DNA of 64,000 bases from a virus (lineage: Duplodnaviria; Caudoviricetes). Positions 1 through 64,000 of the stretch are shown here, piece after piece (the first letter of the stretch is position 1; every line of letters starts with the position of its first letter). The stretch lies in the IMG/VR virus record IMGVR_UViG_3300025732_000016; one strand, 5' to 3'. Under the pieces are notes generated by a model, which was given only the letters and a program-made list of their open reading frames with translations, was not told the DNA's origin and did not search any database. The position numbers and the translations under genes were made by a program.

Positions 1-1204
1 CTTGCCAGCAGAAGTCACCCGTGCAACGCTCTCGAGCAATCGCTTTCTGCTGTCCGTCATAAAGAGCGAATCTCTTGTCGTCCCAGTCTCTCGCGTGTTG
101 AAACGGCTTCAGACGAGGCTCAGACTCAGCGAGCTCCTGCAGCTTCTCCCAGGTTCCGTCCGTTGACCCACCGTCAACGACGATGACTTCATCACAGAAC
201 CCGAGAAGAGAGTTGATGCTCTCAATCCAGGGATACCTCTGCTCAATGCAGTTCCTCGTCTGCGTGTAACCGCTAATCTTCGGTTCCCACTCCATTGCGC
301 TCCTGATGCCGTTCCAGAATGTTTCCCTGGCGGCGTAAAGGTAGGATTCAGTGTCGAGTGGATCGCTGGACGTGAACCACTCCTCATTTGCATGCTCGAC
401 GTTGTCATTGGTGTGAAGCTTGCAACCGAGCAGCTTAGCCTCGATGACCATTCGAGGGCAAGTGTCGCCGCCCTTTGGGAGGTAGACGAGACCCTCAGCA
501 GTCGAAAGCTTCGTGAGGAAGTCTCCAGGAGAGACTCCGTGGACTATCTCGTAGTCATGCCCCTGTGACTTGCACCACTCTACTGCGTCATCGACTCCCT
601 TGATCCAGGACGTTGAGCCCAATACAATCCAGCCCTTTCTCTCAGCATTTGAGTTCTTCTCCCTGAGCTGCTTGAGAAGAACCCAGAAGTCCTCTTCGAA
701 GACTGAGGACAGGACACTCTGTGGCACGTTCTCGAGAAATGGGAAGAGCTTCCAGTATCTCTTCTGCTGTCTCTCAGACATCCACCAGAGAGACTTTGCT
801 CCAAGGTAGAAAGTCGAGGCGAGCTTGCCCGCACTGTCGTTCTGACAGTCACAGGGCTTCTTCTCTGCTACCTCGTGCTTCTCAGGAGAACGGTACTTGC
901 AGAACTTGTAGTCGTACTCGAGCACTGAGTACTTCATGTTAGCAACTATTGTTGGGATGAGGTCTCTGTTCAACCCCGCCCAGTTCCCAAAGATCCAGAA
1001 CTTGCTGTGACCCTCCTCAAGGTTCTGAAGAGAGACGTCCTTCGTGTGGAGTTTGAATACCCTGAATGGTGATGACTTTATGAGAGCCTCAGTTGTGAGC
1101 TCCGCGCCACCCACCAGGTCCTCAGCAAAGAAGTCTGCGACGAACACAACATCGCAGACGCTCGGAACGTGCTTGTTTTGAATTTGAAATTGGCTACTGA
1201 ACAT
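1..1204 (-). CDS. Glycosyltransferase fusion (GT-B/GT4-like N-terminal part + GT2-like domain), runs off the window
   Basis: Not in the ORF track. Read by hand from ATG 1204: MFSSQFQIQNKHVPSVCDVVFVADFFAEDLVGGAELTT...GLVYLPKGGDTCPRMVIEAKLLGC (GT4-like EA..G) ...CDEVIVVDGGSTDGTWE (GT2-like). Open to position 1. Confidence 0.75.
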   Translation of the reverse strand, partial: MFSSQFQIQNKHVPSVCDVVFVADFFAEDLVGGAELTTEALIKSSPFRVFKLHTKDVSLQNLEEGHSKFWIFGNWAGLNRDLIPTIVANMKYSVLEYDYKFCKYRSPEKHEVAEKKPCDCQNDSAGKLASTFYLGAKSLWWMSERQQKRYWKLFPFLENVPQSVLSSVFEEDFWVLLKQLREKNSNAERKGWIVLGSTSWIKGVDDAVEWCKSQGHDYEIVHGVSPGDFLTKLSTAEGLVYLPKGGDTCPRMVIEAKLLGCKLHTNDNVEHANEEWFTSSDPLDTESYLYAARETFWNGIRSAMEWEPKISGYTQTRNCIEQRYPWIESINSLLGFCDEVIVVDGGSTDGTWEKLQELAESEPRLKPFQHARDWDDKRFALYDGQQKAIARERCTGDFCWQ

Positions 1205-1244
1205 GCAGAATAGTTGTCTTCTGCGCGTCACCAGTAAACAGAAG

Positions 1245-1287
1245 AAGACTCCACCTCAGGGCTTGAACAACCGAAAGGCGGAGTCTT
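1245..1287 (-). terminator. Probable intrinsic terminator after the tail-fibre genes
   Basis: Inverted repeat AAGACTCC(G/A)CCT...AGG(T/C)GGAGTCTT, followed on the minus strand by CTTCTGTTT. Confidence 0.5.
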
Positions 1288-1332
1288 AATAATTGTTCAG
1301 TTCTTCTTCAGTAGAGAACTGATACTCAATCT

Positions 1333-3642
1333 CTAAGACTGCTCATCCAGCTCAGGGACTCTCTCAAGGAGGAACTTATACCGCTTCCCAGTCTTGTTGA
1401 ACCTGATCGAGAGGAAGTCTGGCTCTTCTATCAGAGTGTAGTCTCCCCTCTCATTTCTGAGATGAAGATCGCCGGTGTAGATGTTAGCCCAGCGAGCAGT
1501 TGAGCTTCCAAGGTCCAGCGTTCTGTCACCGCTCGGTAGTATCGTTGTGCTCACCTTCGCATTTGCGAACGATACTTGATCAGTGTTGATGTCATTTCCG
1601 AATGTGGTGTTTCCATTGACGACGAGACTGCTGTTGACAGTGGTGGTTCCAGACGCGTTTCCAATTGTCAGAGTTGTTGCAGCTCCAGCAAAGTTCACAG
1701 TCGTAGCGACAGTATTGAAGACGCTCTGCGTTGTCTGGTTACCGACTAATGTCCCACCCTGAATCGTTGTTGTTCCGCCATTTGCTCCGATTATGACTGA
1801 TGAACCGCTCAGCGTGAGTTCCTGTGCAACCGATGTGTCTCCTGCTGCGATCCTGAGTCCAGCACCTGCGCCAATTGTACCGCTTACTACACCGATGGGC
1901 ACACCATGTCTCTCGAGCTGGAAACCATTGTTTCCAGCATTCAACCGTATGAGCGCACCGCTGATGACCAGGTTCTTGTTGCTAACAGCGCCGAACACCG
2001 CTGGGTTGCCAGCTCCGCCATCTTTGAAGTTGATGTACGAGAAGCCGTTGACTTGGAAGTCAACAATACCTCCGGTATTGGGGTTGAGCTCGATTGTGCT
2101 GCCCTTGGACGTGAGCTTTGATCCATCCGAAGAAGTTACGAAAGCTGTCGGTCCACCAAGCTCAAGCTTACCAGCCCTAAACGCCTGATAATCAACAACA
2201 TTTATCGCGGCACCCACAGCGGCCGCTGTGGGTGTTGTATCAGTTCTCGCAACCGTGAAGCCATCCGCGCTCTCATCCCAGAACATTGCAACGCTGTTCT
2301 CTCCGACGAGACCTCCTATGAAACCTCTATCGCTCAACGAGCCTGCAACCGAACCAGAAGCAAAGCCCAGGCCTATCACTGGGTCCTGGATCTCCATCAC
2401 TGTGGAGTCGATCGTTGTCGTTGTTCCGCTGATGTAGAGGTCACCCTTGACAATCAGATTCTTGTTGACAGTCAGGTCATTGTTGACAGTTGTAGTTCCT
2501 GTGGCTGCACCGATATTGACAGTTGTTGCGGCACCTGCAACGCTGAGAGTCGTGACAGTCGTATTGAGAAGGTCAAAAGACGTTTGAGTGGAGGTGATCT
2601 TGTTTGTACCAGCGCCCGACGTGCCATTGACTGCGAGGCTTCCTGCCACCGTTGTCGTGTCAGAAACAGCATTTCCAAGTGTGGTGTTACCGTCAACTGT
2701 AAGATCATTGTTGATCGACGTTGTACCGGTGGCAGCTCCAATCTCAAGCGTAGTTGCAGCACCGGCAAAATTGACCGTGGTTGCAGACGTATTGACGAGA
2801 TTGAAAGTGGTAGATGTCGTTGTTAGATCGCCGCCGTTGACTGCAAGATCATTCGAAGCTGAAACCACACCGACGAGAGTTGAAGTCCCACCCACAGTGA
2901 GGTTCGCACCGGCCTGCAGGTCACTGGAACCACTGATCACTCCGCCGTTGCTAATAGAAGCGATAACCCCCGATGCAGTCTTGATGCTGAAGGACCCAGA
3001 GGTTATTACATTGCCACCGAATAAGGTGGCATTTGACCCAGCAGTGCCGACACCTGCATTTGAACCAGAGAAGTAGAAGACGACGTCCGTGCCCTTGTCA
3101 CTCGCAGCAGTGATGGTCTCGCCAGTCCTTGCGCCCGTGAATGCAACAGTTCCTGAGTTGTAGATGACTCCCGCTGCCGTCTCAGTGAAGAAGTTCGAGC
3201 CACCACCACCACCAGTCGAAGCAATCGTAACTGCACCGTTAGAGCCCGTTGTGATCGTAACGTTGGTACCTGCAATGAGGTAGCTTGTTCCGTCTGCGAG
3301 CTTCGTGAGCGAACCGGTGAGACCAGCTGTCGTCGTCATTGCGCCGGATACGACGAGTCCGTTCCTTGCAATGACTTGATCACCAATGTAGAGCGGTGAT
3401 CCACCGAACAGTGTGCCGCTGATTACGACGTCACCGCCGAACACCGTTGTTCCTCTAACTGTGTAATCAGGGCTTGCAGCCGGAGAACCCGGAGAACGAG
3501 CCGCTATGTTACCTGAGACAAAGAATACTGCGTCTACGCCAGGCAGCGAAGGATAAGTGGCATTGGGCCTGTTGGCAACAATGACCGATCCTGTGATTGC
3601 AACTATCGAGTTTGACCCCGATACGCTTCCAACTAACGCCAT
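1333..3642 (-). CDS. Tail fibre / virion structural protein with conserved C-terminal module
   Basis: 769 aa, G/T/S/V-rich with repeated beta motifs (ISGS, DLxVxG, TTTVN). C-terminus WANIYTGDLHLRNERGDYTLIEEPDFL is shared with the neighbouring gene. Confidence 0.7.
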   Translation of the reverse strand: MALVGSVSGSNSIVAITGSVIVANRPNATYPSLPGVDAVFFVSGNIAARSPGSPAASPDYTVRGTTVFGGDVVISGTLFGGSPLYIGDQVIARNGLVVSGAMTTTAGLTGSLTKLADGTSYLIAGTNVTITTGSNGAVTIASTGGGGGSNFFTETAAGVIYNSGTVAFTGARTGETITAASDKGTDVVFYFSGSNAGVGTAGSNATLFGGNVITSGSFSIKTASGVIASISNGGVISGSSDLQAGANLTVGGTSTLVGVVSASNDLAVNGGDLTTTSTTFNLVNTSATTVNFAGAATTLEIGAATGTTSINNDLTVDGNTTLGNAVSDTTTVAGSLAVNGTSGAGTNKITSTQTSFDLLNTTVTTLSVAGAATTVNIGAATGTTTVNNDLTVNKNLIVKGDLYISGTTTTIDSTVMEIQDPVIGLGFASGSVAGSLSDRGFIGGLVGENSVAMFWDESADGFTVARTDTTPTAAAVGAAINVVDYQAFRAGKLELGGPTAFVTSSDGSKLTSKGSTIELNPNTGGIVDFQVNGFSYINFKDGGAGNPAVFGAVSNKNLVISGALIRLNAGNNGFQLERHGVPIGVVSGTIGAGAGLRIAAGDTSVAQELTLSGSSVIIGANGGTTTIQGGTLVGNQTTQSVFNTVATTVNFAGAATTLTIGNASGTTTVNSSLVVNGNTTFGNDINTDQVSFANAKVSTTILPSGDRTLDLGSSTARWANIYTGDLHLRNERGDYTLIEEPDFLSIRFNKTGKRYKFLLERVPELDEQS

Positions 3643-3689
3643 GTGATCTCTCCTTTACGAGTTTCAATGATTATGTATACGACTGCGAT

Positions 3690-4772
3690 CTAATCAAGAG
3701 GTTGAAGCATCATCTTGTAGCGCTTTCCTGTCTTGTTGTTGATGACGCAGAGAAACTCTTCTTCCTCAAGGATTGTCCAGTCTCCACGATCGTTCCGCAG
3801 GTGTAGGTCGCCCGTGTACACGTTCTGCCAGCGGAGTGCAGGAGTTCCAAGATTGTAGGTGAAGTCGGAGTTGGGAGTGATTGAACCCTTCAAGCCAATC
3901 GATCCCGTGATCTGCATTGAGCCCGACATGAAGATGTTTGTTATGCCACCGGTATCAGTCGTTCCAATCCTGATATTCGTTGTAACACCCGGGTCTGCCC
4001 CAAGACCGAAGTTCAAGTTCTTTGTGCTACCAACCGCGGTGGCACCACACGCGAGGTTCAAAGTAACGTTGCCAGTCCTCGCAGAAGCGACGGTGAACGT
4101 GTGTGAAGTGCTGCCCGCAGAGTTTCCTATTGAGATGCTAGAAGCTGCACTGCCCAGAGAAATTGTCGATGCATTAGTGGGAAAAACGGTGACTGTGCTA
4201 GCGTTAGTTAGGAAGTCACCGCCATTTACTGTGAGGTCACCTTCAATTGCGAGATTACCATTTGACTGCGTGGCAGTGATAGTTGCGTTACCGCCTGAGT
4301 CCTTTAGAGTGATGCTACCTGAGTAGACGGTATTTCCGCCGAAGAGAGTAGACTTGGTGCCGTCTCTTGAACCAGACACATAGAAGAAGACGTCCGCTCC
4401 CTTGTCACTTGGAGAGTCAACAGAGCTTTCACCACCTCGGAATGCTGCAGATCCAGTGGTGAAAATTGATCCGTTTGTCGTTGAATCGAAGAATTCGTCG
4501 ACTGTTAGAGTGACACCGGTCAGAGTGCCCGAGATGTGAACGTCGCCACCAAATGTAACCCTGTCACTGCCGCCAGTAGAGCCAGAGATGAAAAGCCACG
4601 TGTCTGAACCTGTACCCGCAAGTATGAGGTTGCCAGTGTCGACGGTGACCCCATCGTTCCCAGCAGCCCCTGATCCGATGAGCAGAAGTCTCGGGTTTGT
4701 TGAGCTCCCCGATGCGATAAGCCTCTCTGCACGTATGCCAGAAGACTTGAAATCTGGTGGTCTTGTAGCCAT
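3690..4772 (-). CDS. Tail-fibre-like protein, paralogue of 1333-3642
   Basis: Same C-terminal WQNVYTGDLHLRNDRGDWTILEEEEFL module and same SDKGxDVxFYxSGS module. Confidence 0.65.
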   Translation of the reverse strand: MATRPPDFKSSGIRAERLIASGSSTNPRLLLIGSGAAGNDGVTVDTGNLILAGTGSDTWLFISGSTGGSDRVTFGGDVHISGTLTGVTLTVDEFFDSTTNGSIFTTGSAAFRGGESSVDSPSDKGADVFFYVSGSRDGTKSTLFGGNTVYSGSITLKDSGGNATITATQSNGNLAIEGDLTVNGGDFLTNASTVTVFPTNASTISLGSAASSISIGNSAGSTSHTFTVASARTGNVTLNLACGATAVGSTKNLNFGLGADPGVTTNIRIGTTDTGGITNIFMSGSMQITGSIGLKGSITPNSDFTYNLGTPALRWQNVYTGDLHLRNDRGDWTILEEEEFLCVINNKTGKRYKMMLQPLD

Positions 4773-5017
4773 TAGCTTGTACTCGCAATGAGATATTCTG
4801 CAGTGCCGCCAGACGTATCAGACGTGATGACTAGAAAGATGTCATTTGTCTGCTTGTGAGGTGTGATAGACACGTTTGTGTGGGGAGTCATGACCACTCC
4901 GACGTTAATAGTAGAGTCTATTGCTGGATCTGTGGCAATCACTGATGACTGATCCGCAGCCACTGACATGCTACCAAACTGTAGCACCACTTTGTTGGCT
5001 CCCAATTTCGCTCTCAT
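4772..5017 (-). CDS. Small beta-rich hypothetical protein, probably structural
   Basis: ATGA overlap with the upstream gene; beta-strand pattern; lies in the fibre cluster. Confidence 0.5.
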   Translation of the reverse strand: MRAKLGANKVVLQFGSMSVAADQSSVIATDPAIDSTINVGVVMTPHTNVSITPHKQTNDIFLVITSDTSGGTAEYLIASTS

Positions 5018-5328
5018 TCTGACACCACAATGATGGAAACTGACTCAGAAGTGGCAAAGCTCGCACCGACGGTGACTGTATCAGTCGTGATTGCCTTGAT
5101 GAACACATTGAAGCTGTCATTTTGAGCTGTTGCAACGACGACGGGAACGCTGGAGTACGTGTGCTTGAAGTTATAGACAACCTCGTTGCTGCCTCCGAAA
5201 TCTACCACGGCGCTTTCAAGGACGACAGCATCATCCGACTGGTAGGTGTACTTCGGCTCCTTTCTAAGAAATGGGTAGACTTTCGCGTAGCGATTGAGAT
5301 CAATCTTACGAAAGACTGCTGTCGCCAT
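5014..5328 (-). CDS. Small beta-rich hypothetical protein, probably structural
   Basis: RBS GAGG before ATG; YNFKHTYSSVPVVVAT resembles fibre beta-sandwich tips. Confidence 0.55.
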   Translation of the reverse strand: MATAVFRKIDLNRYAKVYPFLRKEPKYTYQSDDAVVLESAVVDFGGSNEVVYNFKHTYSSVPVVVATAQNDSFNVFIKAITTDTVTVGASFATSESVSIIVVSE

Positions 5329-5364
5329 GAATCACCTCTTCGAGCTAAATAGGAAGCTCAAAGC

Positions 5365-6678
5365 CTACAGTGATTGACTTGCCAACGTTGCGAGCGGAGA
5401 TCTTTCACCACGATCGAGCCTGATGTGACCGAAAAGCTGAGAGCCCTTTAACCTCTCGATCGCGATTGTCAATCCGTTCGAGAACCTGTCGAGGTAGGGA
5501 GTGTCAACCTGCTCTGTGTCACCAAGCAGGACCATCTTAGTTCCCTCACCGCACCTCGTCACGAGAGTCTTGATCTCGTGGATGGTGAGGTTCTGGGCCT
5601 CATCAACGATGATATAACAGTTGCTGAAGCTTCTTCCTCGAATGTAAGAAATGGGGCTCACTTCAATGATCCCGCGCTGTCTCATGGTCTCGAAATAGGT
5701 CGTGTCTCGGAAGGCATTGCGAAAGTTGTCAACGATGGGCATGAGCCACGGAGCCATCTTCTCATCGAGAGTCCCGGGCAGGTAGCCGAGATCTCTTCCC
5801 ACGGGCTCGATAGATCTTGTGATGATGATTCGCTCATACTTCTTCGAGTTGAGACCAGCCATTCCTGCCGTAAGAGCAAGGAATGTCTTTCCCGAACCAG
5901 CAAGGCCTGTCATTGCCACGAGGGGCACATCACCATCGTTCAGGAGGTGGATTGCCGCTTTCTGCTCCTTCGACCTGGGCGTTATTCCAATGGAGTCGAC
6001 CTTTGCTTTTGGCTGGATGATCTTACCACCTTTCACCATTCCAATGAGGCTCTTCTGCGGATTCGTCTCTGAGACTCCCACCACGAGAGAGTTCTCACAG
6101 AGGCTCTCAGAGTTCACTGGAGTAACCCACCCATGCTGGTAATAGGATTCCATGTCCTCATCACTCAGAGTCATCTGAGATTGGCCAGAGTACACAGGGT
6201 TACCTTCTCGAACTGCCTGTGGAACATCCCTGTAATAGTCCTCGGCAGTGATGCCAATTGCATCGGCCTTGAGCCGGAGGTTGATGTCTTTTGTGACGAT
6301 GATGACCTGGTTGTCGGGCTTCGAGTGACGCAGCCAGGCAGCAACCCACAGGAGCTTGTGGTCGCCCTTCTTCAGGTCGAACTCCTTCGGAATGAGACCG
6401 TCCTCGATGTCAGACATCCCGTCGCTGACGACTCGGATGTTAACGTCGTTCTCTGGGAGGTGAATCCCATCGTGGAGACTTCCCTTCTTCCTCAAAGAGT
6501 CCAGGGACCTGTTCACTTCTCTCGCCGCGCTGCCGATGAGCTCTTTTCGATCCTTGAACCTATCGAGCTCCTCGAGAGCTATGAGCGGAATGACCACATC
6601 GTTGCCAGTGAATGCGAAGATGGAAGAAGAATCGTAAAGTAGGACGCTGGTGTCAATGACAAATGTCTTTCTGCTCAA
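5365..6678 (-). CDS. phoH: PhoH-family ATPase with N-terminal PIN domain
   Basis: PIN motif FVIDTSVLL; Walker A GLAGSGKT; RGRS, VDEAQN and GDTEQVD motifs. Start set at TTG 6678 after GAGGGA. Confidence 0.9.
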   Translation of the reverse strand: MSRKTFVIDTSVLLYDSSSIFAFTGNDVVIPLIALEELDRFKDRKELIGSAAREVNRSLDSLRKKGSLHDGIHLPENDVNIRVVSDGMSDIEDGLIPKEFDLKKGDHKLLWVAAWLRHSKPDNQVIIVTKDINLRLKADAIGITAEDYYRDVPQAVREGNPVYSGQSQMTLSDEDMESYYQHGWVTPVNSESLCENSLVVGVSETNPQKSLIGMVKGGKIIQPKAKVDSIGITPRSKEQKAAIHLLNDGDVPLVAMTGLAGSGKTFLALTAGMAGLNSKKYERIIITRSIEPVGRDLGYLPGTLDEKMAPWLMPIVDNFRNAFRDTTYFETMRQRGIIEVSPISYIRGRSFSNCYIIVDEAQNLTIHEIKTLVTRCGEGTKMVLLGDTEQVDTPYLDRFSNGLTIAIERLKGSQLFGHIRLDRGERSPLATLASQSL

Positions 6679-6735
6679 GTTATTGTCCCTCAGACAAGTT
6701 TCTATACATACTTCTGACTTTCGTAACCTTCTCTT

Positions 6736-7011
6736 ATGGCAAGAGAGAAACTTGAAGTCGTTCCCCACACTACCTGCTTTGCAGAGCACGAGAAGAGGTC
6801 ACTCTCCTGTGAGAAGTCTTCCTGCCGAATGTGGGTAAAGGATGGTTCCTCGCTGAACTGCTGCCTCATAAAAGCGCGTGAGCCCCACACTCTCCAAGAG
6901 ATCGGTGATCTCTTTGGCGTTACCCGCATGCGGATATGCCAACTAGAGAAGTCGATACTCCGGAAAGTGGAGGCTGCTAACGATCTGACTGAGCTCAACC
7001 CTTGCGCTTAG
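6736..7011 (+). CDS. Sigma-70 region-4-like HTH protein with Cys-rich N-terminus
   Basis: HTLQEIGDLFGVTRMRICQLEKSILRK matches sigma region 4.2; C..H..C..C..CC upstream. Confidence 0.75.
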   Translation: MAREKLEVVPHTTCFAEHEKRSLSCEKSSCRMWVKDGSSLNCCLIKAREPHTLQEIGDLFGVTRMRICQLEKSILRKVEAANDLTELNPCA

Positions 7012-7393
7012 ATGCCTTCGCGACAGGAGCTGCGGCAACAGGAGATTCCACCTCTACGGCGGGCTCCTGCGCTGGGGACTCAGGAGATGGCTCTGGAGTA
7101 ACCACTGCGGGCTCAACCACAACCGGCTCCTCGATGAGTGCCGCAGCCGCAGCTGGAGGTTCAGAAGTGATGGCAGCAGGAGTCTCCTCAACCTGCTCTT
7201 CTCTGACGGGAAGAGCAACCCCAGCAACCCCAGCAACCTCAGTCTGAGTCTCAGTATGGGTCACGGGTGCATCTTCTGTCTGAGGCACCCAACCACGCGG
7301 TCGAGAAGGCTCAACAGGGTGAGACGGGGCAACCCCACGCGGCCGTGGCGCGGGTGGCTCAACAAGAGGAGCTACCCCACGGGGCAGTGACAT
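6995..7393 (-). CDS. Pro/Ala/Glu-rich low-complexity protein
   Basis: ATG overlaps the upstream stop; repeated PRGVAP; basic C-terminus. Confidence 0.5.
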   Translation of the reverse strand: MSLPRGVAPLVEPPAPRPRGVAPSHPVEPSRPRGWVPQTEDAPVTHTETQTEVAGVAGVALPVREEQVEETPAAITSEPPAAAAALIEEPVVVEPAVVTPEPSPESPAQEPAVEVESPVAAAPVAKASKRKG

Positions 7394-7599
7394 TACTCTA
7401 CCTTCTCTGACTTCCGAGACTTCTCAGTCTCAACAGTCACCTTTGTGAGCGCTGCAGCTCTCGCCTTCAGGGTACGAAGTCCCTTGCGAGCCCTGACTCC
7501 TGCCGATGCATTTCCAGCAGCGTTCTTACGAACATCGAGGTCAATGCCCTCAACGATTCCCCGAATCTCGGTCCAAATCTCCAGGATCGAATTCTCCAC
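7393..7599 (-). CDS. Histone H1-like (Hc1-family) small basic protein
   Basis: GNASAGVRARKGLRTLK matches the GNxxAGxRARK signature of Hc1-like proteins. Confidence 0.7.
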   Translation of the reverse strand: MENSILEIWTEIRGIVEGIDLDVRKNAAGNASAGVRARKGLRTLKARAAALTKVTVETEKSRKSEKVE

Positions 7600-7819
7600 T
7601 TGCTTTTTCTCCTTCGGGAGCGATGAGCTCCTCTTTGTTGATGATGTGAGGCTTGATGACCTCTAGTACCGAGAGCATCGCTTCTCGGTTCTCTAACTCC
7701 AGGCTGAGAAGCTCAATGAGCTTCATTCTCTGGTAGTCAGTGACTCCAAAATCGTTTATTCTCTGATTGATCTCGCGGCATGTCTGAATCTGCCTGAGCC
7801 AATCTGTGTCGATTGACAT
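7550..7819 (-). CDS. Hypothetical protein
   Basis: TAATG coupling to the upstream gene; helical ORF containing LALELEN-like ELLSLELENRE. Confidence 0.55.
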   Translation of the reverse strand: MSIDTDWLRQIQTCREINQRINDFGVTDYQRMKLIELLSLELENREAMLSVLEVIKPHIINKEELIAPEGEKASGEFDPGDLDRDSGNR

Positions 7820-8286
7820 TAGAATGTCTCCGTCATGTCGTATGACTCGATCTTGAACTTATTCGAGCCCTCAAAAGTGAGAGTCTTTCCCTTCACTTTA
7901 CCATCCTCTGACTGCCTCGTCAAGACTATTCTCTCACCCCATCTCTGGTTTGAGTAGATGAAGTGAGCTTGTTCCCAAGTAGCTATGTCACACTCATAGC
8001 TTGCAAGAACATTAGAGAGCTCTGTGGGGATCATAAGCGAGATGTCTTTGACAGTGATTATCGACGATGATTTTTCTTTCGTAGTGATCTCAGACTTGCA
8101 AAAGTCAATGACAGAATGGATCACTCCGCAATTCGTACACTCAGCGTCCTTTGGTATTACGTTACCACCATCGTCCAACACCGAGAACACTACGAACGAG
8201 TGATACACAGGATTGGGCAACCTCCTTAAAGTAGGGAGGACGCAATGGCACTGCACGAGATGCTTGATCCCTTCCATTCTGCTCAC
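7819..8286 (-). CDS. Hypothetical protein with putative Zn-binding motifs
   Basis: HLVQCHC, CTNCGVIH and FCKS; operonic overlap. Confidence 0.6.
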   Translation of the reverse strand: MSRMEGIKHLVQCHCVLPTLRRLPNPVYHSFVVFSVLDDGGNVIPKDAECTNCGVIHSVIDFCKSEITTKEKSSSIITVKDISLMIPTELSNVLASYECDIATWEQAHFIYSNQRWGERIVLTRQSEDGKVKGKTLTFEGSNKFKIESYDMTETF

Positions 8287-8504
8287 TTACGAAAAAATTT
8301 CTGAACCTGTCCCCAAAGCGACGGGTAAGCGTTGTTCGCAGACTGCTCAATGCTTAGCTGCACAGCTGCAACAATCTTCTGCGTCACTCTATCATCGATC
8401 CCTTCTTGACGACAAATCGTGATAATGTTGTTAGAAGTCGTGTCCTTCACTGCACCGAAAACATTGAAGTACTGTCTTCCAAAATCAGCTTCATTCATGT
8501 ACAC
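8283..8504 (-). CDS. Hypothetical protein
   Basis: ATGA overlap with the next gene; RBS GAGG. Confidence 0.5.
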   Translation of the reverse strand: MYMNEADFGRQYFNVFGAVKDTTSNNIITICRQEGIDDRVTQKIVAAVQLSIEQSANNAYPSLWGQVQKFFRK

Positions 8505-8543
8505 CTCATGTTGTATCGAATCATCAAGAGCGATAGTGTAAAC

Positions 8544-8999
8544 TTACCTTGCACTCTTATCAGCCAGTGTTGAAGATACCCAAGAGTTAGGCTTCACCTG
8601 GCACTTGAAGCCGTAGGCTCCCACCATTGCAGTGAGCTCTTTTACGTACTTCGAAGACTTGTGGACGGCAGTGTTGAGATCGAGGTGAACCTCTGGGTCC
8701 CTTCCAAACTCATCTCGAATTTCGCTTGCAACTGTGAGAGATCTAACAGCCTCCTCAGTAAGCCGCTGGTGTAGGTGGCGAAAATCAGACTTTTGCGCCT
8801 GGTCCCTGACGTAGAAGAACCTGCCTCCCTTGCCCGGGTAGTACACTGCAATCACTGTCGCAAACACCCACTGTCCACCGAGCATGTGTGAGTCTGATCC
8901 AACGAAGATCTGGACTTCCTTGTCACGAATGAGAGACTCGAGCTCTTCTGTTTTTGCCGTCTCTCCGCTTGGCCACTTCCACTTTCTTGTCGATAACAA
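8544..8999 (-). CDS. RNase H-like YkuK-family protein
   Basis: IFVGSDS, EAVRSL, EVHLD and WVSSTLADK resemble the YkuK family. Confidence 0.7.
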   Translation of the reverse strand: MLSTRKWKWPSGETAKTEELESLIRDKEVQIFVGSDSHMLGGQWVFATVIAVYYPGKGGRFFYVRDQAQKSDFRHLHQRLTEEAVRSLTVASEIRDEFGRDPEVHLDLNTAVHKSSKYVKELTAMVGAYGFKCQVKPNSWVSSTLADKSAR

Positions 9000-10242
9000 G
9001 GGCGCCTCCCGTATTTCTAACTAGCTGTCTGAACGCTTCATACGTTGAGAGGGCAATTTTGTAAGAGTCACCTGGGTACGCCCTACACCCAATCATCGTG
9101 ATTCCCTTTCTCCTTGACACGAGGAAGCATCTCATGCCATGGTCAAATCTTTCTTTCACTATCTCTCTTGTATCGCCGAACTCTTCACCGATGCAGACAG
9201 AAACTCTCCTCGAAGAGATTCTCGAGATGCGATTCTGCAACATTCGCAAGATATCAGGATCGCTGAACTGTGAGATCTCACCCCGCAGCTTTCTCAATAA
9301 CTCATCTCGCCCAGCAGTATCTCTCAAGTGAACCTTGAGCTTACCGTTCTCTACGACAACATCGTGACAGTTAGAGTCGTCCTCGTGGGAGATGAGGTTG
9401 ACAGTCTCCTGCCCAATGACCGTGCTCAAGTCTGAGATCGTAAATTCGTCCTCGACCGAGGTTCCGGGAGTGAGGGGCACGATGTCAAAAACTCCCCTCT
9501 GGTTGTTGGCGAAGATCGTGCTGGCCACCTCTGAAGAGAACGCTCTCGCAACGAGCAGGACTCGAGAATTGTCAAGTGAACACTTCTCGAGGAATGTGTT
9601 CACTTGACCGACGCTCTCGATGACCCCGTCAAAAACGACTATTTGTCTGGAAGTTAGGGATCGAGAGGTGTGAAAGCTCGGAGAGACTATCACTGGATAG
9701 GACGATGACTCGTCAACAGAGATGTGTGTAATGCCTCCGACTGAGACTGAGACATTCCCTGTGGCTCCCGCCTGCCCGATGCTGTCGAGTAACAGGCTTC
9801 TCACCGTCTCGTCTTGGACATCGTCGATGAGAGCCGGGAGGTCGCTCTCCAACATCGTCCTTGTACCCGATGCCACCAGTTTTTCGCCTGATAGAAGACG
9901 CAAGAAGAGGTATGAAGAGGCGGGTGAAGCCTGCTCAGCCCTGTACGCCGACAACAGGACCAATGAGCGAGCGATTCTTTCAATGTCACTCTTGGACTTC
10001 CAAGACGACAGGACCCTGAGAGAGTCTGCGGGTGACCCTCCCAGTGCCCTGTCCTTGAAGACCTCGACTATCGAAGAACCGATAGTCTCGATAGTCCCTT
10101 GAGCTATCTTCCTCGCCGCGGCAAGGACAGACTCACCGTCACCAGTGAGTCGTCTAGCTGTCTCTCCAGAGGTTGTTGGCGGCAAAGGTGATAATCTCCT
10201 CAGCAGATTCTGGTGTGTAGCCGTAGTCTTGTACAAGCGCAT
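8923..10242 (-). CDS. Divergent GroEL/Cpn60-like protein (start uncertain)
   Basis: IVVFDGVIESVGQVNTFLE...VLLVARAFSSEVASTIFANNQRGVFDIVPLTPG aligns by eye with the GroEL apical domain; GDGTT motif absent. Confidence 0.6.
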   Translation of the reverse strand: MRLYKTTATHQNLLRRLSPLPPTTSGETARRLTGDGESVLAAARKIAQGTIETIGSSIVEVFKDRALGGSPADSLRVLSSWKSKSDIERIARSLVLLSAYRAEQASPASSYLFLRLLSGEKLVASGTRTMLESDLPALIDDVQDETVRSLLLDSIGQAGATGNVSVSVGGITHISVDESSSYPVIVSPSFHTSRSLTSRQIVVFDGVIESVGQVNTFLEKCSLDNSRVLLVARAFSSEVASTIFANNQRGVFDIVPLTPGTSVEDEFTISDLSTVIGQETVNLISHEDDSNCHDVVVENGKLKVHLRDTAGRDELLRKLRGEISQFSDPDILRMLQNRISRISSRRVSVCIGEEFGDTREIVKERFDHGMRCFLVSRRKGITMIGCRAYPGDSYKIALSTYEAFRQLVRNTGGALVIDKKVEVAKRRDGKNRRARVSHS

Positions 10243-12079
10243 TGACCATTTCTGAGTACTTCTTCTGCTGCTCGTTGTCTCTGCTCTTTGACTTCGTGAC
10301 AATTCGCGCCATGTCCTTCACTGAGGAGATGAGGTAGCCCTCGATCGCCTCACGGAGGGGCTCGTAGGAGCGGTAGTCGACCTTCGTTCCGCGCCGAATC
10401 TTCGCGAACATGTAGGCCGTCACGTCAGCTCGGAACCCGTCCTTCATCGAGCCCGTGATCCCGATCTGCTCCTCGAGAGCCTTCATGAACTTCTCGTCAG
10501 GCTCTCTCTCCTCGGAGGTGACCCTGTCCTTCATCTTCTGTCGAGTCGTGAAGGCCTCTGCGTTGTCGAGGTAGTTGTCGAAGAGAGACTGGGCCTGCTC
10601 CTCGTAGGCGGTGACGAACGCCTTTGCGATCTCTCCCTCGAGGATCTTCAGGTACTCCTCACGGATGACCTTCTGGAGGATCTCGAGATAGTTCTTCTTC
10701 TTCTCCTCGTCGACAACCTGCTCCTTCACCTGCTTGATGAGAGCTTCGACGACTCTCATCGGAGTGATGAAACCCTTGTCAGAGTCGGTGAGTGCAGAGT
10801 CAATTGCCTTCGTGATGAATCGGGTAGAGATTCCCTCCATACCCTCGTGCTTTGCCTCATCACGGAGGTCAGTGATGTCGACCTTGCGCGTCCTGCCCTT
10901 CTCGACAATCTCCTGGCCGTCGTAGATCTTCATCTTGGTGAGGAGGTCACACTTCTGGGAAGGCTTGAGGCGGCTCATCACCGAGAACATTGCCGCGACC
11001 TTGATCGTATGGGGAGCGAGGTGATACTTGAAGTCGGACTTGCGAAGCATCTTCTCGTAGATCTTCATCTCCTGCGTGAGCTCCAGGACGTATGGAACCT
11101 CGATCTTCACGACGCGATCGAGGATGGCCTCGTTCGTGTGCTCAGACTTGAAGCGATTCCACTCTGCCTCGTTGCAGTGTGAGAGGATGACACCGTCGAA
11201 GTAGAGCATCGAGTTCTTGCCCGGTGTCGGAACATTCTTCTCCTGGGTCGCAGTGAGGATCGTGTGGAGGAACTCGATCTCGTTCTTGAAGATCTCGACA
11301 AATTCCACCACACCGCGGTTACCGACGTTGAATGCACCGTTGAGGTTCAGGACTCGGGGATCGTCCTCGGAGAACTTGTCCAGCTTTGAGATGTCCTCTG
11401 AGCCGATGAGGGCCGAAACGTCCTGAGAGTTGGCATCCATGGGAGGGACGACCGCGATACCCCTGCGCGCTCTCTGCGAGAAGGATGAGCGGACCACAGG
11501 GAACTTCTCGTACTCGCCCTTGAACTCTTCCATGAGCCTGTATCGACAGACCGGACAGAGGTCTCCCTCGATGTGGACACCGAGGATCTTCTCGAACTCC
11601 TCCCTCAATGACCTCGGAAGGAGGTGAAGCGGCTCCTCGCGAACTGGGCAGCCATCGAGATGGTAGACGGGCTCTGCAGCCTTCTCAAGAGCCTTCTTCA
11701 CCGCGTCGGCAAGTGCGCTCTTTCCTGATCCGACAGGTCCCATGAGAAGCAGGACCTGCCTGCTTTCCTCACCCTTCAGGGCAGCGGACTTCAGGAATCG
11801 CATGAGCTTTGCAATGACGCGCTCATGGCCGTAGAATTCGTCCCTGAAGTAGCTGTAGGTCTTTAGCTTGTCGCTGCCGAACAGCTTTCGGCAGCGAGGA
11901 TCAGTCTCATCCATTGTGCTCACACCGTATGACTCTACGGCGTCAACGAGTCTCCTCGCGGCGAGCTTTGTCACGTCAGGATCTTCCTTGACGAGCTTCA
12001 GGTAGTCGATGAAACTACCCTTCCAAGAGTCCTTCTGCGACTCAACCCTTTGCTTCTTAATGATGTCGAGAAAATCCAC
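10154..12079 (-). CDS. prkA: PrkA/YeaG-family AAA+ protein
   Basis: Walker A GPVGSGKS; GCPVREEPL, GNRGVVEFVEIFK and EAILDR motifs; GTG start after GGAGG. Confidence 0.9.
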   Translation of the reverse strand: MDFLDIIKKQRVESQKDSWKGSFIDYLKLVKEDPDVTKLAARRLVDAVESYGVSTMDETDPRCRKLFGSDKLKTYSYFRDEFYGHERVIAKLMRFLKSAALKGEESRQVLLLMGPVGSGKSALADAVKKALEKAAEPVYHLDGCPVREEPLHLLPRSLREEFEKILGVHIEGDLCPVCRYRLMEEFKGEYEKFPVVRSSFSQRARRGIAVVPPMDANSQDVSALIGSEDISKLDKFSEDDPRVLNLNGAFNVGNRGVVEFVEIFKNEIEFLHTILTATQEKNVPTPGKNSMLYFDGVILSHCNEAEWNRFKSEHTNEAILDRVVKIEVPYVLELTQEMKIYEKMLRKSDFKYHLAPHTIKVAAMFSVMSRLKPSQKCDLLTKMKIYDGQEIVEKGRTRKVDITDLRDEAKHEGMEGISTRFITKAIDSALTDSDKGFITPMRVVEALIKQVKEQVVDEEKKKNYLEILQKVIREEYLKILEGEIAKAFVTAYEEQAQSLFDNYLDNAEAFTTRQKMKDRVTSEEREPDEKFMKALEEQIGITGSMKDGFRADVTAYMFAKIRRGTKVDYRSYEPLREAIEGYLISSVKDMARIVTKSKSRDNEQQKKYSEMVNALVQDYGYTPESAEEIITFAANNLWRDS

Positions 12080-12087
12080 GTTCCCTC

Positions 12088-13413
12088 CTACGAGATCTCA
12101 AATTCTTCATTTTCTACGTCAGTGAACAGCTTGACGGGACCGTGCCAGATGTTCCTGATGAGCTTGACGCAGTTGTCTGCGTAATCGAGCTCGAGGTCCC
12201 TTCCGTCATGTTCATGCCGCAGTTCTAATGTATTGTCCTTTGCCACGTGATCGACGTATATCGTCGGAATCATATTGCCGGCAATGCTCTGCAGGAGGGC
12301 GGCCCTCACCTCCTGCCAGCTTTCGTCGTCTTCGACAATGTCGTCAACTGTCCAATCAGGGTTCTTCTTGCCCTTCGGACTGAAGGTGAAGAGGTTGAGC
12401 TCTCTCGCCTTCTCCTCGGTGAGGTACTGCATGATGAAGTTCTCGTCGTTGCAGACCTCTCTCGCAAGGAAGCACTCCTCTATGCCGAATCTCTTCTCGA
12501 TGTCCTTGAAGATTTCAAAACCGAGGTGGTATGGGTTGATCTTGAGACCCCACGGTCGAAGGACAGCGTTGTGAGTCTTGAGGAAAGGGAGGTGATGCTC
12601 ATCAGCGAGCTCAAGGTCATGGAGAATTCTGTAGTGCCAGAAGCTCGCCCACCCCTCATTCATAACCTTTGTCCTGATCTGCGGCCAGAAGTAGAGAGAC
12701 TCGTCATGGACTATCGAGATGATGTCCCGCTGCCAATCTGTGAGCTTGTGATTGTTGTCAAGGACAAACTGGAGGATGTCATACTCAGGCTCAAGCGGGA
12801 GGTCATCGATATTGAAGTCCTTCCACTCTCCCTTCTCGTCGTTCTTGATGAGGTCGATGTACTTCTTACGAAGCTCTCTCTCGGACGGTCTCGTCCTGCC
12901 GCGACGATCGGTCTGGTAAGTGAATGCGTGGCAGGCATCGATGATCTTCTCCACGGCCTCAATCCCTATCGTCGGGTCCTCGATGTAGGCCTTAATCCGC
13001 TTTCCGGCATTCCTGAACCTCATCGTGACGGTCGCGGCGTCAGTGTCCTTGAACGTCCGATTGTTCTTGAAGAAGTCCGAGTGGCCGACGCAGTGCGCCA
13101 TGATGAGAATCTGGAGGTACAGCGGGTTCTCCAGCATCAGGTATGCGATTGACGGATCAGAGTTGATGATGAGCTCATACGGAAGGCCCTCAGCGCCCGC
13201 GTTGTACATGAAGTGCGTCCTCTCGAACGTCTTTCCGTACGACCAGTGTGCATAGTGAGAGGGCATCCCGTGGTAAGCCATGTGACCGATCATCTCACGG
13301 TAGTCACAGGTCTCATAGGCTATCGGGTACCAGTCGAGGCCGTGCTTTCTCGCGATCTCGCAGATCTTCTCGTCCCATTCCTCGAGATCACTCAAGTTGT
13401 AGTCACCCATCAC
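12088..13413 (-). CDS. spoVR: SpoVR/YcgB-family protein
   Basis: GMPSHYAHWSYGK, YELIINSDP, AHCVGHSDFFKNN and KVMNEGWASFWH motifs. Confidence 0.9.
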   Translation of the reverse strand: MMGDYNLSDLEEWDEKICEIARKHGLDWYPIAYETCDYREMIGHMAYHGMPSHYAHWSYGKTFERTHFMYNAGAEGLPYELIINSDPSIAYLMLENPLYLQILIMAHCVGHSDFFKNNRTFKDTDAATVTMRFRNAGKRIKAYIEDPTIGIEAVEKIIDACHAFTYQTDRRGRTRPSERELRKKYIDLIKNDEKGEWKDFNIDDLPLEPEYDILQFVLDNNHKLTDWQRDIISIVHDESLYFWPQIRTKVMNEGWASFWHYRILHDLELADEHHLPFLKTHNAVLRPWGLKINPYHLGFEIFKDIEKRFGIEECFLAREVCNDENFIMQYLTEEKARELNLFTFSPKGKKNPDWTVDDIVEDDESWQEVRAALLQSIAGNMIPTIYVDHVAKDNTLELRHEHDGRDLELDYADNCVKLIRNIWHGPVKLFTDVENEEFEIS

Positions 13414-14585
13414 TCACTCCCAAAGAACTTGCTAAAGACAGGCCAAACGTCATCCTTACTCACCAGCGTGGCAGTGCGAAGAACTGGCGAGAGAGCCTTG
13501 AGATTGTTCATGAGCTTCGAGGCAGAGTCACTCTGCCAAGCGGGAGTCGAGCCCTTCGGCTTGATCTCACAGTAGCCGACCATCTGGCTGATGTCACAGA
13601 GATCCCTGTACATGTCGAAGGCCTTCGCGTTGTCTTCTTCGAAGTTGTCGCCGTCCGTGCAGTGGAACACATAGACGTTCCAAGCCGAAGGATGGTACCG
13701 CTCGTTCGCAATCTCAATCGCGAGCTCAGGAGCCGAGGAGACGTGCGTGCCACCGGATGATCCCCTCTTGAAGAAGGAGTCCTCATCAGTCTCGAAAGCC
13801 TCAGTCGTGTGACCGATGAAGACAATCTCGACCTTCTCGTACTTGTGGCGGATGAACTGGTAGAGGAGGAAGTAGAAGGACCTTGCGATGAACTTGATGT
13901 CCTGGGTCATCGAGCCGGAGACGTCCATCATGAAGAAGATGACGGCGTTTGTCGCCTCCTTCGGTTTCGCCTTGATGTGGTGGTACCGGAGGTCGTTGTC
14001 GTGGAATGGGAAGACCTCATTGCCGTCCTCATCCACCTCCACCTCTCCGGCCCTTCGTGCTGCCGCGAGGCGCTTTATCCGCTGGATGGCAGACTCTCTC
14101 TTGTCGAGCCGCGGTGGAATGCCCTGGGGGCGTGTGCCATGTCGCTTTGGCCTCTCCTCGAGAACTGTTCGCAGCTTCTTCCTCTCTAGCTCTGGGAGAT
14201 TCAACGAGGAGAAGAGGTACTCTGCGAGCTCTTCGAGGGTAATCTCGACCTCGTAGAACTCCTCTCCCTTGTCCTTACCAGCCTTGCTGCCGGAGCCCTG
14301 CCCCTGCTGTTGACCCTTCCTTACGACCTGCCCCTTTTGGATGTCGGCGTTAGGAGCAGAGCCCACCTGCTTCTGACCCTCGTTGTCGCCATAGACGAAC
14401 TGCCACTCCTTGATGCCACGAACAGGAATGCGGATCTTCTTCTTCCCATCCTGCCCAATGATCGACTCTTCAGAGACGATATCTGTGATGCCGTCTTTGA
14501 TCGCTTTCTCAATCTTTTGCTTGTGACGAGAACGGTCCGCTGCGGAGCGGTCTGCTGAAGTCTTGTGTTCACGGAAGATAGACAT
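13410..14585 (-). CDS. yeaH: YeaH/YhbH (DUF444) vWA-like protein
   Basis: DRSRH, IRIPVRGIKE, MIDAS-like MDVSGSM, SGGTHVSS and TDGDN motifs. Confidence 0.9.
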   Translation of the reverse strand: MSIFREHKTSADRSAADRSRHKQKIEKAIKDGITDIVSEESIIGQDGKKKIRIPVRGIKEWQFVYGDNEGQKQVGSAPNADIQKGQVVRKGQQQGQGSGSKAGKDKGEEFYEVEITLEELAEYLFSSLNLPELERKKLRTVLEERPKRHGTRPQGIPPRLDKRESAIQRIKRLAAARRAGEVEVDEDGNEVFPFHDNDLRYHHIKAKPKEATNAVIFFMMDVSGSMTQDIKFIARSFYFLLYQFIRHKYEKVEIVFIGHTTEAFETDEDSFFKRGSSGGTHVSSAPELAIEIANERYHPSAWNVYVFHCTDGDNFEEDNAKAFDMYRDLCDISQMVGYCEIKPKGSTPAWQSDSASKLMNNLKALSPVLRTATLVSKDDVWPVFSKFFGSE

Positions 14586-14625
14586 CTAGTAATAGATATC
14601 CATCCCGTGCCACTAGTAACCAGTG

Positions 14626-14994
14626 TCAGCCGTAAGACTTCTCTTTTGCCCACTGCACTGCTGGATACAGGAAGTCTGGGCAATTCTCTTCAAGAGTTCG
14701 CCACGGCACGTACATCATGCCCTTCCTTGAGTTCGGCTTTTTGCCGCTCATCACGACGAAGGTGACAAGGTCGCCGACTTTGTAAGAGTCTTCGGTGAGG
14801 AAATCACTCTCACTCACCCGAATGCCGCAGTCGCGCCAGGCTTCTCGCAGTGCAGTTCTCATGAGGGGTTCGTTGTGTTCTCTGCTGCCCCGTGGAATGT
14901 TGAGATAATCTCCGTCCTCAAAGACCAGGACTTTGTCGAGTGTGGGGCTAACAATGAAGAGGCCAGCGCCCTCTTGGCGCCTGTAAGTTGTCAT
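14626..14994 (-). CDS. NUDIX-like hydrolase with a degenerate box
   Basis: IPRGSREHNEPLMRTALREAWRDCGI resembles the Nudix box. Confidence 0.6.
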   Translation of the reverse strand: MTTYRRQEGAGLFIVSPTLDKVLVFEDGDYLNIPRGSREHNEPLMRTALREAWRDCGIRVSESDFLTEDSYKVGDLVTFVVMSGKKPNSRKGMMYVPWRTLEENCPDFLYPAVQWAKEKSYG

Positions 14995-14995
14995 T

Positions 14996-15376
14996 TTATA
15001 CTACGTGAAATACCATCGGCATTAGTTTCTTTCGAATTGTTCGGCAACGAGACGCCGCTTCCCTGTGCCGGTGTTCTCTCATGACCATCATGAGAAGCTT
15101 TCTAAAAATCATCGCGAGGCTCTCGCATATGTGAGAGATTTTATCATCGCCGTCGCACAATGATAGGCCTTCTTCTGCAAGAGCCTCGAGCTTGAGAAAA
15201 TGTTTTGTGATGCAATCAGGACACTGCTTCGACTGGTGATTGAGGTGGTCTTCCAGCAGCGTCAGCTCCTTGCAGATCTCGCGAAGATTGTGCTCCGGCT
15301 TCATGATGGGGAGCATTGACTCTGAGAGTTTCATTCTCAGCGTGAGTGACTTAGATCCGCAAGACTTGCAATGCAT
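14996..15376 (-). CDS. Hypothetical protein with CxxC motifs
   Basis: MHCKSCG...CPDCITKH; start trimmed to ATG 15376. Confidence 0.55.
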   Translation of the reverse strand: MHCKSCGSKSLTLRMKLSESMLPIMKPEHNLREICKELTLLEDHLNHQSKQCPDCITKHFLKLEALAEEGLSLCDGDDKISHICESLAMIFRKLLMMVMREHRHREAASRCRTIRKKLMPMVFHVV

Positions 15377-15380
15377 GCAA

Positions 15381-15734
15381 CTATGTATCTCTTGCGTAGT
15401 CATCCTCAAGGCGAACGACGTCATCGAGCTCAGGAGTTGAGACCTCAACAATGTCAACGTCTCCCTTGTAAGCGCAGAAACGGTGGACAGTGCCGGGAGT
15501 GACGTGGAATGTGCTTCCTTCGCAGTAGTCGAACCGGTGCTCGACATTTGGACCAGTCTCGATGGTCAAAAGACCGCTAAGAACCCTGATCGTCTCTTCT
15601 TTCTTGAGATGGTACTGCCTGCTCAGACGATGACCATTGTTGATGTGAAGAATCTTACCAACGTACTTTGGCGTCTCAGCCCAAATCTCTTCGTGGCCCC
15701 AGGGCTTTTTTACTATTCTCACGCTTTCCCTCAT
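15381..15734 (-). CDS. Cupin-domain protein (mannose-6-phosphate isomerase-like)
   Basis: KPWGHEE, LSRQYHLKKEET, PGTVHRF and EVSTPELDDVVRLEDDY. Confidence 0.8.
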   Translation of the reverse strand: MRESVRIVKKPWGHEEIWAETPKYVGKILHINNGHRLSRQYHLKKEETIRVLSGLLTIETGPNVEHRFDYCEGSTFHVTPGTVHRFCAYKGDVDIVEVSTPELDDVVRLEDDYARDT

Positions 15735-16137
15735 AAACCAGATCATATCCTACAACAGCAGAGAAAGCGTTTACAAGCTCACCGGCAACTTTGTTGGCTT
15801 CGTCTTCTAAATCAGAAGAGAAGTGAAGCTCGTCATATTCGATTCCGCCATTTTCATGTTGAGCCAAGTGAGATAGTTCGTGAGCCATCGATCTTAGAAC
15901 ATCTACGAACGCTCTTCCCTTTCCGTAGATGCGAACACTTCCCTCCTCAGGGAAGCAAATTGCAGTCGTTTCTATTGAGTAACGCTTTCGGTCGTCAACG
16001 ATGTAGATCGAGTAGTCACTCTCCAGCTTCATAGCTCTCACACAGAAATCTACAAAATTTCGCATCAGCTTCTTTTTCTCGCCCCCAGGAACGAGATCAA
16101 GGGAAGTGAAGAATACTCTGACGTTACCTCTTTTCAT
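15676..16137 (-). CDS. HExxH metallopeptidase-like protein
   Basis: RSMAHELSH followed by EDEAN. Confidence 0.6.
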   Translation of the reverse strand: MKRGNVRVFFTSLDLVPGGEKKKLMRNFVDFCVRAMKLESDYSIYIVDDRKRYSIETTAICFPEEGSVRIYGKGRAFVDVLRSMAHELSHLAQHENGGIEYDELHFSSDLEDEANKVAGELVNAFSAVVGYDLVYEGKRENSKKALGPRRDLG

Positions 16138-16618
16138 TCTTGATTGCCGCAACCAGATCAGAGGAGGATTGAATCTTCCCTCCTCCTACTCCAAATATCA
16201 CCTTCGTTCCAAGCTTTTCACAGACATCGAACTCTGGAACATTTGCTGCAGCATCTCTGTCTCCGCCCTTAGTGAAAGCGAAAGGCTTTAGAATTTCAAT
16301 TGCGCCTACGACAGTTTGACTGCCGTCGTCCCAGGGAACTACATAATCAACTCCCCTGACTCCCGCGATGATCTCCATCCGCTCCTCAATGGGCATGAAA
16401 GCGTACCCCTTCTTACGAAGTAAGAATCCATCACCGTTGACTATGATAGCGAGTCTTGTTTTTCTGCCAATCTTTCTGACGAAGTCAGCTGACTCTTGCA
16501 GACATCGAAGATGACCGACATGCATGGGATCGAACCCGCCAGAAGTAACTACAAGTCTTTCCCCTCTAATCTCAGCTTGGAGCTTCAAGTCATGTGCGTT
16601 GTGCAGAATCTCACTCAT
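16124..16618 (-). CDS. Cytidylyltransferase-like protein (TagD/RfaE domain II type)
   Basis: SGGFDPMHVGH (HIGH motif), ER.EII, KGGDR and QSSS. Confidence 0.85.
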   Translation of the reverse strand: MSEILHNAHDLKLQAEIRGERLVVTSGGFDPMHVGHLRCLQESADFVRKIGRKTRLAIIVNGDGFLLRKKGYAFMPIEERMEIIAGVRGVDYVVPWDDGSQTVVGAIEILKPFAFTKGGDRDAAANVPEFDVCEKLGTKVIFGVGGGKIQSSSDLVAAIKNEKR

Positions 16619-16647
16619 GAAGGATTGTAGAACTAACTTATAGAATG

Positions 16648-18270
16648 TTATCCCCTCAAAGATCGCCTGAACGACTCCGGGAACAGGTCAGAGTGACGAT
16701 CATAGAACCTGTTCCAGTCAGCATCGAGAATGTAGCTCACGGCGTGGTCATTGGAACTGCGAACGGATCGACCGATGGACTGCACGATGGTCTTTGCGGT
16801 CTGGAGGGGATACCACCACGGCCAGCGGTGCATCCGCTTCTTCACGATCTTGTCACCGAGGTACGGGTACGGGACCTTGCAGATGATCTGGAATCGTGAG
16901 AGGTCGTCCTTCAAGTCAACGCCTTCCTGCATCGAGGGAGAGAGGAGGACGGTGGGCTTGTCGGAAGTCATGTGCTCCTGCAATTTCTGGATTCGATCCT
17001 CGCTTCCGTGAATGAGGAGTCGGTTGGACTTCACATTCTGCTGGAGGTACTTCGCGATCTTGAAGGTGTGGCAGTGAATGATGCCCTTCTCGTTCGGGTG
17101 CTGAGCAAGGATCGCACGGACCGCCTCCGCGAGCTTTGGGAGGTCCTGATCGATCGTCCCTGCCGACATCTTCGCGATCGGGTAGGTGAAGATTGGGTGA
17201 TTCTCCGGGGGGAACGGAGACGGGATGGAGATGAACGCGCAGTCGTCCTCACCGATGCCGAGCATCTTGCAGAAGCCCTCTCGATTGAGGATCGTGGCAG
17301 ACATGAGGAGAACCCGTCGACCGTTCTTGAAGAGGATCTGCTCTGCATAACCCGAGACGTCAATGGGCTTGAACTCGAGCTTTCGCATCCCGCGGCCCTC
17401 TCCCTCTGTGAGGTTGAAGACCCAATTCTCCTCGTCGTAGAGCTCCATGAAGCGGTGAACCTTGCAGATGTGCTTGTCGAGCATCTCATACTGCTTCGCA
17501 AGAGCGACGAAGTCGGTCTTCATCTTGTCGGCGAGGTTGAACTTCTCGATCATCTCCTCGTAGTGCTTCACGTGTGACTTGAGCTTCGGCTCGTACTCGT
17601 CGGTGATCCAACGCCAGGCCTGCTTCTGGGTCGTGATCTCTGGCATCTCGAGCTTGAGGGCCTGCTTTGCAAAGCGCTCGGACATCGTGATCTCGATGAA
17701 GCCGCTCAGCTCGGTGTCGGTGTTGTGGGCCTCATCGATGACCAGCAGAGAGCGGGGAACGAGCTTACCAGAATAGACCGTCTCGGCGAGGAAGTAGCTG
17801 AAGTTCGTCACGGACTCCGTGCTCTGCATGAACTTTCGCTTCTCCTCCTTGTAGACGCAACCGTATGAGCAGGATCTCGCGAACTTTGAGGTCGGGTCCT
17901 TCTCAAGCTTCAATTGACGAAGCGACTCTGCACAGCTCTGTCGCTTGTGGAACTTGCACTGGTAGTTCGCGGACGACATCACCTGACACATCGTCTCACC
18001 GAAGTCCTTGATGTACTGCTCCTGCAGGATCTTCTGTGTGGTGAGGAAGTAGGCTCCCGGCTGGAACCCGCTGTCACTGCGCTCAGGGTAGTTCGCAGTG
18101 AGGTAGCGAGCGATGGTCAGGCCGATCGCAGACTTTCCCACTCCTGTTCCAGCCTCGAGTACGACGAACCTCTTACCGGATGAGAAAGCATCCAGCGCGA
18201 AGTCAATCGCATTCTTCTGGGGCTCGCGGACTTCGCCGAAGGGAAAGTGACCAGTGTACTCGAAGCTCAT
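16648..18270 (-). CDS. DinG/Rad3-like SF2 helicase
   Basis: EAGTGVGKS, DEAH, MSAT, EGVD and QSIGRSVR motifs. Confidence 0.85.
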   Translation of the reverse strand: MSFEYTGHFPFGEVREPQKNAIDFALDAFSSGKRFVVLEAGTGVGKSAIGLTIARYLTANYPERSDSGFQPGAYFLTTQKILQEQYIKDFGETMCQVMSSANYQCKFHKRQSCAESLRQLKLEKDPTSKFARSCSYGCVYKEEKRKFMQSTESVTNFSYFLAETVYSGKLVPRSLLVIDEAHNTDTELSGFIEITMSERFAKQALKLEMPEITTQKQAWRWITDEYEPKLKSHVKHYEEMIEKFNLADKMKTDFVALAKQYEMLDKHICKVHRFMELYDEENWVFNLTEGEGRGMRKLEFKPIDVSGYAEQILFKNGRRVLLMSATILNREGFCKMLGIGEDDCAFISIPSPFPPENHPIFTYPIAKMSAGTIDQDLPKLAEAVRAILAQHPNEKGIIHCHTFKIAKYLQQNVKSNRLLIHGSEDRIQKLQEHMTSDKPTVLLSPSMQEGVDLKDDLSRFQIICKVPYPYLGDKIVKKRMHRWPWWYPLQTAKTIVQSIGRSVRSSNDHAVSYILDADWNRFYDRHSDLFPESFRRSLRG

Positions 18271-18599
18271 TCACGCTTCCTGTTGAAATTGAACGGGATG
18301 ATGGTGCCATTCTGTTCGTTGTTGGGCTCTTCTGCGTCCCGGGCAAAGGACAGAAAGTCCTTCCTCGAGACAGTGTAGATCTCGTCGCTGCTCTCATCGT
18401 CCAAGAGAGCATAGTTGACGTGGAAGTCTGTCACACCCTTCACCCTCACCTTTCCGAGGCGGGGCAGGTACCAGATCTGACCTGGGAAGTAGGGAGCCTT
18501 GAGAGCGACTTCCCTGAGGTGCGCTCGAAGGATTGGAGCGTAGAGAAAGTCCGCCAGCATGTGACAGACAATTGCGATCACGTCGAACAGCTTTCTCAC
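18267..18599 (-). CDS. Hypothetical small beta-barrel-like protein
   Basis: GTGA overlap with the upstream stop; FPGQIWY. Confidence 0.5.
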   Translation of the reverse strand: MRKLFDVIAIVCHMLADFLYAPILRAHLREVALKAPYFPGQIWYLPRLGKVRVKGVTDFHVNYALLDDESSDEIYTVSRKDFLSFARDAEEPNNEQNGTIIPFNFNRKRE

Positions 18600-18907
18600 T
18601 TCTCTCTCCTTGACCTTCTCGGCTTGACGGGCTTCTCTTTGTGCAGCCGGCCTGAAGAGAAGCTTCTCCACATGCCCTTCATCTCATCCCACACAGTGAA
18701 CGCGATGTTGCCGTTCGGCTGTTCCCTAATCTCTCTGATGGTTCCCCAAGCGTACTTCTCACCCACAAGAGAGGTGTTGAACCACACTTTGTCTCCCACT
18801 TTGAAGCCATCGTGCTCCTCCATCGGAACGAAGACTGGTATATCGGGAACTGTCGGGGCTTGGACGCTAGTGAAGTCTCTCTTGGTCTTCTTAGAAGCCC
18901 TTCTCAT
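18596..18907 (-). CDS. Hypothetical SH3/KOW-like protein
   Basis: FKVGDKVWF...AWGTIREI...FTVWD. Confidence 0.55.
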   Translation of the reverse strand: MRRASKKTKRDFTSVQAPTVPDIPVFVPMEEHDGFKVGDKVWFNTSLVGEKYAWGTIREIREQPNGNIAFTVWDEMKGMWRSFSSGRLHKEKPVKPRRSRREK

Positions 18908-18919
18908 AAAGAGATAGTA

Positions 18920-19249
18920 TCACTCGGTGGAGTAGAGTTCAAATTTCCGGGCCTGGAGCTTCGGGTTCGTGCCCATCTTCTTCTTGTGGAGCTTCATCAC
19001 CTCATTGCGGGCCCAGAACTTCGCGCTCGTCTCGTCGCTGAAGAAGCGCATGGGAGTGTCGCCCTCTCTGTCCTCGGTGGTGATCTTCACGTACCAGCCT
19101 CCCTGGGAGGGCGCAGGGCTCACATCGGCGTGGATGCCGTCCATGTGACGCCAATCCTGCATGACATCCTCAGCGGGTGGGCTGCGCATGTTTCGACCGA
19201 GCTCTTCCCGGATGATGTCCCTGAGAATTCGAAGCGTGTCTTTCTTCAT
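18920..19249 (-). CDS. Hypothetical protein with N-terminal LRxxIREE tag
   Basis: MKKDTLRILRDIIREELG; AATAGTTA 5 nt upstream. Confidence 0.6.
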   Translation of the reverse strand: MKKDTLRILRDIIREELGRNMRSPPAEDVMQDWRHMDGIHADVSPAPSQGGWYVKITTEDREGDTPMRFFSDETSAKFWARNEVMKLHKKKMGTNPKLQARKFELYSTE

Positions 19250-19261
19250 CTCATTAACTAT

Positions 19262-20056
19262 TCAGCGCTTCCTCTCACCGTCACGAAGCGCTTCACAAGC
19301 CTGCCAGAAGATCTCCTCGTCCCTCTCCACGCAGACCCACTTTCGACCGAGGTTCCTTGCCGCCCAAGCTGTCGTCATGGAGCCGGCAAAGGGATCGAAG
19401 ACCCAGTCGCCGGGATTGGTGTTCGTCTCGATCGGTATCTCCATCACTCTCAGCGGCTTCTGTGTCGGGTGGACCTTCCCCTGCATGATCTCGGTGACGT
19501 CCATCCAGACGTTGGTCCGCCGGTAGAACTCTGACTTGCAAACGTAAGTCTTCTTACCTGGTTTCGGGGTATATCCCGGGTACCCCCGTTTCTCTGAGAG
19601 TAACGGAATGTTGAAGGTAATAGGTTTCCTTATGTCACCCTTCACGAGGTACAGGAGGTCTTCCCGTGTTTGGAGATAGTTGTGCTTCACTCCGTAGGCC
19701 CTCTTCTTGGACCAAGTGATGATGTTGGACATCCGCCAAGGGGTCTCGGACTCGAGGCGTGAGACATACTCGAAGAGTGGTCGGAAACCGGGTTTGCCGT
19801 ACCCACCCCACACGTACATTGCGCCACCGTCGACAACCAGCTCGCTGAAGCGGTTTGACCAACTGATCATCCAGTCCGCGAATGACTTCTGGTCCCCGTC
19901 CCACTTGTCCCAGTCCTCGCTGACAAGGTTCCCGTAGGGCGGGTCTGTCGCAACGAGCTTCAGGGGTCCACAGGTTCTCCTGACAAAGTCGACCACCTCA
20001 TCCGAGGCGCAGTCACCCTGAATGGCGTACCCGTCAGGAAATTCGTGTACTAGCAT
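19262..20056 (-). CDS. DNA N6-adenine/N4-cytosine methyltransferase (beta class)
   Basis: DPPY precedes HPTQKP and DPFAGS. Confidence 0.85.
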   Translation of the reverse strand: MLVHEFPDGYAIQGDCASDEVVDFVRRTCGPLKLVATDPPYGNLVSEDWDKWDGDQKSFADWMISWSNRFSELVVDGGAMYVWGGYGKPGFRPLFEYVSRLESETPWRMSNIITWSKKRAYGVKHNYLQTREDLLYLVKGDIRKPITFNIPLLSEKRGYPGYTPKPGKKTYVCKSEFYRRTNVWMDVTEIMQGKVHPTQKPLRVMEIPIETNTNPGDWVFDPFAGSMTTAWAARNLGRKWVCVERDEEIFWQACEALRDGERKR

Positions 20057-20065
20057 CTTAAATGA

Positions 20066-20103
20066 GTAAACCTCCCGAGGCCTGTGTAACCTGGGAGGTT
20101 TAC
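20066..20103 (-). terminator. Intrinsic terminator-like hairpin
   Basis: 11-bp perfect inverted repeat GTAAACCTCCC/GGGAGGTTTAC downstream of hsp20. Confidence 0.6.
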
Positions 20104-20118
20104 GACTAGCTTGGTGAG

Positions 20119-20499
20119 CTACTCTACGGAGATGACCCGCTTTGTCGTCTTCTGAACGGGAACCTCAACGTAGAGAATGCCAGCATCGTAACGTGCCGAG
20201 ATGCCCTCCTGCGTGACATTCTCACCGAGGCTCCAGGAGCGGAAGTAGGTGGACTTCGTGCCGTTCACCTCACGAGTTCCGGTGACGGTGAGGTAGTCAT
20301 TCTCGGTGGAGACCTCGATGTCAGAGCGACTGAGGCCCGGCATCTCCACGGCAATGGAGTAGCCCTTGTCGTTCTCGTTGATCTGTGCACGGGTCTGTAC
20401 GGCCGTCTTCGTGGTGCCACGATTGCTTCGATCGTCGAGGAACGTGTCGAGGAAGGTGTCGAAGCTGGCGTGGGGATTGCGGGTCATGAGGCTGAACAT
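20119..20499 (-). CDS. Small heat-shock protein (Hsp20)
   Basis: EMPGLSRSDIEV, YFRSWSL and ARYDAGILYVEVP; RBS GGAGA before ATG 20499. Confidence 0.85.
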   Translation of the reverse strand: MFSLMTRNPHASFDTFLDTFLDDRSNRGTTKTAVQTRAQINENDKGYSIAVEMPGLSRSDIEVSTENDYLTVTGTREVNGTKSTYFRSWSLGENVTQEGISARYDAGILYVEVPVQKTTKRVISVE

Positions 20500-20555
20500 G
20501 CTGTTTTCTCCTTGTTTCTGGTTGACCGGAGGAACCATTCCTCCATGATCTAAAG

Positions 20556-20819
20556 TTAAACACCGTTCTTGGAGAGAACACCCTTTTTCTTCACTTTCTT
20601 CTCAATTCTTGTGACCCACTTTGACCAGTCCTCCCTCTCATACTCTTCCTTCGTGCAAACACAGTGCTCGTGAAAGACTCCGATGAATCCGAGCGGGCAC
20701 TCTGGGACTCCAGCGAGGTAGAGGCGGCGCTCATCGTCAGGGTGAACAGTTCCCTCGAAACCACCGGAAGTGGGCTTGGTCACTGTCACCCTGACGATGG
20801 GTCCGGCGTACGTCCTCAC
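20556..20819 (-). CDS. Hypothetical SH3-like protein; start uncertain or frameshifted
   Basis: VGDLVYVRTYAG frame lacks an ATG; the coupled ATG at 20854 is out of frame. Confidence 0.45.
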   Translation of the reverse strand: MRTYAGPIVRVTVTKPTSGGFEGTVHPDDERRLYLAGVPECPLGFIGVFHEHCVCTKEEYEREDWSKWVTRIEKKVKKKGVLSKNGV

Positions 20820-20850
20820 ATAGACGAGATCACCGACCCTTCGCCGAGTC

Positions 20851-21405
20851 TCATGCTGTCTTGAGTTGTAGCTGTCTGCGCTCGGAGGCAGACTCTGGAA
20901 AGAGCTGCCTTTCCAGCTCCCTACGTTCTCTAGCCTTCTCTCGTTTATTGCTGGGCCGCATGATCTCGGTGCAGAAGAGCTCGGTGAGCTCGGGGACCTC
21001 CGCACCACTCTCAATGGCTCTTTGGAGCTGAGGTGACTTCCTGATTGCAACTGCTACTCTCCGTACTGATTTCTTAACGCTGTGTTGATCGCTCGTGGTC
21101 ATGTTGCTTCCAAGGCCGTTCTTATTGAGCTGGAAGACTCCCCTTGAGTTTCCACTGTCCCCGACAGCCTTTGGATTGAATCTGCTCTCTGCGTAAGCAT
21201 TCAGCAGGGCAGCCTTGATTAGTGGGGAATCGAACCCCTCATCTCTCATCACCTGCTCAATTTCGCAGGCCACTTCTCTATTTTCTATCTCGGTCGAAAT
21301 GTCCTCACAGACCAGACCTTTCCTGTAGTGTTGCTCAACCTCGGGCTCAGGACCTATGGGGGTCGTAAGGAGCAGGAGGAGAGCGAAATGCAGGTGCAGC
21401 ATCAT
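20851..21405 (-). CDS. Lytic transglycosylase (SLT/lysozyme-like) with signal peptide
   Basis: Hydrophobic N-terminus; AYAESRFNPKAVGDSGNSRGVFQL (catalytic E and GxFQ motif). Confidence 0.7.
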   Translation of the reverse strand: MMLHLHFALLLLLTTPIGPEPEVEQHYRKGLVCEDISTEIENREVACEIEQVMRDEGFDSPLIKAALLNAYAESRFNPKAVGDSGNSRGVFQLNKNGLGSNMTTSDQHSVKKSVRRVAVAIRKSPQLQRAIESGAEVPELTELFCTEIMRPSNKREKARERRELERQLFPESASERRQLQLKTA

Positions 21406-21468
21406 TCTCCGTTGTGGTTATTCGATCAAAGTGGGCTTGGACCACAGATCGAAAAGATAGGTATACTC

Positions 21469-21774
21469 TCACTCGTCGTTATCTATGGGCGTGAGGTTGA
21501 CATAGCGCTCGATGATGTACCACTTCACTCGACTCTGTCTCTTCTCGTAAGATGCTCGCTCAGTGCTGGCGTTTTGCGATTTCCTGAGCAATTTTCGAAA
21601 CTTTCTTTTTGCCTTTCGAGCATCAGCTGGGTCAAGCTGACTGAGACAAGAGTCAAGGCTTCCTTGAGAATTTCTTGGATAGTGGGAAGGAGGAACAAGG
21701 CCAAGATCGACATACGCCATGTCTGTCAATAGCTGCTGCATCTCCCAATGAAAGTAAGCTTTTGATGCTCTCAT
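21469..21774 (-). CDS. Hypothetical basic protein
   Basis: ATG with RBS; ARKAKRKFRKL. Confidence 0.55.
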   Translation of the reverse strand: MRASKAYFHWEMQQLLTDMAYVDLGLVPPSHYPRNSQGSLDSCLSQLDPADARKAKRKFRKLLRKSQNASTERASYEKRQSRVKWYIIERYVNLTPIDNDE

Positions 21775-22003
21775 CTTTCCTTGTAGGTTACTCAGGATTG
21801 TGGACCTCTCTCCCTTTCACCTGGTACAACCACCCGGTCACCAGCACCAGTCCAGGGCGCAACTCGCCGCAGAGAAACGACGTTGATAGCGTTATCTGGT
21901 CAGCTATCAAAAACCCAAAGCCCTCAAGTAGGCTTCCTCTGCAGGCACCAGCATTGGCGCCTGAATAAGGTTACTATGGCAGTGTGAAGTTTACACTGAA
22001 CGT

Positions 22004-22011
22004 GATAGTTA
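22004..22011 (+). promoter_or_regulatory. Putative late-promoter octamer GATAGTTA
   Basis: One of 16 NATA(G/C/T)(T/A)TA boxes found upstream of start codons in the sense orientation. Confidence 0.5.
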
Positions 22012-22027
22012 CTTCAGAGGAGTCACA

Positions 22028-22438
22028 ATGTCTTCAAACTGGCCGAAGCCAACTCACAACTACGTTCCCGAGTACCAGCAGTCGGGCATCCCATACGTCA
22101 CAAGCTCTGCAGCGAACGAGGTTGGAGCGACGGCCATCCAAGTCTCGTTCCCCTACGTGACAAGGTGGGTGCAGGTCTTCAACACCGATGGAGTTGCAGG
22201 TGACACAATGAGAGTGGGCTTCACGCAAAATGGTGTGAACTCGATTGAATCTGCAAATTACTTCATCCTGAGCGGTAGCCAGTCCACCGACAGGCTGGAG
22301 CTCAAGTGCACGGGACTGTGGTTCCTGAAGCACGGTGCAAACCCGGCGAGCTTCAGCGTCGTAGCAGGCCTCACGAACGTTCCTGCAGCGGGCTTCCCGA
22401 TCCTCTCAGGCTCCAACGAGGTCGCCGGAGTCGGTTAA
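22028..22438 (+). CDS. Hypothetical beta-rich protein, possibly virion
   Basis: RBS GAGGAG; beta-sandwich-like composition. Confidence 0.6.
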   Translation: MSSNWPKPTHNYVPEYQQSGIPYVTSSAANEVGATAIQVSFPYVTRWVQVFNTDGVAGDTMRVGFTQNGVNSIESANYFILSGSQSTDRLELKCTGLWFLKHGANPASFSVVAGLTNVPAAGFPILSGSNEVAGVG

Positions 22439-22443
22439 AACAG

Positions 22444-22473
22444 CGCTCCCGGGGACATTCAACCCCGGGAGCG
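22444..22473. terminator. Bidirectional terminator-like hairpin between convergent genes
   Basis: 11-bp inverted repeat CGCTCCCGGGG/CCCCGGGAGCG. Confidence 0.6.
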
Positions 22474-22488
22474 ACAGGTGTTTGGTGA

Positions 22489-22740
22489 TTAGGGCTTTGC
22501 GGGCTCAGCCGCAGGTGCCGCCTCAGCGGCAGGAGCAGCCTCACTGGTGGCCGGAGCAGCAGCTTCCGCCGCGGGAGCTGCCGGAGCAGCCTCAGCGGGT
22601 GCGCCAGCGGGTGCCTCCTCAGCAGCTGGTGCCTCGACCTTCTCTTCTCCGCCAAAAAGTCCGGTGGAGAGCGCAGTGAGACCAGCAATGATGGCAGCGA
22701 GGATCGCCGCAATGACCTTGTTGTTCTTGATGAGTTCCAT
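22489..22740 (-). CDS. Small membrane-anchored protein with Ala/Pro/Glu-rich tail
   Basis: ATG 22740 after GAGG; TM segment VIAAILAAIIAGLTAL; AEAAPA repeats. Confidence 0.6.
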   Translation of the reverse strand: MELIKNNKVIAAILAAIIAGLTALSTGLFGGEEKVEAPAAEEAPAGAPAEAAPAAPAAEAAAPATSEAAPAAEAAPAAEPAKP

Positions 22741-22753
22741 TGTGTCCTCTTGG

Positions 22754-22867
22754 TTACTCCGCCGCCGAGTCAGCGGCAGAATCAGTACCGCTCGAGTCTT
22801 CGTCGCTACCGGTGCAGCCACCGAGGAAGAGAAGACCGAGAGCGAAAATTGCAGTGATGAACTTCAT
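22754..22867 (-). CDS. 37-aa lipoprotein (not in ORF track)
   Basis: MKFITAIFALGLLFLGG-C-TGSDEDSSGTDSAADSAAE; lipobox; RBS GGAG. Confidence 0.65.
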   Translation of the reverse strand: MKFITAIFALGLLFLGGCTGSDEDSSGTDSAADSAAE

Positions 22868-22965
22868 TTGATGCTCCATTCCCTTGATTGGGTAATCAGA
22901 TTCTATACCTCACAATCGAGTGTACAGAACGCTCAGTAACTATAGCTTGGCGTGAGTTTGTGTAA

Positions 22966-24855
22966 TCAACGCAGAGTGTAATCGCTGCAGAACTTTCTCT
23001 CATGAGAAGTAAGATTATGTTCACTGCGGATTGGAAGAGAGTCTGCAGACTCCATGAGAGTCTTTGAGACTCTTGAAGCAGATTCATCGTTGTTGTCCCA
23101 TACGTCCTCGAAGAGTCTATCGACTACCTTGCGACGCGAGTTGAGAAAGTGCTCAACTAATTCACGGTTAGGTGAAACCTTTAAGCTCACCCCGATTCTC
23201 TCTTCAGTCTGAGCTCTCGATAGGGTTAGGGCCATAACTGCAAGTTCAGCCCCGATGTCGACCAACCTACCGAGTATGAGCTGTCGCATCTCAAGCTTTG
23301 GTCCTCTCAGAAGCATCTGGTGAAACAAAGTTAGGGCGAGCTTTCTTGTTTTTGATTCTATCCAGTTGAGGTGTGCAACAAAAGAGTCATCGAACTCAAG
23401 AAATTTATCTGTTATTGGACCGAACAAGTTTCCGATGTACCACTTCGGATAGATGAGCGCGCACTTTCCGACCACCTTGAGCTTGTCCCAAAGAGTGGCT
23501 CCCTTCTTGAAAAGACCACCGGCATTCTTCAGGTGACCGTCAAGGGCCTCGCGGGCAATGAAGAGGTGCATGATGTCCGTGGTCCCTTCGACAATACGGT
23601 TGATTCGAGTGTCACGAAGTGCTCTCTCTATCGGAAATCCGACCTCGCCTCTTCCCTCAACCGACTTTTCTGTTTCAAATCCGCGACCACCTCTCAACTG
23701 GAGAGCGGTGTCAACCACCTCCCAACTCCTCTCGCTGTTCCACATCTTGGCGGTGGCAGCTTCCATACGGATGTCCACATCATGCTTGTCACTGAGGGCT
23801 GCGCCGTAAAGTGCTAGCGTCTCCATCGCATACGTGAGCCCTGCAATGTCTGCCAACTTCTGCGCACCTGCCTCGTGTTCACCCACCGCCTTACCCCACT
23901 GAGTCCGACTCTTGGCCCATGAGGCAGAGAAGTCTCGGATGTCCTTGGAGACGAAGGCTGCCACAGCGGGAATTCCCAGACGACCGTCATTGAGAGTGGT
24001 GAGAGCCAGCTTGAGACCCTTGCCCTCACCGAGGATGACATTGTCACCGGGAACCTTGACATTCCTGAAACGGATGAGACCGTTCTCGATGGCACGGATA
24101 CCGAGGAAACGACAGCGGTGAACGACCTCCAAGCCCTCTGAGCGTCCCTCGACCACGAATGCCGTGATTCCCTTCCTTCCATCCTCCGAGGTGGTGCGCG
24201 CCATGACGACGTAGAGGTCTGCAAGGGTTCCGTTGGTACACCAGAGCTTCTCACCATTGAGGACCCATGAACCATCAGGCTGCTTCACGGCCTCAGTAAC
24301 CATGCTGGCTGGATCAGATCCAGCACCGGGCTCAGTGAGAGCGAATGCCGATAGCTCACCCTTGGCGATTCGAGGAAGCCACTTCTGCTTCTGTTCCTCG
24401 GTGCCAAAGAGCTTCAGTGGCTGTGGAACGCCGATGGACTGGTGTGCTGAAAGCGTCGCTGCGGTGGAACCGCAGTACTTTGCTACTGTGCCAAGTATCC
24501 GCACGTAGTTTGTCTGCGACATTCCAAGGCCACCGTACTTCTTGTCAATCTTGATGCCAAAGAGACCGAGATCTGCGAGTCCGCGCCACACATGTGGAGG
24601 AATCTCCTGGTTCTTGTCAATGAGGTCTCCGTCAAGATTGCCTTGTGCCCATGCTTCAAACTTCTCGATCACTGAGTCTCCCTCCTTCCTGTCCTCCTCA
24701 CTCTGCAGTGGGAACGGGAAAGCAAGGCCCATATCAAGTTCACCCATGAACATGGATCCCATGAATGACTTGGACTTCCAGTCGAGCTCACGGCTCTCTT
24801 CTGCGACCTGGATCGACTTTGCCTCTTCCTGTGTGCGATTCTTGTTCTCTATCAT
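22966..24855 (-). CDS. Acyl-CoA dehydrogenase family protein
   Basis: FALTEPGAGSD, LNGEKLWCTNG, TTLNDGRL, GGRGF and RIVEGTTDI motifs. Confidence 0.9.
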   Translation of the reverse strand: MIENKNRTQEEAKSIQVAEESRELDWKSKSFMGSMFMGELDMGLAFPFPLQSEEDRKEGDSVIEKFEAWAQGNLDGDLIDKNQEIPPHVWRGLADLGLFGIKIDKKYGGLGMSQTNYVRILGTVAKYCGSTAATLSAHQSIGVPQPLKLFGTEEQKQKWLPRIAKGELSAFALTEPGAGSDPASMVTEAVKQPDGSWVLNGEKLWCTNGTLADLYVVMARTTSEDGRKGITAFVVEGRSEGLEVVHRCRFLGIRAIENGLIRFRNVKVPGDNVILGEGKGLKLALTTLNDGRLGIPAVAAFVSKDIRDFSASWAKSRTQWGKAVGEHEAGAQKLADIAGLTYAMETLALYGAALSDKHDVDIRMEAATAKMWNSERSWEVVDTALQLRGGRGFETEKSVEGRGEVGFPIERALRDTRINRIVEGTTDIMHLFIAREALDGHLKNAGGLFKKGATLWDKLKVVGKCALIYPKWYIGNLFGPITDKFLEFDDSFVAHLNWIESKTRKLALTLFHQMLLRGPKLEMRQLILGRLVDIGAELAVMALTLSRAQTEERIGVSLKVSPNRELVEHFLNSRRKVVDRLFEDVWDNNDESASRVSKTLMESADSLPIRSEHNLTSHERKFCSDYTLR

Positions 24856-24902
24856 GTGACTCCTCAATGAAAGGATAACAAAGAATCAACGATGTATCAA
24901 AG

Positions 24903-25269
24903 TGGTGGACCCGAGGGGAGTCGAACCCCTGTCCGAAGCATTATCATCCTTCCGAGATACGTGGCCTGCCGGAAGCTCACCGGCGAGTGTCGGAACCTTT
25001 GGTCCCCGTCACGGTGTCCTGTCTATCTTCGTTCCCCGACCGTCCACCGATCCGTCGGTTCACTGCGGGTCTGAAACTCACCCGGAAGGATTCGACCATT
25101 CTCCTTCCGAACGCCACGGGGTCTAGATGCCCCGGGACTTCAATCAGGCCGCGAGGGCCTCGCTGAAGTGGTCAGTGTTGTTGGCACTTACTTGCTTGGT
25201 CCGATGCGGGAGACCACCCCTGCCACGCCCTTCAGGAATCCGACACCCCGTCGAAGCCAGTACGGGCCC
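24903..25269 (-). ncRNA. ssrA: tmRNA; tag peptide (A)ANNTDHFSEALAA
   Basis: 5' GGGCCCG pairs with 3' CGGGUCC-A-CCA including G3:U; T-loop UUCGACU; UAAGU precedes the resume codon GCC; tag ends ALAA-stop (25144-25185). Confidence 0.95.
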
Positions 25270-25374
25270 ATGAAATGATTGCGGCTTTGACCCAGAGCCG
25301 CGAACTGGCCGACCTACGATTCGAGCAGGATTGCTGTCAGGATACCTGCGGTTACGATCCCTGATCAGGGGCGA

Positions 25375-25662
25375 TTAGGCCGGAGGAGTCTCGGCAGTGT
25401 CTCCGCCCGTGTCCTCGGTCCCGGTGTCGCTGGTGCCCGTGTCCGAGCCAGTGTCGACCGGGTCGGTGGCAGTGTCACCGGTGTCAGCCCCCGTGTCAAC
25501 GGGGTCGATTGCAGTGTCAGCGGTATCAGCGGTGTCGCCGGTATCGACCGGAGTTCCCGTGTCGTCGCCGCACTCGACAGCGGTGTCCTCCTTCACCTCC
25601 TCATCAGTAGAGCATGCGAAGAGGAGGAAGGGGAGAGTGAGGAACAGAACTACGAAACGCAT
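25375..25662 (-). CDS. Lipoprotein with DTG/DTA repeats
   Basis: Lipobox LLFA-C; acidic DTG repeats. Confidence 0.75.
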   Translation of the reverse strand: MRFVVLFLTLPFLLFACSTDEEVKEDTAVECGDDTGTPVDTGDTADTADTAIDPVDTGADTGDTATDPVDTGSDTGTSDTGTEDTGGDTAETPPA

Positions 25663-25699
25663 TATTTTCTCCTTGTGTTGGAAAGGCTAAGTATGGGGA

Positions 25700-25786
25700 C
25701 GGAGACGGCAGGATTTGAACCTGCGACCAGCTTTCGCCGGTGATCCCTTAGCAAGGGATTGGTTTGAGCCGCTCACCCACGTCTCC
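25700..25786 (-). tRNA. tRNA-Ser(GCU), CCA not encoded
   Basis: Cloverleaf with long variable arm; anticodon loop UU-GCU-AA. Confidence 0.9.
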
Positions 25787-25794
25787 AAAGTAAA

Positions 25795-25883
25795 TGGCGG
25801 AAGGAGTGAGATTCGAACTCACGGTGGTGTTTACCCACGGCGGTTTTCAAGACCGCTGCCTTAAACCACTCGGCCATCCTTCC
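25795..25883 (-). tRNA. tRNA-Ser(UGA)
   Basis: Loop CU-UGA-AA; long variable arm; CCA. Confidence 0.95.
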
Positions 25884-25887
25884 ATAA

Positions 25888-25962
25888 TGGAGCCCGAAGT
25901 CGGGATTGAACCGACGACCTGCTGCTTACAAGGCAGCTGCTCTACCACTGAGCTATTCGGGC
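25888..25962 (-). tRNA. tRNA-Thr(UGU)
   Basis: Loop CU-UGU-AA; CCA. Confidence 0.95.
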
Positions 25963-25987
25963 ATTGGTTCCTGTTAGGAACATTGTT

Positions 25988-26016
25988 AATGTAGTCACAC
26001 CGTCAAAGGTGTACAC
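25988..26016 (-). promoter_or_regulatory. Putative sigma70-type promoter for Thr-Ser-Ser tRNAs
   Basis: GTGTAC-N17-TACATT. Confidence 0.45.
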
Positions 26017-26039
26017 ATTGCTCTCAACTTCTTTCGGTT

Positions 26040-26118
26040 CACCAGTTGCTCTCTGTTGAACCCGGGTCCATGGTAAGGTATATCCTAATCACCTAAACCC
26101 GAGTAACACAGAGTATCA
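26040..26118 (+). repeat. Copy A of a duplicated ~78-nt promoter-bearing element (copy B at 53455-53532, minus strand)
   Basis: Shares an exact 17-mer ATGGTAAGGTATATCCT plus flanking blocks with copy B; contains TTGAAC-N17-TATATC. Confidence 0.7.
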
Positions 26119-26159
26119 CAGGGTTCAACGGGTGTCATCGTGGTTTCGGTGTGGAACCT

Positions 26160-27254
26160 TCAAGCCAACCTCACAAGTCTGACCCAGTTTGCGTTGATCG
26201 CACCGAGTCCGATGACTTCCTTCTCCTGTGCGAAGAAGTTAACCTCTTCCATCTCAACGTCGTACAGGCCCTCGGCATCGAGAAACTTCCCAGAGTTCTC
26301 TCCTGAGCTCGCTGCAAAGATGACCGAGTATGTGTTGCTTTCCCACTGGCTACGACGACCCAATGAGAAACCGTCAGCGACCTCAATGTCAGATGACCAA
26401 GAGGAAGAGAACCTGTCACCCGTGGGTGTGATCTCGAAATTGCCCCGCAGCTCCTGCTTCCCGCCGTCTGGGTCCAGCTCAGTGATGTCCACTCCCATCC
26501 TCTCGAGCTCATCTAGCGTGAGGGACATCCCGCGGAAGTATGTTCCGGGCGGAGCTTCCCTGAAGACGTCCGTGTAGAGTCCATCCCTGATGAATCCCAT
26601 GATAAGGTTGGCCTGCTGCCTTGTGAGCGGCCTGTTCCCCTCAAAGTGGTTGATGATGGACCGGAGGAGGGCAGACTCAACAGGCGTGTTCCTCTCCATC
26701 GGAGGACGCTTCTTGGCAGCCTGGCGCTGGGGTGAGAATGCGTACTTCCCAAGGGGCGAGCCAATGGGAGCCGTGGGCTCATAGGAGGCGGCATACTCAG
26801 CCTCCTCTCGCTCTGCCCCATCCAGCTCGGCAATCCGGCTCATCCTGAGAATCTCCTTCGACTGGCGCCTCATCTCCTTTCCGATTCTCTCGATGGCTCG
26901 TGAGACCCTGAGGTCCCTCCTGTCATCGTTATCCACGAACTTGACGAGCTGCCTGTAGACACCATCGAGGAACTTTCCACCAGGGTCGAATCCCATGACG
27001 CTCTCGAAGGGGATGTCGGGAGACTCTTCCCTGCCGTACTCATACGTGAACCCGGGAATTGCCTTCTGGAAGATCTCGACGTACTCTCCGTATGTCGGCC
27101 ACCTCCCACTGATGTCCTTGAAGTCGCTTCGCAAGAAGTATCGCCAGAATTCGAAGACACCGTGGATGGAGTCTCCACCTGGGTGCTGGGACTTCGCTTC
27201 GGCGAGGAGGGTCTCGCGGATGAGATGTCGAAGCGTAGACTCAGTGATTCGCAT
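26160..27254 (-). CDS. Putative ADP-ribosyltransferase (R-S-E type) with N-terminal tag
   Basis: YFRGM, SSSWS and QEKEV in the C-terminal domain; N-terminus MRITESTLRHLIRETLLAE. Confidence 0.65.
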   Translation of the reverse strand: MRITESTLRHLIRETLLAEAKSQHPGGDSIHGVFEFWRYFLRSDFKDISGRWPTYGEYVEIFQKAIPGFTYEYGREESPDIPFESVMGFDPGGKFLDGVYRQLVKFVDNDDRRDLRVSRAIERIGKEMRRQSKEILRMSRIAELDGAEREEAEYAASYEPTAPIGSPLGKYAFSPQRQAAKKRPPMERNTPVESALLRSIINHFEGNRPLTRQQANLIMGFIRDGLYTDVFREAPPGTYFRGMSLTLDELERMGVDITELDPDGGKQELRGNFEITPTGDRFSSSWSSDIEVADGFSLGRRSQWESNTYSVIFAASSGENSGKFLDAEGLYDVEMEEVNFFAQEKEVIGLGAINANWVRLVRLA

Positions 27255-27258
27255 GATA

Positions 27259-27858
27259 CTAACTATTCGGCCTCACGCCACTTCGCAGGACAATCTCGCA
27301 GATGTGGTCGAGCCTCTCGATGTGCTCGTACGCCGACCATGGGTCACCCGCCACCGAGCACACCCCGTGGTTCGCCTGACCCACGACATCGAAGGCGAGC
27401 TTCCCGTTCCCGTCCAACATCGCGGAGGCAGTCGCACGTGCCAACTCAGGTGATGTGGCAGGCAGGACCGGGACTGTCGGGCCCACCCTCGTGTACCGGC
27501 TCACCTCAGGGAACTCACTTGCGATCCTCTGCAGGTCCCAGCCTGCGTAGACAGCAGCGACAATGTGGGTCGGATGGACATGGACGACTGCACGGGTGGA
27601 GCTGTTACCCAGCTGGAGGAGACGGTGCATCTCCAGTTCACCGGATGGGCTTGAGTCCTTCGGCACGTCAAGCGTCCCGTCGAAGCCGAACCTCACCTTG
27701 ACGACGTGTTCAGGATGGATGATGGTCTTACGCCAGCCGGAGGGTGTGATGTAGAGTGTCTGAGAACCTCTCTTTCGCAGCGAGATGTTACCGTCCCTCG
27801 TAGTTATCCATCCCTTGTCGTAGCATCTCCTCATCACATCACCGATAGCAGTGAGCAT
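27259..27858 (-). CDS. Class II aldolase/adducin-family protein
   Basis: RDGNIS, ITPSG, PSGELEMH, VVHVHP and NHG motifs. Confidence 0.85.
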   Translation of the reverse strand: MLTAIGDVMRRCYDKGWITTRDGNISLRKRGSQTLYITPSGWRKTIIHPEHVVKVRFGFDGTLDVPKDSSPSGELEMHRLLQLGNSSTRAVVHVHPTHIVAAVYAGWDLQRIASEFPEVSRYTRVGPTVPVLPATSPELARATASAMLDGNGKLAFDVVGQANHGVCSVAGDPWSAYEHIERLDHICEIVLRSGVRPNS

Positions 27859-27887
27859 CTTTCCTCCGGGAGGTAAGTATTAAAAGA

Positions 27888-27915
27888 ATATGGCCCGGTA
27901 GAAACCGGGCCATAT
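27888..27915 (-). terminator. Intrinsic terminator after tRNA-Glu
   Basis: 11-bp inverted repeat ATATGGCCCGG/CCGGGCCATAT followed by TCTTTT. Confidence 0.7.
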
Positions 27916-27989
27916 GGCGATCCCACCGGGAGTTGAACCCGGCTTCCGGGGATGAAAACCCCGTGTCCTAACCGATAGACGATGGGATC
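27915..27989 (-). tRNA. tRNA-Glu(UUC)
   Basis: Loop UU-UUC-AU; CCA. Confidence 0.95.
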
Positions 27990-27993
27990 AAAG

Positions 27994-28069
27994 TGGTGGG
28001 ACCAATGGGGATCGAACCCATGACCCTCGGATTAAAAGTCCGGTGCTCTACCTGCTGAGCTATAGTCCC
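27994..28069 (-). tRNA. tRNA-Lys(UUU)
   Basis: Loop CU-UUU-AA; CCA. Confidence 0.95.
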
Positions 28070-28137
28070 AAATGACCGGCCAAAGTTTGACCTATGAGAT
28101 TGTAACAAGCTCTCACAGGTTGACAACTTCTCGGGAA

Positions 28138-28956
28138 CTATTTGATCTTGCAGGTCACTTTCTTCGCCGAAGCCTGATCGCCGAGGTCAACGGGCCAGAG
28201 AGCCTTCGCAGTCGCAGACTTGTCGAGGCCCGCGGGGACCGGGAACGTGATGCCAGTCACTCCCTCGATGGCAGAGATCGAGACTGCGCTGGGGAGCGGG
28301 TCAGAGGGCTGCTTCTCGATCTGCCTGAAGACGAAGGCGAGCGACTCTCCGGTCGTTCCGTCGATGACGATCTTGTAGAGGGAGTCCGGCACAACGACCT
28401 TGCTTTCGCCGATCGTCTTGCTCTTGCCGACCTCGTAGATGTTCCCGGCGTAGACTGTGAGATTGTGCTTCCGTCCCCAAGCCCACGCACGGGTGCTCGC
28501 CTCGATGCCCTTCCAGACTCCCCGGTTGAGGTTCGGGAGCTGCGGGCTCATGTTGCTCATGAGGAACGATTCCTGCTCGGCCTGGAGGCTCCAGCTGAGG
28601 TCGGCGTCGGGAGTGAGGTGACCCTTGTCGTAGCCCGACTTCGCGTAGTCACCGGGAGTGGACCTCCCGTCCTTCGGGAGAGACTCGTCTGCGACAAAAG
28701 CGTCCTTGCGAGGGACGCATCCAACAGTCTCTTCGGGCGTGACAGTCCACGCGGTCCAAACGGGGACCTTCGCGGTGTTGTCGTGGAGAGTCGCATAGCC
28801 CTCTCTGCAGAGGAGAGTCGTGTTCACTTTCTGGGACTGCGGGACTCCCCAGGGAAGCTCAGCCGAGCACTGCTCAATCGGCTTGTTGGGCTTCTGGTCC
28901 CACGCGAGGGCTACCAGAGGAAGCGCGAGCAGTGCTGCAATTACGAGTCTCTTCAT
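28138..28956 (-). CDS. DNA/RNA non-specific endonuclease (His-Me finger) with signal peptide
   Basis: Signal peptide ALA|W; YDKGHLTP, SFLMSNMSPQLPNLNRGVWK and VVVPDSLYK. Confidence 0.9.
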   Translation of the reverse strand: MKRLVIAALLALPLVALAWDQKPNKPIEQCSAELPWGVPQSQKVNTTLLCREGYATLHDNTAKVPVWTAWTVTPEETVGCVPRKDAFVADESLPKDGRSTPGDYAKSGYDKGHLTPDADLSWSLQAEQESFLMSNMSPQLPNLNRGVWKGIEASTRAWAWGRKHNLTVYAGNIYEVGKSKTIGESKVVVPDSLYKIVIDGTTGESLAFVFRQIEKQPSDPLPSAVSISAIEGVTGITFPVPAGLDKSATAKALWPVDLGDQASAKKVTCKIK

Positions 28957-28995
28957 GTTCTCTCCGTGTGCTATGTATGCTTCACGAAGAGAAAG

Positions 28996-29070
28996 TGGTT
29001 GGGGCGGAAGGATTCGAACCTTCGGATGTGGGAGTCAAAGTCCCATGTCTTACCACTTGACGACGCCCCA
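28996..29070 (-). tRNA. tRNA-Gln(UUG)
   Basis: Loop CU-UUG-AC; CCA. Confidence 0.95.
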
Positions 29071-29071
29071 G

Positions 29072-29147
29072 TGGTGCCCCGAGCGGGATTCGAACCCGCC
29101 CTACAGGAATTTTAAGTTCCCTGACTCTGCCGCTGGTCTATCGGGGC
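29072..29147 (-). tRNA. tRNA-Leu(UAA) with short variable loop
   Basis: Loop CU-UAA-AA; only 5 nt in the variable region; CCA. Confidence 0.85.
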
Positions 29148-29151
29148 AAAG

Positions 29152-29235
29152 TGGTGCGCGAAGAGGGACTTGAACCCTCACACCTTCCGGCACGGGCTCC
29201 TAAGACCCGCGTGTCTGCCATTCCACCATTCGCGC
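29152..29235 (-). tRNA. tRNA-Leu(UAG)
   Basis: Loop CU-UAG-GA; long variable arm; CCA. Confidence 0.95.
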
Positions 29236-29240
29236 ATTTG

Positions 29241-29314
29241 TGGTCGGGGTGGCCAGAATCGAACTGGCGATAAATGCTCCCAAAGCACTCGTGTTACCTC
29301 TACACTACACCCCG
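29241..29314 (-). tRNA. tRNA-Pro(UGG)
   Basis: Loop UU-UGG-GA; CCA. Confidence 0.9.
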
Positions 29315-29916
29315 AAAATCTGTCTTAGTCTCTCTTCGATGTTCTCTTTAGACCTGATCCGAACAACATTGTATCCAAGAGAGACCAGCTTTTCATCTCT
29401 GGTTTTGTCTTTTTCGTTCCCTTCTGGGTGCCAGTGCTCACCGTCTATTTCGATCACTAGCTGATCGATGACAAAATCAGCGTAAAAGTTGTCGATTCTG
29501 ACTTGAGTCAGAAACTGGACGTCGTTCTTTGTGAGCCAATCAAAAGCTATTCTTTCCGGGAAAGACATCCTTTGTCTGTTGTTGGAAACGATTCTGTTCG
29601 GATGCTTGTCGGGTGATTCCTTGAATAGTAATTTCTTCTCATCAGAGACTCTCTTTCTTCTTGAATCGTCCCACCAGTCTTTAGTGAATGGAGAAGAGAC
29701 GCTTCCGTCTTTCAACTTTTGCTTCATAATGACAGAATTCTTCTCTGCCATTGAGGCAAGACCGGAGTGATCAGTCTTCTTTACACCGTAGTTCCACGCT
29801 TTCTTGCCTTGCATCCCATTCTTATAGTTTCTGTCTGGATTCTTTGGGCAAGTTCTCTCATGATGAGAGAGAGATCGTTTATTCTTACAGTCTTTTTCGC
29901 AAAATGAGCAGTTCAT
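29305..29916 (-). mobile_element. Free-standing homing-endonuclease-like gene (DUF559/Vsr-like nuclease with N-terminal Zn finger)
   Basis: CSFC...HHERTC; SFPE...FYADF...IEIDGEHWH...RD...GYNVVRI; AT-richer than neighbours; stop codon lies inside tRNA-Pro. Confidence 0.75.
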
Positions 29917-29950
29917 GTCTTAAGTATGAGGCAGACGCTCTACTAAGATG

Positions 29951-30025
29951 TGGTTGTCGAGATCGGGATTGAACCGATGACCCTCGCCTTGTAAGGGCGG
30001 TGCTCTTCCGCTGAGCTACTCGACA
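29951..30025 (-). tRNA. tRNA-Val(UAC)
   Basis: Loop CU-UAC-AA; CCA. Confidence 0.95.
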
Positions 30026-30030
30026 CTGTT

Positions 30031-30107
30031 TGGTAGGTCCGGGCCGACTTGAACGGCCGACCTCTGCCTTATCAGGGCAGCACTCTAACCAGCTGAGCTA
30101 CGAACCT
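30031..30107 (-). tRNA. tRNA-Ile(GAU)
   Basis: Loop CU-GAU-AA; CCA. Confidence 0.95.
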
Positions 30108-30111
30108 TCAG

Positions 30112-30187
30112 TGGTGGAGGCGAGGGGGTTCGAACCCCTGACCCCCGGCTTGCAAAGCCGGTGCTCTCCCAACTGAGCTACGCCCCC
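30112..30187 (-). tRNA. tRNA-Ala(UGC)
   Basis: Loop UU-UGC-AA; G3:U70; CCA. Confidence 0.95.
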
Positions 30188-30199
30188 AAAGGATAGTCT

Positions 30200-30228
30200 A
30201 CTGTATCTGACATCAGGACTTTGTTCAC
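30200..30228 (-). promoter_or_regulatory. Putative sigma70-type promoter for Ala-Ile-Val tRNAs
   Basis: GTGAAC-N17-TACAGT. Confidence 0.5.
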
Positions 30229-30246
30229 CAAATGGGTGAAACGGGA

Positions 30247-30654
30247 CTACTTCCCTGCCGGCTTCACTCTCAGGATCTGGTCCTCGGTCCTATAGCCGAC
30301 GGGTCCTGAAGGGAAGAAGCGACGCTGCATTGCGTCCCAATCGAAAGTCCTTTCGTTACCACTGTCACCCTTGAATTTCAGGTAGCTCTGGTAAGCCTCG
30401 CCGCTGAGACCCTCGCGGCCTGCTCCGAAGAACTTCGTCATGAGACCGAGACCAGACTTCTCGTCCTCACCGGCCTTTGAGACGAGCCAGTCAATGAAGG
30501 TCCAGGTTCCTTCCATCCCATTGATCTCATACTTTGCGCCCTTCTTCAGGACTTTTGCAAAATTCTTCGCATCAAGCTCGACAAATCCCTCCGCCGCCTC
30601 ACGAAGCAGCTCTTCACGGATGACCTGACGTAGACGTGACTCGGTGATTCTCAT
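30247..30654 (-). CDS. Hypothetical protein with N-terminal tag
   Basis: MRITESRLRQVIREELLRE; AATAGATA upstream. Confidence 0.65.
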   Translation of the reverse strand: MRITESRLRQVIREELLREAAEGFVELDAKNFAKVLKKGAKYEINGMEGTWTFIDWLVSKAGEDEKSGLGLMTKFFGAGREGLSGEAYQSYLKFKGDSGNERTFDWDAMQRRFFPSGPVGYRTEDQILRVKPAGK

Positions 30655-30707
30655 TGCGGTAACCCCATTCTGCTCACTATCTATTCGATGAGCAGCAGAC
30701 TTTATGA

Positions 30708-30908
30708 CTATCCTGTCACGTCCTCGACCTCTCCGTCAAAGGAGAGGCAGAGCTCAGGTTCACGAGGGTGCTCCGTTGACCAGTCCATCGAGCACTCCCT
30801 GGAGAAGTGCTCCACCAGCGTGGGATGATTGCGCTCGCACCACTGGCGGAGCGCCTCGTGAACCTCGTCCCTGCTGAAGTAGAGGTTCACCATCTTCATC
30901 TGCCTCAT
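30708..30908 (-). CDS. Hypothetical protein
   Basis: ATGA-coupled small ORF. Confidence 0.5.
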   Translation of the reverse strand: MRQMKMVNLYFSRDEVHEALRQWCERNHPTLVEHFSRECSMDWSTEHPREPELCLSFDGEVEDVTG

Positions 30909-31006
30909 CCGCCCGCCGCCATCACGAGGACTGGCATCGAGAAGAGGACGATGATACCGATGACGACTGCCACAAACTCAATCTTGCTCTTTGTCTCGAA
31001 ACTCAT
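30905..31006 (-). CDS. 33-aa single-pass membrane peptide (not in ORF track)
   Basis: MSFETKSKIEFVAVVIGIIVLFSMPVLVMAAGG; ATGA overlaps at both ends. Confidence 0.55.
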   Translation of the reverse strand: MSFETKSKIEFVAVVIGIIVLFSMPVLVMAAGG

Positions 31007-31320
31007 GCTTGCTCCTTGATCCGAAGTGTTTTGATGGGCTGACCGTAGTTGGTCTTCTCGCTATCCGTAATCTCGAGAAGACCCGCCTTGAGGAGCTTCC
31101 GAATCTGGCGGTGGACGTTGGTGAAGCCGTCTCCCTCCGCAAGGTAGATTCCTGACCTGAACCAGGGCCCCGTCGACCAGATGCTGATGCTACCGAATCC
31201 GATAGCCTCCTCGAAGCTCATCATGCGCATCGTTCCTGGACAGATGTACCCCCTGGAACGGGATGCAACGAGGAACTTGGAGTCCTTGAGCTTGTTGAGC
31301 AGCTCCTGTAGTTCTTCCAT
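31003..31320 (-). CDS. Hypothetical protein
   Basis: TAATG coupling at 31320. Confidence 0.55.
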   Translation of the reverse strand: MEELQELLNKLKDSKFLVASRSRGYICPGTMRMMSFEEAIGFGSISIWSTGPWFRSGIYLAEGDGFTNVHRQIRKLLKAGLLEITDSEKTNYGQPIKTLRIKEQA

Positions 31321-31508
31321 TAGAACGCTCCGGTGAGGAAGGACCACGCGAAACTGAGGATCCACGCCGAGAACCAGATGACGACAGACGAAAGAAACAC
31401 TGCGAGGCTGAATCCGAGAACTCCGTAGGCAAGACCGAGAGTCTTGCTGAATGGGTCATCAGTGAACTCGCTCCAGTGCTTCATTGCGATTGCCTTGACA
31501 CTTTCCAT
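31320..31508 (-). CDS. Small membrane protein
   Basis: RBS AAGGAG; long hydrophobic stretch. Confidence 0.55.
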   Translation of the reverse strand: MESVKAIAMKHWSEFTDDPFSKTLGLAYGVLGFSLAVFLSSVVIWFSAWILSFAWSFLTGAF

Positions 31509-31528
31509 GTTTTCTCCTTTATTCGACA

Positions 31529-32407
31529 TTAGACTTCAGGACAGGGTTGTTCAATCTGATTAAGGGCCCAGTCAACCTGAATGGTTTGTCCGTTTGCCCT
31601 CATCTGGTAGGTGTCACCCCCAATCTCAATGTTCTCCGTCCACTTTCCGAGGAACATGATGAGGTCGGACTTTTCGATGTGACCGCCGCTGGCAAGCCTC
31701 TTCACGGCATTCTGGACGCCGTGGAGGTGACGTTCGGTGAACTCTGGGAAGTTGTCACCCGCAGCCTTCGCAAGCCACTCCACGAGGAGGGGATACGAGG
31801 ACTCCTCGATGCCGTCGTAGCCTCGATACTTCATATACTTCAGGATTCGAGATCCGAGGAACGGAGAGTGGATCTGGTTGATGCGAAGCTTTCGACTGGC
31901 CTCCAACTCGCGCCAGTCCTTCGGATGGATGAGGACATCACCCACCAGGGCAACCTGACAGTTGACCATGTCGAAGCGGGAGATGCATTCCTCTGGGGTC
32001 TTGCTGATAAGGTCAGGCCTGTCGATGAGCTGGACTTTGAAGTTGATGTCCCGCTTCTCAGGGATGGCCGCGGAATTAATCGAGACCCAGTCCATGGTCT
32101 CCTGTGCAAAACCCGCCATGGAACGACGATCCTTGAAGGAGCTCGTCGTCTTCTTGGCGCCCTCCTCCGAGGTGAAGAAGACGTCGACATCGCCTGCGTG
32201 TGTATAGACACCTTTCCCGTCGTCCTGGCTGACGTACTCGTGCAGAGAGTCGCCCCGGAGGAGAGCGCGAGCAAACCCGCCGGCGATGAAACCGCCGTTG
32301 TGAAACGAATTTCGCAAGCGAGCCGAACCGTGGAGAATCGCTCTCATGATCTCCATGTTCTCGCCCTTGACGACATCGAGGACGTGGGTCTCTACGAACT
32401 GGGACAA
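31529..32407 (-). CDS. CCA-adding/poly(A) polymerase head-domain-like nucleotidyltransferase
   Basis: IAGGFARALL..GDVDVFF (GGxxR..DxD) and SRFDMVNCQVA (RRDFTINA-like). Confidence 0.6.
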   Translation of the reverse strand: MSQFVETHVLDVVKGENMEIMRAILHGSARLRNSFHNGGFIAGGFARALLRGDSLHEYVSQDDGKGVYTHAGDVDVFFTSEEGAKKTTSSFKDRRSMAGFAQETMDWVSINSAAIPEKRDINFKVQLIDRPDLISKTPEECISRFDMVNCQVALVGDVLIHPKDWRELEASRKLRINQIHSPFLGSRILKYMKYRGYDGIEESSYPLLVEWLAKAAGDNFPEFTERHLHGVQNAVKRLASGGHIEKSDLIMFLGKWTENIEIGGDTYQMRANGQTIQVDWALNQIEQPCPEV

Positions 32408-32432
32408 TGTGCACCCGTGGTTTGGACGTAGA

Positions 32433-32508
32433 TGGTGGACCGGGTGGGGAACGATCCCACGACCTGCGGATTAAGAGTCCGACGCTCTACCGACTGAGCT
32501 ACCGGTCC
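32433..32508 (-). tRNA. tRNA-Lys(CUU) with atypical T-loop
   Basis: Loop CU-CUU-AA; T-loop AUCGUUC; CCA. Confidence 0.85.
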
Positions 32509-32512
32509 AGTG

Positions 32513-32600
32513 TGGTGGGGAAGGAGAGAATTGAACTCCCGACGTCCTTAGGAACCGGATTTACAGTCCGGTGCTAGCTACCAGCACTAGCAACTTCCCC
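32513..32600 (-). tRNA. tRNA-Tyr(GUA)
   Basis: Loop CU-GUA-AA; long variable arm; CCA. Confidence 0.9.
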
Positions 32601-32604
32601 AAAG

Positions 32605-32681
32605 TGGCCTCCCCTGCAGGACTCGAACCTGCTACCTCCGACTTAGAAGGACGGCGCTCTATCCAGATGAGCTAAGGGGAG
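32605..32681 (-). tRNA. tRNA-Arg(UCU)
   Basis: Loop CU-UCU-AA; CCA. Confidence 0.9.
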
Positions 32682-32735
32682 AAGTTTTATCCGTCTTTCC
32701 GGACCGCCAGACTGGTTATCTCACAATCATTGAAG

Positions 32736-32811
32736 TGGTAGGCGGGGTGGGGTTTGAACCCACGACCGGTCGGATATAAGCCGACTGCTCTGACCGCTGA
32801 GCTACCCGCCT
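32736..32811 (-). tRNA. tRNA-Ile(UAU)
   Basis: Anticodon stem GUCGG/CCGAC; loop CU-UAU-AU; A73; CCA. Confidence 0.9.
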
Positions 32812-32898
32812 GTAAGGGGCAGAGATCTTGTTGAGCAGATTTATTGGCATCCACGACCGGACCAGCATGGTAGAATATAAATCAGGGAACCAGATTGT

Positions 32899-33210
32899 TC
32901 AAAGGCTCCGCAACTTTTCGATCAGGACCTTCACGCTCGACTCGGTGGCCCCGACAAGCGTGTCAATCCGCTCACCGTTGTGAAACCCGATGACGGTTGG
33001 AACGGCCTGCACCTTCATCTTCTGGGAGAACTGCTCACCGCCCTCGATGTCGACGTATGCAAAGACGATATCAGGAGTCTCAAAAGAGATCTTCTCGACC
33101 TTGGGCTTCAGGAGCTTGCAGGGCATGCACCACGTGGCCCCGAACTGGACGATCACGTGAGTGTTGCCGTCGATGAGTTCCTGGATGTTGTCGTCGTTCC
33201 GGTTGATCAT
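32899..33210 (-). CDS. Thioredoxin
   Basis: FGATWCMPCK and VQAVPT. Confidence 0.9.
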   Translation of the reverse strand: MINRNDDNIQELIDGNTHVIVQFGATWCMPCKLLKPKVEKISFETPDIVFAYVDIEGGEQFSQKMKVQAVPTVIGFHNGERIDTLVGATESSVKVLIEKLRSL

Positions 33211-33482
33211 CTCTTCTCCCTGTATGGGGTCACAGAAGCTATGAATTTGGTTGGATCCACTCGCATGTAGCTCTTGGTCGAGTGGGGATTGCCCTCTTCA
33301 GTGCGGACAATCGTAATCTCGTTTGTGAGAAGGTGGTGTTCTACGACCTCAGCGACGTACCTCTTCATGTAGGTGCCGTATCCCCACTTCGTTCCGATCG
33401 CAGGGAACCTTGATGATCGCTGGCGCATGAACCACGCGATGTGAACGGTAGCGGCGATGAGGAGGGATAGCCCGAACAGCAT
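33207..33482 (-). CDS. Hypothetical protein with N-terminal membrane anchor
   Basis: Hydrophobic N-terminus; ATGA overlap. Confidence 0.5.
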   Translation of the reverse strand: MLFGLSLLIAATVHIAWFMRQRSSRFPAIGTKWGYGTYMKRYVAEVVEHHLLTNEITIVRTEEGNPHSTKSYMRVDPTKFIASVTPYREKR

Positions 33483-33499
33483 TGCTATGGGACTAAGTA

Positions 33500-33576
33500 T
33501 GGCTCCCGATCCCTGATTTGAACAGGGGACCCACGGATTAACAGTCCGTTGCTCTAACCAACTGAGCTAATCGGGA
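33500..33576 (-). tRNA. tRNA-Asn(GUU)
   Basis: Loop CU-GUU-AA; CCA. Confidence 0.95.
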
Positions 33577-33582
33577 ATGAAG

Positions 33583-33656
33583 TGGAGCGGGCACCGGGAT
33601 TCGAACCCGGTTATCCAGCTTGGAAGGCTGGTGCACAACCCATATGCCATGCCCGC
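33583..33656 (-). tRNA. tRNA-Gly(UCC)
   Basis: Loop CU-UCC-AA; U73; CCA. Confidence 0.95.
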
Positions 33657-33665
33657 GATTTGAAA

Positions 33666-33760
33666 GAACATGGAGACCCGGAGCTTGTACAGCGTCGGCC
33701 AACCCGGTTCGGCTGTGCTCCCCACTCACATGGGATACTGTACACCCGCCGTCCATGTTC
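33666..33760 (-). ncRNA. Candidate unknown structured ncRNA (three-way junction)
   Basis: 9-bp closing stem, 7-bp UGUACAG/CUGUACA stem and two hairpins (one GUGA tetraloop), between tRNA-Arg and tRNA-Gly. Confidence 0.55.
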
Positions 33761-33764
33761 AAAG

Positions 33765-33841
33765 TGGCGTCCACGACAGGATTCGAACCTGTGACCTATC
33801 GCTTAGGAAGCGATTGCTCTATCCAGCTGAGCTACGAGGAC
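33765..33841 (-). tRNA. tRNA-Arg(CCU)
   Basis: Loop UU-CCU-AA; CCA. Confidence 0.95.
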
Positions 33842-33879
33842 TTGTTCCGTTGATTGGTTTGGTTCCAACCAACATGCGT

Positions 33880-33908
33880 AATATAATTTACCTGTGAAAA
33901 CTGGACAA
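33880..33908 (-). promoter_or_regulatory. Putative sigma70-type promoter for the Arg-ncRNA-Gly-Asn cluster
   Basis: TTGTCC-N17-TATATT. Confidence 0.55.
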
Positions 33909-33916
33909 CTTTTCCT

Positions 33917-34183
33917 TCACTTATTTTCTCTCGGGATCAAGTGATCCTCGGTGAACCAGAGATTGCGCCCACCCACGTAGACGAGCCACATGGTGAAGCG
34001 ACCGCCCGTGTCCTTCTCTGGACCGTCAATCACGAGGCCCACCTCGCCGGGCTGTGGGAAGTACCCCCGACCCGGCATGATCCTGTCGGTGAGGTCCCTC
34101 GAGACGAGGCCCTCTGCGAATACGAGGTCCACTGAGGTTTCGATGGGGCAGAAAGAGACGAGGGCTCCAGTCTTGATGCTCAC
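33917..34183 (-). CDS. Hypothetical SH3-like protein
   Basis: GTGA-coupled start; IKTGALVSF...PGEVGLVI. Confidence 0.55.
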   Translation of the reverse strand: MSIKTGALVSFCPIETSVDLVFAEGLVSRDLTDRIMPGRGYFPQPGEVGLVIDGPEKDTGGRFTMWLVYVGGRNLWFTEDHLIPRENK

Positions 34184-34599
34184 TTTCTTTTCTCGTCGCA
34201 AGGGATGCACAGGGTCTTCACCCAGCCCCCTCGAATGGGCTTACCGGGACTGCCGCACTGTTCACAAGTCCTCACGGACATCGCCTCGGCCATCTGGATG
34301 ATTCCCCTCACGTAGTCGTCAGAGTTGTCCACGTAGAAGCGGAGTCCCCCGAACTTCTCCTTCACCTGCGCAGCCTTCGTCTGGAACTGCTCCTCGAACT
34401 CGGTGGGAGTTAGGTGGCGCTTTGCCCTGTGGTGGTTGAGGTGGTTCTGCACGCTTGAGCACAGGCAGTCGATGATGTTGTACCAGCCATCGCCCACCGA
34501 GATCCCGTAGCTGACGACCTCGTTCTCACCGTACGCGTTCGTTCGGGTGAAGATTTCAGGGTACTTCTCAATGAGCTTGTTCTCGAGTTCTGGTGACAC
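34180..34599 (-). CDS. Hypothetical phage protein with C-terminal Zn ribbon
   Basis: GDGWYNII, QVKEKFGGLRFY and CEQCG...TLC..C. Confidence 0.7.
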   Translation of the reverse strand: MSPELENKLIEKYPEIFTRTNAYGENEVVSYGISVGDGWYNIIDCLCSSVQNHLNHHRAKRHLTPTEFEEQFQTKAAQVKEKFGGLRFYVDNSDDYVRGIIQMAEAMSVRTCEQCGSPGKPIRGGWVKTLCIPCDEKRK

Positions 34600-34934
34600 T
34601 AGCTCTCCTTCGGTTTAGAGATCTCTTCAACGTACCCGGGGTAGAACCCAGTGCCCTCTTTCAGGTGTCGAACGAGATTTTGCGGGCCATAACCCTCGTC
34701 ATCGCAGTGGGACCCCCAGTGCTCGACGATCTCCTCGTGGGCTGCGAGCATCACGGTCCGGAGACGAAGGTTCTCCTGCGCAAGTCGAGTGACCTCGTTC
34801 TGTAGCGCAATCACCTTGCTGGGCTCACTCACCCACTGCGCAAACTGCCTGATGACGCCCTTCTCGGATTGGAGGAGCTTCTTGATGTCCTCCTCGTCAA
34901 TGTGGTGCAGCCACTTGGGAAGCGCTTCACTCAT
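34599..34934 (-). CDS. Hypothetical protein
   Basis: Coupled ORF; short coiled coil. Confidence 0.55.
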   Translation of the reverse strand: MSEALPKWLHHIDEEDIKKLLQSEKGVIRQFAQWVSEPSKVIALQNEVTRLAQENLRLRTVMLAAHEEIVEHWGSHCDDEGYGPQNLVRHLKEGTGFYPGYVEEISKPKES

Positions 34935-35262
34935 CTCTCTTCTCCTTCTTCAACTTGAGACTCTCTAACCATCCATTGAAAGCTTCGGGATCCCAGTTGT
35001 CCTTCTTGTGGTCGAACGAAGGGTCTTGGCCCCACTGCGAGCTCGTCCATCCCTCGACAATCTTTCGCCAGAGCGTGACATCAATTCGAAGGAGCAGGCT
35101 CGGAAGCTTGCCTTCTCCCCGCCGCCAGTCTACTCTGTCAGTATCGAGAGACGCGCCCCATCCCTCACCGTCGAGCTGGAGGTAGACGTTGTCACTCTCA
35201 AAGCACTCCTGGTAGAGGTGAAAGTCTTTCTGGTCGTAGGCGATGGTGCAACGGGTGCTCAT
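34927..35262 (-). CDS. Hypothetical protein
   Basis: ATG with RBS; operonic overlap. Confidence 0.55.
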   Translation of the reverse strand: MSTRCTIAYDQKDFHLYQECFESDNVYLQLDGEGWGASLDTDRVDWRRGEGKLPSLLLRIDVTLWRKIVEGWTSSQWGQDPSFDHKKDNWDPEAFNGWLESLKLKKEKRDE

Positions 35263-35333
35263 TAGCGCTCCAATAATTGATTGTTTCCAATCACTCGACA
35301 GTGTTCAACGTCTCGAAAAGGATACATTAAGGC

Positions 35334-36068
35334 ATGCGCATTGGAATCTTCGGCGGCGGATTCAAGCCGTTCACTTCAGGTCACTTCTCGAAGCTTGCTC
35401 TCGCGTCTGCAGAGAACGATGAGGTCCTCCTCTTCTACGGCATCGCCGAGAGGAAGAAGGGCTCAGACTACCTCTACACGAAGGAGATGGCAGAACAGGT
35501 CTTCGAGATCGCGAAGAGTGCAATCGAAAGAGAGATGCCCAACGTCAATGTCATCAAGGCGAAACCGACTCCCATCGTCATGGCTTTCGAGGCGATACAG
35601 ACGTTTGCGGGAGTTCTCGACGCTCCCAGGTTCTTTCGCTACTCCGACTACGGAATCGACGTGAACAGCATCGACGAGGTGACTCTCTACGGCGACCAGG
35701 AGACGGTGGGAGAGTATCTGGCTTATGCCGATGACCCTGTGAAGGGACCGAGGTACTACGGCACGACTCTACAGGACGGGACCCTCCATTTCGACACGGG
35801 TATGGCGGATGGCGATGATGCGAGAATCATCAACGCAGTCCAGTCCTTCCACCCGGGTTGCAGTCGAGAAGAGGTGAGGGCAAGAAACCTTGTCCGAGGC
35901 TCAGAGGTTCGGGCTTCCATCGCATCCCGCAACCCAGAGGCGATCACTCGCTTCCTCCCACCCATCTACAGCCCTGAGGAGAAGGCGGCGGTGATAGACA
36001 TCCTCTACAGGGGACTCTGCGAGTCCACCCTTCGCAAGACAATCAGAACCATGATACTGGTGGGATGA
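35334..36068 (+). CDS. HIGH-motif nucleotidyltransferase (NMN adenylyl-/cytidylyltransferase-like) with C-terminal tag
   Basis: GIFGGGFKPFTSGH; VRGSEVRASI (KMSKS-equivalent); ends ESTLRKTIRTMIL. Confidence 0.7.
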   Translation: MRIGIFGGGFKPFTSGHFSKLALASAENDEVLLFYGIAERKKGSDYLYTKEMAEQVFEIAKSAIEREMPNVNVIKAKPTPIVMAFEAIQTFAGVLDAPRFFRYSDYGIDVNSIDEVTLYGDQETVGEYLAYADDPVKGPRYYGTTLQDGTLHFDTGMADGDDARIINAVQSFHPGCSREEVRARNLVRGSEVRASIASRNPEAITRFLPPIYSPEEKAAVIDILYRGLCESTLRKTIRTMILVG

Positions 36069-37342
36069 TGATCAGACAGCTTATCCGTGAGATGCTCATG
36101 CTGGAGAACGGTCCCGAGGCCCACATCCTCAACTTCTATGAGGACCTCGACATGCCCCTCTCCGAGTTCAAGGAGGCCATCAGGGCCCTCCTCGATGCCC
36201 AGGTGGAGGACGTCGAGGAGAAGATGGACGGGCAGAATCTCACCTTCACCGTGAGGAACGGCGAGGTGGAGACGTTCTCCAAGGGAGCCTCCTGGGCATC
36301 CGTCCAGCGCGGCGGAAAGAAGATCGCCGACTACGAGGCCCAGTACGCTGACCGTCCGCAGGTGAGGGACGCCTTCAAGAGGGCGTACGCATCCCTCCAG
36401 GCCGCGGCAGATGTCGATCCGGCCCTCACCTCCCGGCTCTTCAGGGACGGCGGAGTGGTGGTGGAGTCCCTCATGATGCTCCCCGAGAACCCCAACACCA
36501 TCGTCTACGACAGGCCCACCATCCGATTCGTGAGGGCCTACCCGATGGACCCGGCGCTCGGTGGACAGGTGGACCAGGAGGCGTACAGACAGTTCCTCGC
36601 TTCAGCTTCCTCGCTGGACGTCGCCGTCCCGATGGGTGAGGTTCCCATCCTGAAACTGAAGAAGGTCCTCAATTCTGACCAGGTCGCAGCCGAACTTGAG
36701 ACAGACCTCGATGCGCTCATGGCCGAGGCCGGTGTCAACGACTCGTCCACCATGGGTGATCTCATTGTCGGACTCGTGAAGACCCGCCTCGAGTCCGATG
36801 GGATGAGTCCTGATGTCGCGACAAAGGTCGCCATCCGTCTCGGTCGCGGTGAGAAGGCGGCGTTCTCCGCGAAGGACGCGAAGGCGGTGGGACCCGGCGT
36901 CTGGGAGAAGGTCCAGGGAATGGAGTCCGGCCCATACGTCGACGAGGCCATCATCCCCATCGAGAGGATCCTCCAGAAGCTCGCCGTCCAGGTCTTCCGC
37001 AACCTGGAGTTCGTCCTCTCCTCCAACCGCACCGAGTCAGGTGACGCTCTTCGATCCTTCGTCCGGCAGACCCGAGACGCAGTGAGGGGCGGGAGGCTCA
37101 TCGCCGACCCATCCCAGACCGAGTCCATCAGGGTTGCACTCGAGAGGATCGGTGACGAGGCAGCATTCGAGAAGGCGGTTGAGGGAATCGTCTTCCGGTG
37201 GAAGGGAAAGACCCGGAAGCTCACCGGACTCTTCACGCCCATCAACAAGCTCCGCGGATTCTTCGCCTATGGTAAGACTCCAGCGAGGATATCGCAGAAT
37301 GAGTCTCGAAAGAGATACTTACCATTCGGAAGGGTCGGATAA
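36065..37342 (+). CDS. ATP-dependent ligase/capping-superfamily-like protein with N-terminal tag
   Basis: Motif I EEKMDG, motif IV EGIVF and motif V RKLTG; begins MMIRQLIREMLMLE. Confidence 0.6.
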   Translation: MMIRQLIREMLMLENGPEAHILNFYEDLDMPLSEFKEAIRALLDAQVEDVEEKMDGQNLTFTVRNGEVETFSKGASWASVQRGGKKIADYEAQYADRPQVRDAFKRAYASLQAAADVDPALTSRLFRDGGVVVESLMMLPENPNTIVYDRPTIRFVRAYPMDPALGGQVDQEAYRQFLASASSLDVAVPMGEVPILKLKKVLNSDQVAAELETDLDALMAEAGVNDSSTMGDLIVGLVKTRLESDGMSPDVATKVAIRLGRGEKAAFSAKDAKAVGPGVWEKVQGMESGPYVDEAIIPIERILQKLAVQVFRNLEFVLSSNRTESGDALRSFVRQTRDAVRGGRLIADPSQTESIRVALERIGDEAAFEKAVEGIVFRWKGKTRKLTGLFTPINKLRGFFAYGKTPARISQNESRKRYLPFGRVG

Positions 37343-37392
37343 TGAGAATCACAGAATCACAGCTTAGAAAGTACGGATCAGGCGGGCACTGA
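37342..37392 (+). pseudogene. Out-of-frame tag fragment MRITESQLRKY upstream of the next gene
   Basis: TAATG-coupled 16-codon ORF that stops 1 nt before ATG 37394. Confidence 0.5.
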
Positions 37393-37393
37393 G

Positions 37394-38200
37394 ATGGGAG
37401 GAGAGGCATTCAAGGGTCCCGACGGAGAGCCACTAGCCACGGGCATAAAGCAGGCAGAGGTTGGTCCGACTCTCGACTCTCTTCTTCGAGATGTCCTCCG
37501 CCCCGTGGGCATCGATTCCTACGTCCCGCTGGGCTCGACGGGCAAGAAGCCGATCTCTAGTGACCTTGACATCGCAGTCGGACCTGTCCCGATGGATGAC
37601 CCGAAGGCTCTGAAGGCTCTGAAGGACGCGCTACTGGCGAACATCCAGGCGGTTGTCGGACCTGACAACGCGAAGCTCGTCGGTCAGAACATCGCGATAC
37701 TTCAGCCCATTGCTGGCTCTCCCGATCGTTTCGTGCAGGTCGATCTCATGCTGTCGGGTGACCCACAGAAGACGGGCTGGCTGATGTCTGGTACGGGTTC
37801 GGGCGTGAAGGGAGTCTATCGCAACCTCATGCTAGCATACATCGCGAAGCTCCGTTCTGAGGAGCAGCCTGGTACCAAGATCACCATCTCATACCCAGGC
37901 GGCATCCAGGTCGTCAAGGATGGGCAGACAGTGGTGCCGAGGACTGAGGACGCGGAAGCGATTGTCTCCACTCTCGGAATCCCTGCGAAGCCCTCAGAGA
38001 TCAATACTTTTGAGGAACTAGTAACCATATTGGCAAGGGACCCGAGCATCTCTGGTAAGCTCGAGGGTTACGAGACATACATCGGAAGGTATCTCCAGGA
38101 TCCGAAAACTGCAGTAGAGGCCCAAAAGTCGATTGCTGCCCTTAAAACAGCTCGCGGTCTCATGGAGACCGTGAGACTGCTGGTTCGCTCTCTCAGGTGA
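37394..38200 (+). CDS. Pol-beta-superfamily nucleotidyltransferase
   Basis: LGSTGKKPISSDLDIAV (GS..DxD) and third Asp in VQVDLM; ends METVRLLVRSLR. Confidence 0.7.
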   Translation: MGGEAFKGPDGEPLATGIKQAEVGPTLDSLLRDVLRPVGIDSYVPLGSTGKKPISSDLDIAVGPVPMDDPKALKALKDALLANIQAVVGPDNAKLVGQNIAILQPIAGSPDRFVQVDLMLSGDPQKTGWLMSGTGSGVKGVYRNLMLAYIAKLRSEEQPGTKITISYPGGIQVVKDGQTVVPRTEDAEAIVSTLGIPAKPSEINTFEELVTILARDPSISGKLEGYETYIGRYLQDPKTAVEAQKSIAALKTARGLMETVRLLVRSLR

Positions 38201-38711
38201 TTCGGATTCCCTTCACAGACATCTGAAGGGTCGTAAACCACGGATCCTTCACTTCCCGGTCGAGCTCATCAACTGCGATGGCGACCGGGATTGCTGTCAT
38301 CTCCCACTGCTCAATGCGCTCGCCCTCGTGATCACTCACGACCATCTTCACCTTGCGCTCAAGGGGCTTTTGGAGCCATGAGAAGACGCCAGCGTTCATG
38401 CCAGGCTTAGCTCTGACCTCAACGACCATCTGTCCCGAAGAGTTCTCTCCGGGTGTGAAGACCGAGAACTTCACGCCGCCGGACTCGAGGGGCTGCATGC
38501 CTTCGATGGAGATCTCCCACTTCGGAGACTCATCGACCTCGGGCTCCTCGCCTTCTCCGCCAGCTCCCAGAGCCCCTGCAAGACCGACCTTCTGCATGAG
38601 CTCCTCCATCGTGACAAATTCTACGGGAGGAGTCGCGACCTCACTCGGAGCATCAGCGACAGAAGTCTCAACAAGAGCATCTTCCTTCTTCTTACGACGA
38701 AATCTCATCAA
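38193..38711 (-). CDS. Tail-tube (T4 gp19-like) paralogue
   Basis: VFSWL...RKVKMVVSDHEGERIEQWEM...PVAIAVDELD resembles the gp19 pattern. Confidence 0.45.
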   Translation of the reverse strand: MMRFRRKKKEDALVETSVADAPSEVATPPVEFVTMEELMQKVGLAGALGAGGEGEEPEVDESPKWEISIEGMQPLESGGVKFSVFTPGENSSGQMVVEVRAKPGMNAGVFSWLQKPLERKVKMVVSDHEGERIEQWEMTAIPVAIAVDELDREVKDPWFTTLQMSVKGIRIT

Positions 38712-38926
38712 GCGCCTGCCTTCTCTTCAGATTCAATAGACTCACGGATGACTTTCACGAACTCACGCTGTGCTCGTTCCTCATCCCACTCTGTCACTCC
38801 CCAAGCCTTCATGAGGATGCATTTCACATCCTCATCAAACTCGATGTTGATCTTTGCAGAGCCGTCGGGCTGCTCCTCAACGCTTGCCACCCTGATGGGA
38901 ACCTGGAGCTGCTTTCTCTGTTTCAC
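38708..38926 (-). CDS. Hypothetical protein
   Basis: RBS GGAGG; GATAGTTA upstream. Confidence 0.55.
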   Translation of the reverse strand: MKQRKQLQVPIRVASVEEQPDGSAKINIEFDEDVKCILMKAWGVTEWDEERAQREFVKVIRESIESEEKAGA

Positions 38927-38963
38927 GAAACCTCCGAGAATACTGTAACTATCACCCTAAACT

Positions 38964-39761
38964 TTACACTGCCTTCTTCTTGCGGGGCTTGCGGACCTTC
39001 GGGAAGATGAGCTTCTCAGCGTCCGATGTCACCACGGTACCCTCGAGCAGGACGTCCACCATGACCATCCCGTAGCCAGAGAAGGTGCGGTTCCCGATGA
39101 TGAGAATGTCGATGGGTGTGTTGTCGTCACCGTTCTTCCAGGCCCGACCCGGAATGTGCCACGGCCTCACCTGACAGAGGGACCCGACCTTCTCGGGGAT
39201 GGATTCCCAGAGGGCAACCACTGCCCTGAACTGGGACTTCAGGAAGTCCACGTCCTCGACCTCGACCTCGCTCTGGTAGAGAATCTTGTTGGCGATCCGG
39301 TCGATGCGGTTGGAGGTCGCCGGCTTGTTGCCCCAGTAGTACTGGGACATGCGGGACTTCCGATTGAAGAGGCCCGCGGTGAGCTGGCGGAGCTCGTCGT
39401 CAACCTGGATCGAGTTGATGGGACGCTGGGCACCCGCCACGATCCGCTCGGCGTACGCCTTCTGGCGCTCGGTGAGGTCCCGACCCTGGAGGACCTGGCC
39501 GGCAAAGCTCCGGAGAGTGTCGGCCTCGTCCTTGCGGACGCAGGTCTCGGCCACGGCCAGCCAGTCCTTCGCCTTCTGCCATGACGGCCAGGTCTCGGGC
39601 GCTCCCTTCGCGAGTAGGTCGCGGAGGATGTTGACGCCGTTCCCACGGGGCTGCTTACCCTCGGCCGAGAGGGACGCGAGGAAGCCACCCGGCCAGGTGC
39701 CACCGAGGCCGGCGGCCTGGTAGGCCTGTGAGAGGGACCGGACCTTGTCGAGGTCGAACAT
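38964..39761 (-). CDS. Hypothetical GC-rich (probably early) protein
   Basis: ATG 39761 after AAGGAGG and the conserved twin promoter. Confidence 0.65.
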   Translation of the reverse strand: MFDLDKVRSLSQAYQAAGLGGTWPGGFLASLSAEGKQPRGNGVNILRDLLAKGAPETWPSWQKAKDWLAVAETCVRKDEADTLRSFAGQVLQGRDLTERQKAYAERIVAGAQRPINSIQVDDELRQLTAGLFNRKSRMSQYYWGNKPATSNRIDRIANKILYQSEVEVEDVDFLKSQFRAVVALWESIPEKVGSLCQVRPWHIPGRAWKNGDDNTPIDILIIGNRTFSGYGMVMVDVLLEGTVVTSDAEKLIFPKVRKPRKKKAV

Positions 39762-39764
39762 TCC

Positions 39765-39816
39765 ATTCCTCCTTACATTAAGACTATACCACACTTTTCA
39801 ACAGATTGGAATAGGC
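39765..39816 (-). promoter_or_regulatory. Conserved promoter + RBS cassette, copy 1
   Basis: GCCTATTCCAAT-N24-TAATGTAAGGAGGAAT; TTCCAA-N17-TATAGT with TGn extension. Confidence 0.7.
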
Positions 39817-39843
39817 CCGCGCAAAATAGTGATTAAAAGAGAA

Positions 39844-39871
39844 CCGCCGAGCCAGTTACCCGACTCGGCGG
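39844..39871 (-). terminator. Intrinsic terminator
   Basis: CCGCCGAG/CTCGGCGG stem followed by TTCTCTTTT on the minus strand. Confidence 0.6.
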
Positions 39872-39894
39872 CTTGCGCTCTCCCGAGGAAGGGA

Positions 39895-40080
39895 TCAGTC
39901 GATGGCCTCCTTCGCGAGCTTGACGGAAAGCGCCGCGACAGCCTTCGCGATCTTCTTACCCTCTTCCTTCGTGATGTTCACCTTCCCATTCTCGTCCTTC
40001 TTCAGGGACTCTCCGATCAGCTTCGCGAGCTTCTCGAGTTCAGGTGCGAGCACTATGAGCTCATCTGGTGTCAATGCCAT
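39895..40080 (-). CDS. Small hypothetical protein
   Basis: RBS GAGGAGG; DENGKVNITKEE is EF-hand-like. Confidence 0.55.
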   Translation of the reverse strand: MALTPDELIVLAPELEKLAKLIGESLKKDENGKVNITKEEGKKIAKAVAALSVKLAKEAID

Positions 40081-40167
40081 TTTGAAGTCCTCCTCTAGAG
40101 GCGGGGTTTCCGCGCTCTAAGGATAACTATCATCGAAGCCGCAGATATAGTTACGATAGGAGTGCAA

Positions 40168-41118
40168 ATGCATAGAAACGAAGCTGTGGTGAGGAGCCTT
40201 ATTCGTGAATGGCTCATAATCGAACAGGCAGCTGATGACGGCGCGAGCGCAGGAGCTGAAGCTGCTGGAGAGCTCAGCGGACTTGGATCTTTGGAGAGCC
40301 AAGTTGATGCTGCTCTCGATAAGATTGAAGACAAGATAGAAGACAAGAGTGAAGCAGTTGTCGCTCTTGCTTTAGGGCTCGGTCTCTCGATCCCCACGCT
40401 CGGAAAGTGGGCCGCAAAGGCAATAGCTCTCATCGTCAAAGGTTACGTCAAGCTCGCATCGAAGTTCGGCAAACCTGAACAGTCTGGTGGGCTTGCGTGG
40501 GCTGCAAAAGTAGAGGCTGCGGGAGAATCCTTCTACGAGAAAGGTCATCACATGATCGAAAGCTTCTATACAAAAATTGTGAAAGCCCTGTTTCTTCTTC
40601 TGTGCGCAATGGGAGACGTGGGAGGAATTGATGCTTACAAAGCTTACGCAGACTCACCAGCGGGACAAGAAGCTTTCACAAAAGTAGCAAAGCTGATCGA
40701 TCTTGCAGTAACGTGTATCCTCGCAGTCTATAGCGTCCAGGGGGCTATCGGAGCGATTCAGGCAGCTCACGCAGGACTCGCCGCGACCGAGGGCGTTCTT
40801 TCTGCTGCAAAGGGAGCGCACATAGGAGCTGCAGTCGCAGAGTCAATAGTAGAGGCTTCTAGAGCATTTGCAAGAGCATTTGCTGAAGCGGGTGTAGCCT
40901 CGGCCCTGATCTCGGACATCATGAAGAAAGCTTCATCTTTCTTCGAAGCCATCAAAGAGACGATTATGGGCGGCATCGAAGTCACTAAAAAGGCTGCTCA
41001 GGCTGCTGGACTCTCAGTTGCTCTCGCTGCAGGATCGGCAGTAGCCAGTGATGCTCCTGCCGACAGTGCTGCCTCTGCGCAGGACAGCGGAGTTGTTAGA
41101 GCTGATTCATCTCGTTGA
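40168..41118 (+). CDS. Ala/Gly-rich membrane-helix protein with N-terminal tag
   Basis: NEAVVRSLIREWLIIE; several hydrophobic helices; TATAGTTA and AGGAG upstream. Confidence 0.6.
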   Translation: MHRNEAVVRSLIREWLIIEQAADDGASAGAEAAGELSGLGSLESQVDAALDKIEDKIEDKSEAVVALALGLGLSIPTLGKWAAKAIALIVKGYVKLASKFGKPEQSGGLAWAAKVEAAGESFYEKGHHMIESFYTKIVKALFLLLCAMGDVGGIDAYKAYADSPAGQEAFTKVAKLIDLAVTCILAVYSVQGAIGAIQAAHAGLAATEGVLSAAKGAHIGAAVAESIVEASRAFARAFAEAGVASALISDIMKKASSFFEAIKETIMGGIEVTKKAAQAAGLSVALAAGSAVASDAPADSAASAQDSGVVRADSSR

Positions 41119-41395
41119 CAACCTCTTCTGTGCGCTTGTCACGGCCTCCCCAGTCGCGGGCCTCAATCCATTCAGTGACAGTTCCGCTCTCGTCACACGG
41201 GAAGACAAGAGTCTCATTGATGGTGAACATTCCGTTGCCGTGCTGGGCGTCAGAGATCGCGAAGTGTCGACCGTCAGTCATGACAACGTGACTTCGGAAG
41301 ATGATGCCGCCCTTCTTCACCAGCCTCCCACTCTCGAAGTAATCTTCAATGACGACTGGTTCCTTGAACTTGATGAAACGATCGATCATTCTCAC
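41096..41395 (-). CDS. Hypothetical phage protein
   Basis: ATGA coupling; ETLVFPCDESG. Confidence 0.55.
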   Translation of the reverse strand: MRMIDRFIKFKEPVVIEDYFESGRLVKKGGIIFRSHVVMTDGRHFAISDAQHGNGMFTINETLVFPCDESGTVTEWIEARDWGGRDKRTEEVVNEMNQL

Positions 41396-41943
41396 TCCTT
41401 CACGTTGATCTCGATGTCAGAAACGACCTCATCACCCCACACGTCCCAGCCCGGTGCCTTCTCACGCGCAAACAGTTCAAGCTTTCGCTGCGTCGGAAAC
41501 ATCTGCTCGATCCTACTTCTCACCTCGAGGGGCTTCGCAGAGTGCTCCCTGCGCTTTTCAGAGAGGAATTGCCTCACATTACGAGAACCTCGTGGCTGAG
41601 GTATCTTACCCTTCTTTCCGATAAGACAGAGCTCGACCTGGGACATCGTGTAGAAGCCCGGATTGACTTTCTGCTTGTCCCAGGCAAAACCAACGGTCGC
41701 CCACTGGAATCCCCACGACTTCATCAGGTCAATCGCCTGGTCCAAGTGGGGCGACGTCGACCAGAGAAACAGTAGGCAGTCGGGAGCACAGTGCTCCGCC
41801 ACGTTGTACTGTTTGAGGTCATCGAGAGTGAGAGTCCCGTAGTGGTTCTTTGCTCCGCCTGAAGTGGGACCTCCACGACCGGTGTGCTGCACCTGTCCCT
41901 TGTAGTCCCACGGTGGGTCGCAGTAGATGATTTCGTAGCTCAA
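41392..41943 (-). CDS. MT-A70-family adenine methyltransferase
   Basis: YCDPPW, LLFLWST and REHSAKP...LELFARE. Confidence 0.85.
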   Translation of the reverse strand: MSYEIIYCDPPWDYKGQVQHTGRGGPTSGGAKNHYGTLTLDDLKQYNVAEHCAPDCLLFLWSTSPHLDQAIDLMKSWGFQWATVGFAWDKQKVNPGFYTMSQVELCLIGKKGKIPQPRGSRNVRQFLSEKRREHSAKPLEVRSRIEQMFPTQRKLELFAREKAPGWDVWGDEVVSDIEINVKE

Positions 41944-43262
41944 GCCTTCTCCTTCCAGGTGTCGTAAGCGGCGAGGACCTTGGGGTCCACATCAGAGGGG
42001 TCTCGGAAGCGGCAAAATACGGGAAAGCGGAGCTTCCCATCCGGGGTGAACGGGGGCTGGTGTTCGCATTCCACGATCCGACCGATGTAGGAATCAGGCG
42101 CCGAGTTCACCTCGGTCTTGAGTCGATCGGAGTATCCACCACCGACCCGGGTAACCACGCCATTGGGCGTGAGGACCTTGAATCCACCGAACTGGCCTGC
42201 CCGCTTCGTGGCCTTTGACGCCTCGTACCAGCCGACCACCACACCCTCCTCGGTGGCCACCGGCTTGAGCTTGAGGATGGCCGAGGAGCGCTTCCACTGG
42301 TACTTGGCTTTGACGTCCTTGAGCATCACACCCTCGTAGCCGGCGTCGAGGCAGGTCGAGTAGAACTCTCGGAGCTCATCCTCATTTGCGCAGGTCTTCG
42401 CCTTCACGTACCGGAAGGGACCCTGGGAGAGCATTGGGCCAGCCCCGATGATGGTGACCAGGTCTGCCAGACGCTGCTCGTAGGTGAGCTCGGTCCTTTG
42501 GGCCTGCCAGTCAGTGAGGGGAACGCAATCGAAGACGTGGTAGCACATGGTCGAGTCGTCCTTCTTGGACTTGGCCGACATCACCACCGAGGCCGACTCA
42601 TTCCAGTCCTCACCCATGGCCTCGCCGTCGAGGACGAAATCATCGGAGGAGAGGGACTCGATTGCCGCCTTGATGCGGGGGAGAGTCTCGAGCACCGTGC
42701 CATTGCGAGTGTAGAGAGTGACCTCACTCTTGGACTTCACCGCCACCACTCGGAGGCCATCGAGCTTCGCCTCGACTCGGACGGGATAGGTCACCGGCTC
42801 GGAGAAGACGAAGTTTCCGTTGACTCCCTTGGTGGGGAGAGTGCCGGCGAGAGCCACCGCGAATGGGACCACCGTGCCCGGCCAGAGCTTGTTGATCGTG
42901 GTCACCGAGACCCCGCAGCGGAGGTTCCGCCAGAGGAGGCGTTCGAGCCACTTCTGGGCGACCCCGTCACCGGACTGGATGAGATCGGAGACCGCCTTCT
43001 TGGCTGCGTTACCTTTGAGTTCCCGCTTGTCGAGGCGAACCAGGAGATCGAGGAACTCGGTGACCAGGTCATCGCCGTGACCCCGGGTGCCGGGCGCCTT
43101 CGGGCGATCGTACTTGGCCACGCCCCAGTTCTTCCAGGGATCGAAGGCAAGCGAGAAGAAGCGGTGGAGGAGCGGATTGCCGCGATTCTCCTCCATGACG
43201 GCGCCCTTTGCGTTCCGGCCGCCGTCCGCCTCGAGAGTTTCCAGGATGTCCAGGACTTCCAT
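41940..43262 (-). CDS. ATP-dependent DNA ligase
   Basis: EAKLDG, VLDGE, YHVFD, EGVML, LKLKP and LRFPVF. Confidence 0.9.
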   Translation of the reverse strand: MEVLDILETLEADGGRNAKGAVMEENRGNPLLHRFFSLAFDPWKNWGVAKYDRPKAPGTRGHGDDLVTEFLDLLVRLDKRELKGNAAKKAVSDLIQSGDGVAQKWLERLLWRNLRCGVSVTTINKLWPGTVVPFAVALAGTLPTKGVNGNFVFSEPVTYPVRVEAKLDGLRVVAVKSKSEVTLYTRNGTVLETLPRIKAAIESLSSDDFVLDGEAMGEDWNESASVVMSAKSKKDDSTMCYHVFDCVPLTDWQAQRTELTYEQRLADLVTIIGAGPMLSQGPFRYVKAKTCANEDELREFYSTCLDAGYEGVMLKDVKAKYQWKRSSAILKLKPVATEEGVVVGWYEASKATKRAGQFGGFKVLTPNGVVTRVGGGYSDRLKTEVNSAPDSYIGRIVECEHQPPFTPDGKLRFPVFCRFRDPSDVDPKVLAAYDTWKEKA

Positions 43263-43263
43263 G

Positions 43264-43315
43264 ATTCCTCCTTACATTATGATAATAACACATTAGAGCA
43301 CAAATTGGAATAGGC
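43264..43315 (-). promoter_or_regulatory. Conserved promoter + RBS cassette, copy 2
   Basis: Same blocks and 24-nt spacing as 39765-39816; TTCCAA-N17-TATTAT. Confidence 0.7.
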
Positions 43316-43389
43316 TGGGGACCTTTTTGCAAAGAAATGTTTACTTAGTTGAGGCAACGCTAGAATGATCGGTTGCCCAAGGAGCAGAT

Positions 43390-43878
43390 ATGGATCCGTT
43401 AGACACGACTGGCGAGCTCGTTGAACCGCCTCCCGCTGATGAAGCTGCCGCGCCTGTTGTCGAGGGATCCTCGACTGGTGCAAATCTCGTTGAAGTTGCT
43501 GATGCAAAATCGCAAACTATCGCGCTTGACAAGGATGGCGACAAGATTTACCCGAGCCTGTATGACACAGTCCCAACAACATTCGGGGCAATCGTTCTCG
43601 GCGGTCTCATCATCGGCGGCATTCAGTGGATAGTGAAGAAGATCTTCGAGCGTGAAAAGAAGGAGCACAAGGCTCTCACGCAGTTTGTCACTTCGATGTT
43701 TGCTTTCATCATTGGAGTTTGGATCGCTGACAAGATCATCGCGGGACCCACAGCTAACATTCTCGACCCAGCTGAGAGCAAGGAACTTCTCACCTTCATC
43801 AAGGACATCACGCTGATGGTGTTCGCATACTACTTCGGAACAAAAGCGAACGTTCCAAAGGATGACGTCGATGGATAA
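43390..43878 (+). CDS. Three-TM membrane protein, holin-like
   Basis: Three hydrophobic segments; C-terminal MVFAYYFGT. Confidence 0.5.
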   Translation: MDPLDTTGELVEPPPADEAAAPVVEGSSTGANLVEVADAKSQTIALDKDGDKIYPSLYDTVPTTFGAIVLGGLIIGGIQWIVKKIFEREKKEHKALTQFVTSMFAFIIGVWIADKIIAGPTANILDPAESKELLTFIKDITLMVFAYYFGTKANVPKDDVDG

Positions 43879-44356
43879 CGCAGCAGACATCATTAGCGCC
43901 GCAGGAGGCGGCAACATCTGGGCCGTGCTCGGTCTCGCTATCTCAGGCGCCCTCGGCAAGTACGCTTGGGACTTCTACAAGAAAAAGGCTGACCTCAACT
44001 TCAAGGAGAAGGACAACCTCCGCAAGGACAGCAAGGAAGAGCGTCTCCTCGACCGCAAGGAGAAGAACGAGTTCAAGGACGACCTGAAGGAGAGAGTGGC
44101 CGCTCTTGAAGTGAAGCTCGAGGCGGCATTGCAGGCGAAGGAGGACCTCCTCGAGCAGGTTGGAGAGCTGAAGGCGAAGCTCGCCAAGATCGAAACCAAG
44201 CTCGAGATCCTCCTCGCGGGCGGCAAGGTTGCGCCAGAGCCGCCCACAGACGAGAAGCCGAAACCCAGGGCAAAAGCGAAGGCCGCGCCTGCACCCACAC
44301 CAGCTCCAGAGCCGACGCCCGCTCCGAAGCGTGGCCGAGCCAAGAAGAATGGCTGA
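43871..44356 (+). CDS. Membrane-anchored coiled-coil protein
   Basis: TM WAVLGLAISGALG; long heptad region; Pro/Lys tail. Confidence 0.6.
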   Translation: MDNAADIISAAGGGNIWAVLGLAISGALGKYAWDFYKKKADLNFKEKDNLRKDSKEERLLDRKEKNEFKDDLKERVAALEVKLEAALQAKEDLLEQVGELKAKLAKIETKLEILLAGGKVAPEPPTDEKPKPRAKAKAAPAPTPAPEPTPAPKRGRAKKNG

Positions 44357-45026
44357 TCCTTGTTTCATCAAATCCGGTGAGATTGTCACAATAGACGACC
44401 CACGTTTAAGTGACACTGATTGCGTGATAGAGGCGGGCGTCATCATTCGTCCGCCCGCAGACGAGACAACAGTCAAGGAAGTCGAGAAACATGTTGAGGA
44501 GAAGACAGAGGTCAAGGAGATAAAGCACACTGTCAAGAAGAGGGTGGAACTACCCTTAGAACCAGAGCCTCCTCCCGCTGTAGTTGAGACTCCTCCAGTC
44601 AAGACTGTTGTTACAAATCCGACAACAGTCTCTACAGCAGCAACAGCGGTTCCTGCCCCTGCTCCAAAGGAAGAAATTTACTTTGGGATGTCACCTGAAA
44701 TGGCGACTGTTGCAGCAGTTGGCACAATCGCTGCAGTGGGTGGTGCGGTCGCAGCTTCAACGATGGGAGGTTTCAGTGCTGTTCAAGCAAAGCTCGCTTC
44801 GATCTTTGGTTCAAAAGCTGCTGCAACTGCTACAGCGGCGGTCGCAGTGACGGCGGGAACCATCGCCGCCGTGAAGGCCCTCGAGGGAAAGGTGGGCAAG
44901 TTCGAGGAGGACATGAAGAAGGCGAAGGAGGAGGTCGGTGGTGCAGCCTCTTCAATCGACCGGATCGATGCCCTACTGAGCCGGCTTGGCGGCGACAACG
45001 ACGACGAACTCGACCCTTCGGTTTAG
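44349..45026 (+). CDS. Membrane protein with Pro/Thr-rich linker and Ala-rich TM hairpin
   Basis: ATG 44349 overlaps the upstream gene; two Ala/Gly-rich hydrophobic segments. Confidence 0.55.
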   Translation: MADPCFIKSGEIVTIDDPRLSDTDCVIEAGVIIRPPADETTVKEVEKHVEEKTEVKEIKHTVKKRVELPLEPEPPPAVVETPPVKTVVTNPTTVSTAATAVPAPAPKEEIYFGMSPEMATVAAVGTIAAVGGAVAASTMGGFSAVQAKLASIFGSKAAATATAAVAVTAGTIAAVKALEGKVGKFEEDMKKAKEEVGGAASSIDRIDALLSRLGGDNDDELDPSV

Positions 45027-48000
45027 GGCCTGCCCCTCGGGAGTCCCGGAGGTGTCGAGCGGTGCCGTGTCTCCCTTACCCTCGATGGAGATGCGCCCCG
45101 CATCGACACCCTTGCCGATGAGGTAGTCAGCAGCGACCTTCGCTCTTTCCCGTGAGAGTTCCTCAGGGTGCTTGAACTCCATTTCCGAGGAGTCCGCGTA
45201 TCCGACGACCTTCACGCCGTATCCCGGTCGAAGATTAAGGACCGTCCAGACACCGTCGAGTGTCGCCCGGGCCTTAGTGTTGAGCTTCGTGTCGCCTGGA
45301 AGGAAACCGATTCCGACCTCCTGCTTCGGAGGTAAGGTGACATCAGGCTTCGCCGGGACTACTATCACGATGGGCTGGAGCGGTTCTTCCTGAACCTTAC
45401 ACTCACATGCGGTCTGGGGCGAAACTTCGGGAGTAGCGTCTTCCTCTTCCTCATCTGAGGGACCGAAAGTAATCTGCATTGTTGCCTGCCAATCTCCATC
45501 GCCAGGTTGACGAATGACACCCTTGCTCAGTGCACCGCCAATCGAGAAGTTGCCGACAGTCCACTCCAGTGAAGACCCTATGAAGAGAGATGAGACAGGC
45601 GACTCTCCAAGGTTGTGAAACGCCTGCGAGTCTACTCCAATCGTGAAGTCGCCGACTGAATAAGATCCTGCCGCCGTGATGTAGGGCCCGGATCCAAGCT
45701 CGTATCCTTCGAGATCGACCTTCGGGTAGACCATGAAACCAGCCCCGAGGAGCCCCCCGACGTTACCGAACTGGGCCTCGGCTCCTGCTTCGAGTGTCGT
45801 TGCCCACCCAGGATGTGAGACACCGAGTCCTACTCCGGTGGGAGCAACCAACGACACATCGCCGTAGGCTCCCAGGCCATCGACACTGAAGGCTTTCGAG
45901 TTCACGCGGAGACCGCCCCAGACATCACCGAGGCGAACTACTCCATCGTTAGCGATGGATGCTGGCACGCCGAAGTCGACAGAGAAGTGCTCGAAAGTGT
46001 AACGATTGGTCGTCCAGCCCCAGTAGACGTCATCGATGACCACGACCTCGTCACCCTGCGGGTTGATGTAGGAGAGGGGATCGGTGACCACACCACCGAC
46101 GATGGCAGTCTCATCTCCGAGGAACCTCGACTCACCCCTCGGTGGGAGGGGCACCACACTCATCTCGGGGACCTCACCCCCAGAAGCTCCCATCAGGAGC
46201 GGGAATCCGAGGAGGAAAGAGAAGAGGCCCCTCCGCCTTGAGGCGAGCACCGCGCCGAGGGTCATGAGAATGAGGCTTCCGCTTCCACCGCCGCCGGTCG
46301 TGGAGCAACCGCCGCCCGGGACATATGACCCCTTCGGAGCGGGATTCTCGTCCGTGTCATCGACCGGTGGGGCGCCAGTCTCGTCGGCACTATCAACGGC
46401 TGAATCGGAACCGGTATCGATCGAGGTATCGTGGCCACTGTCGCCCGTGTCGATCACCACACCGCTGTCACCAGAATCTCCTGTATCGATTGGCCTGTCA
46501 TCGACAGGATCACATGCATCACCGACTCCGTCTCCATCAACGTCGGACTGGTCATTGGAGAGACCTGGACAGTTGTCGGTCACATCGTCAGCCCCGTCTC
46601 CGTCGGCGTCTGGATCGCAGATATCACCAAGACCGTCTCCGTCGATGTCTGCTTGGTCGGAGTTGAAGGCATCCGAGCAGTTGTCAGATAGACCGCAGAG
46701 CCCGTCCTCATCAGCGTCGTTTGTCGCATCATCCGGACAGGCATCGACATCACCACAGATTCCGTCGGCATCGATGTCGTTGTCAGCATCGAACTCGCAT
46801 GGATCGGTGTCGGCACATGCTCCGTCACCATCGACATCGTCGCTTGGATCGAGCGGGCAGACGTCCAGTGATTCACAGGCTCCGTCGCCGTCCCGATCAT
46901 CGAGGGAGTCATTGGGGCAGATGTCCTCGTCACCGCAGGTCCCGTCACCGTCGATGTCGTTCAGCTCATCGAGCGGGCAGGTGTCACAGTCATCTGAGAG
47001 GCCGTCCTCGTCCGAATCTACCGTGTCATCAGCGCCCGGGCAGATATCTGCAGAATCGCAGGATCCGTCACCGTCGGAATCATCGGCTGAGTCCGCCGGG
47101 CAGGCATCGCAACCATTCGGGATGCCATCACTGTCAGTATCGAGTGTGTCATCAGCGCCCGGGCAGATATCGTCGGAGTCGCATGAACCATCCGCATCAC
47201 TGTCACCGAGTGCATCGAATGGGCAGGTGTCGCAACCGTCGGGGGTGTAGTCACCATCAGTGTCGATGCGGTCATCTGAGCCGGGGCAGATGTCGTTCTC
47301 AGCACAGACGCCATCGGAATCGGAGTCATTGTCTGCGTCATACTTGCAGGCATCGCAACCATTCGGGATGCCATCTGAGTCGGAATCCACCAGGTCACTG
47401 TAGCCCTCGCAGACATCCACATCTCCGCAGACTCCGTCACCGTCAGCGTCATCGTATGGGTCTGACGGGCAAGAGTCGCAGCCATCTGGCGTGTAATCAG
47501 CGTCCGCATCAGCGAGGTCATCGTATCCTTCGCAGGCATCAACATCACCGCAGACACCGTCGGCATCTGCGTCGTCATACGGATCGGATGGGCAGGAATC
47601 GGAGGAGTCTGGGATTCCGTCGCCGTCCGCATCCGGTTCAACAGGGGCTTCGGCGCAGTCCGTTGCAGCGGAGACCGCAGTCTCGTCAAGGGTGTAGATG
47701 ACCCTGAATGTCTCGGACTGCCCAGGAGCCATATCACCGAGGCTCACCGCAAGCGAGATCGCCGCATCATCGGAGACCGAAGATCCCACTGTGGAGTAGA
47801 ATCCTGAGCCGTTCCAGATGTCCGAGGCATCGGTGTTGAAGAACCCACCATGGGTGACCCTTGCACGACTGTCGGAGGCGATGAGGTAGAGATCCGCGCC
47901 ATCTCCCCCGGTCGCCCTAACTGAGGCAAGATCGGTGGATGAGTCAGGTTGCGAGATGATGGTGTTCGTGGTCGAGTAGTCGTATGTCGTCATCACAGAG

Positions 48001-48554
48001 TTGTCAGGATCGACGTTCCTGAACCAGTAGACGTCCGACAGGGTCGATGAGCCGTTGTTGGTGAGGGTGACAGTCATCACGACGTAGACCTCGTCATTGA
48101 CGACACCGTACTGGGTCTCTACCCCGAGGTCTCCCACCGCGCCGGTCCATGTCACCGCACCGCCGAGGTTTCCGCAGATATCGACCTCACATGCGGGGTC
48201 TCCGAGGGAGCCTGCGATGCCATTCGTCCAGCCGTTTGTGTTGTCGTATGCGACCCCGTTGAACTCAACGCCCCAGCCCTCGAGAGGAGAGCCGGGTGAG
48301 AAGAAGTCACCGTAGTAGCTCGACCAGCCGTTCCGCTGCGGGTTCGCCACGAAACCGAGTTGGCCTGTGTTCGACCGGTAGTGCCATCCAGAAGGGTAAC
48401 CGCCCTCTCCGAAAGCGCCCTCGGAGCCGATGCCGAACTCAACGTATTCGTTACGAATAAAAGCTGATGAACCAGGATCATTGACTTCACAAAAACCTGA
48501 TGCCTGGGCCAGCGTTGGCGTGAGGAACAAAAGTGATAGAAGTATTTTACGCAT
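44973..48554 (-). CDS. Large surface protein: signal peptide + globular domain + TSP3-like Cys/Asp repeats + internal MYXO-CTERM-like motif + beta-barrel-like region + OmpA C-terminal domain
   Basis: Many DxDxDGxxDxxDxCP repeats; GGGCSTTGGGGSGSLILMTLGAVLASRRR; OmpA motifs VVGYADS, LSRERAKVA and NRRVEF. Confidence 0.8.
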   Translation of the reverse strand: MRKILLSLLFLTPTLAQASGFCEVNDPGSSAFIRNEYVEFGIGSEGAFGEGGYPSGWHYRSNTGQLGFVANPQRNGWSSYYGDFFSPGSPLEGWGVEFNGVAYDNTNGWTNGIAGSLGDPACEVDICGNLGGAVTWTGAVGDLGVETQYGVVNDEVYVVMTVTLTNNGSSTLSDVYWFRNVDPDNSVMTTYDYSTTNTIISQPDSSTDLASVRATGGDGADLYLIASDSRARVTHGGFFNTDASDIWNGSGFYSTVGSSVSDDAAISLAVSLGDMAPGQSETFRVIYTLDETAVSAATDCAEAPVEPDADGDGIPDSSDSCPSDPYDDADADGVCGDVDACEGYDDLADADADYTPDGCDSCPSDPYDDADGDGVCGDVDVCEGYSDLVDSDSDGIPNGCDACKYDADNDSDSDGVCAENDICPGSDDRIDTDGDYTPDGCDTCPFDALGDSDADGSCDSDDICPGADDTLDTDSDGIPNGCDACPADSADDSDGDGSCDSADICPGADDTVDSDEDGLSDDCDTCPLDELNDIDGDGTCGDEDICPNDSLDDRDGDGACESLDVCPLDPSDDVDGDGACADTDPCEFDADNDIDADGICGDVDACPDDATNDADEDGLCGLSDNCSDAFNSDQADIDGDGLGDICDPDADGDGADDVTDNCPGLSNDQSDVDGDGVGDACDPVDDRPIDTGDSGDSGVVIDTGDSGHDTSIDTGSDSAVDSADETGAPPVDDTDENPAPKGSYVPGGGCSTTGGGGSGSLILMTLGAVLASRRRGLFSFLLGFPLLMGASGGEVPEMSVVPLPPRGESRFLGDETAIVGGVVTDPLSYINPQGDEVVVIDDVYWGWTTNRYTFEHFSVDFGVPASIANDGVVRLGDVWGGLRVNSKAFSVDGLGAYGDVSLVAPTGVGLGVSHPGWATTLEAGAEAQFGNVGGLLGAGFMVYPKVDLEGYELGSGPYITAAGSYSVGDFTIGVDSQAFHNLGESPVSSLFIGSSLEWTVGNFSIGGALSKGVIRQPGDGDWQATMQITFGPSDEEEEDATPEVSPQTACECKVQEEPLQPIVIVVPAKPDVTLPPKQEVGIGFLPGDTKLNTKARATLDGVWTVLNLRPGYGVKVVGYADSSEMEFKHPEELSRERAKVAADYLIGKGVDAGRISIEGKGDTAPLDTSGTPEGQALNRRVEFVVVVAAKPAQ

Positions 48555-48600
48555 ACCTCTATCTATGTTATTCGCGCGTAGAGACTGACGAAAATTCAGA

Positions 48601-48891
48601 TTAAGAGCTGACGGCCTCGACAAAGCGAGAGTCTACCAGAAGACGACCTGCCTCTGACATGCACCAGTAGTACACTCGATTCTCTATCTTGTTCTCAGTG
48701 AGGGTCACCGCGGGCGACTCGACTCTCTCTACGACGAGAGCATTGATGTTTGCGACAATCTTCTTCTTACCCTTCAACTTGAGAGTTCCCTCCCTGGTGT
48801 TCTCTACGCTTGACCAGCCGTAGGGAGGTTCAATGCCTTCACAGTCCCAGGGCACGATGCGCACAATGTCACCATTCTCAAACTTACTCAC
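48601..48891 (-). CDS. Hypothetical SH3-like protein
   Basis: FENGDIVRI; GTGA/ATGA coupling. Confidence 0.55.
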   Translation of the reverse strand: MSKFENGDIVRIVPWDCEGIEPPYGWSSVENTREGTLKLKGKKKIVANINALVVERVESPAVTLTENKIENRVYYWCMSEAGRLLVDSRFVEAVSS

Positions 48892-49121
48892 TCTACCTCC
48901 AGTTTCTTCACCCAGCCCGGCCAGAGATTCACTCTCTCTTCACGACAGATGACAGTGATGTTGGGCTCTGGCTCTTTGATCATGTCCTCGCTCGAATCTT
49001 CAATAACATCTAGAGCTACTACAAGAGCATTGTGGCCCTTGCAGAATCGAGGACCGTTCTCTATGGAGACTAAGTCGCCGACTTTGATCCCATAGAAGAA
49101 GTCCTTCACTTTCGCTTCCAA
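48888..49121 (-). CDS. Hypothetical SH3-like protein
   Basis: IKVGDLVSI. Confidence 0.55.
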   Translation of the reverse strand: MEAKVKDFFYGIKVGDLVSIENGPRFCKGHNALVVALDVIEDSSEDMIKEPEPNITVICREERVNLWPGWVKKLEVE

Positions 49122-49157
49122 ATCCTCTCAAGGATTCGCAGAAGCTCAAACGAGATC

Positions 49158-49370
49158 CTACCGAACATCTTCCTTCCTCCACTTTCCGTTTCCCTCACTA
49201 CAGAAGCACGAGTGCTCGAGGTTGTAGAGGGGAGTGATGGACTCTTCAGGATAGCAGGCGCTCTTGCAGTTTTTCTCAAACTCCCACGTCAAGGATCCCC
49301 ACGCGATGACACTCATGAGAGCTGCAAACATGAAGAACCAAGTCACAAGGTTCTCTTCCCACTGACTCAT
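49158..49370 (-). CDS. Small membrane protein with Cys-rich tail
   Basis: TM segment then CKSAC...CFC. Confidence 0.5.
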   Translation of the reverse strand: MSQWEENLVTWFFMFAALMSVIAWGSLTWEFEKNCKSACYPEESITPLYNLEHSCFCSEGNGKWRKEDVR

Positions 49371-50521
49371 CAGAAATCCTCTCGGTTGAAATTGTAATTG
49401 CCCAGTCCACCGTTCTTCCGGACCTCCGTGAAGACGACCTCGAACTCAGTGTCGTAGTCCTGCACTCGGAAGACGTAGGTGCCGGTGTTGGGGTCGACCT
49501 GGAAGAGGTGCTCCTGGCGGATCTCGAGGTACATCCGGTCATCGGTCTCTGCCCACTCGTCACCGTCGTCATCAGTGACCTTCTTGGCGAGGCCCTCCTC
49601 CTCGAGCCGGAGGCTGACGTTGTTGTCATAGCGCTCGTTGGAGATCATGTAGATGGGAGAGACGTCATACCTCGTGTTGAGGGGCTTCCACTTACGGCCC
49701 TTCTGCTTCGGGGTGGTGACTGTCGGGACCCAGAAGACTCCGCCGTTGCCGCCGGCCGGCTTCACGTTGAGGACCTCGATGGCATCGTCGAACTCGCCGC
49801 CGTATCGATTGAGCTCATCCACGAGGACCTGGAGCATGTCGAAGTTGAAGTCATCACAGAGTGCCGAGAGCGTGGTGATCTTCTCCAGGTATTTCCCGCA
49901 GTCCTGAAGCTTGTCCTCGCAGTACTCACGGATGAACTCCGTGTCGAGTCGATCGTAGGAGATGGCGTACCGGAGTCGACTGGGGCGGTTGTGGAAGAAG
50001 CCCTTCACCTTGTATCGGTCATTGCAGGTGATGACCATCACCTTGTTCTGGGCGGTGTAGACGCCGTCGAAGAGGGTGAGGATGGACTCCTGGGCGTCCT
50101 CGTCGTAGAGCTTCTCGAACTCGTCGAAGATGACCACGGCCGGCTGCTCGATCCCCTGTATCGTCCGCATGAACCGCTCGTCGGAGAACGGGGTGTTGAC
50201 GATGATGGTGGGGAGTCCGGAAGTGACGGAGATGTACTTCGCCAGGAGGGTCTTGCCGGAGCCCTTCAACCCACTGAGGAAGACACCGATCTGGGTCCCG
50301 GGCTGGCGGTCGGAGAAGGTGTCGAGGATGCGATTGCCGTAGCGCTCCGTCTTTCCATAGAGCTTCTTGGGAAGGATAAAAGCCTCGCTCTCCTCGAGGT
50401 AGTACTCACCGGTGAGGGGATGCTTGCACACCGTGAAGTTTCCGGGTGGAAGCTGGTCTCGGACGTCCATTCGGGAATCGGGGGCGAGGGACCAGATGTT
50501 ACCGGACCTGTGGAACTTCAT
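49370..50521 (-). CDS. AAA+ ATPase
   Basis: GLKGSGKT, IFDEFEK, ITCN and NRPSR; ATG 50521 after GGAG. Confidence 0.85.
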   Translation of the reverse strand: MKFHRSGNIWSLAPDSRMDVRDQLPPGNFTVCKHPLTGEYYLEESEAFILPKKLYGKTERYGNRILDTFSDRQPGTQIGVFLSGLKGSGKTLLAKYISVTSGLPTIIVNTPFSDERFMRTIQGIEQPAVVIFDEFEKLYDEDAQESILTLFDGVYTAQNKVMVITCNDRYKVKGFFHNRPSRLRYAISYDRLDTEFIREYCEDKLQDCGKYLEKITTLSALCDDFNFDMLQVLVDELNRYGGEFDDAIEVLNVKPAGGNGGVFWVPTVTTPKQKGRKWKPLNTRYDVSPIYMISNERYDNNVSLRLEEEGLAKKVTDDDGDEWAETDDRMYLEIRQEHLFQVDPNTGTYVFRVQDYDTEFEVVFTEVRKNGGLGNYNFNREDF

Positions 50522-50540
50522 TGTATCTCCAGTGTTGATT

Positions 50541-50768
50541 CTATTGGGAGTCTTCGGGTTGTTCAAGCGGGACGAGAGTGTAGTAAGACGTGTTAAGGAG
50601 AATCCTGGACTCCCCGTCCCACACCTCGAAGTGCCAGTGATTGCTGCCGGTGACTTGATCACCGGGTGGGCACACCTTCAGGAGGACGCAGCAGATGTCT
50701 CTCTCTGAGCCCCAGTTGTCGATTGCTCGATACGTGTGTCCGACAGGGAGCTCACTCTGAGACGGCAT
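50541..50768 (-). CDS. Hypothetical small beta protein
   Basis: MPSQSELPVGHTY...HWHFEVWD. Confidence 0.45.
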   Translation of the reverse strand: MPSQSELPVGHTYRAIDNWGSERDICCVLLKVCPPGDQVTGSNHWHFEVWDGESRILLNTSYYTLVPLEQPEDSQ

Positions 50769-50994
50769 CAATAGCCTCCAAGTCAGGCGCGTACACGAAG
50801 CCCTTGAGTCCATCCCAGAGGACCTCGACCCAATGATTCTTTGTCGCGTTTGAGAGTGTTCCTGTCCAGACACTGACGACGAGCACGTTGGTGCGGGCAG
50901 GAACGTAGAAGACATCATTACGATGCGGATCCATCGAATCAAACTCGGTCTCGACCCTCGTCCGCATGATGGTGCCCGGGACAATGATTCTCAT
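50752..50994 (-). CDS. Hypothetical SH3-like protein
   Basis: IVPGTIMR...WVEVLWDGLKGFVY. Confidence 0.55.
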   Translation of the reverse strand: MRIIVPGTIMRTRVETEFDSMDPHRNDVFYVPARTNVLVVSVWTGTLSNATKNHWVEVLWDGLKGFVYAPDLEAIDAVSE

Positions 50995-51010
50995 ATTCCC
51001 AGCTGGACCC

Positions 51011-51298
51011 TTATTGTTGCGAAGAGGATGTAGAAGAACCCGATGAGAGCTGCTTTGACAAGGGTGTCGACAATGAGGAATGCGCATCCAGGATTTGCGT
51101 CAGCCCCTCGATCACGTCCCTCCTCATCTCTTCCATCTGTCCGCCCCTGAACTTCACTGTCCATTTTCCGTCTCCGTTTTCCCAAAGGACGATGAAGTAC
51201 TCGAAACCCGGGTTGGGAGCGGTCAGTCGAAAGTACTTCTCACTCCACACTCGCAGTTGACCCTCTTGGACTGCCAACGTGGTCGAGGTTCTTCTCAT
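51011..51298 (-). CDS. Hypothetical protein
   Basis: EGQLRVW...YFIVL...WTVKF beta pattern. Confidence 0.4.
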   Translation of the reverse strand: MRRTSTTLAVQEGQLRVWSEKYFRLTAPNPGFEYFIVLWENGDGKWTVKFRGGQMEEMRRDVIEGLTQILDAHSSLSTPLSKQLSSGSSTSSSQQ

Positions 51299-51560
51299 CT
51301 ACTGCGATCTCCCTGCCGTCCTGGAAGACGATCCAGCACTTCGATATCCATTTCTCAGTGTACTTCATCGAATCAGACTTTACAAGCAGGAGCACGTGCG
51401 AGCCGACCTCGATCTCGATTCTCTCCCACACGGGAGATCCGAGAAAGGGCGGATCCTGCTGCCAGATGTGGGCGACCACGTGAGTACCAGGAAGGGCGCG
51501 ACCATCGTAGAGGTGATCACGACACACGACCACGGCGAGATCGCCCGGCCGCAGCTCACC
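51240..51560 (-). CDS. Hypothetical SH3-like protein (start uncertain)
   Basis: LRPGDLAVV...CWIVFQDG. Confidence 0.4.
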   Translation of the reverse strand, partial: GELRPGDLAVVVCRDHLYDGRALPGTHVVAHIWQQDPPFLGSPVWERIEIEVGSHVLLLVKSDSMKYTEKWISKCWIVFQDGREIAVDEKNLDHVGSPRGSTASVE

Positions 51561-51981
51561 ACTCTTCGCCGAGTCCAACCCAGTCCCTGTACTTTTCCTC
51601 ACCACCGCGGGTCTTCCAGTCAGAGTCGATGGTAAGCTTTGAGCTGATGCCGCCGCGTGGGTTGAAGACCATGACGATACGTAGGCGATTGGGCTCGTAT
51701 ACCGCCATGAGGTCATCGTAGATGACATTCGCGAGGCGCTCGTATGAGATGATCTTGTTCCTGAACTGGTGGAGGTAGAACTTGAAGGACTTGAGCTCCA
51801 CGACTTTCTCGTGTGGATAGATCGTCACGAAGAGGTCGGCAAAGTCTGGCTGGTCCTTCACTCCGATGAAGGTCACCTCGGGTGACTTGATCTTGATCTC
51901 GTAGTCCCGGTCAGTCGGATTGGGAATCGACTTCAGGATCGTCGGGTCGCTCCACACTTTCATACGTTCTCCACTACTCAT
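51556..51981 (-). CDS. queF: QueF-like T-fold protein lacking the catalytic Cys
   Basis: QPDF, VELKSFKFYL, SYE and FNPRGGI; no Cys in the 141-aa sequence. Confidence 0.75.
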   Translation of the reverse strand: MSSGERMKVWSDPTILKSIPNPTDRDYEIKIKSPEVTFIGVKDQPDFADLFVTIYPHEKVVELKSFKFYLHQFRNKIISYERLANVIYDDLMAVYEPNRLRIVMVFNPRGGISSKLTIDSDWKTRGGEEKYRDWVGLGEEW

Positions 51982-52228
51982 GACTTTCTGATTTCACGGA
52001 AGAGTGTATACTCGCCAAGATTCGCGCCTCCTCTTCATCGACGAAGTATGCCACGGGCGCCCTCACGATGCTTCCGAAAGGGGCCAAGAAATCACCGAAA
52101 GACCTCTCCCAGGCGTCTTCAAATCCTCCCAGGTAGACCCATGTCTCACCCTCGACAATTCTCCAGTCACAGGTCTCATCTTCCCATGTTCGACGACTGA
52201 CGAGGTCACCCTCTTTGAATCTATTCAT
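51974..52228 (-). CDS. Hypothetical SH3-like protein
   Basis: FKEGDLVSRR. Confidence 0.5.
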   Translation of the reverse strand: MNRFKEGDLVSRRTWEDETCDWRIVEGETWVYLGGFEDAWERSFGDFLAPFGSIVRAPVAYFVDEEEARILASIHSSVKSESHE

Positions 52229-52469
52229 GGATCGTCTCTATCTCGTCTGGAAAGAGCCAGCCCACTCCGTATTCGCATGATATGAGAGGGACCGGGTCCA
52301 ACTTGTCCCAGGGTCGTTGCCACTCACCGATGATGACGGCATGCGCACCGATAGGAATCAAGATCTCTTCTTCCCTGTCGTCCATGAAGCCGAGTGTGAC
52401 CCTGTCACCGCCCAAGTGACTGCATTTCACCTCGACAAGAGTCCCGGGTTTAGGGTTCCTTGACTTCAT
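52221..52469 (-). CDS. Hypothetical SH3-like protein
   Basis: PKPGTLVEV...GVGWLF. Confidence 0.5.
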   Translation of the reverse strand: MKSRNPKPGTLVEVKCSHLGGDRVTLGFMDDREEEILIPIGAHAVIIGEWQRPWDKLDPVPLISCEYGVGWLFPDEIETIHE

Positions 52470-52644
52470 GGAGCTCCCACGCTTGCCATCCATATGAGAT
52501 CCGCTGTGTTTCTGGGTTGAAAATGTCATGGTCGCTGCGTCCCCGCCAGCCCGATTCAGACTTGATGACAATTGCGTACGCCATTTTGCTCGCTGATTCT
52601 CGGTACTGTACCAGAGAGCCCACTGGGTGGAGCCTTTCTTCCAT
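52450..52644 (-). CDS. Hypothetical SH3-like protein
   Basis: HPVGSLVQY...YAIVI. Confidence 0.5.
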   Translation of the reverse strand: MEERLHPVGSLVQYRESASKMAYAIVIKSESGWRGRSDHDIFNPETQRISYGWQAWELHEVKEP

Positions 52645-52652
52645 GTCTTACT

Positions 52653-53450
52653 CTAGGGAGTAGCAGCGTAGTGTTCAACGAGATCGTTGATTCTCTCCAA
52701 TGACTTGTTGAAGTAGTAGGTGTCCTTCTCGCTGCCGACGAAGCGCCTTTCATTCTTCAGAGCCGCAATCGCGGTGGAGCCAGAACCAGAGAATGGGTCG
52801 AGGATCACGTCTCCAGGTTGGGTGTGAGCCAGGACCATCCTCTCCAGGAGAGCCACAGGCTTCTGGGTCGGGTGCCAGCCACAGTACTCTCGACTCGTGG
52901 TGTGGTTGTTCTGCTGCCAGACGTCTGTGGGCACCTTTCCGCGAGCGAAGTCCTCACCTGTGCGAAAGTTCTTCGTCACCTTTCGGGGCACCTCCACGTT
53001 CTCGGGGTACCATCGAACATCGGGACCCTTCGAGTACATGAGACAGTCCTCATGCTTACGGGGCCATGTCTTCTTGGTGCGCCCGCCCCAGTCGTAGGAC
53101 CAGATGAGCCAGTTACGGTACTCGAGCTTCGCTTGGTGGTTCATGACCCCAAGCTTGAAGCGCAGGAAAGTGTCGGTCTTGGTCGTCCCCCAAACATAGA
53201 GGGCACCGCCGGGCTTCAGGACGACCGAGCACTGTCGGACCCAGGCGTCGCACCACGAGAGGTACTCGGTCTCGTCCTTCCACTGGTGATCCCAGTCGTC
53301 CCCCACGATCTCGAAGTAGGGCGGGTCCGCGATGATCACGTCCACGCTCTCCTCGGGAAGGGAGGCGAGGAGCTCCATGCAGTCGACATTCCGGAGGTCC
53401 AGGTTTGGGGAAGGTTTAGGATTAGAATCTGGGTTATTCACGGGGATCAC
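52653..53450 (-). CDS. DNA N6-adenine/N4-cytosine methyltransferase (beta class)
   Basis: DPPY, HPTQKP and DPFSGSGST. Confidence 0.9.
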   Translation of the reverse strand: MIPVNNPDSNPKPSPNLDLRNVDCMELLASLPEESVDVIIADPPYFEIVGDDWDHQWKDETEYLSWCDAWVRQCSVVLKPGGALYVWGTTKTDTFLRFKLGVMNHQAKLEYRNWLIWSYDWGGRTKKTWPRKHEDCLMYSKGPDVRWYPENVEVPRKVTKNFRTGEDFARGKVPTDVWQQNNHTTSREYCGWHPTQKPVALLERMVLAHTQPGDVILDPFSGSGSTAIAALKNERRFVGSEKDTYYFNKSLERINDLVEHYAATP

Positions 53451-53454
53451 CAGT

Positions 53455-53532
53455 TGATTTCTGAGTTACTCGAGGTTTTGGGATAAGGATATACCTTACC
53501 ATCAAGGAGGGTTCACCAGAGAGTCACTGGTG
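53455..53532 (-). repeat. Copy B of the duplicated element; promoter for the methyltransferase
   Basis: GTGAAC-N17-TATATC; homologous to 26040-26118. Confidence 0.7.
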
Positions 53533-54023
53533 TCATCCCTCGGAAGCTCAGCCAGCTGTTCCAGGATCTCGTAGAGCTTGCCCGGATGGAGGTCCGGGAA
53601 CTCGTAGATGCCGAGCTTCTTCCACTTCACGATGCCGGCGTGGCTGAGGGCGTGGGCGATCCAGGAGGAGCAGTACCACTTGCCCTTGCCCTTGATGATG
53701 AAGGGCAGGACCTGGGAGAGGAGCATGCCGGGCCAGTCGTAGCCGTCACCGGTGGTCTCCGAGATGAAGTCCTTCAGGGCGCGGAGCTCTTCCGGGGTGA
53801 TGCGGAACTCGAGGTAGTCCCAGTCGCCCGGCGGCACTTGGGTTCGGACCCTTGCTGCGACACGAGTGAAGAGGAAGGGTGAGATGGAGACCCAGGTGTC
53901 GCCCTCGATGACGATCTCTGCGTGGGAGTACGGGCTCTTAGTCCACCAGCGGATGAAGCGGTGGTGCCATTCTTTCTTGTCGCCCTTGAAGAAGGCGATC
54001 CGGATGTGCTCAGTCCTGCGCAT
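53502..54023 (-). CDS. Permuted papain-like (NlpC/P60, YiiX-like) amidase/peptidase
   Basis: SPYSHAEI precedes GYD and KWYCSS (His before Cys). Confidence 0.75.
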   Translation of the reverse strand: MRRTEHIRIAFFKGDKKEWHHRFIRWWTKSPYSHAEIVIEGDTWVSISPFLFTRVAARVRTQVPPGDWDYLEFRITPEELRALKDFISETTGDGYDWPGMLLSQVLPFIIKGKGKWYCSSWIAHALSHAGIVKWKKLGIYEFPDLHPGKLYEILEQLAELPRDDTSDSLVNPP

Positions 54024-54216
54024 CGAGTCTCTCCAGGTTGTGGACAGCCTCCAGGCGGAACTGACCGTCCAACAGTATCACGACCCAATCTCTCTTTGAG
54101 CCGAACTCCTTCGACTCATGGGTCACAATCGCGCACTTTCCGATGTCTTCATCTACGAACTGGGGCAACGGGATTCTCTTCACAAGTCTAACGAGGTCGC
54201 CCTTCTTCATGTTCAA
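54010..54216 (-). CDS. Hypothetical SH3-like protein
   Basis: MKKGDLVRLV. Confidence 0.55.
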   Translation of the reverse strand: MNMKKGDLVRLVKRIPLPQFVDEDIGKCAIVTHESKEFGSKRDWVVILLDGQFRLEAVHNLERLDAQD

Positions 54217-54286
54217 TGATAATTTATGACGCTGTCTTTACAACAGCGGTATAGCCTTGAGCATAAACTCTGAACAATCTCGACCA

Positions 54287-54454
54287 CTAGAAGCCTCTCG
54301 TTGTTGGATGGTAGAATACTTTGCCCGTGACGTTGGTCGTCTTGGTGATCGTCGCGGTCGAGTAGTTGAACGTCAGGACGAAGTATTGGAATGTCTGGTT
54401 TGACACGTTTCGGGGTGCAAGAGAGCCAGCAAATGATGAAGTTCGTGAGAACAT
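54287..54454 (-). CDS. 55-aa protein sharing the SSFxG N-terminal motif (not in ORF track)
   Basis: MFSRTSSFAGSLAPRNVSNQTFQYFVLTFNYSTATITKTTNVTGKVFYHPTTRGF; starts 1 nt after the upstream stop. Confidence 0.6.
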   Translation of the reverse strand: MFSRTSSFAGSLAPRNVSNQTFQYFVLTFNYSTATITKTTNVTGKVFYHPTTRGF

Positions 54455-54455
54455 C

Positions 54456-55190
54456 CTAGACTCCGTATCTCGATCTTTGCGCGTTGAAGTTCTGTGTGAC
54501 TTCTGCGGTGGACAGTCCCCTGTCGTAGATTCTCACGACAGGTATCGCACCGTGTGTGAAGTTTGTGCTGACATTGTCGACATCATCCCAGCGTCGGGCT
54601 ATTCTGATTGCGCCACCCGACTGCGGAGTCCCCGAATAGCTCAGCGTGTAGGTCGTTACGACATTGACATAGAGAGTCACAGTGCTGCCATCGTAGGTGC
54701 CTGCGTAGTGAACCCAGTTTCCGAGAACGGGTGTGTGCCCAGTTGCCACGTTCCTCCACGCACCATCGAAGAATCCGGCACGTACTGTCGATGACAGAGG
54801 TGCAGCAGCTCCCAACGCAAAGTTCACTTTGCTGACGCCATCGTATAGATTCGTGATGACTGCGTTGGTGCCTGCTGCAGGATTTCCGTCCCAGCGCATC
54901 CAAGCCTCTATCGTGAAAGTGTTGAGATCACCCAAGTTCGTTGCTGTATCGGCGTACTGATAGCTGCCAGAGTTGAATGTGAGGATGCCGCCATTAGCGC
55001 TTGAGTATGTCGGAGAATTTCTGAGTGTGAAGTTGACCCCCTGACCCGAGATGTCAGTCCAAGTCGTTCCCGTCCCTGGGTAGCTTCTTGAGTCTCCCGC
55101 ATCAAGGTGAACGCGAAGCCCTCTTGTGACAACATACCTCGCCGGTGTGCTTGATATTGGGCCTGAGAACGATGACATCTTTCCAAACAT
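54456..55190 (-). CDS. LamG/concanavalin-like lectin-domain protein
   Basis: GLRVHLDAG..SYPGTGTTWTDISG, FTIEAWMR, WVHYAGTYDG and RIYDRGLS. Confidence 0.85.
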   Translation of the reverse strand: MFGKMSSFSGPISSTPARYVVTRGLRVHLDAGDSRSYPGTGTTWTDISGQGVNFTLRNSPTYSSANGGILTFNSGSYQYADTATNLGDLNTFTIEAWMRWDGNPAAGTNAVITNLYDGVSKVNFALGAAAPLSSTVRAGFFDGAWRNVATGHTPVLGNWVHYAGTYDGSTVTLYVNVVTTYTLSYSGTPQSGGAIRIARRWDDVDNVSTNFTHGAIPVVRIYDRGLSTAEVTQNFNAQRSRYGV

Positions 55191-55191
55191 G

Positions 55192-55734
55192 TCACACCGT
55201 GAAGTAAAAGAGCTGTGTGAAAGTCTGGCGGCTTGTGGTTATTGAGGCATCGGTTGATTGTGTGTGCAGCGTGGTCCAGTTTGTGCTGTCATCGCTACCC
55301 TCGAAAGTCCACTGGACGGGATCTCTGCCGTCCACGTCGTTTGCTGTGGCGTACCTGAGGGAGTCTGCAATTTTCTTCGTGCTAGCTCCAAAATCGATCA
55401 CAAGCTTCCACGACTTGGTCGCACCGGTGGATCCCCCATTGCCGCTCTGGTCTAGCCACTTGGTAGCGATCAGGCCGTCATTAGCCTTGGTGGGTTCTTC
55501 GCCGACCGGATTGTACCCACCTGGATTCGTGCACGTTGCTCCTGTGATTCCAATCGAAGTTCCAGCATAGAACAGCTCGACCTCAGATACCTGAACCATT
55601 CCGATCGGCCAAGTGGGCAGATCCTGCGTGTAATCTCGAACCTTTGTGACAGAAAATCGATAGTAACGGTAGGCTACTCTCGATTTTGGGTTCGGCGAAA
55701 TCGGACCCGAGAAAGAAGACATTTTACCAAGCAT
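55192..55734 (-). CDS. Discoidin/F5-8-like carbohydrate-binding-domain protein
   Basis: YRYYRF, QVSEVEL, KANDG..TKWLD and DPVQWTFEGSDD..WTTL. Confidence 0.7.
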   Translation of the reverse strand: MLGKMSSFSGPISPNPKSRVAYRYYRFSVTKVRDYTQDLPTWPIGMVQVSEVELFYAGTSIGITGATCTNPGGYNPVGEEPTKANDGLIATKWLDQSGNGGSTGATKSWKLVIDFGASTKKIADSLRYATANDVDGRDPVQWTFEGSDDSTNWTTLHTQSTDASITTSRQTFTQLFYFTV

Positions 55735-55738
55735 CTGA

Positions 55739-58528
55739 TCATCCGTATGTCGTCATCTGCCCAAGAACTTTCCAGGCAGATCCCGACCTGATGAGGCTGA
55801 ATCCAAACGCGTCCTGTTTGTTCGCAGTGCCCGTCGGAACGACGTTGTTCGCCCAATTTATCGTCTGCGCAGCTCCGTCGATCTGCACGGCATTTACGAC
55901 TCTGGGCGTCGCAGATTGTGAGAGGATCACTGTGGGAGTGATTACTCTCAGGTTGGTAGTCGGCGCGTTGGTGAAATTCGCAGTTACGTTACCGGCTGGG
56001 TTGTTGACATAGAAGACCGACTGCGCCAGCAGATCGAACCCGGTTACTCCTGTGCTGCCGACAGAGTTGGAAAGTCTCTCGACCACCCCGCCGAAGGAGG
56101 TTCTACCATTGACCACAAGATCTCCAACTAGAGTGCCTGTTGAGGTGGGTGACCCCAAGAAGACATTCGTCACTGCACCGCCAATGTTGAGGGTCCCGGT
56201 CAGCACAGTATTGAGGAGGTTGAACGTCGTCGTTGTCGTCGTGGTGAGTACAGATCCCGTGATCGTTACGTCTCCCTGGATGTCGACGTTTCCTGTCTCA
56301 GTGACCCTGAACTGGTTCACGTTGTTGAAGTCCCTGACGGCGAAGAAGTGTCCCGCCCCGTTGTTATTCGCGTCGAGCTTGATCGTTGCGTTACCGCTCG
56401 ACACGAGTTGGATGTCGGTGGCGTCGGTGTTTACAGCGACTATTCCCGTGCTGAGGAAGAGGTCATTGCTGATGGTCGTGCTTCCAAGGAACGTCGGGCC
56501 AGCAGATGCGGAACCGATGAGGATGGTTCCATCGTTTCTCACCTCGAACAGATCTCTGAAGCTCGAGGCGTTGGTGGTCACGTTCCTCACCCTAAACATA
56601 CCAGCGCCTGTCGTGCCGCTTGTCTGGAGCTCAATTCTGCTGTTGACAGCTTGCTGCTGCATCAGGAACTGACCAGCAGTATTCGTTACTGCGCCGTTAC
56701 CGTTGTGTAACATTGTAAGCTGCTGCGCAGTGCCAAAGCGGATCTTTCCTGCCGTTCCAATGTCGATGTCCCTTCCGAAAGCTGTAACTGCTCCAACACC
56801 GGTAGCACCTATGTTTAGGGTAGTTGGTGAGCTTAGCAAATTGAAAGTCGTTGCAGTCGTTGTGATGTCGCCTCCTACGACTGCAAGGTCACCAGTTAGA
56901 CTCAAATTTGAGCCAGTGATGTTTCCACCAATCTGTAGGTCGCTGGATCCACTGATGACACCACCCGTGGAGACGCTAGCGACCACGGCACCTGCGCCGC
57001 TCTTGACCTGGAAAGTTCCCGATGAGACAAGCGAGCCAGCAGAAGATCCTGTGACCACAAGATTTGCAACTAGAGCAGTTCCTGTCCCTTTCACAAACCT
57101 GAAGTCGCTGGTTCCGTTGAAGACTGCCGCATCATTAAACTGGACGTAAGTGTCAGAGCCGCCAGGTGTTCCTGTTGCACCGGCACCAGAAGATGCCACA
57201 GCGCGGAATGAACCAGCCTGCACGATCCTGTATGTAGTTGGATCTGTAAAGTCTAGGCCTGTACCCTTGACGATGACGTAGCCTAAGAATATCGCTGCAT
57301 CTCGGGTGTTTTTGCCCTCAGTGAAGACTTCGGTGGCGATGCCTGCCTGGGCATCAGACAGAGTGGAGTAGATCGTGCTACCGTAGTAGACGTAGAATGC
57401 GCGATTAACAGAGTTCGGAAACCAGTAGACGCGCTGGATCGTGTACTTGTTTCCGGTGCCAACCGTCGTCAGGGTGCCGGCATTGTTGTATTGGGCAAAG
57501 TCGAGGACAGAATATCCGACATTTCCGTTGTTGAGGATGACGTCATCGCCTGACGCATTGACGTACTCATAGAATATCTTCGAGGTGGTCTGTGCTGTGT
57601 CTGTTGTGGAGGAGACGTAGTTCGGGCTATCGGGGTCAACGCTGTAGTTTCGACCCTCAGCGTAGGAATCACCTGCATCCTTCTGAAGTCCCTGTGTTCC
57701 GTTCGCAGAAAGCGTGTGACCGCTGAGCTTGATGGGACCGAAAGCACGGACGAAGTCTCCTCGGAACTGGTTGAGACCGTACGAGACCAAGGGCTGGTTC
57801 ACAGCTCCGTTCGTTCCCACCTTGTCGGTGTGGAGGATCCTACCCAGGACGATGTAGTCGTTGTAGTCGCCGTTAGTGAACGGGATCGACTTCAGGAAGG
57901 GAGTTCCTGTGCTGTCCATCGCGATGTAGGTGATCTGCGTCGTGGAGAGGGAAGGAAGGGCTTGACCGGTGAGAGCGGGCCACGAGACTCGGGTTATCGT
58001 AGGATAGGGTTCATTGGCATCAGCCGTGGAGCTACCGTGAGCGTTGTAGGTGACTATGAGTCCGGAACCCGAGTTGATGTTGTAGGTGGTCGACCCAGAG
58101 GTCGAGGAGAGCGTACCACCCGCCAGGAGGCCCGTGCTGAGACCTGATTCCAACCAGCGGAGGCGGGTCGTGTTGGTATAACCCGTGCCCGGCTGGTATT
58201 GGGTGAAGTAGAGGTCGTTGGTGGAGCCGGACGTGTAGATGTAGCTCGCGGTGGTGTTGGTTGGGATCAGGAGGGTGCCGACCGGCTTCATCTGGATGTA
58301 GGAGTCCGTGCCGAAAGCGCCGGAGACGAAGGTATCGCCGCCGAAGACAGCTACGGGTGTGTCTGCCCCAGTCAATGTCTTTGCACCAGAGACAAAGAGT
58401 TTTACTCCTGATCCGATAGAAGACAGAGTCGGAAATCTTGAGCTCGGCTCATCTGCGATGATGAGAGATCCCGATATTGCTGTAGTGGAAGTTCCGTTGC
58501 TACCTGATACTGTGCCTACGAGAGCCAT
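55739..58528 (-). CDS. Tail fibre / long virion structural protein
   Basis: 929 aa, G/T/S-rich; N-terminus MALVGTVSGSN and GVISGSSDLQ modules shared with 1333-3642. Confidence 0.7.
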   Translation of the reverse strand: MALVGTVSGSNGTSTTAISGSLIIADEPSSRFPTLSSIGSGVKLFVSGAKTLTGADTPVAVFGGDTFVSGAFGTDSYIQMKPVGTLLIPTNTTASYIYTSGSTNDLYFTQYQPGTGYTNTTRLRWLESGLSTGLLAGGTLSSTSGSTTYNINSGSGLIVTYNAHGSSTADANEPYPTITRVSWPALTGQALPSLSTTQITYIAMDSTGTPFLKSIPFTNGDYNDYIVLGRILHTDKVGTNGAVNQPLVSYGLNQFRGDFVRAFGPIKLSGHTLSANGTQGLQKDAGDSYAEGRNYSVDPDSPNYVSSTTDTAQTTSKIFYEYVNASGDDVILNNGNVGYSVLDFAQYNNAGTLTTVGTGNKYTIQRVYWFPNSVNRAFYVYYGSTIYSTLSDAQAGIATEVFTEGKNTRDAAIFLGYVIVKGTGLDFTDPTTYRIVQAGSFRAVASSGAGATGTPGGSDTYVQFNDAAVFNGTSDFRFVKGTGTALVANLVVTGSSAGSLVSSGTFQVKSGAGAVVASVSTGGVISGSSDLQIGGNITGSNLSLTGDLAVVGGDITTTATTFNLLSSPTTLNIGATGVGAVTAFGRDIDIGTAGKIRFGTAQQLTMLHNGNGAVTNTAGQFLMQQQAVNSRIELQTSGTTGAGMFRVRNVTTNASSFRDLFEVRNDGTILIGSASAGPTFLGSTTISNDLFLSTGIVAVNTDATDIQLVSSGNATIKLDANNNGAGHFFAVRDFNNVNQFRVTETGNVDIQGDVTITGSVLTTTTTTTFNLLNTVLTGTLNIGGAVTNVFLGSPTSTGTLVGDLVVNGRTSFGGVVERLSNSVGSTGVTGFDLLAQSVFYVNNPAGNVTANFTNAPTTNLRVITPTVILSQSATPRVVNAVQIDGAAQTINWANNVVPTGTANKQDAFGFSLIRSGSAWKVLGQMTTYG

Positions 58529-58782
58529 GCATCTTACCTCGAGTCTAAATATCAGACTCGGGAAGGAAGTGACTCAGCGAGATAGCATTCCTGGCACTGG
58601 TTCACAGGGCGTGAGGATGTGATCGCGGAGGAAGGTTGCTCGCGTCAGGCCCGGGTCGAGGTACCAGCGGTCACCGCTAGAGCAGAGCCACTCCTCCATC
58701 ACTCGCTTCGTCGAGTGCTCGAATTTCCTCACTCGATAGTATACGTTCTCGGTGACGTCGTGAAACCACTGCTCGTTGTCGT

Positions 58783-59391
58783 TCACTTGAACTCCATGGG
58801 GACTTGCTGAAGGTTGAATCGTGGGATTGCCTTGATGGCGGAGCGGGATACCCGGTCCTGGGGATCGACCCACTGGACGCCGCAGACGCGGAAGTAGTCG
58901 GACTCCTCCCGGACGATCACCTTTCGGCCGTCGGGCAGCGTCGGGTGTCCGCCGAGCATCCGTCCACCGCCGGAGACCTTCTTCCACCGGGAGAACATGC
59001 CGGGGACGAAGCCCTCGTAGGGATTGCCGTCGGGACCGACGCCGGAGCCCGTCCGCATCATGAAGAGGGCGCCCCAGTTCTCGGCCGAGGTGATGAAGAG
59101 GTCGAGCTTGAGCCCGTCGTTGAGCATCATGCGGAGGTAGCGGGCGTTCGCCTTCGGAGCCCAGGGAGTGACCTCGGGGCAGCCGGGCTTGATGAAGTAG
59201 CCCCACTTCTCGAGGGCTCGGAATGCAGGCTCCCAGTCCCGGACCTGAACCACGAGCTCGATGTCCTTCACGTTTGCCTTCATCCGCCGGACGGAACCTG
59301 CGACCTCGGCGCGGTGGCAGTGGGGTCGCAGGTCGGCCACAATCAGGTCCGCGAGGGGCTTGGCAATGTTGATGTCCATTTTGGCCTCCAT
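58783..59391 (-). CDS. Minimal DNA polymerase X (Pol-beta NTase core only)
   Basis: EVAGSVRR..VKDIELV, KLDLF, MRTGS and REESDYF..GVQWVDPQDR. Confidence 0.8.
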   Translation of the reverse strand: MEAKMDINIAKPLADLIVADLRPHCHRAEVAGSVRRMKANVKDIELVVQVRDWEPAFRALEKWGYFIKPGCPEVTPWAPKANARYLRMMLNDGLKLDLFITSAENWGALFMMRTGSGVGPDGNPYEGFVPGMFSRWKKVSGGGRMLGGHPTLPDGRKVIVREESDYFRVCGVQWVDPQDRVSRSAIKAIPRFNLQQVPMEFK

Positions 59392-59543
59392 GATCCTTTA
59401 ATTCATTCTGGACCCGGCGGACACATCTTTTTGAAAGTTTTAGAAAAAGAGCACCAGACCCATCCGTGAACCGCGTCTTCCCTGTGGTGAGCTATAGCAC
59501 TTTGGCGGAGCTTGCGGATTGCAGCGATGGGTAGATGCCGCTA

Positions 59544-60530
59544 TTAGTATCTATCAACCTCTTGAGAGCGAGCCAACGCAATCTCGAGGTCATTGGCCAC
59601 CTTCTGGGCGACGTACTTGTCGACGTGTGGACAGGACCTGATCGCATCGATCGCCTGCTGGGCAATGGGCACTATCATCGTGACACTGTAACCCGGCCTC
59701 TCCCGACCCTTCTCGATCATCTCCATCGCCTCGAACGCTAAGACTCGAGCGTCAGAGTCCTCTGGACAGCCCGCTTCCTCGAGATCCATGTCCGCAGTCT
59801 CAAGGGCAGTGATGAACTCTGTCGTCTGGAGCTGCTCGAGGTCCCTCCCGGCGACCATCTCACCGGCTTCGGAAATGGAGCGTCTCCGACGCCGAGACTC
59901 GACTGTCCCCCTCGAATCGAGTATCGTGAGGACGCGACCCGTCGTCATCTTACCCCGAGCCCAGTCCTCGAACACTTTCCTGAAGAGGTACCGCTGCTCG
60001 TCAAGCTCTCTCTTCCAGATGTCCTTTGTCTCGGGTGAGAGGGTCCTCTCAAGCTCGTCAAGCTTCCCGAGGACCTTACTCTTCAGGTTCTCGAAAGCCT
60101 TTCCGATAGGGTGGTTCGGGTCACGAGCGTAGTCAGAGCCAGGGTCCATGCTCGCATGACTCCTCTGCGCCTGCTTGTAGTTCTCCCAGACCATCCGGTA
60201 CTCTGGGAGAGTGTGAAGCATACCGAAGAAAGAGTGATAACGATCGATGATCTTGTCGTCGCCTGTCCTCTCAAGACGCTGCGTTGTCGTGGGACCGAAC
60301 ATATCAGCAAGAACAGTCATCAGGCCTTTAATGGCATTACCCGACATCGTCGCATGGATGAGACCCCACTCCCGAATGAGCTCTCTCCTGATGATTGAGC
60401 GCAGCGCGGCCTCACCGATATCGAGAGTCTTTGGGTAGCCCTTTTCTCCCGGACGAGCCGGACGCTCTCCGCGCTTTCTTTTAGCGCGGATGTTGTGCCA
60501 GAGTCCCTTATTTTTCTTTGCTTCGTTCAT
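59544..60530 (-). CDS. Hypothetical protein with basic N-terminal module and internal tag
   Basis: GLWHNIRAKRKRGERPARPGEKGYP followed by EAALRSIIRRELIRE. Confidence 0.6.
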   Translation of the reverse strand: MNEAKKNKGLWHNIRAKRKRGERPARPGEKGYPKTLDIGEAALRSIIRRELIREWGLIHATMSGNAIKGLMTVLADMFGPTTTQRLERTGDDKIIDRYHSFFGMLHTLPEYRMVWENYKQAQRSHASMDPGSDYARDPNHPIGKAFENLKSKVLGKLDELERTLSPETKDIWKRELDEQRYLFRKVFEDWARGKMTTGRVLTILDSRGTVESRRRRRSISEAGEMVAGRDLEQLQTTEFITALETADMDLEEAGCPEDSDARVLAFEAMEMIEKGRERPGYSVTMIVPIAQQAIDAIRSCPHVDKYVAQKVANDLEIALARSQEVDRY

Positions 60531-61468
60531 CTCTTTATCCCCGCGAGGTAGCTCCACCTCTCCATGATCATGTCGTCCTCGAGTCTTCTGTTTTCAGAAA
60601 TTCCACGAGGGTCAAGGTCCTCATCGGAGCCCTCATATGACTTGTTCGGAAACTCTGGGCTCGCTTCATCGTGAGCAAACTCACCAGGACCGTAGATGTG
60701 AAGTTCCGAAGGTACCTTCGATGCCACCGCGGCTTCGACCTCTTTCGTGTTCTTTTCCAGGTCGTCGTAGAAATGGACTTCTTCAGGAGAGCCGCCGGGT
60801 TCACTCAAGTACTTCTTGATGATTGCGATACCCTTGTTCTGACCAGTGACCCCCATCACCCCGTCAGTGGGTTTTGCTCCCAGTCTCGAAAGAAACTGCT
60901 CCATGTCCTGGGAGTTAGTGGCGGGCACGGGATTTCCGTGAAAGTCGGTGCCGACACCGTCAGCCTTCCTCGCAGTGATGACTATCGTGTCAGACCCCTG
61001 GGCGTTTGCTCGTCTCAGCTTGTTGACAGTCGGCTCGATGGGCTGGGTGTTTTCCGTGTCGGTGCCCGATGAAGGAGTGAAGTCGATGAGTATCGTCTCT
61101 CCTGGCTGGTTGACCTTGTCCGCGAAACCTGTGGTCACTCCCTGTTTGGCAGGCGGGAAAGCTTTCTGGACCCTGCCCAGGCCGGACGAGTTGAGGTACA
61201 CCGCCATCCCGTTTTCTCTCTCAGGGATCGGTACGATACCTGGTGGGAGGATTGCGCTCATGGGGACCCCGAGGGAAGAGAGCCACTGCTTGACATCGGC
61301 TTCTGTCTTGTGAGCGGGAGAACCGTCATTGTAGAGCATCACGCCGTTCGCGTTGACCGTGAGACCGAGAGTGTCGTCAAAGTCGAAGACATGCACCTGC
61401 TTGTCAGGCGGTGCGTCTCCCGGTATTGCGTCCTCGAAGAGGATGTCTACAAGCTTCCTGCGTTTCAT
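60527..61468 (-). CDS. HAD-superfamily phosphatase-like protein
   Basis: FDFDDTL, ITAR, NKG and FYDD; terminal MKRRKLVDILFE and ERWSYLAGI helices. Confidence 0.7.
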   Translation of the reverse strand: MKRRKLVDILFEDAIPGDAPPDKQVHVFDFDDTLGLTVNANGVMLYNDGSPAHKTEADVKQWLSSLGVPMSAILPPGIVPIPERENGMAVYLNSSGLGRVQKAFPPAKQGVTTGFADKVNQPGETILIDFTPSSGTDTENTQPIEPTVNKLRRANAQGSDTIVITARKADGVGTDFHGNPVPATNSQDMEQFLSRLGAKPTDGVMGVTGQNKGIAIIKKYLSEPGGSPEEVHFYDDLEKNTKEVEAAVASKVPSELHIYGPGEFAHDEASPEFPNKSYEGSDEDLDPRGISENRRLEDDMIMERWSYLAGIKR

Positions 61469-61680
61469 CTTGTCGTTCCCACTCTTCCGATCTTGCCGTC
61501 GGAAAGGATCTTCTTCACATCGTTCGCCAAGTCCTGCACTCCCTGCTTGAAGGGATCGATGAATACATATGCAGCTGCGACGATCGCGATGACAATCACG
61601 CTGATGAGGAGCATGTACTCTACAGTTGACTGACCCTCTTCCTCGCGGAGAAGCTGCTTTGCTGTCTGCAAAAACATCAC
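61465..61680 (-). CDS. flp: Flp/Tad (type IVc) prepilin
   Basis: EEEG|QSTVEY cleavage motif followed by a hydrophobic helix. Confidence 0.85.
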   Translation of the reverse strand: MMFLQTAKQLLREEEGQSTVEYMLLISVIVIAIVAAAYVFIDPFKQGVQDLANDVKKILSDGKIGRVGTTR

Positions 61681-61940
61681 TTCACTTCGTCGGTTGACTG
61701 GTCAATCTCTTCGTTCCAGTCTGTTCGAAGCTTGATGAGAGGGTTGAAGTTCGCCTTCTTCCTCTCGAGAACAAGAGCAGACTGCGGCTTTTGCAGGACG
61801 CCCTCGATCTCCAGGCCCTCAAAGTCAATCTCAGTCTTCTGCTTGTAAGTGATCTTACGGTCTTCCTCTTCGTCACCGGCTGAAGCGTGACCGGGCAGAA
61901 GAGTCATAGAGAGGATGAGCGCTAGCTTCAAGTACTTCAT
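61677..61940 (-). CDS. cglF: Gliding-motility protein CglF/GltF homologue
   Basis: Signal peptide; YKQKTEIDF...IEGVLQKP...RKK..F..LIKLR..W..EI.QS matches my recollection of the CglF pattern; needs an HMM check. Confidence 0.7.
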   Translation of the reverse strand: MKYLKLALILSMTLLPGHASAGDEEEDRKITYKQKTEIDFEGLEIEGVLQKPQSALVLERKKANFNPLIKLRTDWNEEIDQSTDEVK

Positions 61941-62299
61941 TTTGTGCTCCCAGCCCTTATGTATTCACAGACCTGAGCAAGGACTTCAAGAGCGCAGAGC
62001 TTGTCCCCGTCGGCATCGTCAGAGACACGAAGAGCGAAGAAGTTTCTCTCTTGGTAGGGACTGCCGAGGTGCGCACCGTTCTCAGAGATGAACCAAGTTT
62101 CGCCGTCAGGGACTCCTGCTTCGACGGCGAGACGGCTAGCCTCTCGCATGATGTAGAGAGGATTGTACGGGATCTCTCCGCGGATGAGATGCATTCGCTC
62201 GCTACCGTGGGTGAGCTTCTCCCCACGGTGATTCATTCGTCGTCGAGAATCTCCGTCGATTCGTCGGAGTACTTCCCAGTATTTCTCGTTCGTGATCAC
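61937..62299 (-). CDS. Hypothetical protein
   Basis: GTGA-coupled start at 62299. Confidence 0.5.
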   Translation of the reverse strand: MITNEKYWEVLRRIDGDSRRRMNHRGEKLTHGSERMHLIRGEIPYNPLYIMREASRLAVEAGVPDGETWFISENGAHLGSPYQERNFFALRVSDDADGDKLCALEVLAQVCEYIRAGSTK

Positions 62300-62514
62300 T
62301 TCTTTGCTCCCTCGATGCGTTTGATGTAGTGGTCGATGTACCACATCGCCTTGCGCAGGTCCTCGCCTGCCGTGTTGGTTCCCTTGCGGCCCTGGCGTGC
62401 GATGTACTTGACAGCATTGCCGAGACAGAAATCGAGGTCCCAAGCGTCTATGACGTCAATGACCTCGAATCCCGTGTCCTTGCGGTAGTGACTTGGGTGG
62501 TCCACTTTGCTCAT
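62296..62514 (-). CDS. DUF3310-family phage protein
   Basis: VDHPSHY..EVIDVI..FCLGNAVKYIARQGRK...DLRKAMWY. Confidence 0.85.
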   Translation of the reverse strand: MSKVDHPSHYRKDTGFEVIDVIDAWDLDFCLGNAVKYIARQGRKGTNTAGEDLRKAMWYIDHYIKRIEGAKK

Positions 62515-62695
62515 TCTTGCCCTCCATCTGTATGAGACTGTCACTGAGATACCAACCCTCGGAACCGTCGAGGGGAAACTTCACGAGGACTTCCTCGGGA
62601 AAGACTCCGTTGTGATCGGCAACATCAATGATCACGCCGTACTCCTCGGTGCGGCGCATGTAGGACTTCCACATGACGAGGTCACCCTTCTTCAC
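62456..62695 (-). CDS. Hypothetical SH3-like protein
   Basis: VKKGDLVMW...YGVII...VLVKF. Confidence 0.55.
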   Translation of the reverse strand: MKKGDLVMWKSYMRRTEEYGVIIDVADHNGVFPEEVLVKFPLDGSEGWYLSDSLIQMEGKNEQSGPPKSLPQGHGIRGH

Positions 62696-62933
62696 GGACG
62701 ACCTCGATGTCTTCCCAGTCAAAATGCATGAACCTGTTGCCGATGAGAACGTAAGCCATGATGTCACTCTGGTTGCCGAGACCAACGTAGTCTATCGTAT
62801 CAACCAAGAGCCCGTGTTTCTCGTCAACGAGATCATTCCACATCGCGAAATCATTGTCGTAGTTTAAACTGACAATGTCGCTCCTGTGAAACTCCTTGCC
62901 GTCACGTCGAGTCCAAAGGAGTTCACCGGGCAT
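62682..62933 (-). CDS. Hypothetical SH3-like protein
   Basis: MPGELLW...HGLLV...AYVLI. Confidence 0.5.
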   Translation of the reverse strand: MPGELLWTRRDGKEFHRSDIVSLNYDNDFAMWNDLVDEKHGLLVDTIDYVGLGNQSDIMAYVLIGNRFMHFDWEDIEVVREEG

Positions 62934-63999
62934 GACTCTTCTCGACCTGGGAGCGGAGGTCCTTCAGGTCCTGCCGGTAGAAGTCTGCAGGCTTCGTCTT
63001 CTCGACCTTCTCCTTCTCCTTCCGCTTCTGCTCGACCTTCTTCTGGATCTCTACGAACTTCTCGTAGGTGAGCGACCAGATCGGCATGCTGAGGAGGAAG
63101 TCGTGGGAACCGTCGACCTTCGGGATTCCCTCGGCCTCGATGGACTTCAGGATGTCGGGCTTCTTCTCGTTCACCACGACGATCCGACCCTTCACGACTG
63201 CGTCGACAAAGTCCATCCGAGCGTTGAGGACCTCGAGCTCTCTCGTGAGCTCTGCGAGGAGGTGGGCCTTCCGCTTTCCGTAGTAGTTGAGTCGGAAGTC
63301 CACGAAGTATCGGACAACATCTTCGGCACGATCAAAGACTCGCAGCTTGCCGTGTTCATCGAGAGTTGTGAGGTTCTCGCCCTCGCCCTCCCGCATCTTC
63401 AGGAGGTCACCGAGCCGGTCCTTCTTGATCCACTCGGCGAGGACAGCGCGGGGAAACTTCAGGATGTAGTGAACGCGATCAGAAGAGTGGTCGTCGTAGG
63501 TCGCGAGGATCCCCTTCTCAACGAGAGAGTCGAGGTACTGCTCGTACTTCTCGTAGGTGAAGGAAGGCGGGATCTCGGTGATCTCGACAGTCGAAGTGTT
63601 CTTCACCTCGTACTTGCCCCAGAACGACCAGGAGCGGGGAGCGTTCTCGACCGGTGTGATGTCGCCCCAGAAACCGCGAAGCCAGGGTCTCAGGACGGGA
63701 ACTTCCTTGCCCTCAAGGGCGGCCATGCAGGCATCGATGAGGTCAAGAGGGTGTCTGTTGAGGATGTTCGTCGCGAAGCCGACCGCGATGCCTGAGCCAC
63801 CGTTGAGAAGGACCGTGGGAATGATGGGGAGGAAGAACTTCGGTTCGATCTCCTCACCCTCCTCGTGCTGGGATGTGACGAGCTCGAAGTCCTTGTAAAG
63901 GAGCCTGAAGTTCTCGTTGAACTTTACTCCGATGTATCGAGGAGCACCAGCGGTCGGAGATCGCAGAGACCCAAACTGACCGATGCCCTGGAAGATGGG
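62923..63999 (-). CDS. Type II topoisomerase A-type subunit (GyrA/ParC/T4 gp52-like), 5'-truncated by the window
   Basis: Frame open to the window edge: GQFGSLR..AGAPRY (catalytic Tyr), EPKFFLPIIPTVLLNGGSGIAVGFATNI and ITEIP. Confidence 0.9.
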   Translation of the reverse strand, partial: PIFQGIGQFGSLRSPTAGAPRYIGVKFNENFRLLYKDFELVTSQHEEGEEIEPKFFLPIIPTVLLNGGSGIAVGFATNILNRHPLDLIDACMAALEGKEVPVLRPWLRGFWGDITPVENAPRSWSFWGKYEVKNTSTVEITEIPPSFTYEKYEQYLDSLVEKGILATYDDHSSDRVHYILKFPRAVLAEWIKKDRLGDLLKMREGEGENLTTLDEHGKLRVFDRAEDVVRYFVDFRLNYYGKRKAHLLAELTRELEVLNARMDFVDAVVKGRIVVVNEKKPDILKSIEAEGIPKVDGSHDFLLSMPIWSLTYEKFVEIQKKVEQKRKEKEKVEKTKPADFYRQDLKDLRSQVEKSHAR

Positions 64000-64000
64000 C

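What the first reader, a model, noticed from the sequence alone, without database searches (positions are those of the whole stretch)
18920..61468. Shared helical tag on unrelated enzymes: a candidate capsid-loading and injection system
Seen: about nine unrelated ORFs carry the same short amphipathic helix. Examples are MRITESTLRHLIRETLLAE (26160-27254), MRITESRLRQVIREELLRE (30247-30654), MKKDTLRILRDIIREE (18920-19249), MMIRQLIREMLMLE (36065), MRITESQLRKY (37342), NEAVVRSLIREWLIIE (40168) and internal EAALRSIIRRELIRE (59544-60530). C-terminal variants are ESTLRKTIRTMIL (35334) and METVRLLVRSLR (37394); MKRRKLVDILFE (60527) is weaker. Four of the tagged genes (18920, 26160, 30247, 40168) sit directly behind the ATANWTA box. 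Established: T4 internal proteins and Alt use an N-terminal capsid-targeting peptide, and gp21 cleaves after Glu in (L/I)-X-E; the tags are full of such sites (IRE, LAE, LRE, IIE, LFE). Inference: the tag is a modular address label that loads an ADP-ribosyltransferase, nucleotidyltransferases, a phosphatase and a membrane protein into the head for injection with the DNA.
Basis: partly seen in the sequence, partly recalled or inferred. Interest (0 to 1): 0.85.

Follow-up and report, generated by a model that had tools for sequence, protein, structure and literature searches.

The report
Shared leader peptide on phage proteins
An uncultured marine jumbo phage with a T4-type head puts the same ~16-residue helical leader (MRITESQLRxIIREE) on many unrelated proteins, most likely as a cut-off address label that loads them into the capsid, which would let injected phage proteins be listed from sequence alone.

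Summary
A profile built only from relatives recovers six copies in the window: 30654-, 27254-, the 16-codon remnant at 37342+, 19249-, an internal copy in 59544-60557, and 36065+. The copy at 40168 and the C-terminal copy on 35334 are weak. The C-end of 37394 and the N-end of 60527 do not match.

The leader is widespread. There are 632 protein clusters at E<=1e-3 among 1.84 billion, almost all starting at Met1. In the best 150 hits, 135 tagged bodies fall into 95 unrelated groups.

The leader is an add-on. In the ligase-like family it is present, absent, or internal after a fused domain, and it always ends hydrophobic-x-Glu just before the conserved body.

Related contigs encode a T4-type portal, S77 prohead protease and gp23 capsid protein. 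Their small head-core proteins start with leader-like sequences. The ATAGTTA-type box lies before structural genes and is enriched before tagged genes.

Gene 60527 also carries the scaffold protein's C-terminal RWxxLAGI motif.

Best reading (about 0.55): a T4-CTS-like capsid-targeting propeptide. Packaging, cleavage and injection are untested.

Earlier first-stage notes flagged the same leader in other windows of this genome.

The parts
30247..30654 (-). 135-aa protein of unknown fold. Leader MRITESRLRQVIREELLRE is at 30598-30654.
   Evidence: 39.1 bits with a model holding no window rows. The leader is kept in homologues P0001-P0003.
26160..27254 (-). 364-aa protein. It has the leader (27198-27254), a helical N-domain and a C-terminal ADP-ribosyltransferase-like domain.
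   Evidence: 38.3 bits. R241-G-M, S284-S-W and E344-x-E346 are invariant in 23 homologues. The AlphaFold2 model has pLDDT 85. The top Foldseek PDB hits are nearly all ARTs, best E 6e-3.
18920..19249 (-). 109-aa protein with the leader variant MKKDTLRILRDIIREELGRN.
   Evidence: 13.1 bits with the independent model. The G001 homologue also carries LLRLLIREEIGRN.
36065..37342 (+). 425-aa ligase-like enzyme (KxDG motif, DUF6267-like) with a short leader MMIRQLIREMLMLEN at 36065-36109.
   Evidence: 8.1 bits. Across the family the leader is present, absent or internal, and it ends right before the conserved GPEAHILNFYED. Pfam RNA_ligase is a weak hit at E 0.002. The Atlas search points to DUF6267.
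37342..37392 (+). 16-codon ORF MRITESQLRKYGSGGH*. It is a remnant of the small tagged genes that occupy this slot in relatives.
   Evidence: 24.1 bits over leader positions 1-10. It is out of frame with the NTase at 37394. L005 has one intact tagged small gene here, L006 has two, and L001/L022 have five.
40168..41118 (+). 316-aa Ala/Gly-rich protein with two hydrophobic segments. It carries a weak leader MHRNEAVVRSLIREWLIIE.
   Evidence: Only 4.2 bits with the independent model. The leader is at Met1, lies behind an ATAGTTA box, and is conserved in the L005 homologue.
59544..60557 (-). 337-aa protein with an internal leader EAALRSIIRRELIRE (60366-60425) after a basic N-terminal mini-domain.
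   Evidence: 9.5 bits. The L005 homologue starts directly with the leader MRNYEKHLRNVIRESLLNE. The N-terminal mini-domain hits five PHROGs of unknown function.
35334..36068 (+). 244-aa HIGH-motif nucleotidyltransferase-like protein with a C-terminal leader-like helix ESTLRKTIRTMILVG (36021-36065).
   Evidence: 6.7 bits. The helix is kept in close relatives and preceded by L-C-E. P0191 is a natural fusion of this domain with the ligase-like domain.
37394..38200 (+). 268-aa pol-beta-type NTase-like protein. Its C-terminal helix METVRLLVRSLR does not match the profile.
   Evidence: Negative score. In relatives the C-end varies but is always preceded by L-x-E. The Atlas neighbours include NTP_transf_2 and DNA pol beta palm.
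60527..61468 (-). 313-aa HAD-type (DxDxT) phosphatase-like protein. It has a 20-aa N-terminal extension (MKRRKLVDILFE) and the scaffold-type C-terminal motif ERWSYLAGIKR (60530-60562).
   Evidence: Pfam DUF2608 at 27.6 bits and PHROG polynucleotide kinase. RWxxLAGI ends the scaffold-position protein in G001-G004 and in Flavobacterium phage immuto, and ends this protein and its L005 homologue. The G001 homologue lacks both extensions.
19255..19261 (-). ATAGTTA box 12 nt upstream of gene 18920.
27260..27266 (-). ATAGTTA box 12 nt upstream of gene 26160, inside the end of the aldolase gene.
30678..30684 (-). ATAGATA box 30 nt upstream of gene 30247.
40147..40153 (+). ATAGTTA box 21 nt upstream of the ATG at 40168.

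Best explanation
The leader (consensus M-R/K-I-T-E-S-Q-L-R-x-I-I/V-R-E-E-L, then a Gly/Pro/Ala-rich linker near residue 23) is a capsid-targeting propeptide of the T4 CTS kind.

Proposed mechanism (all steps inferred unless marked):
1. Tagged genes are transcribed late from the ATAGTTA-type promoter, together with the head genes.
2. The helix binds the assembling scaffold core, whose own small core proteins start with similar sequences.
3. After the shell closes, the S77 (gp21-type) prohead protease cuts after Glu in (I/V)-R-E14, and often again at L-x-E19/21. This frees the cargo inside the head.
4. The cargo leaves with the DNA at infection.

A second, separate label, the C-terminal RWxxLAGI motif shared with the scaffold protein, marks gene 60527.

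Shown here: the leader's reality, its N-terminal position, its modularity and its wide spread; the T4-type head genes in relatives; the association with the box.

Inferred: binding to the core, cleavage, packaging and injection.
For: - Position and spread. There are 632 clusters at E<=1e-3, and about nine in ten of the best 150 start at residue 1. In that set, 135 tagged bodies form 95 BLAST-unrelated groups. Few have a Pfam hit; those that do include ART-PolyVal, PolyA_pol, HD, GNAT and pentapeptide repeats.
- Modularity. In the ligase-like family the leader is present, absent or internal, and it ends hydrophobic-x-E just before the conserved body. The G001 homologues of g36065 and g60527 lack the extensions.
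- Head type. Related contigs with 4-12 leaders each at E<=1e-3 encode Portal_T4, Peptidase_S77 and Gp23.
- Cleavage logic. (L/I/V/M)-x-E sites sit at E5 (128/138), E14 (114/138) and E19/21 (85/138). A site in residues 10-25 occurs in 99% of leaders against 32% of untagged N-termini. In T4, gp21 cuts after Glu, and the CTS MKTYQEFIAE uses residues 4 and 7 for targeting and 8 and 10 for processing (PMC9026906, PMC8442874). The pattern Y-x-x-F-I-x-E parallels L8-x-x-I11-I12-x-E14, the most conserved leader positions.
- Link to the core. Small genes between protease and scaffold start MSKxVxLTPxLLRRI(I/V)LEEKK and MALxRSxLKDI(I/V)KEC. In T4 the CTS likewise resembles the N-ends of gp22, gp24 and gp67.
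- Timing. The box precedes scaffold, portal and sheath-like genes. It precedes 18 of 51 tagged genes against 22 of 328 untagged genes, Fisher p 1.5e-7. In the window, 10 of 13 boxes lie within 50 nt upstream of a gene start.
- Gene arrays. Tandem, fast-changing arrays of small tagged genes recall the variable internal-protein genes of T-even phages (PMC3012670).
- Alt-like cargo. g26160 has an ART fold and the ART motifs.
- Structure. The leader is a separate helix on a low-confidence linker.
Against: - No virion proteomics exist, and no cultured phage carrying the leader was found.
- Cargo bodies are not basic like T4 internal proteins. The median pI is 5.8.
- The head-core proteins match the profile only weakly, at 3.8-8.4 bits.
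- Only about a third of tagged genes have their own box. The loci counted overlap in part, so the p-value is optimistic.
- The box is called a late promoter only from its position before structural genes.
- The fit to (L/I)-x-E is partly circular, because the leader is defined by that sequence.
- The head genes were seen in relatives, not in this window. The more distant relatives differ in G+C (46% against 55%).
- Twenty or more tagged proteins per genome, including ligase-like and NMNAT-like enzymes, have no precedent as capsid cargo.
- The hydrophobic moment is unremarkable.
Confidence: 0.55

Rival explanations
1. The leader is a docking or oligomerisation helix for another common partner or place, not the capsid. 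Examples are a phage or host chaperone, a protease used as a timed degron, the membrane, or a replication or translation factory.
For: It is a short free helix on a flexible linker. Cargo includes cytoplasmic-type enzymes such as ligase-like, NMNAT-like and HD proteins. The bodies are mostly acidic. Internal copies occur in multi-domain proteins.
Against: No partner is suggested by gene neighbourhood. The leader is associated with the box that precedes head and tail genes. Head-core proteins have leader-like starts. The Glu-ended boundary lies exactly at the body start. No BMC shell genes are present.
Confidence: 0.2
2. The leader has no sorting role. It is the conserved 5' end of a fast-evolving gene-cassette family, kept because the shared DNA serves as a recombination site for swapping genes between co-infecting phages, or because it gives efficient translation starts.
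For: Within arrays the first 21 nt (ATGAGAATCACAGAGTCACAG) are nearly invariant, and whole leaders are 80-96% identical in DNA. The locus between the ligase-like gene and the NTase gene gains and loses tagged genes between phages whose flanking ligase-like protein is 96-97% identical. The window keeps only a 16-codon remnant there.
Against: The residues are kept through synonymous changes. Third codon positions are 73% identical for identical residues within one lineage, and the codons differ outright in non-array genes. The peptide is kept in phages of 46% and 55% G+C and as a Lys-rich version in a 484-kb phage. It also occurs internally and always borders the folded body. A recombination role and a sorting role could coexist.
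Confidence: 0.12
3. The tagged proteins are structural parts of the scaffold core itself and are degraded and expelled at maturation. They are not cargo kept for injection.
For: The leader resembles the starts of head-core proteins and a helix near the scaffold N-end. The leaders carry several cleavage-type sites.
Against: The bodies are enzymes and highly diverse small proteins, unlike scaffold proteins. The genes lie mostly outside the head module.
Confidence: 0.08

Closest known systems
T4 capsid targeting sequence (CTS, MKTYQEFIAE) of internal proteins IPI-III and Alt
   Same: Both are short N-terminal leaders shared by otherwise unrelated proteins in a phage with a gp20/gp21/gp22/gp23-type head. 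Both end in hydrophobic-x-Glu, share the pattern hydrophobic-x-x-hydrophobic-hydrophobic-x-E, and resemble the N-ends of the phage's own core proteins. In both, the cargo genes are variable and one cargo is an ADP-ribosyltransferase (PMC9026906, PMC3012670, PMC8442874).
   Different: The leader is about 16 residues against 10, with a different consensus and no detectable homology. There are dozens of cargo genes per genome against about six in T4. Cargo is mostly not basic. Internal copies and multi-leader proteins occur. No experimental evidence exists here.
Propeptides of phiKZ, 201phi2-1 and SPN3US head and ejection proteins
   Same: These are jumbo phages with many head proteins that are processed after Glu by a gp21-related protease. 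Their propeptides hold several cleavage sites, and paralogues share conserved N-termini (PMC5694885, PMC9026906).
   Different: Those propeptides are often longer than 100 residues, the motif is S/A/G-x-E, and no single portable consensus leader has been described. The head genes here are closer to T4's.
Cargo-loading peptides of encapsulins and encapsulation peptides of bacterial microcompartments
   Same: These are also short terminal helices on flexible linkers that address unrelated enzymes to a protein shell. For encapsulins the shell has the HK97 fold. This comparison rests on my own knowledge and was not tested here.
   Different: Those peptides are not removed by a protease. Encapsulin peptides are C-terminal. 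No BMC shell gene is present in relatives. The only shell available here is the phage capsid.
Scaffold C-terminal coat-binding segments (for example P22 scaffolding protein)
   Same: The RWxxLAGI motif at the extreme C-end of the scaffold-position protein is re-used on the enzyme encoded by gene 60527. This suggests mimicry of a shell-binding end.
   Different: The motif has a different sequence from known examples. T4 gp22 ends differently. Binding to the capsid protein was not tested.

Membership tests
T4-type capsid targeting propeptide (CTS) | A short N-terminal leader shared by otherwise unrelated proteins of one phage. | tested here: met
   Six copies in the window. Among the best 150 metagenome hits, 135 tagged bodies fall into 95 unrelated groups.
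T4-type capsid targeting propeptide (CTS) | The phage builds a T4-type prohead: gp20 portal, gp21/S77 protease, scaffold and gp23 capsid protein. | tested here: met
   Found in leader-bearing relatives G001-G004. The window holds no head module and its own genome is not held.
T4-type capsid targeting propeptide (CTS) | The leader ends in the protease's cleavage motif, hydrophobic-x-Glu. | tested here: met
   (I/V)-R-E14 occurs in 114 of 138 leaders, and 99% have a site in residues 10-25. The boundary sits just before the conserved body. This is a match of pattern only.
T4-type capsid targeting propeptide (CTS) | Sequence relatedness to MKTYQEFIAE. | tested here: inconclusive
   Only the 7-residue pattern hydrophobic-x-x-hydrophobic-hydrophobic-x-E is shared (PMC8442874). 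That is too short to show homology.
T4-type capsid targeting propeptide (CTS) | Cargo genes are expressed with the head genes. | tested here: inconclusive
   The box is shared with scaffold, portal and sheath-like genes and is enriched before tagged genes. No transcript data were used.
T4-type capsid targeting propeptide (CTS) | The leader is removed by the prohead protease and the cargo is present in virions. | not testable with these tools
   This needs virion mass spectrometry with N-terminomics. No cultured member was found.
T4-type capsid targeting propeptide (CTS) | The leader is sufficient to package a foreign protein. | not testable with these tools
   This needs a reporter fusion experiment.
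R-S-E ADP-ribosyltransferases (for g26160) | Catalytic Arg, Ser-x-Ser and Glu-x-Glu in that order on an ART fold. | tested here: met
   R241, S284-S285 and E344-x-E346 are invariant in 23 homologues. Foldseek hits are nearly all ARTs, although the best E-value is only 6e-3.
R-S-E ADP-ribosyltransferases (for g26160) | Match to a curated ART family model. | tested here: not met
   g26160 has no Pfam or PHROG hit.
Bacterial microcompartment encapsulation peptides | BMC shell proteins are encoded alongside. | tested here: not met
   PF00936 is absent from G001-G005. The one hit is below threshold and contains a stop codon.

The most novel reading that the evidence does not exclude
The leader is a universal, portable capsid-loading signal of a large uncultured clade of T4-headed jumbo phages. 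On this reading the 600 or more tagged protein clusters are a directly readable catalogue of proteins injected with the DNA, mostly unknown small proteins that are likely counter-defence and takeover factors. Multi-leader proteins would be polyproteins cut apart by the prohead protease. A second label, the C-terminal RWxxLAGI scaffold mimic, would address cargo to the shell rather than the core.
Probability: 0.4. Interest if true: 0.8.

Novelty: new variant of a known kind. Interest (0 to 1): 0.66.

Why it matters
If the leader is a capsid address label, injected proteins of uncultured jumbo phages could be listed from sequence alone. At present that needs virion proteomics of cultured phages.

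The tagged set is large (632 clusters), and about nine in ten of the best 150 hits have no known domain. This is the profile expected of counter-defence and host-takeover factors.

The leader would also be a candidate packaging tag for phage engineering, as the T4 CTS already is.

If the capsid reading is wrong, a leader conserved on so many unrelated phage proteins still needs an explanation.

Tried and rejected
- **Whole genome.** The window's genome is not held, so its head genes could not be read. I used related viral contigs instead.
- **Cultured phages.** tblastn of g26160, of the leader and of a Lys-rich leader against 50,697 phage records found nothing except the uncultured record LR756508.1. 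The leader profile found nothing in Flavobacterium phage immuto, Microcystis phage Mel-JY01, XacN1, RsoM2USA, RM378 or LR756511.
- **Family searches.** Pfam and PHROGs left most window cargo unnamed.
- **Complex prediction.** The G004 scaffold was tested against the first 45 residues of a tagged protein. The result was no verdict: score 0.00, both chains poorly folded. It counts neither for nor against binding.
- **Microcompartment idea.** The leader looks like PduP/PduD-type peptides from my memory. I dropped this reading because no BMC shell gene is present.
- **RNA or translation element.** I rejected this reading because synonymous codons vary while residues are kept.
- **Amphipathicity.** The hydrophobic moment gave no support for a classical amphipathic helix.
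- **Scaffold C-end.** tblastn of the 40-residue scaffold C-end found nothing; the query is too short.
- **Literature.** No paper holds the leader strings, and none reports a CTS-like leader from metagenomic jumbo phages.

Full report
**What the window is**

The window is 64 kb at about 55% G+C. It carries a tmRNA and 19 tRNA genes and a PrkA/YeaH-like/SpoVR operon. It also encodes a helicase, an ATP-dependent ligase, PhoH, a topoisomerase subunit, an acyl-CoA dehydrogenase and a 1216-aa OmpA/TSP3 protein.

No whole genome is held for it. Close relatives are marine metagenome and IMG/VR contigs whose ligase-like protein is 96-97% identical. More distant relatives reach 257 kb at an estimated 76% completeness. 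This is a jumbo phage.

**Is the motif real?**

None of 20 shuffles of the window gave a hit of 12 bits or more. In leave-one-out tests the omitted copy was always the best non-training hit.

The cleanest test uses a model built only from relatives:

| Copy | Score (bits) |
|---|---|
| g30247 | 39.1 |
| g26160 | 38.3 |
| 16-codon ORF at 37342 | 24.1 |
| g18920 | 13.1 |
| internal copy in g59544 | 9.5 |
| g36065 | 8.1 |
| best noise | 5.4 or less |
| C-end of g35334 | 6.7 |
| g40168 | 4.2 |
| C-end of g37394 | negative |
| N-end of g60527 | negative |

MRITESQLRKY at 37342 ends in TGA after 16 codons. It is out of frame with the NTase at 37394.

The copies use different codons for the same residues: CGA/AGA, ACT/ACC/ACA, GAG/GAA and CTT/CTA. 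The conservation is therefore in the peptide.

**How widespread is it?**

A degenerate DNA pattern for the leader found 15 stretches of viral-contig DNA, on 13 different contigs. An alignment of 35 leaders gives the consensus MRITESQLRxIIREEL, with nothing conserved after about residue 16.

That profile finds 4-12 copies at E<=1e-3 in each of five large contigs. Against 1.84 billion representative proteins it finds 632 clusters at E<=1e-3. About nine in ten of the best 150 start at residue 1.

Among those 150, 135 N-tagged bodies of 40 residues or more fall into 95 BLAST-unrelated groups, 82 of them singletons. Only about ten have a Pfam hit: ART-PolyVal, PolyA_pol, HD, GNAT, pentapeptide repeats, tRNA_lig_CPD and a few others.

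A 484-kb uncultured phage record (LR756508.1) carries a Lys-rich version on nearly every gene of tandem arrays flanking its capsid gene.

No paper in the library holds the leader strings.

**The leader is an add-on**

The ligase-like family of g36065 has a conserved body start, GPEAHILNFYED. Three arrangements occur:
- Some homologues begin within a few residues of that point, for example MAPLGHILNFYED.
- Many carry the leader.
- Others carry it internally, after a fused N-terminal domain of about 280 residues.

In every tagged case the leader ends hydrophobic-x-Glu plus a short Gly-rich linker, just before the body.

Other homologue pairs show the same modularity:
- The G001 homologues of g36065 and g60527 lack the N-terminal extensions.
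- The L005 homologue of g59544 starts with the leader, whereas the window's copy has a basic mini-domain in front of it.

AlphaFold2 models the leader of g26160 as a helix (residues 5-18) on a low-confidence linker, detached from the body.

**Link to a T4-type head**

Leader-bearing contigs G001-G004 encode Portal_T4, Peptidase_S77 (the gp21 family) and Gp23.

Between protease and scaffold lie small genes that start MSKxVxLTPxLLRRI(I/V)LEEKK and MALxRSxLKDI(I/V)KEC. These look like the leader by eye but score only 3.8-8.4 bits against the profile. In G003 a 402-aa protein with a full leader lies inside the structural module.

In T4 the CTS MKTYQEFIAE (PMC8442874) likewise resembles the N-ends of gp22 (MLKEQLIAE), gp24 (MAKINELLRE) and gp67.

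For the T4 CTS, targeting depends mainly on residues 4 and 7 and processing on residues 8 and 10 (PMC9026906). The pattern Y-x-x-F-I-x-E parallels L8-x-x-I11-I12-x-E14, which are the best-conserved leader positions.

Sites of the form (L/I/V/M)-x-E sit at E5, E14 and E19/21. A site in residues 10-25 occurs in 99% of leaders against 32% of untagged N-termini. This comparison is partly circular, because the leader is defined by this sequence.

**Timing**

The box ATA(G/T)(A/T)TA lies 22-33 nt upstream of the scaffold, portal and sheath-like genes in relatives.

In the window, 10 of 13 occurrences lie within 50 nt upstream of a gene start. Four of these are tagged genes. The others include a paralogue of a head-module gene, a fibre-like gene and the OmpA/TSP3 gene.

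Across loci, 18 of 51 tagged genes have the box against 22 of 328 untagged genes, Fisher p 1.5e-7. Some of the loci counted overlap. Calling the box a late promoter is an inference from these positions and from the T4 late promoter.

**Cargo in the window**

- **g26160.** Arg241, Ser284-Ser285 and Glu344-x-Glu346 are invariant across 23 homologues. Its model's best PDB matches are almost all ADP-ribosyltransferases, although the best E-value is only 6e-3. This recalls T4 Alt.
- **g36065.** It is ligase-like, with a KxDG motif and DUF6267-type neighbours.
- **g37394.** It resembles pol-beta-type NTases, at the level of a lead only.
- **g35334.** It has a HIGH-type motif and a weak NMNAT PHROG hit.
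- **g60527.** It has the HAD motif DxDxT and hits DUF2608 and a polynucleotide kinase PHROG.
- **g40168.** It is Ala/Gly-rich with two hydrophobic segments.

**A second label**

The motif (D/E)RWxxLAGI ends the scaffold-position protein in G001-G004. It also ends the gene before the capsid gene in Flavobacterium phage immuto. And it ends g60527 (…MIMERWSYLAGIKR) and its L005 homologue. I confirmed it on relatives and on this window's gene.

**C-terminal copies**

The C-end of g35334 is conserved in close relatives and preceded by L-C-E. The C-end of g37394 varies but is always preceded by L-x-E.

T4 Alt is also processed at its C-end (PMC9026906), so C-terminal labels are possible.

However, P0191 is a natural fusion of the g35334-type and g36065-type domains. 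The helix at the end of g35334 may therefore be a relic of a split at that junction.

**Arrays**

Between the ligase-like and NTase genes, relatives carry one to five small tagged genes. The window keeps only a 16-codon remnant.

Within arrays the first 21 nt are nearly invariant and the leaders are 80-96% identical in DNA. The leader may therefore also serve recombination. Multi-leader proteins occur in metagenomes, both with and without a Met before the internal copy.

**Verdict**

The motif is real, modular and very widespread. A T4-CTS-like capsid-targeting propeptide is the best explanation, at about 0.55. Packaging, cleavage and injection remain untested.

Points against this reading:
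- Cargo bodies are mostly acidic or neutral.
- There are many cargo genes per genome.
- No cultured member exists.
- The hydrophobic moment is unremarkable.

No BMC shell genes are present, which removes the microcompartment alternative.

Noticed in passing
window 37342-37393; L005:5486-5704; L006:9263-9888; L022:5669-7000: The slot between the ligase-like and NTase genes is hyperplastic. Relatives carry one to five small tagged genes there, although the flanking ligase-like protein is 96-97% identical. The window keeps only a 16-codon remnant.
   Followed up: partly
window 60530-60562 (-); L029:10554-12395; L040 (immuto35A_203): The motif (D/E)RWxxLAGI ends the scaffold-position protein in four relatives and in Flavobacterium phage immuto, where the gene is annotated 'DNA polymerase phi-like'. 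It also ends the HAD-type enzyme of gene 60527.
   Followed up: partly
window 35334-37342; P0191: The NMNAT-like and ligase-like genes overlap by ATGA here but form one 665-aa polypeptide in other phages. P0191 is 49% identical to the first and 57% identical to the second. Other homologues carry a different N-terminal domain (P0188).
   Followed up: partly
window 22028-22438 (+): This 136-aa protein (MSSNWPKPTHNYVPEYQQ...) is a paralogue of a gene that lies next to the prohead protease in G004 (L029:14411-14815). It sits behind its own ATAGTTA box.
   Followed up: no
window 60420-60530 (-): A basic mini-domain (KGLWHNIRAKRKRGERPARPGEKGYP) at the N-end of g59544 hits five PHROGs of unknown function at different positions in those proteins. 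It appears to be a mobile module.
   Followed up: no
window 1333-3642 (-) and 55739-58528 (-): Two long paralogues (769 and 929 aa) share the start MALVG(S/T)VSGSN and have lower third-position G+C than most other long ORFs. They are probably fibre-like. The longer one lies behind an ATATTTA box.
   Followed up: no
window 48554-48572 (-): An ATAGATA box lies about 12 nt upstream of the in-frame MRKILLSLLF. This suggests that the true start of the OmpA/TSP3 protein is there, not at the TTG at 48623.
   Followed up: no
window 10154-14585 (-): A PrkA, 391-aa and SpoVR operon (a stress/sporulation-type kinase set) is carried by the phage.
   Followed up: no
P0029, P0030, P0031, P0123, P0136 (metagenome proteins): These proteins carry two or three leaders. 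Some internal copies keep the Met and others have it replaced by Lys or Gln. They are possible polyproteins or in-frame fusions of array genes.
   Followed up: partly
G001:C1:1-2011, 181405-182730, 254095-256475: Five paralogues start MTHLLRSLIRETLLLEEVYGAQAVVYHGTGA. They sit at both ends and in the middle of the 257-kb contig, so a leader-bearing family has expanded within one phage.
   Followed up: no

Follow-up and report, generated by a model that had tools for sequence, protein, structure and literature searches.

A predicted R-S-E ADP-ribosyltransferase with a candidate capsid-targeting leader in a T4-like phage lineage

The 364-residue phage protein described here very probably carries, at its C-terminus, an ADP-ribosyltransferase (ART) fold with an intact active site, and on the evidence of the predicted structure its catalytic domain belongs to the R-S-E (cholera-toxin-like) ART clade. 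The gene lies in a window of 64,000 nucleotides (the whole stretch of DNA analysed, IMG/VR record IMGVR_UViG_3300025732_000016). The ART-domain family it represents is new in sequence; its kind, the head-delivered phage ARTs, is already known. The protein is probably an active protein mono-ART, and there is about an even chance that it is packaged into the phage head through its short N-terminal leader.

The gene is a single uninterrupted reading frame closed by a stop codon (Table 1). Its ATG at 27254 is the earliest start, with an in-frame stop six codons upstream; overlapping ORFs on both strands at the locus were dismissed as spurious. The preliminary description treated the N-terminal 200 or so residues as one part. 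This has to be redrawn, since there is a leader (residues 1–19), a helical domain (22–157) and, from about residue 160, the ART-family domain, so that residues ~160–235 already fall within the conserved region. In the window the gene sits inside a cluster of 19 tRNA genes and one tmRNA gene, in a neighbourhood of tRNA and metabolic genes with no head genes around. In relatives it lies in a cassette of leader-bearing genes, away from tRNAs, and thus the tRNA neighbourhood is not conserved.

Table 1. Positions in the window of the ART gene, its parts, its upstream box and the other leader-bearing ORFs
Feature	Position	Strand	Basis or remark
Complete ORF: leader, helical N-domain and ART domain	26160..27254	-	25 homologues, E to 1e-222
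N-terminal leader, residues 1-19	27198..27254	-	Leader HMM and alignments
Helical N-domain, residues 22-157	26784..27191	-	Predicted structure; lineage-specific, matches no described fold or family
ART-family domain, residues 160-364	26163..26777	-	Homologue alignments and predicted fold
R241, predicted NAD-binding Arg, first core strand (Y-F-R-G-M)	26532..26534	-	171/171; strand 238-246
S285 of S-S-W-[ST], counterpart of the S-T-S motif	26400..26402	-	166/171; strand 283-287, then helix 290-299
E344-K-E346, ExE motif opening the penultimate strand; E346 predicted catalytic Glu	26217..26225	-	Strand 346-350
AATAGTTA box, promoter-like, 5 nt ahead of the ART ATG	27260..27267	-	Overlaps final codons and stop of the upstream aldolase gene
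ORF with leader (109 aa); AATAGTTA 5 nt ahead of ATG	18920..19249	-	
ORF with same leader (135 aa, no family); AATAGATA 24 nt upstream	30247..30654	-	
ORF with shortened leader (425 aa, weak RNA-ligase match)	36065..37342	+	
ORF with leader starting a few residues in (318 aa); TATAGTTA upstream	40162..41118	+	

Structure prediction, named beforehand as the check on the ART assignment, returned an ART fold. The domain model (residues 150–364; pLDDT 92.7, pTM 0.87) has the split β-sheet of the superfamily. Compared with 48,161 solved chains, it gave 135 matches at Z ≥ 2, and the best 50 of these 135 are all ART-superfamily proteins. The highest are KptA (Z 8.2), TreX (8.1), Vis (7.3, with 137 residues aligned) and pertussis toxin S1 (7.2), followed by EcPltA (7.0), Scabin (6.7) and the heat-labile enterotoxin LT (6.6); pierisin, like Scabin a DNA ART, and DarT are also among the matches listed. 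The best 35 Foldseek rows likewise all belong to the ART superfamily, with cholera toxin A1 first (E 1.7e-3, prob 1.00). Viral structures in BFVD provide eight matches at E ≤ 1e-3 (down to 1.4e-6), all uncharacterised proteins of phiN3, SP-15, RP12 and a mimivirus. Weaker BFVD rows (E 1e-3 to 5e-2) hold phage G proteins, portal- or minor-capsid-fused ARTs and T4-type ModA, ModB and Alt. The ESM Atlas, compared by language model and by structure, places the domain next to DRAT, Mod_ADP_RT, ADPrib_exo_Tox and NAD:arginine ART. Taken one by one, the fold scores are middling (Z up to 8.2, TM 0.3–0.5), and the case for the fold is made by the uniformity of the match list together with the conserved motifs.

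These motifs, first read as YFRG, SWS and E-K-E in ART order, are Y239-F-R241-G, S284-S285-W286-S and E344-K-E346. Their Arg, Ser and Glu-x-Glu lie on the expected elements of a domain whose fold is predicted with high confidence, as the claim of a C-terminal ART domain implied. The conserved arginine, in its aromatic-R-G/S setting, belongs to the first core strand and lines up with R7 of LT and R9 of pertussis S1 (a correspondence taken from alignment ranges, not residue by residue). The S-T-S-type motif occupies the second core strand and is followed by a helix; its third position is Trp, not Ser/Thr. The [EQ]-x-E motif opens the fifth core strand, which starts at residue 346, and its codons (E344, 26223–26225; E346, 26217–26219), like those of R241 and S285, were confirmed on the DNA. 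R241, S284-S285-W286 and E344/E346 are invariant among 23 close homologues. In an alignment of 171 family members, R241, W286 and E346 are present in every sequence, S285 in 166; E344 is found in 162, and seven others have Gln instead. The 171 proteins are only ~30% identical overall, yet keep the catalytic Arg, Ser and both Glu near-perfectly, and chance motifs were rejected because of this conservation.

The ExE motif is typical of arginine-modifying ARTs (PMC11606950), so arginine is the most likely acceptor. ARTs with an R-[ST]-E triad can modify tRNA too (PMC13617354), and the triad alone therefore leaves the kind of target unfixed. Since seven of the 171 members have QxE, the acceptor may vary within the family.

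At 50% identity the family defined by the ART domain comprises at least 504 clusters, and the taxa, where recorded, are phages almost throughout. The domain includes a family-specific pre-core segment, P-L-G-K-Y-A-F-x-x-x-R ... P-x-E-x-N-x-x-x-E (residues 167–193). Neither the protein nor a 44-member domain profile matched Pfam, PHROGs, NCBIfam or PDB sequences by phmmer or profile search; none of the 44 members matched Pfam individually, one of them grazing SidE_mART at E 0.1. No cultured phage with the family emerged: the protein and two distant members, run by tblastn against 50,697 phage records, had no match there. A leader sequence of 24 residues, too short as a query, also gave none. 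In ten long family members neither MuF nor any other Pfam domain was found, so that a MuF or portal fusion is not seen at sequence level, and a search among longer proteins found no member above 637 residues.

The protein had been called Alt-like. As a description of its logic the term stands; as a family name it does not, as sequence kinship to T4 Alt, ModA or ModB was not detected. Profile searches gave no significant match to the T4 Alt/VIP2 family (PF03496, ADPrib_exo_Tox) or to Mod_ADP_RT (PF26816). In hhalign, the family profile against T4 ModA, ModB and Alt returned non-significant probabilities of 0.6–7%, although the equally non-significant ModA and ModB alignments happened to pair the two Y/W-R-G arginines. 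A very distant relationship to Alt/VIP2 and Mod_ADP_RT within the clade is likely.

The helical N-domain is modelled with helices at residues 30–49, 55–65, 91–107 and 111–157. It is confined to about 13 orthologues, which were also the only proteins returned by a database search; Atlas and solved-structure searches with it gave generic helical matches only. It is absent from the 52-kb related contig G003 (26% complete). One relative (P0020), 85% identical in the ART domain, consists of leader and ART alone. Because close relatives do without it, the helical domain is, by sequence comparison, a lineage-specific optional accessory.

The leader was initially noticed as a recurring tag, and this is confirmed. 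Its consensus, M-R-I-T-E-x-x-L-R-x-L-I-R-E, opens five ORFs in the window; the four copies other than that of the ART gene score E 1e-8 to 1e-10 with a leader HMM, and the next match in the window E 0.012. The invariant core is L-R-x-[LIV]-[IV]-R-E (residues 8–14), followed by L-L-A-E-A (15–19), and [LIV]-[IV]-R-E does not vary in 22 aligned leaders. Both I-R-E, which ends at residue 14, and L-A-E fit a hydrophobic-x-Glu protease site. Three related contigs encode 14, 5 and 18 leader-headed ORFs, and 42 of 171 ART-family members begin with the leader. For the large contigs behind L001 and L004 the analysis used IMG/VR copies. The leader is thus a short N-terminal peptide common to otherwise unrelated proteins of one phage, which are ART, ligase-like, GNAT-like or of unknown type. 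Relatives have consecutive leader-bearing genes in runs around the ART gene, and in natural one-ORF fusions (L004, P0024) a leader stands inside the protein, precisely where the modules join. Between paralogous copies the codons differ at synonymous positions, which shows that conservation acts on the peptide; a DNA-level repeat as the leader's source was ruled out on the same ground.

A box ahead of the ART gene had also been pointed out, and it is real. The window contains two copies of AATAGTTA, where 0.23 would be expected, and each lies 5 nt ahead of the ATG of a leader-bearing gene. The degenerate form WATAGWTA occurs six times (0.9 expected), four of them upstream of such genes. Across the 45-nt stretches upstream of 84 predicted genes, TAGTTA shows the strongest enrichment of any hexamer (6 versus 0.29 expected). 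In L008 the orthologue has the same box, AATAGTTA, at the same 5-nt spacing, and AATAGATA precedes the short form in L010. The box is also found ahead of leader-less genes, such as that at 22028 and the adhesin start near 48554.

Available data are consistent with the leader behaving like a T4-type capsid-targeting, protease-cleaved propeptide. This circumstantial evidence can be summarised as (i) the leader ends in hydrophobic-x-Glu, and a Peptidase_S77 of the T4 gp21 type is encoded, together with a gp23-type capsid protein, in two of three related contigs (G001 and G002; the window genome is seen to 64 kb); (ii) the capsid propeptides of G001 and G002 carry L-L-R-E or I-L-K-E just ahead of a Gly-rich stretch, close to the position of the T4 gp23 cut; (iii) in G002 a scaffold-like ORF, truncated at its 5' end and lying directly upstream of the capsid gene, has six [LIV]-R-E sites. 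T4 itself provides the precedent. Alt is a core-packaged ART, present in about 40 copies and N-terminally trimmed by gp21, and an N-terminal CTS of ~10 residues loads IPII, IPIII and foreign proteins into the head (PMC9958956; PMC5694885). The CTS is conserved only in IPII and IPIII (PMC9958956), so that no such tag is known for Alt itself. Myoviruses and jumbo phages frequently encode ARTs, and packaging contexts are common among these (PMC9503650).

We propose that the 14–19-residue leader would most likely dock the protein to the prohead's scaffolding core during assembly. A prohead protease of the T4 gp21 type would then cut it after I-R-E (residue 14), L-A-E (residue 19) or both. Once mature, the enzyme would lie within the DNA-filled head and pass into the host together with the genome. 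There it may draw on host NAD+ to attach single ADP-ribose groups to one or more host proteins, most likely at arginine. Taken as a whole, this reading of a leader-loaded, gp21-type-trimmed, head-injected R-S-E ART acting on host protein stands at roughly even chances.

The enzyme might instead be an active ART that is never capsid cargo and, like T4 ModA and ModB, works in the infected cell once it has been made there. The leader would then have another job, as an assembly, localisation or turnover signal or as translation-initiation context behind AATAGTTA. We consider this rather unlikely, though it has points in its favour: the ART gene has its own promoter-like box and stands among tRNA and metabolic genes rather than head genes, the box precedes leader-less genes as well, and among T4 proteins only IPII and IPIII are known to have the CTS proper (PMC9958956). 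Against it are the gp21-type hydrophobic-x-Glu end of the leader, with the protease present in two of three related contigs, and the internal leader copies at the joints of natural fusions. A radical-SAM enzyme was not found in the three related contigs (which are fragments), and the synonymous differences between paralogous tags speak against a purely nucleotide-level initiation element.

A different doubt concerns the substrate. The ART-fold domain could act on something other than protein arginine, that is tRNA, other RNA or DNA, or be mainly an NADase that drains or reshapes host NAD+, for example blunting NAD-dependent defences. The best structural Z belongs to the RNA 2'-phosphotransferase KptA/Tpt1, with the DNA ARTs Scabin and pierisin and also DarT listed; an R-[ST]-E Rhs toxin ADP-ribosylates tRNA-Thr (PMC13617354); the gene keeps company with tRNA and tmRNA genes; and QxE replaces ExE in the few members counted above. 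However, the KptA-type triad is of the H-H-h type, not R-S-E (PMC13617354), whereas R, S and ExE are kept almost without exception in this family. ExE is the hallmark of arginine-specific enzymes (PMC11606950), the Atlas neighbours are arginine-specific ARTs (e.g. DRAT, PF01129), and in relatives the gene is found in the leader-gene cassette instead of among tRNAs. On balance a substrate other than protein arginine is improbable. A catalytically dead ART-fold protein with a purely structural or internal head role is hardly credible: internal head proteins may be non-enzymatic, as T4 IPI–III are (PMC9958956), but near-perfect retention of the catalytic Arg, Ser and two Glu among such divergent sequences would be hard to explain without catalysis. 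A packaged, arginine-directed enzyme remains the reading we prefer.

A still wider proposal falls somewhat short of an even chance. Under it, this large unnamed ART family would be delivered by uncultured T4-like phages as capsid cargo, via a 14-residue leader cut by the prohead protease; catalytic and accessory modules behind the leader would be swapped or strung into polyproteins as plug-and-play injected effectors; and fast-evolving loops between the Arg and the ExE would point the enzyme at different host proteins.

No enzyme acts on the host earlier than the phage ARTs that come in with the DNA. To our knowledge, T4 Alt alone among them is understood. Many more are predicted from genomics (PMC9503650). 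That a big myovirus can carry an ART packaged in its head is, in general terms, an established idea. The present gene gives hundreds of metagenomic clusters, unannotated in the libraries, a testable function with a predicted active site (R241, S285, E344, E346), and the family with its shared, putatively cleavable leader suggests a set of proteins that an entire uncultured phage lineage may inject. Should the leader be truly capsid-targeting, it could be a handle for loading foreign proteins into such heads.

Among known systems, T4 Alt, the packaged enzyme that ADP-ribosylates RNA polymerase, shares with this protein a T4-like phage lineage, a C-terminal R-S-ExE ART domain behind a non-catalytic N-terminal part, and an N-terminal peptide ending in hydrophobic-x-Glu (Alt begins M-E-L-I-T-E-L-F-D-E). 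Alt has 682 residues against the 364 here, without detectable sequence similarity and with a weak fold match to Alt-type proteins (E 0.024). Its location in the scaffolding core, copy number, trimming by gp21 and injection are established (PMC9958956; PMC5694885), whereas a leader common to many unrelated proteins of the same phage, as seen here, is not described for Alt. ModA and ModB (PF26816, Mod_ADP_RT) are also small phage R-S-E ARTs; the fold search places them nearby (E 7e-3 to 5e-2), as does the Atlas feature comparison (score 0.87). They differ in that the profile comparison is not significant and in being unpackaged and without a leader.

The T4 CTS of IPII and IPIII reads M-K-T-Y-Q-E-F-I-A-E. 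Set by eye against the leader consensus, this sequence has the terminal I-x-E alone in common. Both are short N-terminal peptides on otherwise unrelated proteins and end in I/L-x-Glu; the CTS suffices to load foreign proteins into the prohead core, after which gp21 removes it (PMC9958956). The present leader is longer, with a core of 14 residues, or 19 with the second site, and has the invariant L-R-x-[LIV]-[IV]-R-E. It is carried by enzymes (ART, ligase-like, GNAT-like) rather than by small basic internal proteins, and occurs internally in natural fusions. It is an analogue of the CTS, not a homologue.

The interbacterial toxins TreX and Tre1 (Rhs/T6SS), which modify FtsZ arginines, carry an active site of R-S-ExE type, and among R-S-E structures TreX matches best (Z 8.1, rmsd 3.0 over 97 residues). 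These toxins are delivered pre-made into the target bacterium (PMC11606950). TreX is a minimal core of ~130 residues, whereas the present family adds a conserved pre-core segment of ~75; the delivery machine differs, and no immunity gene is evident beside the ART gene. The ARTC prototypes, cholera toxin A1, heat-labile enterotoxin A and pertussis toxin S1, are top Foldseek matches (prob 0.99–1.00) at only 12–20% identity and TM of about 0.35, a similarity at superfamily level only, and the phage protein lacks their A2/B-subunit apparatus and eukaryotic target context. The phage ARTs fused to MuF, portal or polyvalent proteins (Iyer, Burroughs, Anantharaman and Aravind 2022, PMC9503650) are likewise predicted to ride in myovirus heads and to be co-delivered with DNA, and the BFVD matches include portal- and minor-capsid-fused examples. 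Where those enzymes are part of a structural protein, packaging here is proposed to proceed via a short cleavable leader.

The minus-strand gene encodes a 364-residue product, P0001, whose ATG at 27254 is the earliest start, six codons past an in-frame upstream stop. The preliminary description had named three motifs in the order of ADP-ribosyltransferases (ARTs), and all three are present (Y239-F-R241-G, S284-S-W286-S and E344-K-E346), with their codons verified on the DNA. It had also called the protein unannotated, and P0001 indeed has no match in Pfam, PHROGs, NCBIfam or the sequences of the PDB. A tblastn search of 50,697 phage records found no homologue in cultured phages; metagenomic data yielded 25 close homologues, part of them on 220-257-kb contigs. 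When these are aligned, R241, S284-S285-W286 and E344/E346 never vary, and neither does P-L-G-K-Y-A-F-S-P-Q-R-Q ... P-P-x-E-x-N.

Residues ~155-360 form a self-standing domain, which an exhaustive HMMER search found in at least 504 clusters at E<=1e-3 (253 at E<=1e-10), in proteins of 160-760 residues with many and varied N-terminal parts. Identity across the ART domain is only about 30% overall. Among 171 members aligned to the domain profile, R241, W286 and E346 occur in all 171, G242 in 169, S285 in 166 and E344 in 162. A conserved pre-core segment of ~75 residues, with F173, R177, E187, E193 and Y227 near-invariant in the 171, is by this alignment a hallmark of the P0001 family. Seven of the 171 carry Q for E344, giving Q-x-E in place of E-x-E. 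In R-S-E ARTs the first residue of [EQ]-x-E is known to alternate between E and Q, and Q-x-E in others of them accompanies a changed acceptor. In the close-homologue alignment the domain varies most in the stretch that joins the Arg and S-S-W strands, where specificity elements of ARTs often sit.

The full-length model (pLDDT 82) comprises, from N to C terminus, a low-confidence short helix (the leader), a helical domain (30-157), an extended segment and an alpha/beta domain. Modelled alone from a 44-sequence alignment, residues 150-364 reach pLDDT 92.7 and pTM 0.87. When this ART domain model was aligned, without Foldseek, to 48,161 representative solved chains, only 135 gave Z>=2, and the best 50 of the 135 all belong to the ART superfamily. 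They include KptA (Z 8.2), TreX (8.1), Vis toxin (7.3; 137 residues aligned, helices ahead of the core included), pertussis S1 (7.2), EcPltA (7.0), Scabin (6.7) and LT (6.6); lower in the list come Arr, Tpt1, C3, iota-like toxins, SpvB, Certhrax, DarT, ParT and PARPs. The best 35 Foldseek rows are likewise all ART superfamily, the first being cholera toxin A1 (E 1.7e-3, probability 1.00). A search of predicted viral structures gave eight matches with E<=1e-3 (the lowest 1.4e-6), all uncharacterised proteins, from Sinorhizobium phage phiN3, Bacillus phage SP-15, Ralstonia phage RP12 and a mimivirus; weaker rows (E 1e-3 to 5e-2) contain phage G proteins, portal- or minor-capsid-fused ARTs and T4-type ModA, ModB and Alt. 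The ESM Atlas leads independently to DRAT, Mod_ADP_RT, ADPrib_exo_Tox and NAD:arginine ART. Single fold scores are middling, and a Z of 7-8 is possible by chance; the assignment holds because the match lists are uniform and the motifs conserved, not because of any one score.

In the model R241 lies on strand 238-246, S-S-W on strand 283-287, with a helix next, and E346 starts strand 346-350; by the aligned ranges, R241 corresponds to R7 in LT and to R9 in pertussis S1. The predicted placement of the catalytic residues is that of the R-[ST]-E clade. We conclude that P0001 is, by predicted fold and conserved motifs, an ART of this clade with an ExE motif, in a new sequence family. In a separate observation, residues 1420-1607 (entry numbering) of PDB 9k3a chain B, from the cyanophage A4 pre-ejectosome, align to the ART model at Z 4.3; this ejection-protein region is a possible further case of an ART-like fold carried in virions, here those of a podophage.

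Residues 22-157, the N-domain, are modelled as helical, and comparisons by structure and by feature gave nothing informative. In a search of 5.8 billion proteins this domain was confined to ~13 orthologous ARTs, and the close relatives P0020, P0022 and P0023 lack it, consisting of leader and ART domain only. P0003, another relative, is 90% identical to P0001 in the N-domain and 71% in the ART domain; P0020, without the N-domain, is 85% identical across the ART domain. Such mosaic sequences imply recent module exchange. Since it is absent from close relatives and the module histories differ, the N-domain is an optional, exchangeable accessory, with target choice, regulation or packing as possible roles.

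The N-terminal leader has the 14-residue core M-R-I-T-E-S-x-L-R-x-L-I-R-E. Its recurrence, noticed earlier, is confirmed: it opens four more ORFs of the window (HMM E 1e-8 to 1e-10; next-best match 0.012), whose bodies are unrelated (ligase-like, a hydrophobic 318-aa protein and two small proteins). Because the paralogous copies vary at synonymous positions, the leader is conserved as a peptide. A profile of 22 leaders finds 14, 5 and 18 leader ORFs in three related IMG/VR contigs of 257, 176 and 52 kb. In relatives the ART gene is one of several leader-bearing genes in a row, and its neighbour is often such a gene for a GNAT-like protein. The leader starts 42 of the 171 ART-family members, and many others open with similar amphipathic peptides ending L-x-E. 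Its invariant part, L-R-x-[LIV]-[IV]-R-E, thus closes with hydrophobic-x-Glu and is followed in the P0001 subfamily by L-L-x-E-A. In two natural fusions an internal leader sits precisely at the module joint. One is a single ORF on locus L004 comprising leader, GNAT-like module, degenerate leader with GTT replacing its start codon, N-domain and ART; the other is P0024 (342 aa, metagenomic), with leader, ~100 residues, a second leader (104-122) and the ART domain directly after. Internal leaders at joints fit a protease-processed polyprotein, and the L004 ORF looks like one that would be cut at its internal leader. A role as radical-SAM recognition site is unsupported, no radical-SAM enzyme being found in the three related contigs, which are fragments.

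T4 gp21, the prohead protease, favours L or I at P3. The 257- and 176-kb relatives both encode Peptidase_S77 (gp21 family) and a gp23-type capsid protein, whose propeptide carries Q-L-L-R-E or Q-I-L-K-E immediately ahead of a Gly-rich stretch, a few residues from the cut position of T4 gp23. Directly upstream of the capsid gene in the 176-kb contig is an acidic, 5'-truncated ORF with six [LIV]-R-E and 20 [LIV]-x-E. By position and composition it is probably the scaffold protein, and these sites fit a protein that the prohead protease degrades at the leader-ending motif. The Pfam profile hits the gp21-like protease of the 257-kb contig in two separate segments ~1 kb apart, both inside one stop-free 573-codon frame; the gap may be an intein or other in-frame insertion. 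T4 gp21 and the related giant-phage proteases all cut after Glu (PMC5694885). A T4 capsid targeting sequence of ~10 N-terminal residues brings IPII and IPIII, and likewise foreign proteins, into the core (PMC9958956), and the internal proteins and Alt are then trimmed by gp21 (PMC9958956, PMC5694885). Taken together, these observations fit, circumstantially, a leader that is a T4-type capsid-targeting, protease-cleaved propeptide.

By its gene content the window belongs to a phage, as it carries PhoH, DNA helicase, ATP-dependent ligase, virion and tail-fibre proteins, several phage-only PHROG families, a tmRNA and tRNA cluster, and a PrkA-like kinase common to Thermus phages and 630-640-kb uncultured phages. 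Among the tRNA and tmRNA genes lie those for the ART, an aldolase II, a secreted NS-type endonuclease, a DUF559 endonuclease and a small leader-bearing ORF. A strong terminator-like hairpin follows tRNA-Glu ahead of the aldolase gene, so aldolase and ART may form their own unit. The 257-kb relative and two other contigs with the same ART protein have, where the window has its aldolase gene, a leader-bearing gene for a GNAT-like acetyltransferase that shares 4 nt with the start of the ART gene.

The box described upstream of the gene is borne out by enrichment in the window and by its presence, with its spacing, at ART genes of relatives. AATAGTTA occurs twice in the window (0.23 expected), each time 5 nt ahead of a leader-gene ATG; WATAGWTA occurs six times (0.9 expected), four of them upstream of leader genes; and when the hexamers ahead of 84 predicted genes were counted without prior choice, TAGTTA showed the highest enrichment (6 against 0.29 expected). 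Locus L008 has the same box and spacing ahead of an ART orthologue and another leader gene, and L010 has AATAGATA ahead of a short-form ART. At least seven genes of the window phage and relatives have the exact 5-nt spacing; the box is also found upstream of genes without leader. On this evidence the box is a genuine upstream element and most probably acts as a promoter. Fixed spacing would put the start site at or beside the ATG, which suggests leaderless or nearly leaderless mRNAs. The box agrees with the T4 late-promoter octamer consensus TATAAATA at 5/8 positions.

Coordinates of the ART gene, its surroundings and features on related contigs
Feature	Location	Strand	Remarks
ART gene (P0001)	window:26160-27254	minus	single open reading frame, 364 codons
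tmRNA gene and 19 tRNA genes	window:24903-33841	minus (all)	within 9 kb; tmRNA tag peptide ANNTDHFSEALAA
Hairpin	window:27888-27915	minus	12 pairs and T-run; between tRNA-Glu and aldolase gene
Box [AC]ATAG[TA]TA	window:19255-19262		exactly 5 nt before ATG
Box [AC]ATAG[TA]TA	window:27260-27267	minus	exactly 5 nt before ATG (P0001)
Box [AC]ATAG[TA]TA	window:about 48559-48566		exactly 5 nt before ATG
Box [AC]ATAG[TA]TA	L008:5419 and 9989; L010:11820; L004:283		exactly 5 nt before ATG
GNAT-like gene	L001:9516-10004		257-kb relative
GNAT-like gene	L002:6926-7405		further contig
GNAT-like gene	L003:150-629		further contig
Fusion ORF	L004:9959-11614
Probable scaffold ORF	L018:2-1237		176-kb relative (G002)
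gp21-like protease	G001:C1:88475-89962		257-kb relative; L014, L015

We propose that the leader would dock P0001 to the prohead core, that a gp21-type protease would take it off, that the mature ART would enter the host along with the phage DNA, and that it would there mono-ADP-ribosylate arginine(s) of host protein(s). Taken as one scenario this is the most likely, with roughly an even chance of being right. It is rather unlikely that the ART acts inside the cell like ModA and ModB, the leader having another purpose. An acceptor other than protein, or mainly NADase activity, is a less probable reading still: tRNA is among the substrates of R-[ST]-E enzymes (PMC13617354) and the highest Z is that of KptA, but the triad and ExE motif indicate arginine (PMC11606950) and the tRNA neighbourhood of the gene is not kept in relatives. 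That the enzyme is dead is highly improbable.

Head-delivered ARTs, as in the proposed docking and injection of P0001, are an already known kind, with T4 Alt the studied example. ARTs occur in >40% of jumbo phages and 30% of myoviruses, and ~44% of phage ARTs are in packaging-suggestive contexts, typically MuF, portal or polyvalent fusions (Iyer et al. 2022, PMC9503650). New here are a large sequence family outside all libraries, with its own conserved pre-core segment, and the swapping of modules and polyprotein forms behind the leader. New also is the coupling of the family to a leader that is short, shared by many proteins and probably cleavable, in place of a fusion to a structural protein.

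Follow-up and report, generated by a model that had tools for sequence, protein, structure and literature searches.

What does a phage keep in its tRNA array at a point where two neighbouring tRNA genes are separated by more than one hundred nucleotides that encode no tRNA? The window analysed here is the whole 64,000-nt stretch of DNA from a virus of the Caudoviricetes (IMG/VR record IMGVR_UViG_3300025732_000016), whose minus strand carries 19 tRNA genes and a tmRNA gene as called by ARAGORN and Rfam. By far its longest ORF-free tRNA-to-tRNA spacer is the 108-nt non-tRNA stretch at 33657-33764 (minus strand), which separates tRNA-Arg(CCU) from tRNA-Gly(UCC); the remaining adjacent tRNA pairs in the window have spacers of 4-6 nt, and one pair has a spacer of 54 nt. 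Judged by sequence comparison, this spacer is the gene for a conserved small structured RNA that lies outside the known families. The tRNA genes placed by ARAGORN confirmed both the position and the minus-strand orientation that the original prediction had assigned to a structured RNA of about 95 nt (33666-33760). In 5' to 3' order on the minus strand, the locus consists of:

33765-33841, minus strand: tRNA-Arg(CCU) with encoded CCA (ARAGORN, Rfam), which usually precedes the element on its 5' side (in 35 of 44 distinct loci)
33657-33764, minus strand: the complete inter-tRNA spacer, 108 nt, presumed to be the primary excised RNA (sequence, ARAGORN, fold)
33583-33656, minus strand: tRNA-Gly(UCC) (ARAGORN), which follows the element on its 3' side after 3-13 nt in 42 of 44 distinct loci

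ARAGORN called no tRNA at 33657-33764. When positions 33400-34000 were searched against Rfam 15 with cmscan under permissive filters, the spacer matched no family, whether the gathering score or E<=10 was the threshold; at the latter, the search returned just the three tRNAs, their antisense echoes and chance matches outside the element. Covariance models of pseudoknotted ribozymes are insensitive, such that a very distant Rfam relative could escape this search. These results support the earlier view of the element as neither a tRNA nor a member of a known family. A coding reading is ruled out by the length variants of the element, which are +1, +8, +9, +11 and +13 nt.

Four different stretches of the element were used as exact search patterns, which recovered it in nine IMG/VR contigs; a single scan of JGI/ENA metagenomes recovered it in about 48 contigs, nearly all from lakes. 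In total, 42 distinct versions of the element were obtained. A pattern independent of the element's 3' half found no further IMG/VR contigs, and the pattern scan of genome contigs gave two chance matches in GC-rich coding DNA and one at the edge of a MAG contig. A covariance model (R1) trained on 34 distinct sequences found exactly one copy in every element-bearing contig and none in 14 more distant loci. Among the isolate phages of INPHARED, no DNA match to the region or to the element was found. Weak R1 matches in Tunturiibacter phage Tunturi_5 (19.8 and 14.3 bits) were judged to be chance, since they lie away from tRNAs and contain many mismatched pairs. The nearest isolates, with helicase identity of approximately 35%, are Tunturi_5, Bacillus phage G and Xanthomonas phage Xoo-sp13. 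Contigs with lengths of 151-171 kb have an estimated completeness of 45-51%, and for a contig of 257 kb it reaches 76%, which makes these phages jumbo phages; over all the contigs analysed, completeness ranges from 9 to 76%. By the homologues retrieved, the element is a newly recognised and narrowly distributed RNA family of uncultured freshwater jumbo phages, as far as is visible.

The element lies on the tRNA strand in all 44 distinct loci. The CCA of tRNA-Arg(CCU) is found 3-4 nt 5' of it in 30 loci and about 30 nt away in five more, and in the remaining loci the 5' neighbour is tRNA-Met, an unrecognised tRNA-like gene or the contig end. The tRNA-like spacing that had been noted for the window is borne out, with 3-4 nt between the tRNA-Arg CCA and the element and 3-13 nt between the element and tRNA-Gly.

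On its minus strand the element has a minimum free energy of -42.9 kcal/mol (z = -2.9), and one of 200 shuffled sequences folded equally well; the plus strand folds worse (z = -2.5). The window variant forms a 9-bp helix (P1), a 7-bp helix (P2), a GUGA-capped hairpin (hairpin 1) and a second hairpin, with loops of 4 nt and 6 nt. Its segments, again from 5' to 3', are:

33752-33760, minus strand: P1 5' strand, pairing with 33666-33674 (98% of cells paired)
33745-33751, minus strand: 5' strand of the P1-P2 internal loop, CRRCGGG, nearly invariant; candidate partner 33710-33713 (pseudoknot PK1) or 33679-33682 (nested extension)
33738-33744, minus strand: P2 5' strand, pairing with 33686-33692 (100% paired)
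33720-33735, minus strand: hairpin 1 with a GNRA tetraloop, here GUGA (alignment, replacement hairpins)
33703-33719, minus strand: nearly invariant 17-nt strand after hairpin 1, holding the 5' half and loop of the predicted second hairpin (alignment A3)
33697-33702, minus strand: variable 6-nt block with three versions (family comparison)
33693-33696, minus strand: invariant GACG junction strand before the P2 3' strand (alignment A3)
33686-33692, minus strand: P2 3' strand, partly fixed by the metagenome search pattern
33675-33685, minus strand: 3' strand of the internal loop, RR followed by an invariant 9-nt GC-rich block (alignment A3, pair counts)
33666-33674, minus strand: P1 3' strand (cell pairing, covariation counts)

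We examined the support for each helix in two alignments. In a MAFFT alignment of 34 distinct sequences (A3), 98% of cells are paired in P1, 100% in P2 and 93% in hairpin 1. In the second alignment (A6), which comprises 42 distinct sequences and was fitted to the model and hence leans towards it, 98.5% of the cells of P1, P2 and hairpin 1 are paired, with changes on both sides at four pairs (16 cells). The covariation score of A6 was 0.090 versus 0.049 in shuffles and was reached by none of 500 shuffles, and sliding the partners by 1-3 columns cut its pairing to 28-60%. Homologue diversity is low and most pairs never vary. P1 contains one pair that varies between C-G, U.G and U-A and three further pairs with single wobble-compatible changes to G.U. 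P2 is invariant apart from its closing pair (U.G 32, U-A 6, C-G 1), and its 3' strand is also invariant in the IMG/VR matches obtained with patterns that excluded this strand. In hairpin 1, the pair next to the loop is U-A in 29 cases, U.G in five and C-G in six. The tetraloop is GCAA, GUGA or GUAA, with two exceptions (GCAG and ACAA). In three lineages, longer and unrelated hairpins with GGGA or GGAA loops, one of them with a 5-nt loop, substitute for hairpin 1, and a fourth lineage carries a 13-nt insertion in it. Retention of the GNRA cap upon replacement indicates selection on the RNA. Across P1, P2 and hairpin 1 we counted 83 G.U cells and 2 A.C cells; the G.U cells would be mismatches on the plus strand, and the structure is therefore that of an RNA of the tRNA strand alone.

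With 42 distinct homologues, the predicted P1, P2 and GNRA hairpin are supported, and the covariation among these homologues agrees with them. The fourth predicted helix fared differently: the second hairpin forms in the window variant, but just 45% of the family's cells are paired in A3. Of the three-way junction that had been proposed, the coaxial P1/P2 stack and the variable GNRA hairpin remain, while the third arm is conserved and appears mostly unpaired or pseudoknotted. Each variant can make some local hairpin of 3-7 bp in this arm, in differing registers.

The strands that do not belong to these helices include invariant or nearly invariant blocks that could pair with one another. RNAalifold brought CRRC (33748-33751) together with GYYG (33710-33713) and joined the CCGGG block to the 3' strand of the internal loop. 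Both candidate pseudoknots can form alongside P2 and are 99% compatible across the family. In the first (PK1), the sole variable pair is G.U in 14 sequences, G-C in 13, A-U in seven and A.C in none, and this pairing of the 33745-33751 strand is suggestive. A nested alternative, in which 33745-33748 would pair with 33679-33682, is equally possible. In the second (PK2), the CCGGG block of the 33703-33719 strand would pair with 33678-33682, and both sides are invariant and hence give no covariation signal. The three versions of the 6-nt block are unrelated in sequence and out of step with phage relatedness (they differ, for example, between relatives G001 and G002), which suggests recombination inside the element.

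We compared the conservation of the element with that of its neighbours in 24 loci with all three genes. Mean pairwise identity was 0.82 for tRNA-Arg and 0.74 for tRNA-Gly, 0.89 for the whole element with indels in hairpin 1 counted, and 0.96 for the element's 5' 29 nt, which no search pattern fixed. The element forms a single tight sequence family and tRNA-Gly comprises several divergent alleles. The helicases of element carriers are 62-63% (G001, G002, G006) or 55% (G008) identical to that of the window, and the elements of G001 and G002 are 86-90% identical to the window's. The tRNA genes themselves have moved. In locus L082, where the helicase is 51% identical, tRNA-Arg, tRNA-Gly and tRNA-Asn (12868-13104) are 92-95% identical to those of the window (33500-33841), and the tRNA-Gly of L006 is 100% identical to the window's; the tRNAs of close relatives are merely 73-86% identical. 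By these identities, the tRNA arrays are mosaics of swappable modules exchanged between distant phages. Because tRNA modules themselves were exchanged recently, the identity of the element across phages does not reflect constraint alone.

Three relatives lack the element. In L003, tRNA-Arg(CCU) and tRNA-Gly are 4 nt apart and the RNA-ligase-like protein is 96% identical; in L082 (contig G004), the same Arg-Gly-Asn trio likewise has a 4-nt spacer; and in L081 (contig G005), whose helicase is 79% identical, tRNA-Gly is preceded by an ORF together with a stretch that resembles a promoter. R1 found no copy elsewhere in the contigs of these three relatives. Their arrays manage without the element, which is therefore dispensable for the array and comes and goes as a unit. 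L003 keeps all of the neighbouring protein genes, among them a CCA-adding-like gene and a trio of polymerase, RNA-ligase-like and nucleotidyltransferase genes that are 73-96% identical, and no neighbouring gene tracks the presence of the element. As a separate observation, the 164-kb contig G004 is classed as a provirus in IMG/VR and the others as linear; if correct, this would be odd for a jumbo phage of this group, and it may be a mis-call.

The original prediction also held that the element is co-transcribed from a promoter at 33880-33908. We found a promoter-like site at this position:

33880-33908, minus strand: sigma-70-like promoter upstream of tRNA-Arg (-35 box 33908-33903, 17-nt spacer, -10 box 33885-33880)

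Its boxes match the consensus at 9 of 12 positions and hold their position in eight diverged loci (alignment A5), and no terminator-like site was found in 32300-34300. We also searched public sequencing data. Twenty-four runs share words with the region, six of which are RNA libraries, and four metatranscriptome runs were analysed as assembled contigs. Depth in these four runs lies mainly on tRNAs, including those of other organisms. Three contigs with depths of 2.5-5.5 join the element's 3' part to tRNA-Gly (and tRNA-Asn), with the element's centre uncovered. These low-depth contigs may represent precursor RNA or carried-over DNA; contigs cannot show RNA ends, and co-transcription fits them. 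In one sub-lineage (L007:6579-6609, L010:2907-2932, L020, L046 and L051), tRNA-Arg and the element are separated by an AT-rich insert of about 30 nt. A few nucleotides before P1, this insert has boxes that closely resemble the octamer of T4 late promoters, TATAAATA. Going by this likeness, a late promoter of its own may serve the element in that sub-lineage.

We compared the element with known RNAs of similar position, size or shape. By position, the closest analogues are RNA C (species 1) and RNA D (species 2) of phage T4, which are likewise non-tRNA genes on the tRNA strand of a phage tRNA cluster with tRNA-like spacing. T4 rnaD and rnaC come directly after tRNA-Arg (annotation of AF158101), as the element usually does, and the two T4 RNAs are close to it in size (119 and 139 nt). 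The T4 RNAs are expressed late and have been confirmed by northern blotting, and their function is still not known (PMC9697503). They differ from the element in that RNA C ends in a tRNA-like T-arm, which the element lacks, and in that the T4 RNAs are located at the end of the cluster, whereas the element lies between two tRNAs near the promoter. Homology to rnaC and rnaD was rejected, as their local alignment scores were reached by 31-44 of 500 shuffles, and R1 found no match in the T4 tRNA region (locus L068).

The YrlA RNAs (RF02553) share with the element a length of about 100 nt, ends paired in a long stem with an internal loop, and a multi-helix head, and some Y RNA-like RNAs are reportedly encoded by phages near tRNAs. 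Identity with this family was rejected: RF02553 gave no score on the element at E<=10, a weak YrlA match was confined to the tRNAs, and the element has no T-loop-like module, unlike the tRNA-like head of YrlA. No TROVE/Ro60 gene was found among 59 ORFs of the window or in contigs G001-G003, which are 20-51% complete. GOLLD and ROOL are phage or prophage ncRNAs whose function is not known, that are often found beside tRNAs and some of which were first described from lake metagenomes (PMC12286853). They are 5-8 times larger than the element and multimeric, and Rfam gave the element no match to either. The element shares a three-helix junction with type II hammerhead ribozymes, and its majority variant carries the heptamer CUGAUGA by the junction-closing strand. 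A hammerhead was rejected because the heptamer is missing from the window and nine other variants, the GAAA junction reads UA in all variants, and Rfam found no match. The best match to CR-I of RNase P (E. coli rnpB, M1 RNA) comprised 12 of 13 nt with one gap and was reached by 75-144 of 1000 dinucleotide shuffles; the likeness was judged to be chance, and Rfam found no RNase P match on the element. A miniature inverted-repeat mobile element was also rejected, given one copy per contig at the same junction and inverted repeats that behave as an RNA helix.

We propose that the element encodes a small structured ncRNA of about 96-108 nt that would be cut out by tRNA processing and act in trans via its invariant core, a reading in which our confidence is evenly balanced. 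We infer its transcription, processing, stability and action in trans from the arrangement and conservation of the locus. The promoter upstream of tRNA-Arg would drive a transcript containing tRNA-Arg, the element, tRNA-Gly and tRNA-Asn. RNase P, by generating the 5' end of tRNA-Gly, would free the 3' side of the element. Its 5' side would be freed by an endonuclease that cuts within the short, U-rich spacer following the tRNA-Arg CCA, and the terminal 9-bp P1 would then seal both ends. The functional part would be the nearly invariant core, comprising both strands of the P1-P2 internal loop and the 17-nt strand after hairpin 1, whose GC-rich blocks could pair mutually as pseudoknots, while the GNRA-capped hairpin 1 would serve as a variable peripheral brace. 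The core would most likely bind a protein in trans; a small ligand is less likely. Throughout, the element would behave as an independent and dispensable module of a mosaic tRNA array.

An alternative is that the element acts in cis, as a processing or insulating element of the tRNA precursor, and that the excised piece is a by-product. The rod of about 20 bp formed by P1, the internal loop and P2 could be an entry site for an RNase III-type enzyme or RNase E, or could prevent misfolding of the neighbouring tRNAs. The constant placement of the element relative to both tRNAs and the long, near-continuous helix in most single-sequence folds agree with such a role. We also count in its favour that T4 species 1 RNA is reported to be a substrate of RNase III in vitro. 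However, L003 and L082 manage the same Arg(CCU)-Gly(UCC) junction with a 4-nt spacer, the other tRNA pairs listed for the window have spacers of 4-6 nt, and a processing site has no need for an invariant 17-nt strand, a GNRA side hairpin or invariant loop strands. We regard this alternative as rather unlikely.

In a second alternative, the element would represent a new class of RNA whose invariant GC-rich strands form a pseudoknotted active core. It would act either by catalysis, as a ribozyme that cleaves itself and thereby releases the tRNA-Arg 3' end, or by ligand binding, as an aptamer. Invariant junctions and loops combined with a GNRA-capped peripheral hairpin of variable length are the typical pattern of such RNAs; the two candidate pseudoknots are compatible across nearly the whole family, and one position within them is G-C, G.U or A-U and never A.C. 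Structure directly after the CCA would presumably block exonucleolytic 3' trimming, and some endonucleolytic cut after the tRNA-Arg CCA would therefore be needed. Against these points, Rfam found no ribozyme or riboswitch match even at E<=10, the window variant lacks the hammerhead-like heptamer and the required GAAA junction is absent, the pseudoknot strands never vary and so provide no real covariation, and we found no precedent for a riboswitch within a tRNA array. We consider the alternative doubtful. In its most specific form, which is more doubtful still, the invariant strands would fold as a double pseudoknot with the GNRA hairpin as a brace, and the RNA would cut itself or be switched and so separate tRNA-Arg from the remaining transcript. 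If true, phage tRNA arrays would carry a portable catalytic or sensing module.

It is similarly doubtful that the element is a decoy or partner RNA in a conflict over tRNAs, where it would titrate a tRNA-targeting defence nuclease of the host or serve RNA-repair enzymes of the phage. The idea draws on the CCA-adding-like gene within the array, on the nearby trio of polymerase, RNA-ligase-like and nucleotidyltransferase genes 1.6 kb from the element, in which the RNA-ligase-like gene gave a weak match to Pfam RNA_ligase, and on the patchy, accessory nature of the module, as is often seen for counter-defence genes. Yet the element has no 7-nt anticodon-like loop, no T-loop and no tRNA score, and L003 keeps the CCA-adding-like gene and the repair trio without it, from which it follows that the repair enzymes do not depend on the element.

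The patchy distribution of the element, out of step with helicase relatedness, the sharp presence/absence boundaries with empty sites, the incongruent internal 6-nt block and the demonstrable exchange of array modules would also be expected of a selfish or neutral palindromic insertion, with the 9-bp strands of P1 as terminal inverted repeats, that spreads by recombination, or alternatively of a protein-binding site acting at the DNA level. Such an insertion would have to account for a single copy per contig that is always found at the same junction and for replacements of hairpin 1 that retain the GNRA cap, and a DNA site or cruciform would have to account for wobble-compatible changes on one strand only (the 83 G.U versus 2 A.C cells); we consider either form very improbable. 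Least credible of all is a decayed tRNA gene, since the tRNA-sized slot, the 7-bp P2 followed by UA (recalling an acceptor stem and nucleotides 8-9) and the D-arm-less tRNA-Arg-like gene just upstream in some relatives are outweighed by the missing tRNA score at E<=10 and ARAGORN call, by 4-nt loops in place of a T-loop and an anticodon loop, and by the finding that the element varies less than any other segment of the locus where decay would be expected.

The two stable non-tRNA RNAs of the T4 cluster have been a puzzle since the 1970s. Our comparisons suggest that a tRNA slot is filled by a compact non-tRNA RNA with strong conservation in unrelated giant phages of lakes as well, that this element travels as an independent module of the array, and that it adds a family missing from RNA catalogues. 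Its small size (about 96 nt), clear boundaries and natural presence/absence variants make it tractable for in vitro processing, probing and binding experiments. Its broader importance would hinge on its function, whether as a decoy, a ribozyme or the partner of a protein.

Several further features of these arrays were observed. Upstream of the element in L005 (296-377), and also in L008, L013, L025, L032 and L050, a gene that ARAGORN did not call occupies the position of tRNA-Arg(CCU). Its predicted fold (z = -3.4) comprises an acceptor stem, an anticodon arm with CCU, a T-arm, a CCA and a long extra segment but no D-arm; it may represent a tRNA-like gene that lacks this arm or a tRNA in decay. 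The second-longest spacer of the window, 54 nt between tRNA-Ile(UAU) and tRNA-Arg(UCU) at 32682-32735 (minus strand), has no unusual fold (z = -0.56). A phage tmRNA gene (24903-25269, minus strand; 88 bits) with the tag ANNTDHFSEALAA is located at the end of the tRNA region, and the distant relative L091 likewise encodes a tmRNA. Among the ORFs of the window, at about 8900-14600 (minus strand) and elsewhere, Pfam searches revealed a stress module of PrkA kinase, DUF444 and SpoVR, Hsp20, two DNA methylases, a PhoH-like ATPase that also has a PIN domain and, at 22966-24867, an acyl-CoA dehydrogenase. It is unusual for a phage to carry so many host-like genes of metabolism and stress.
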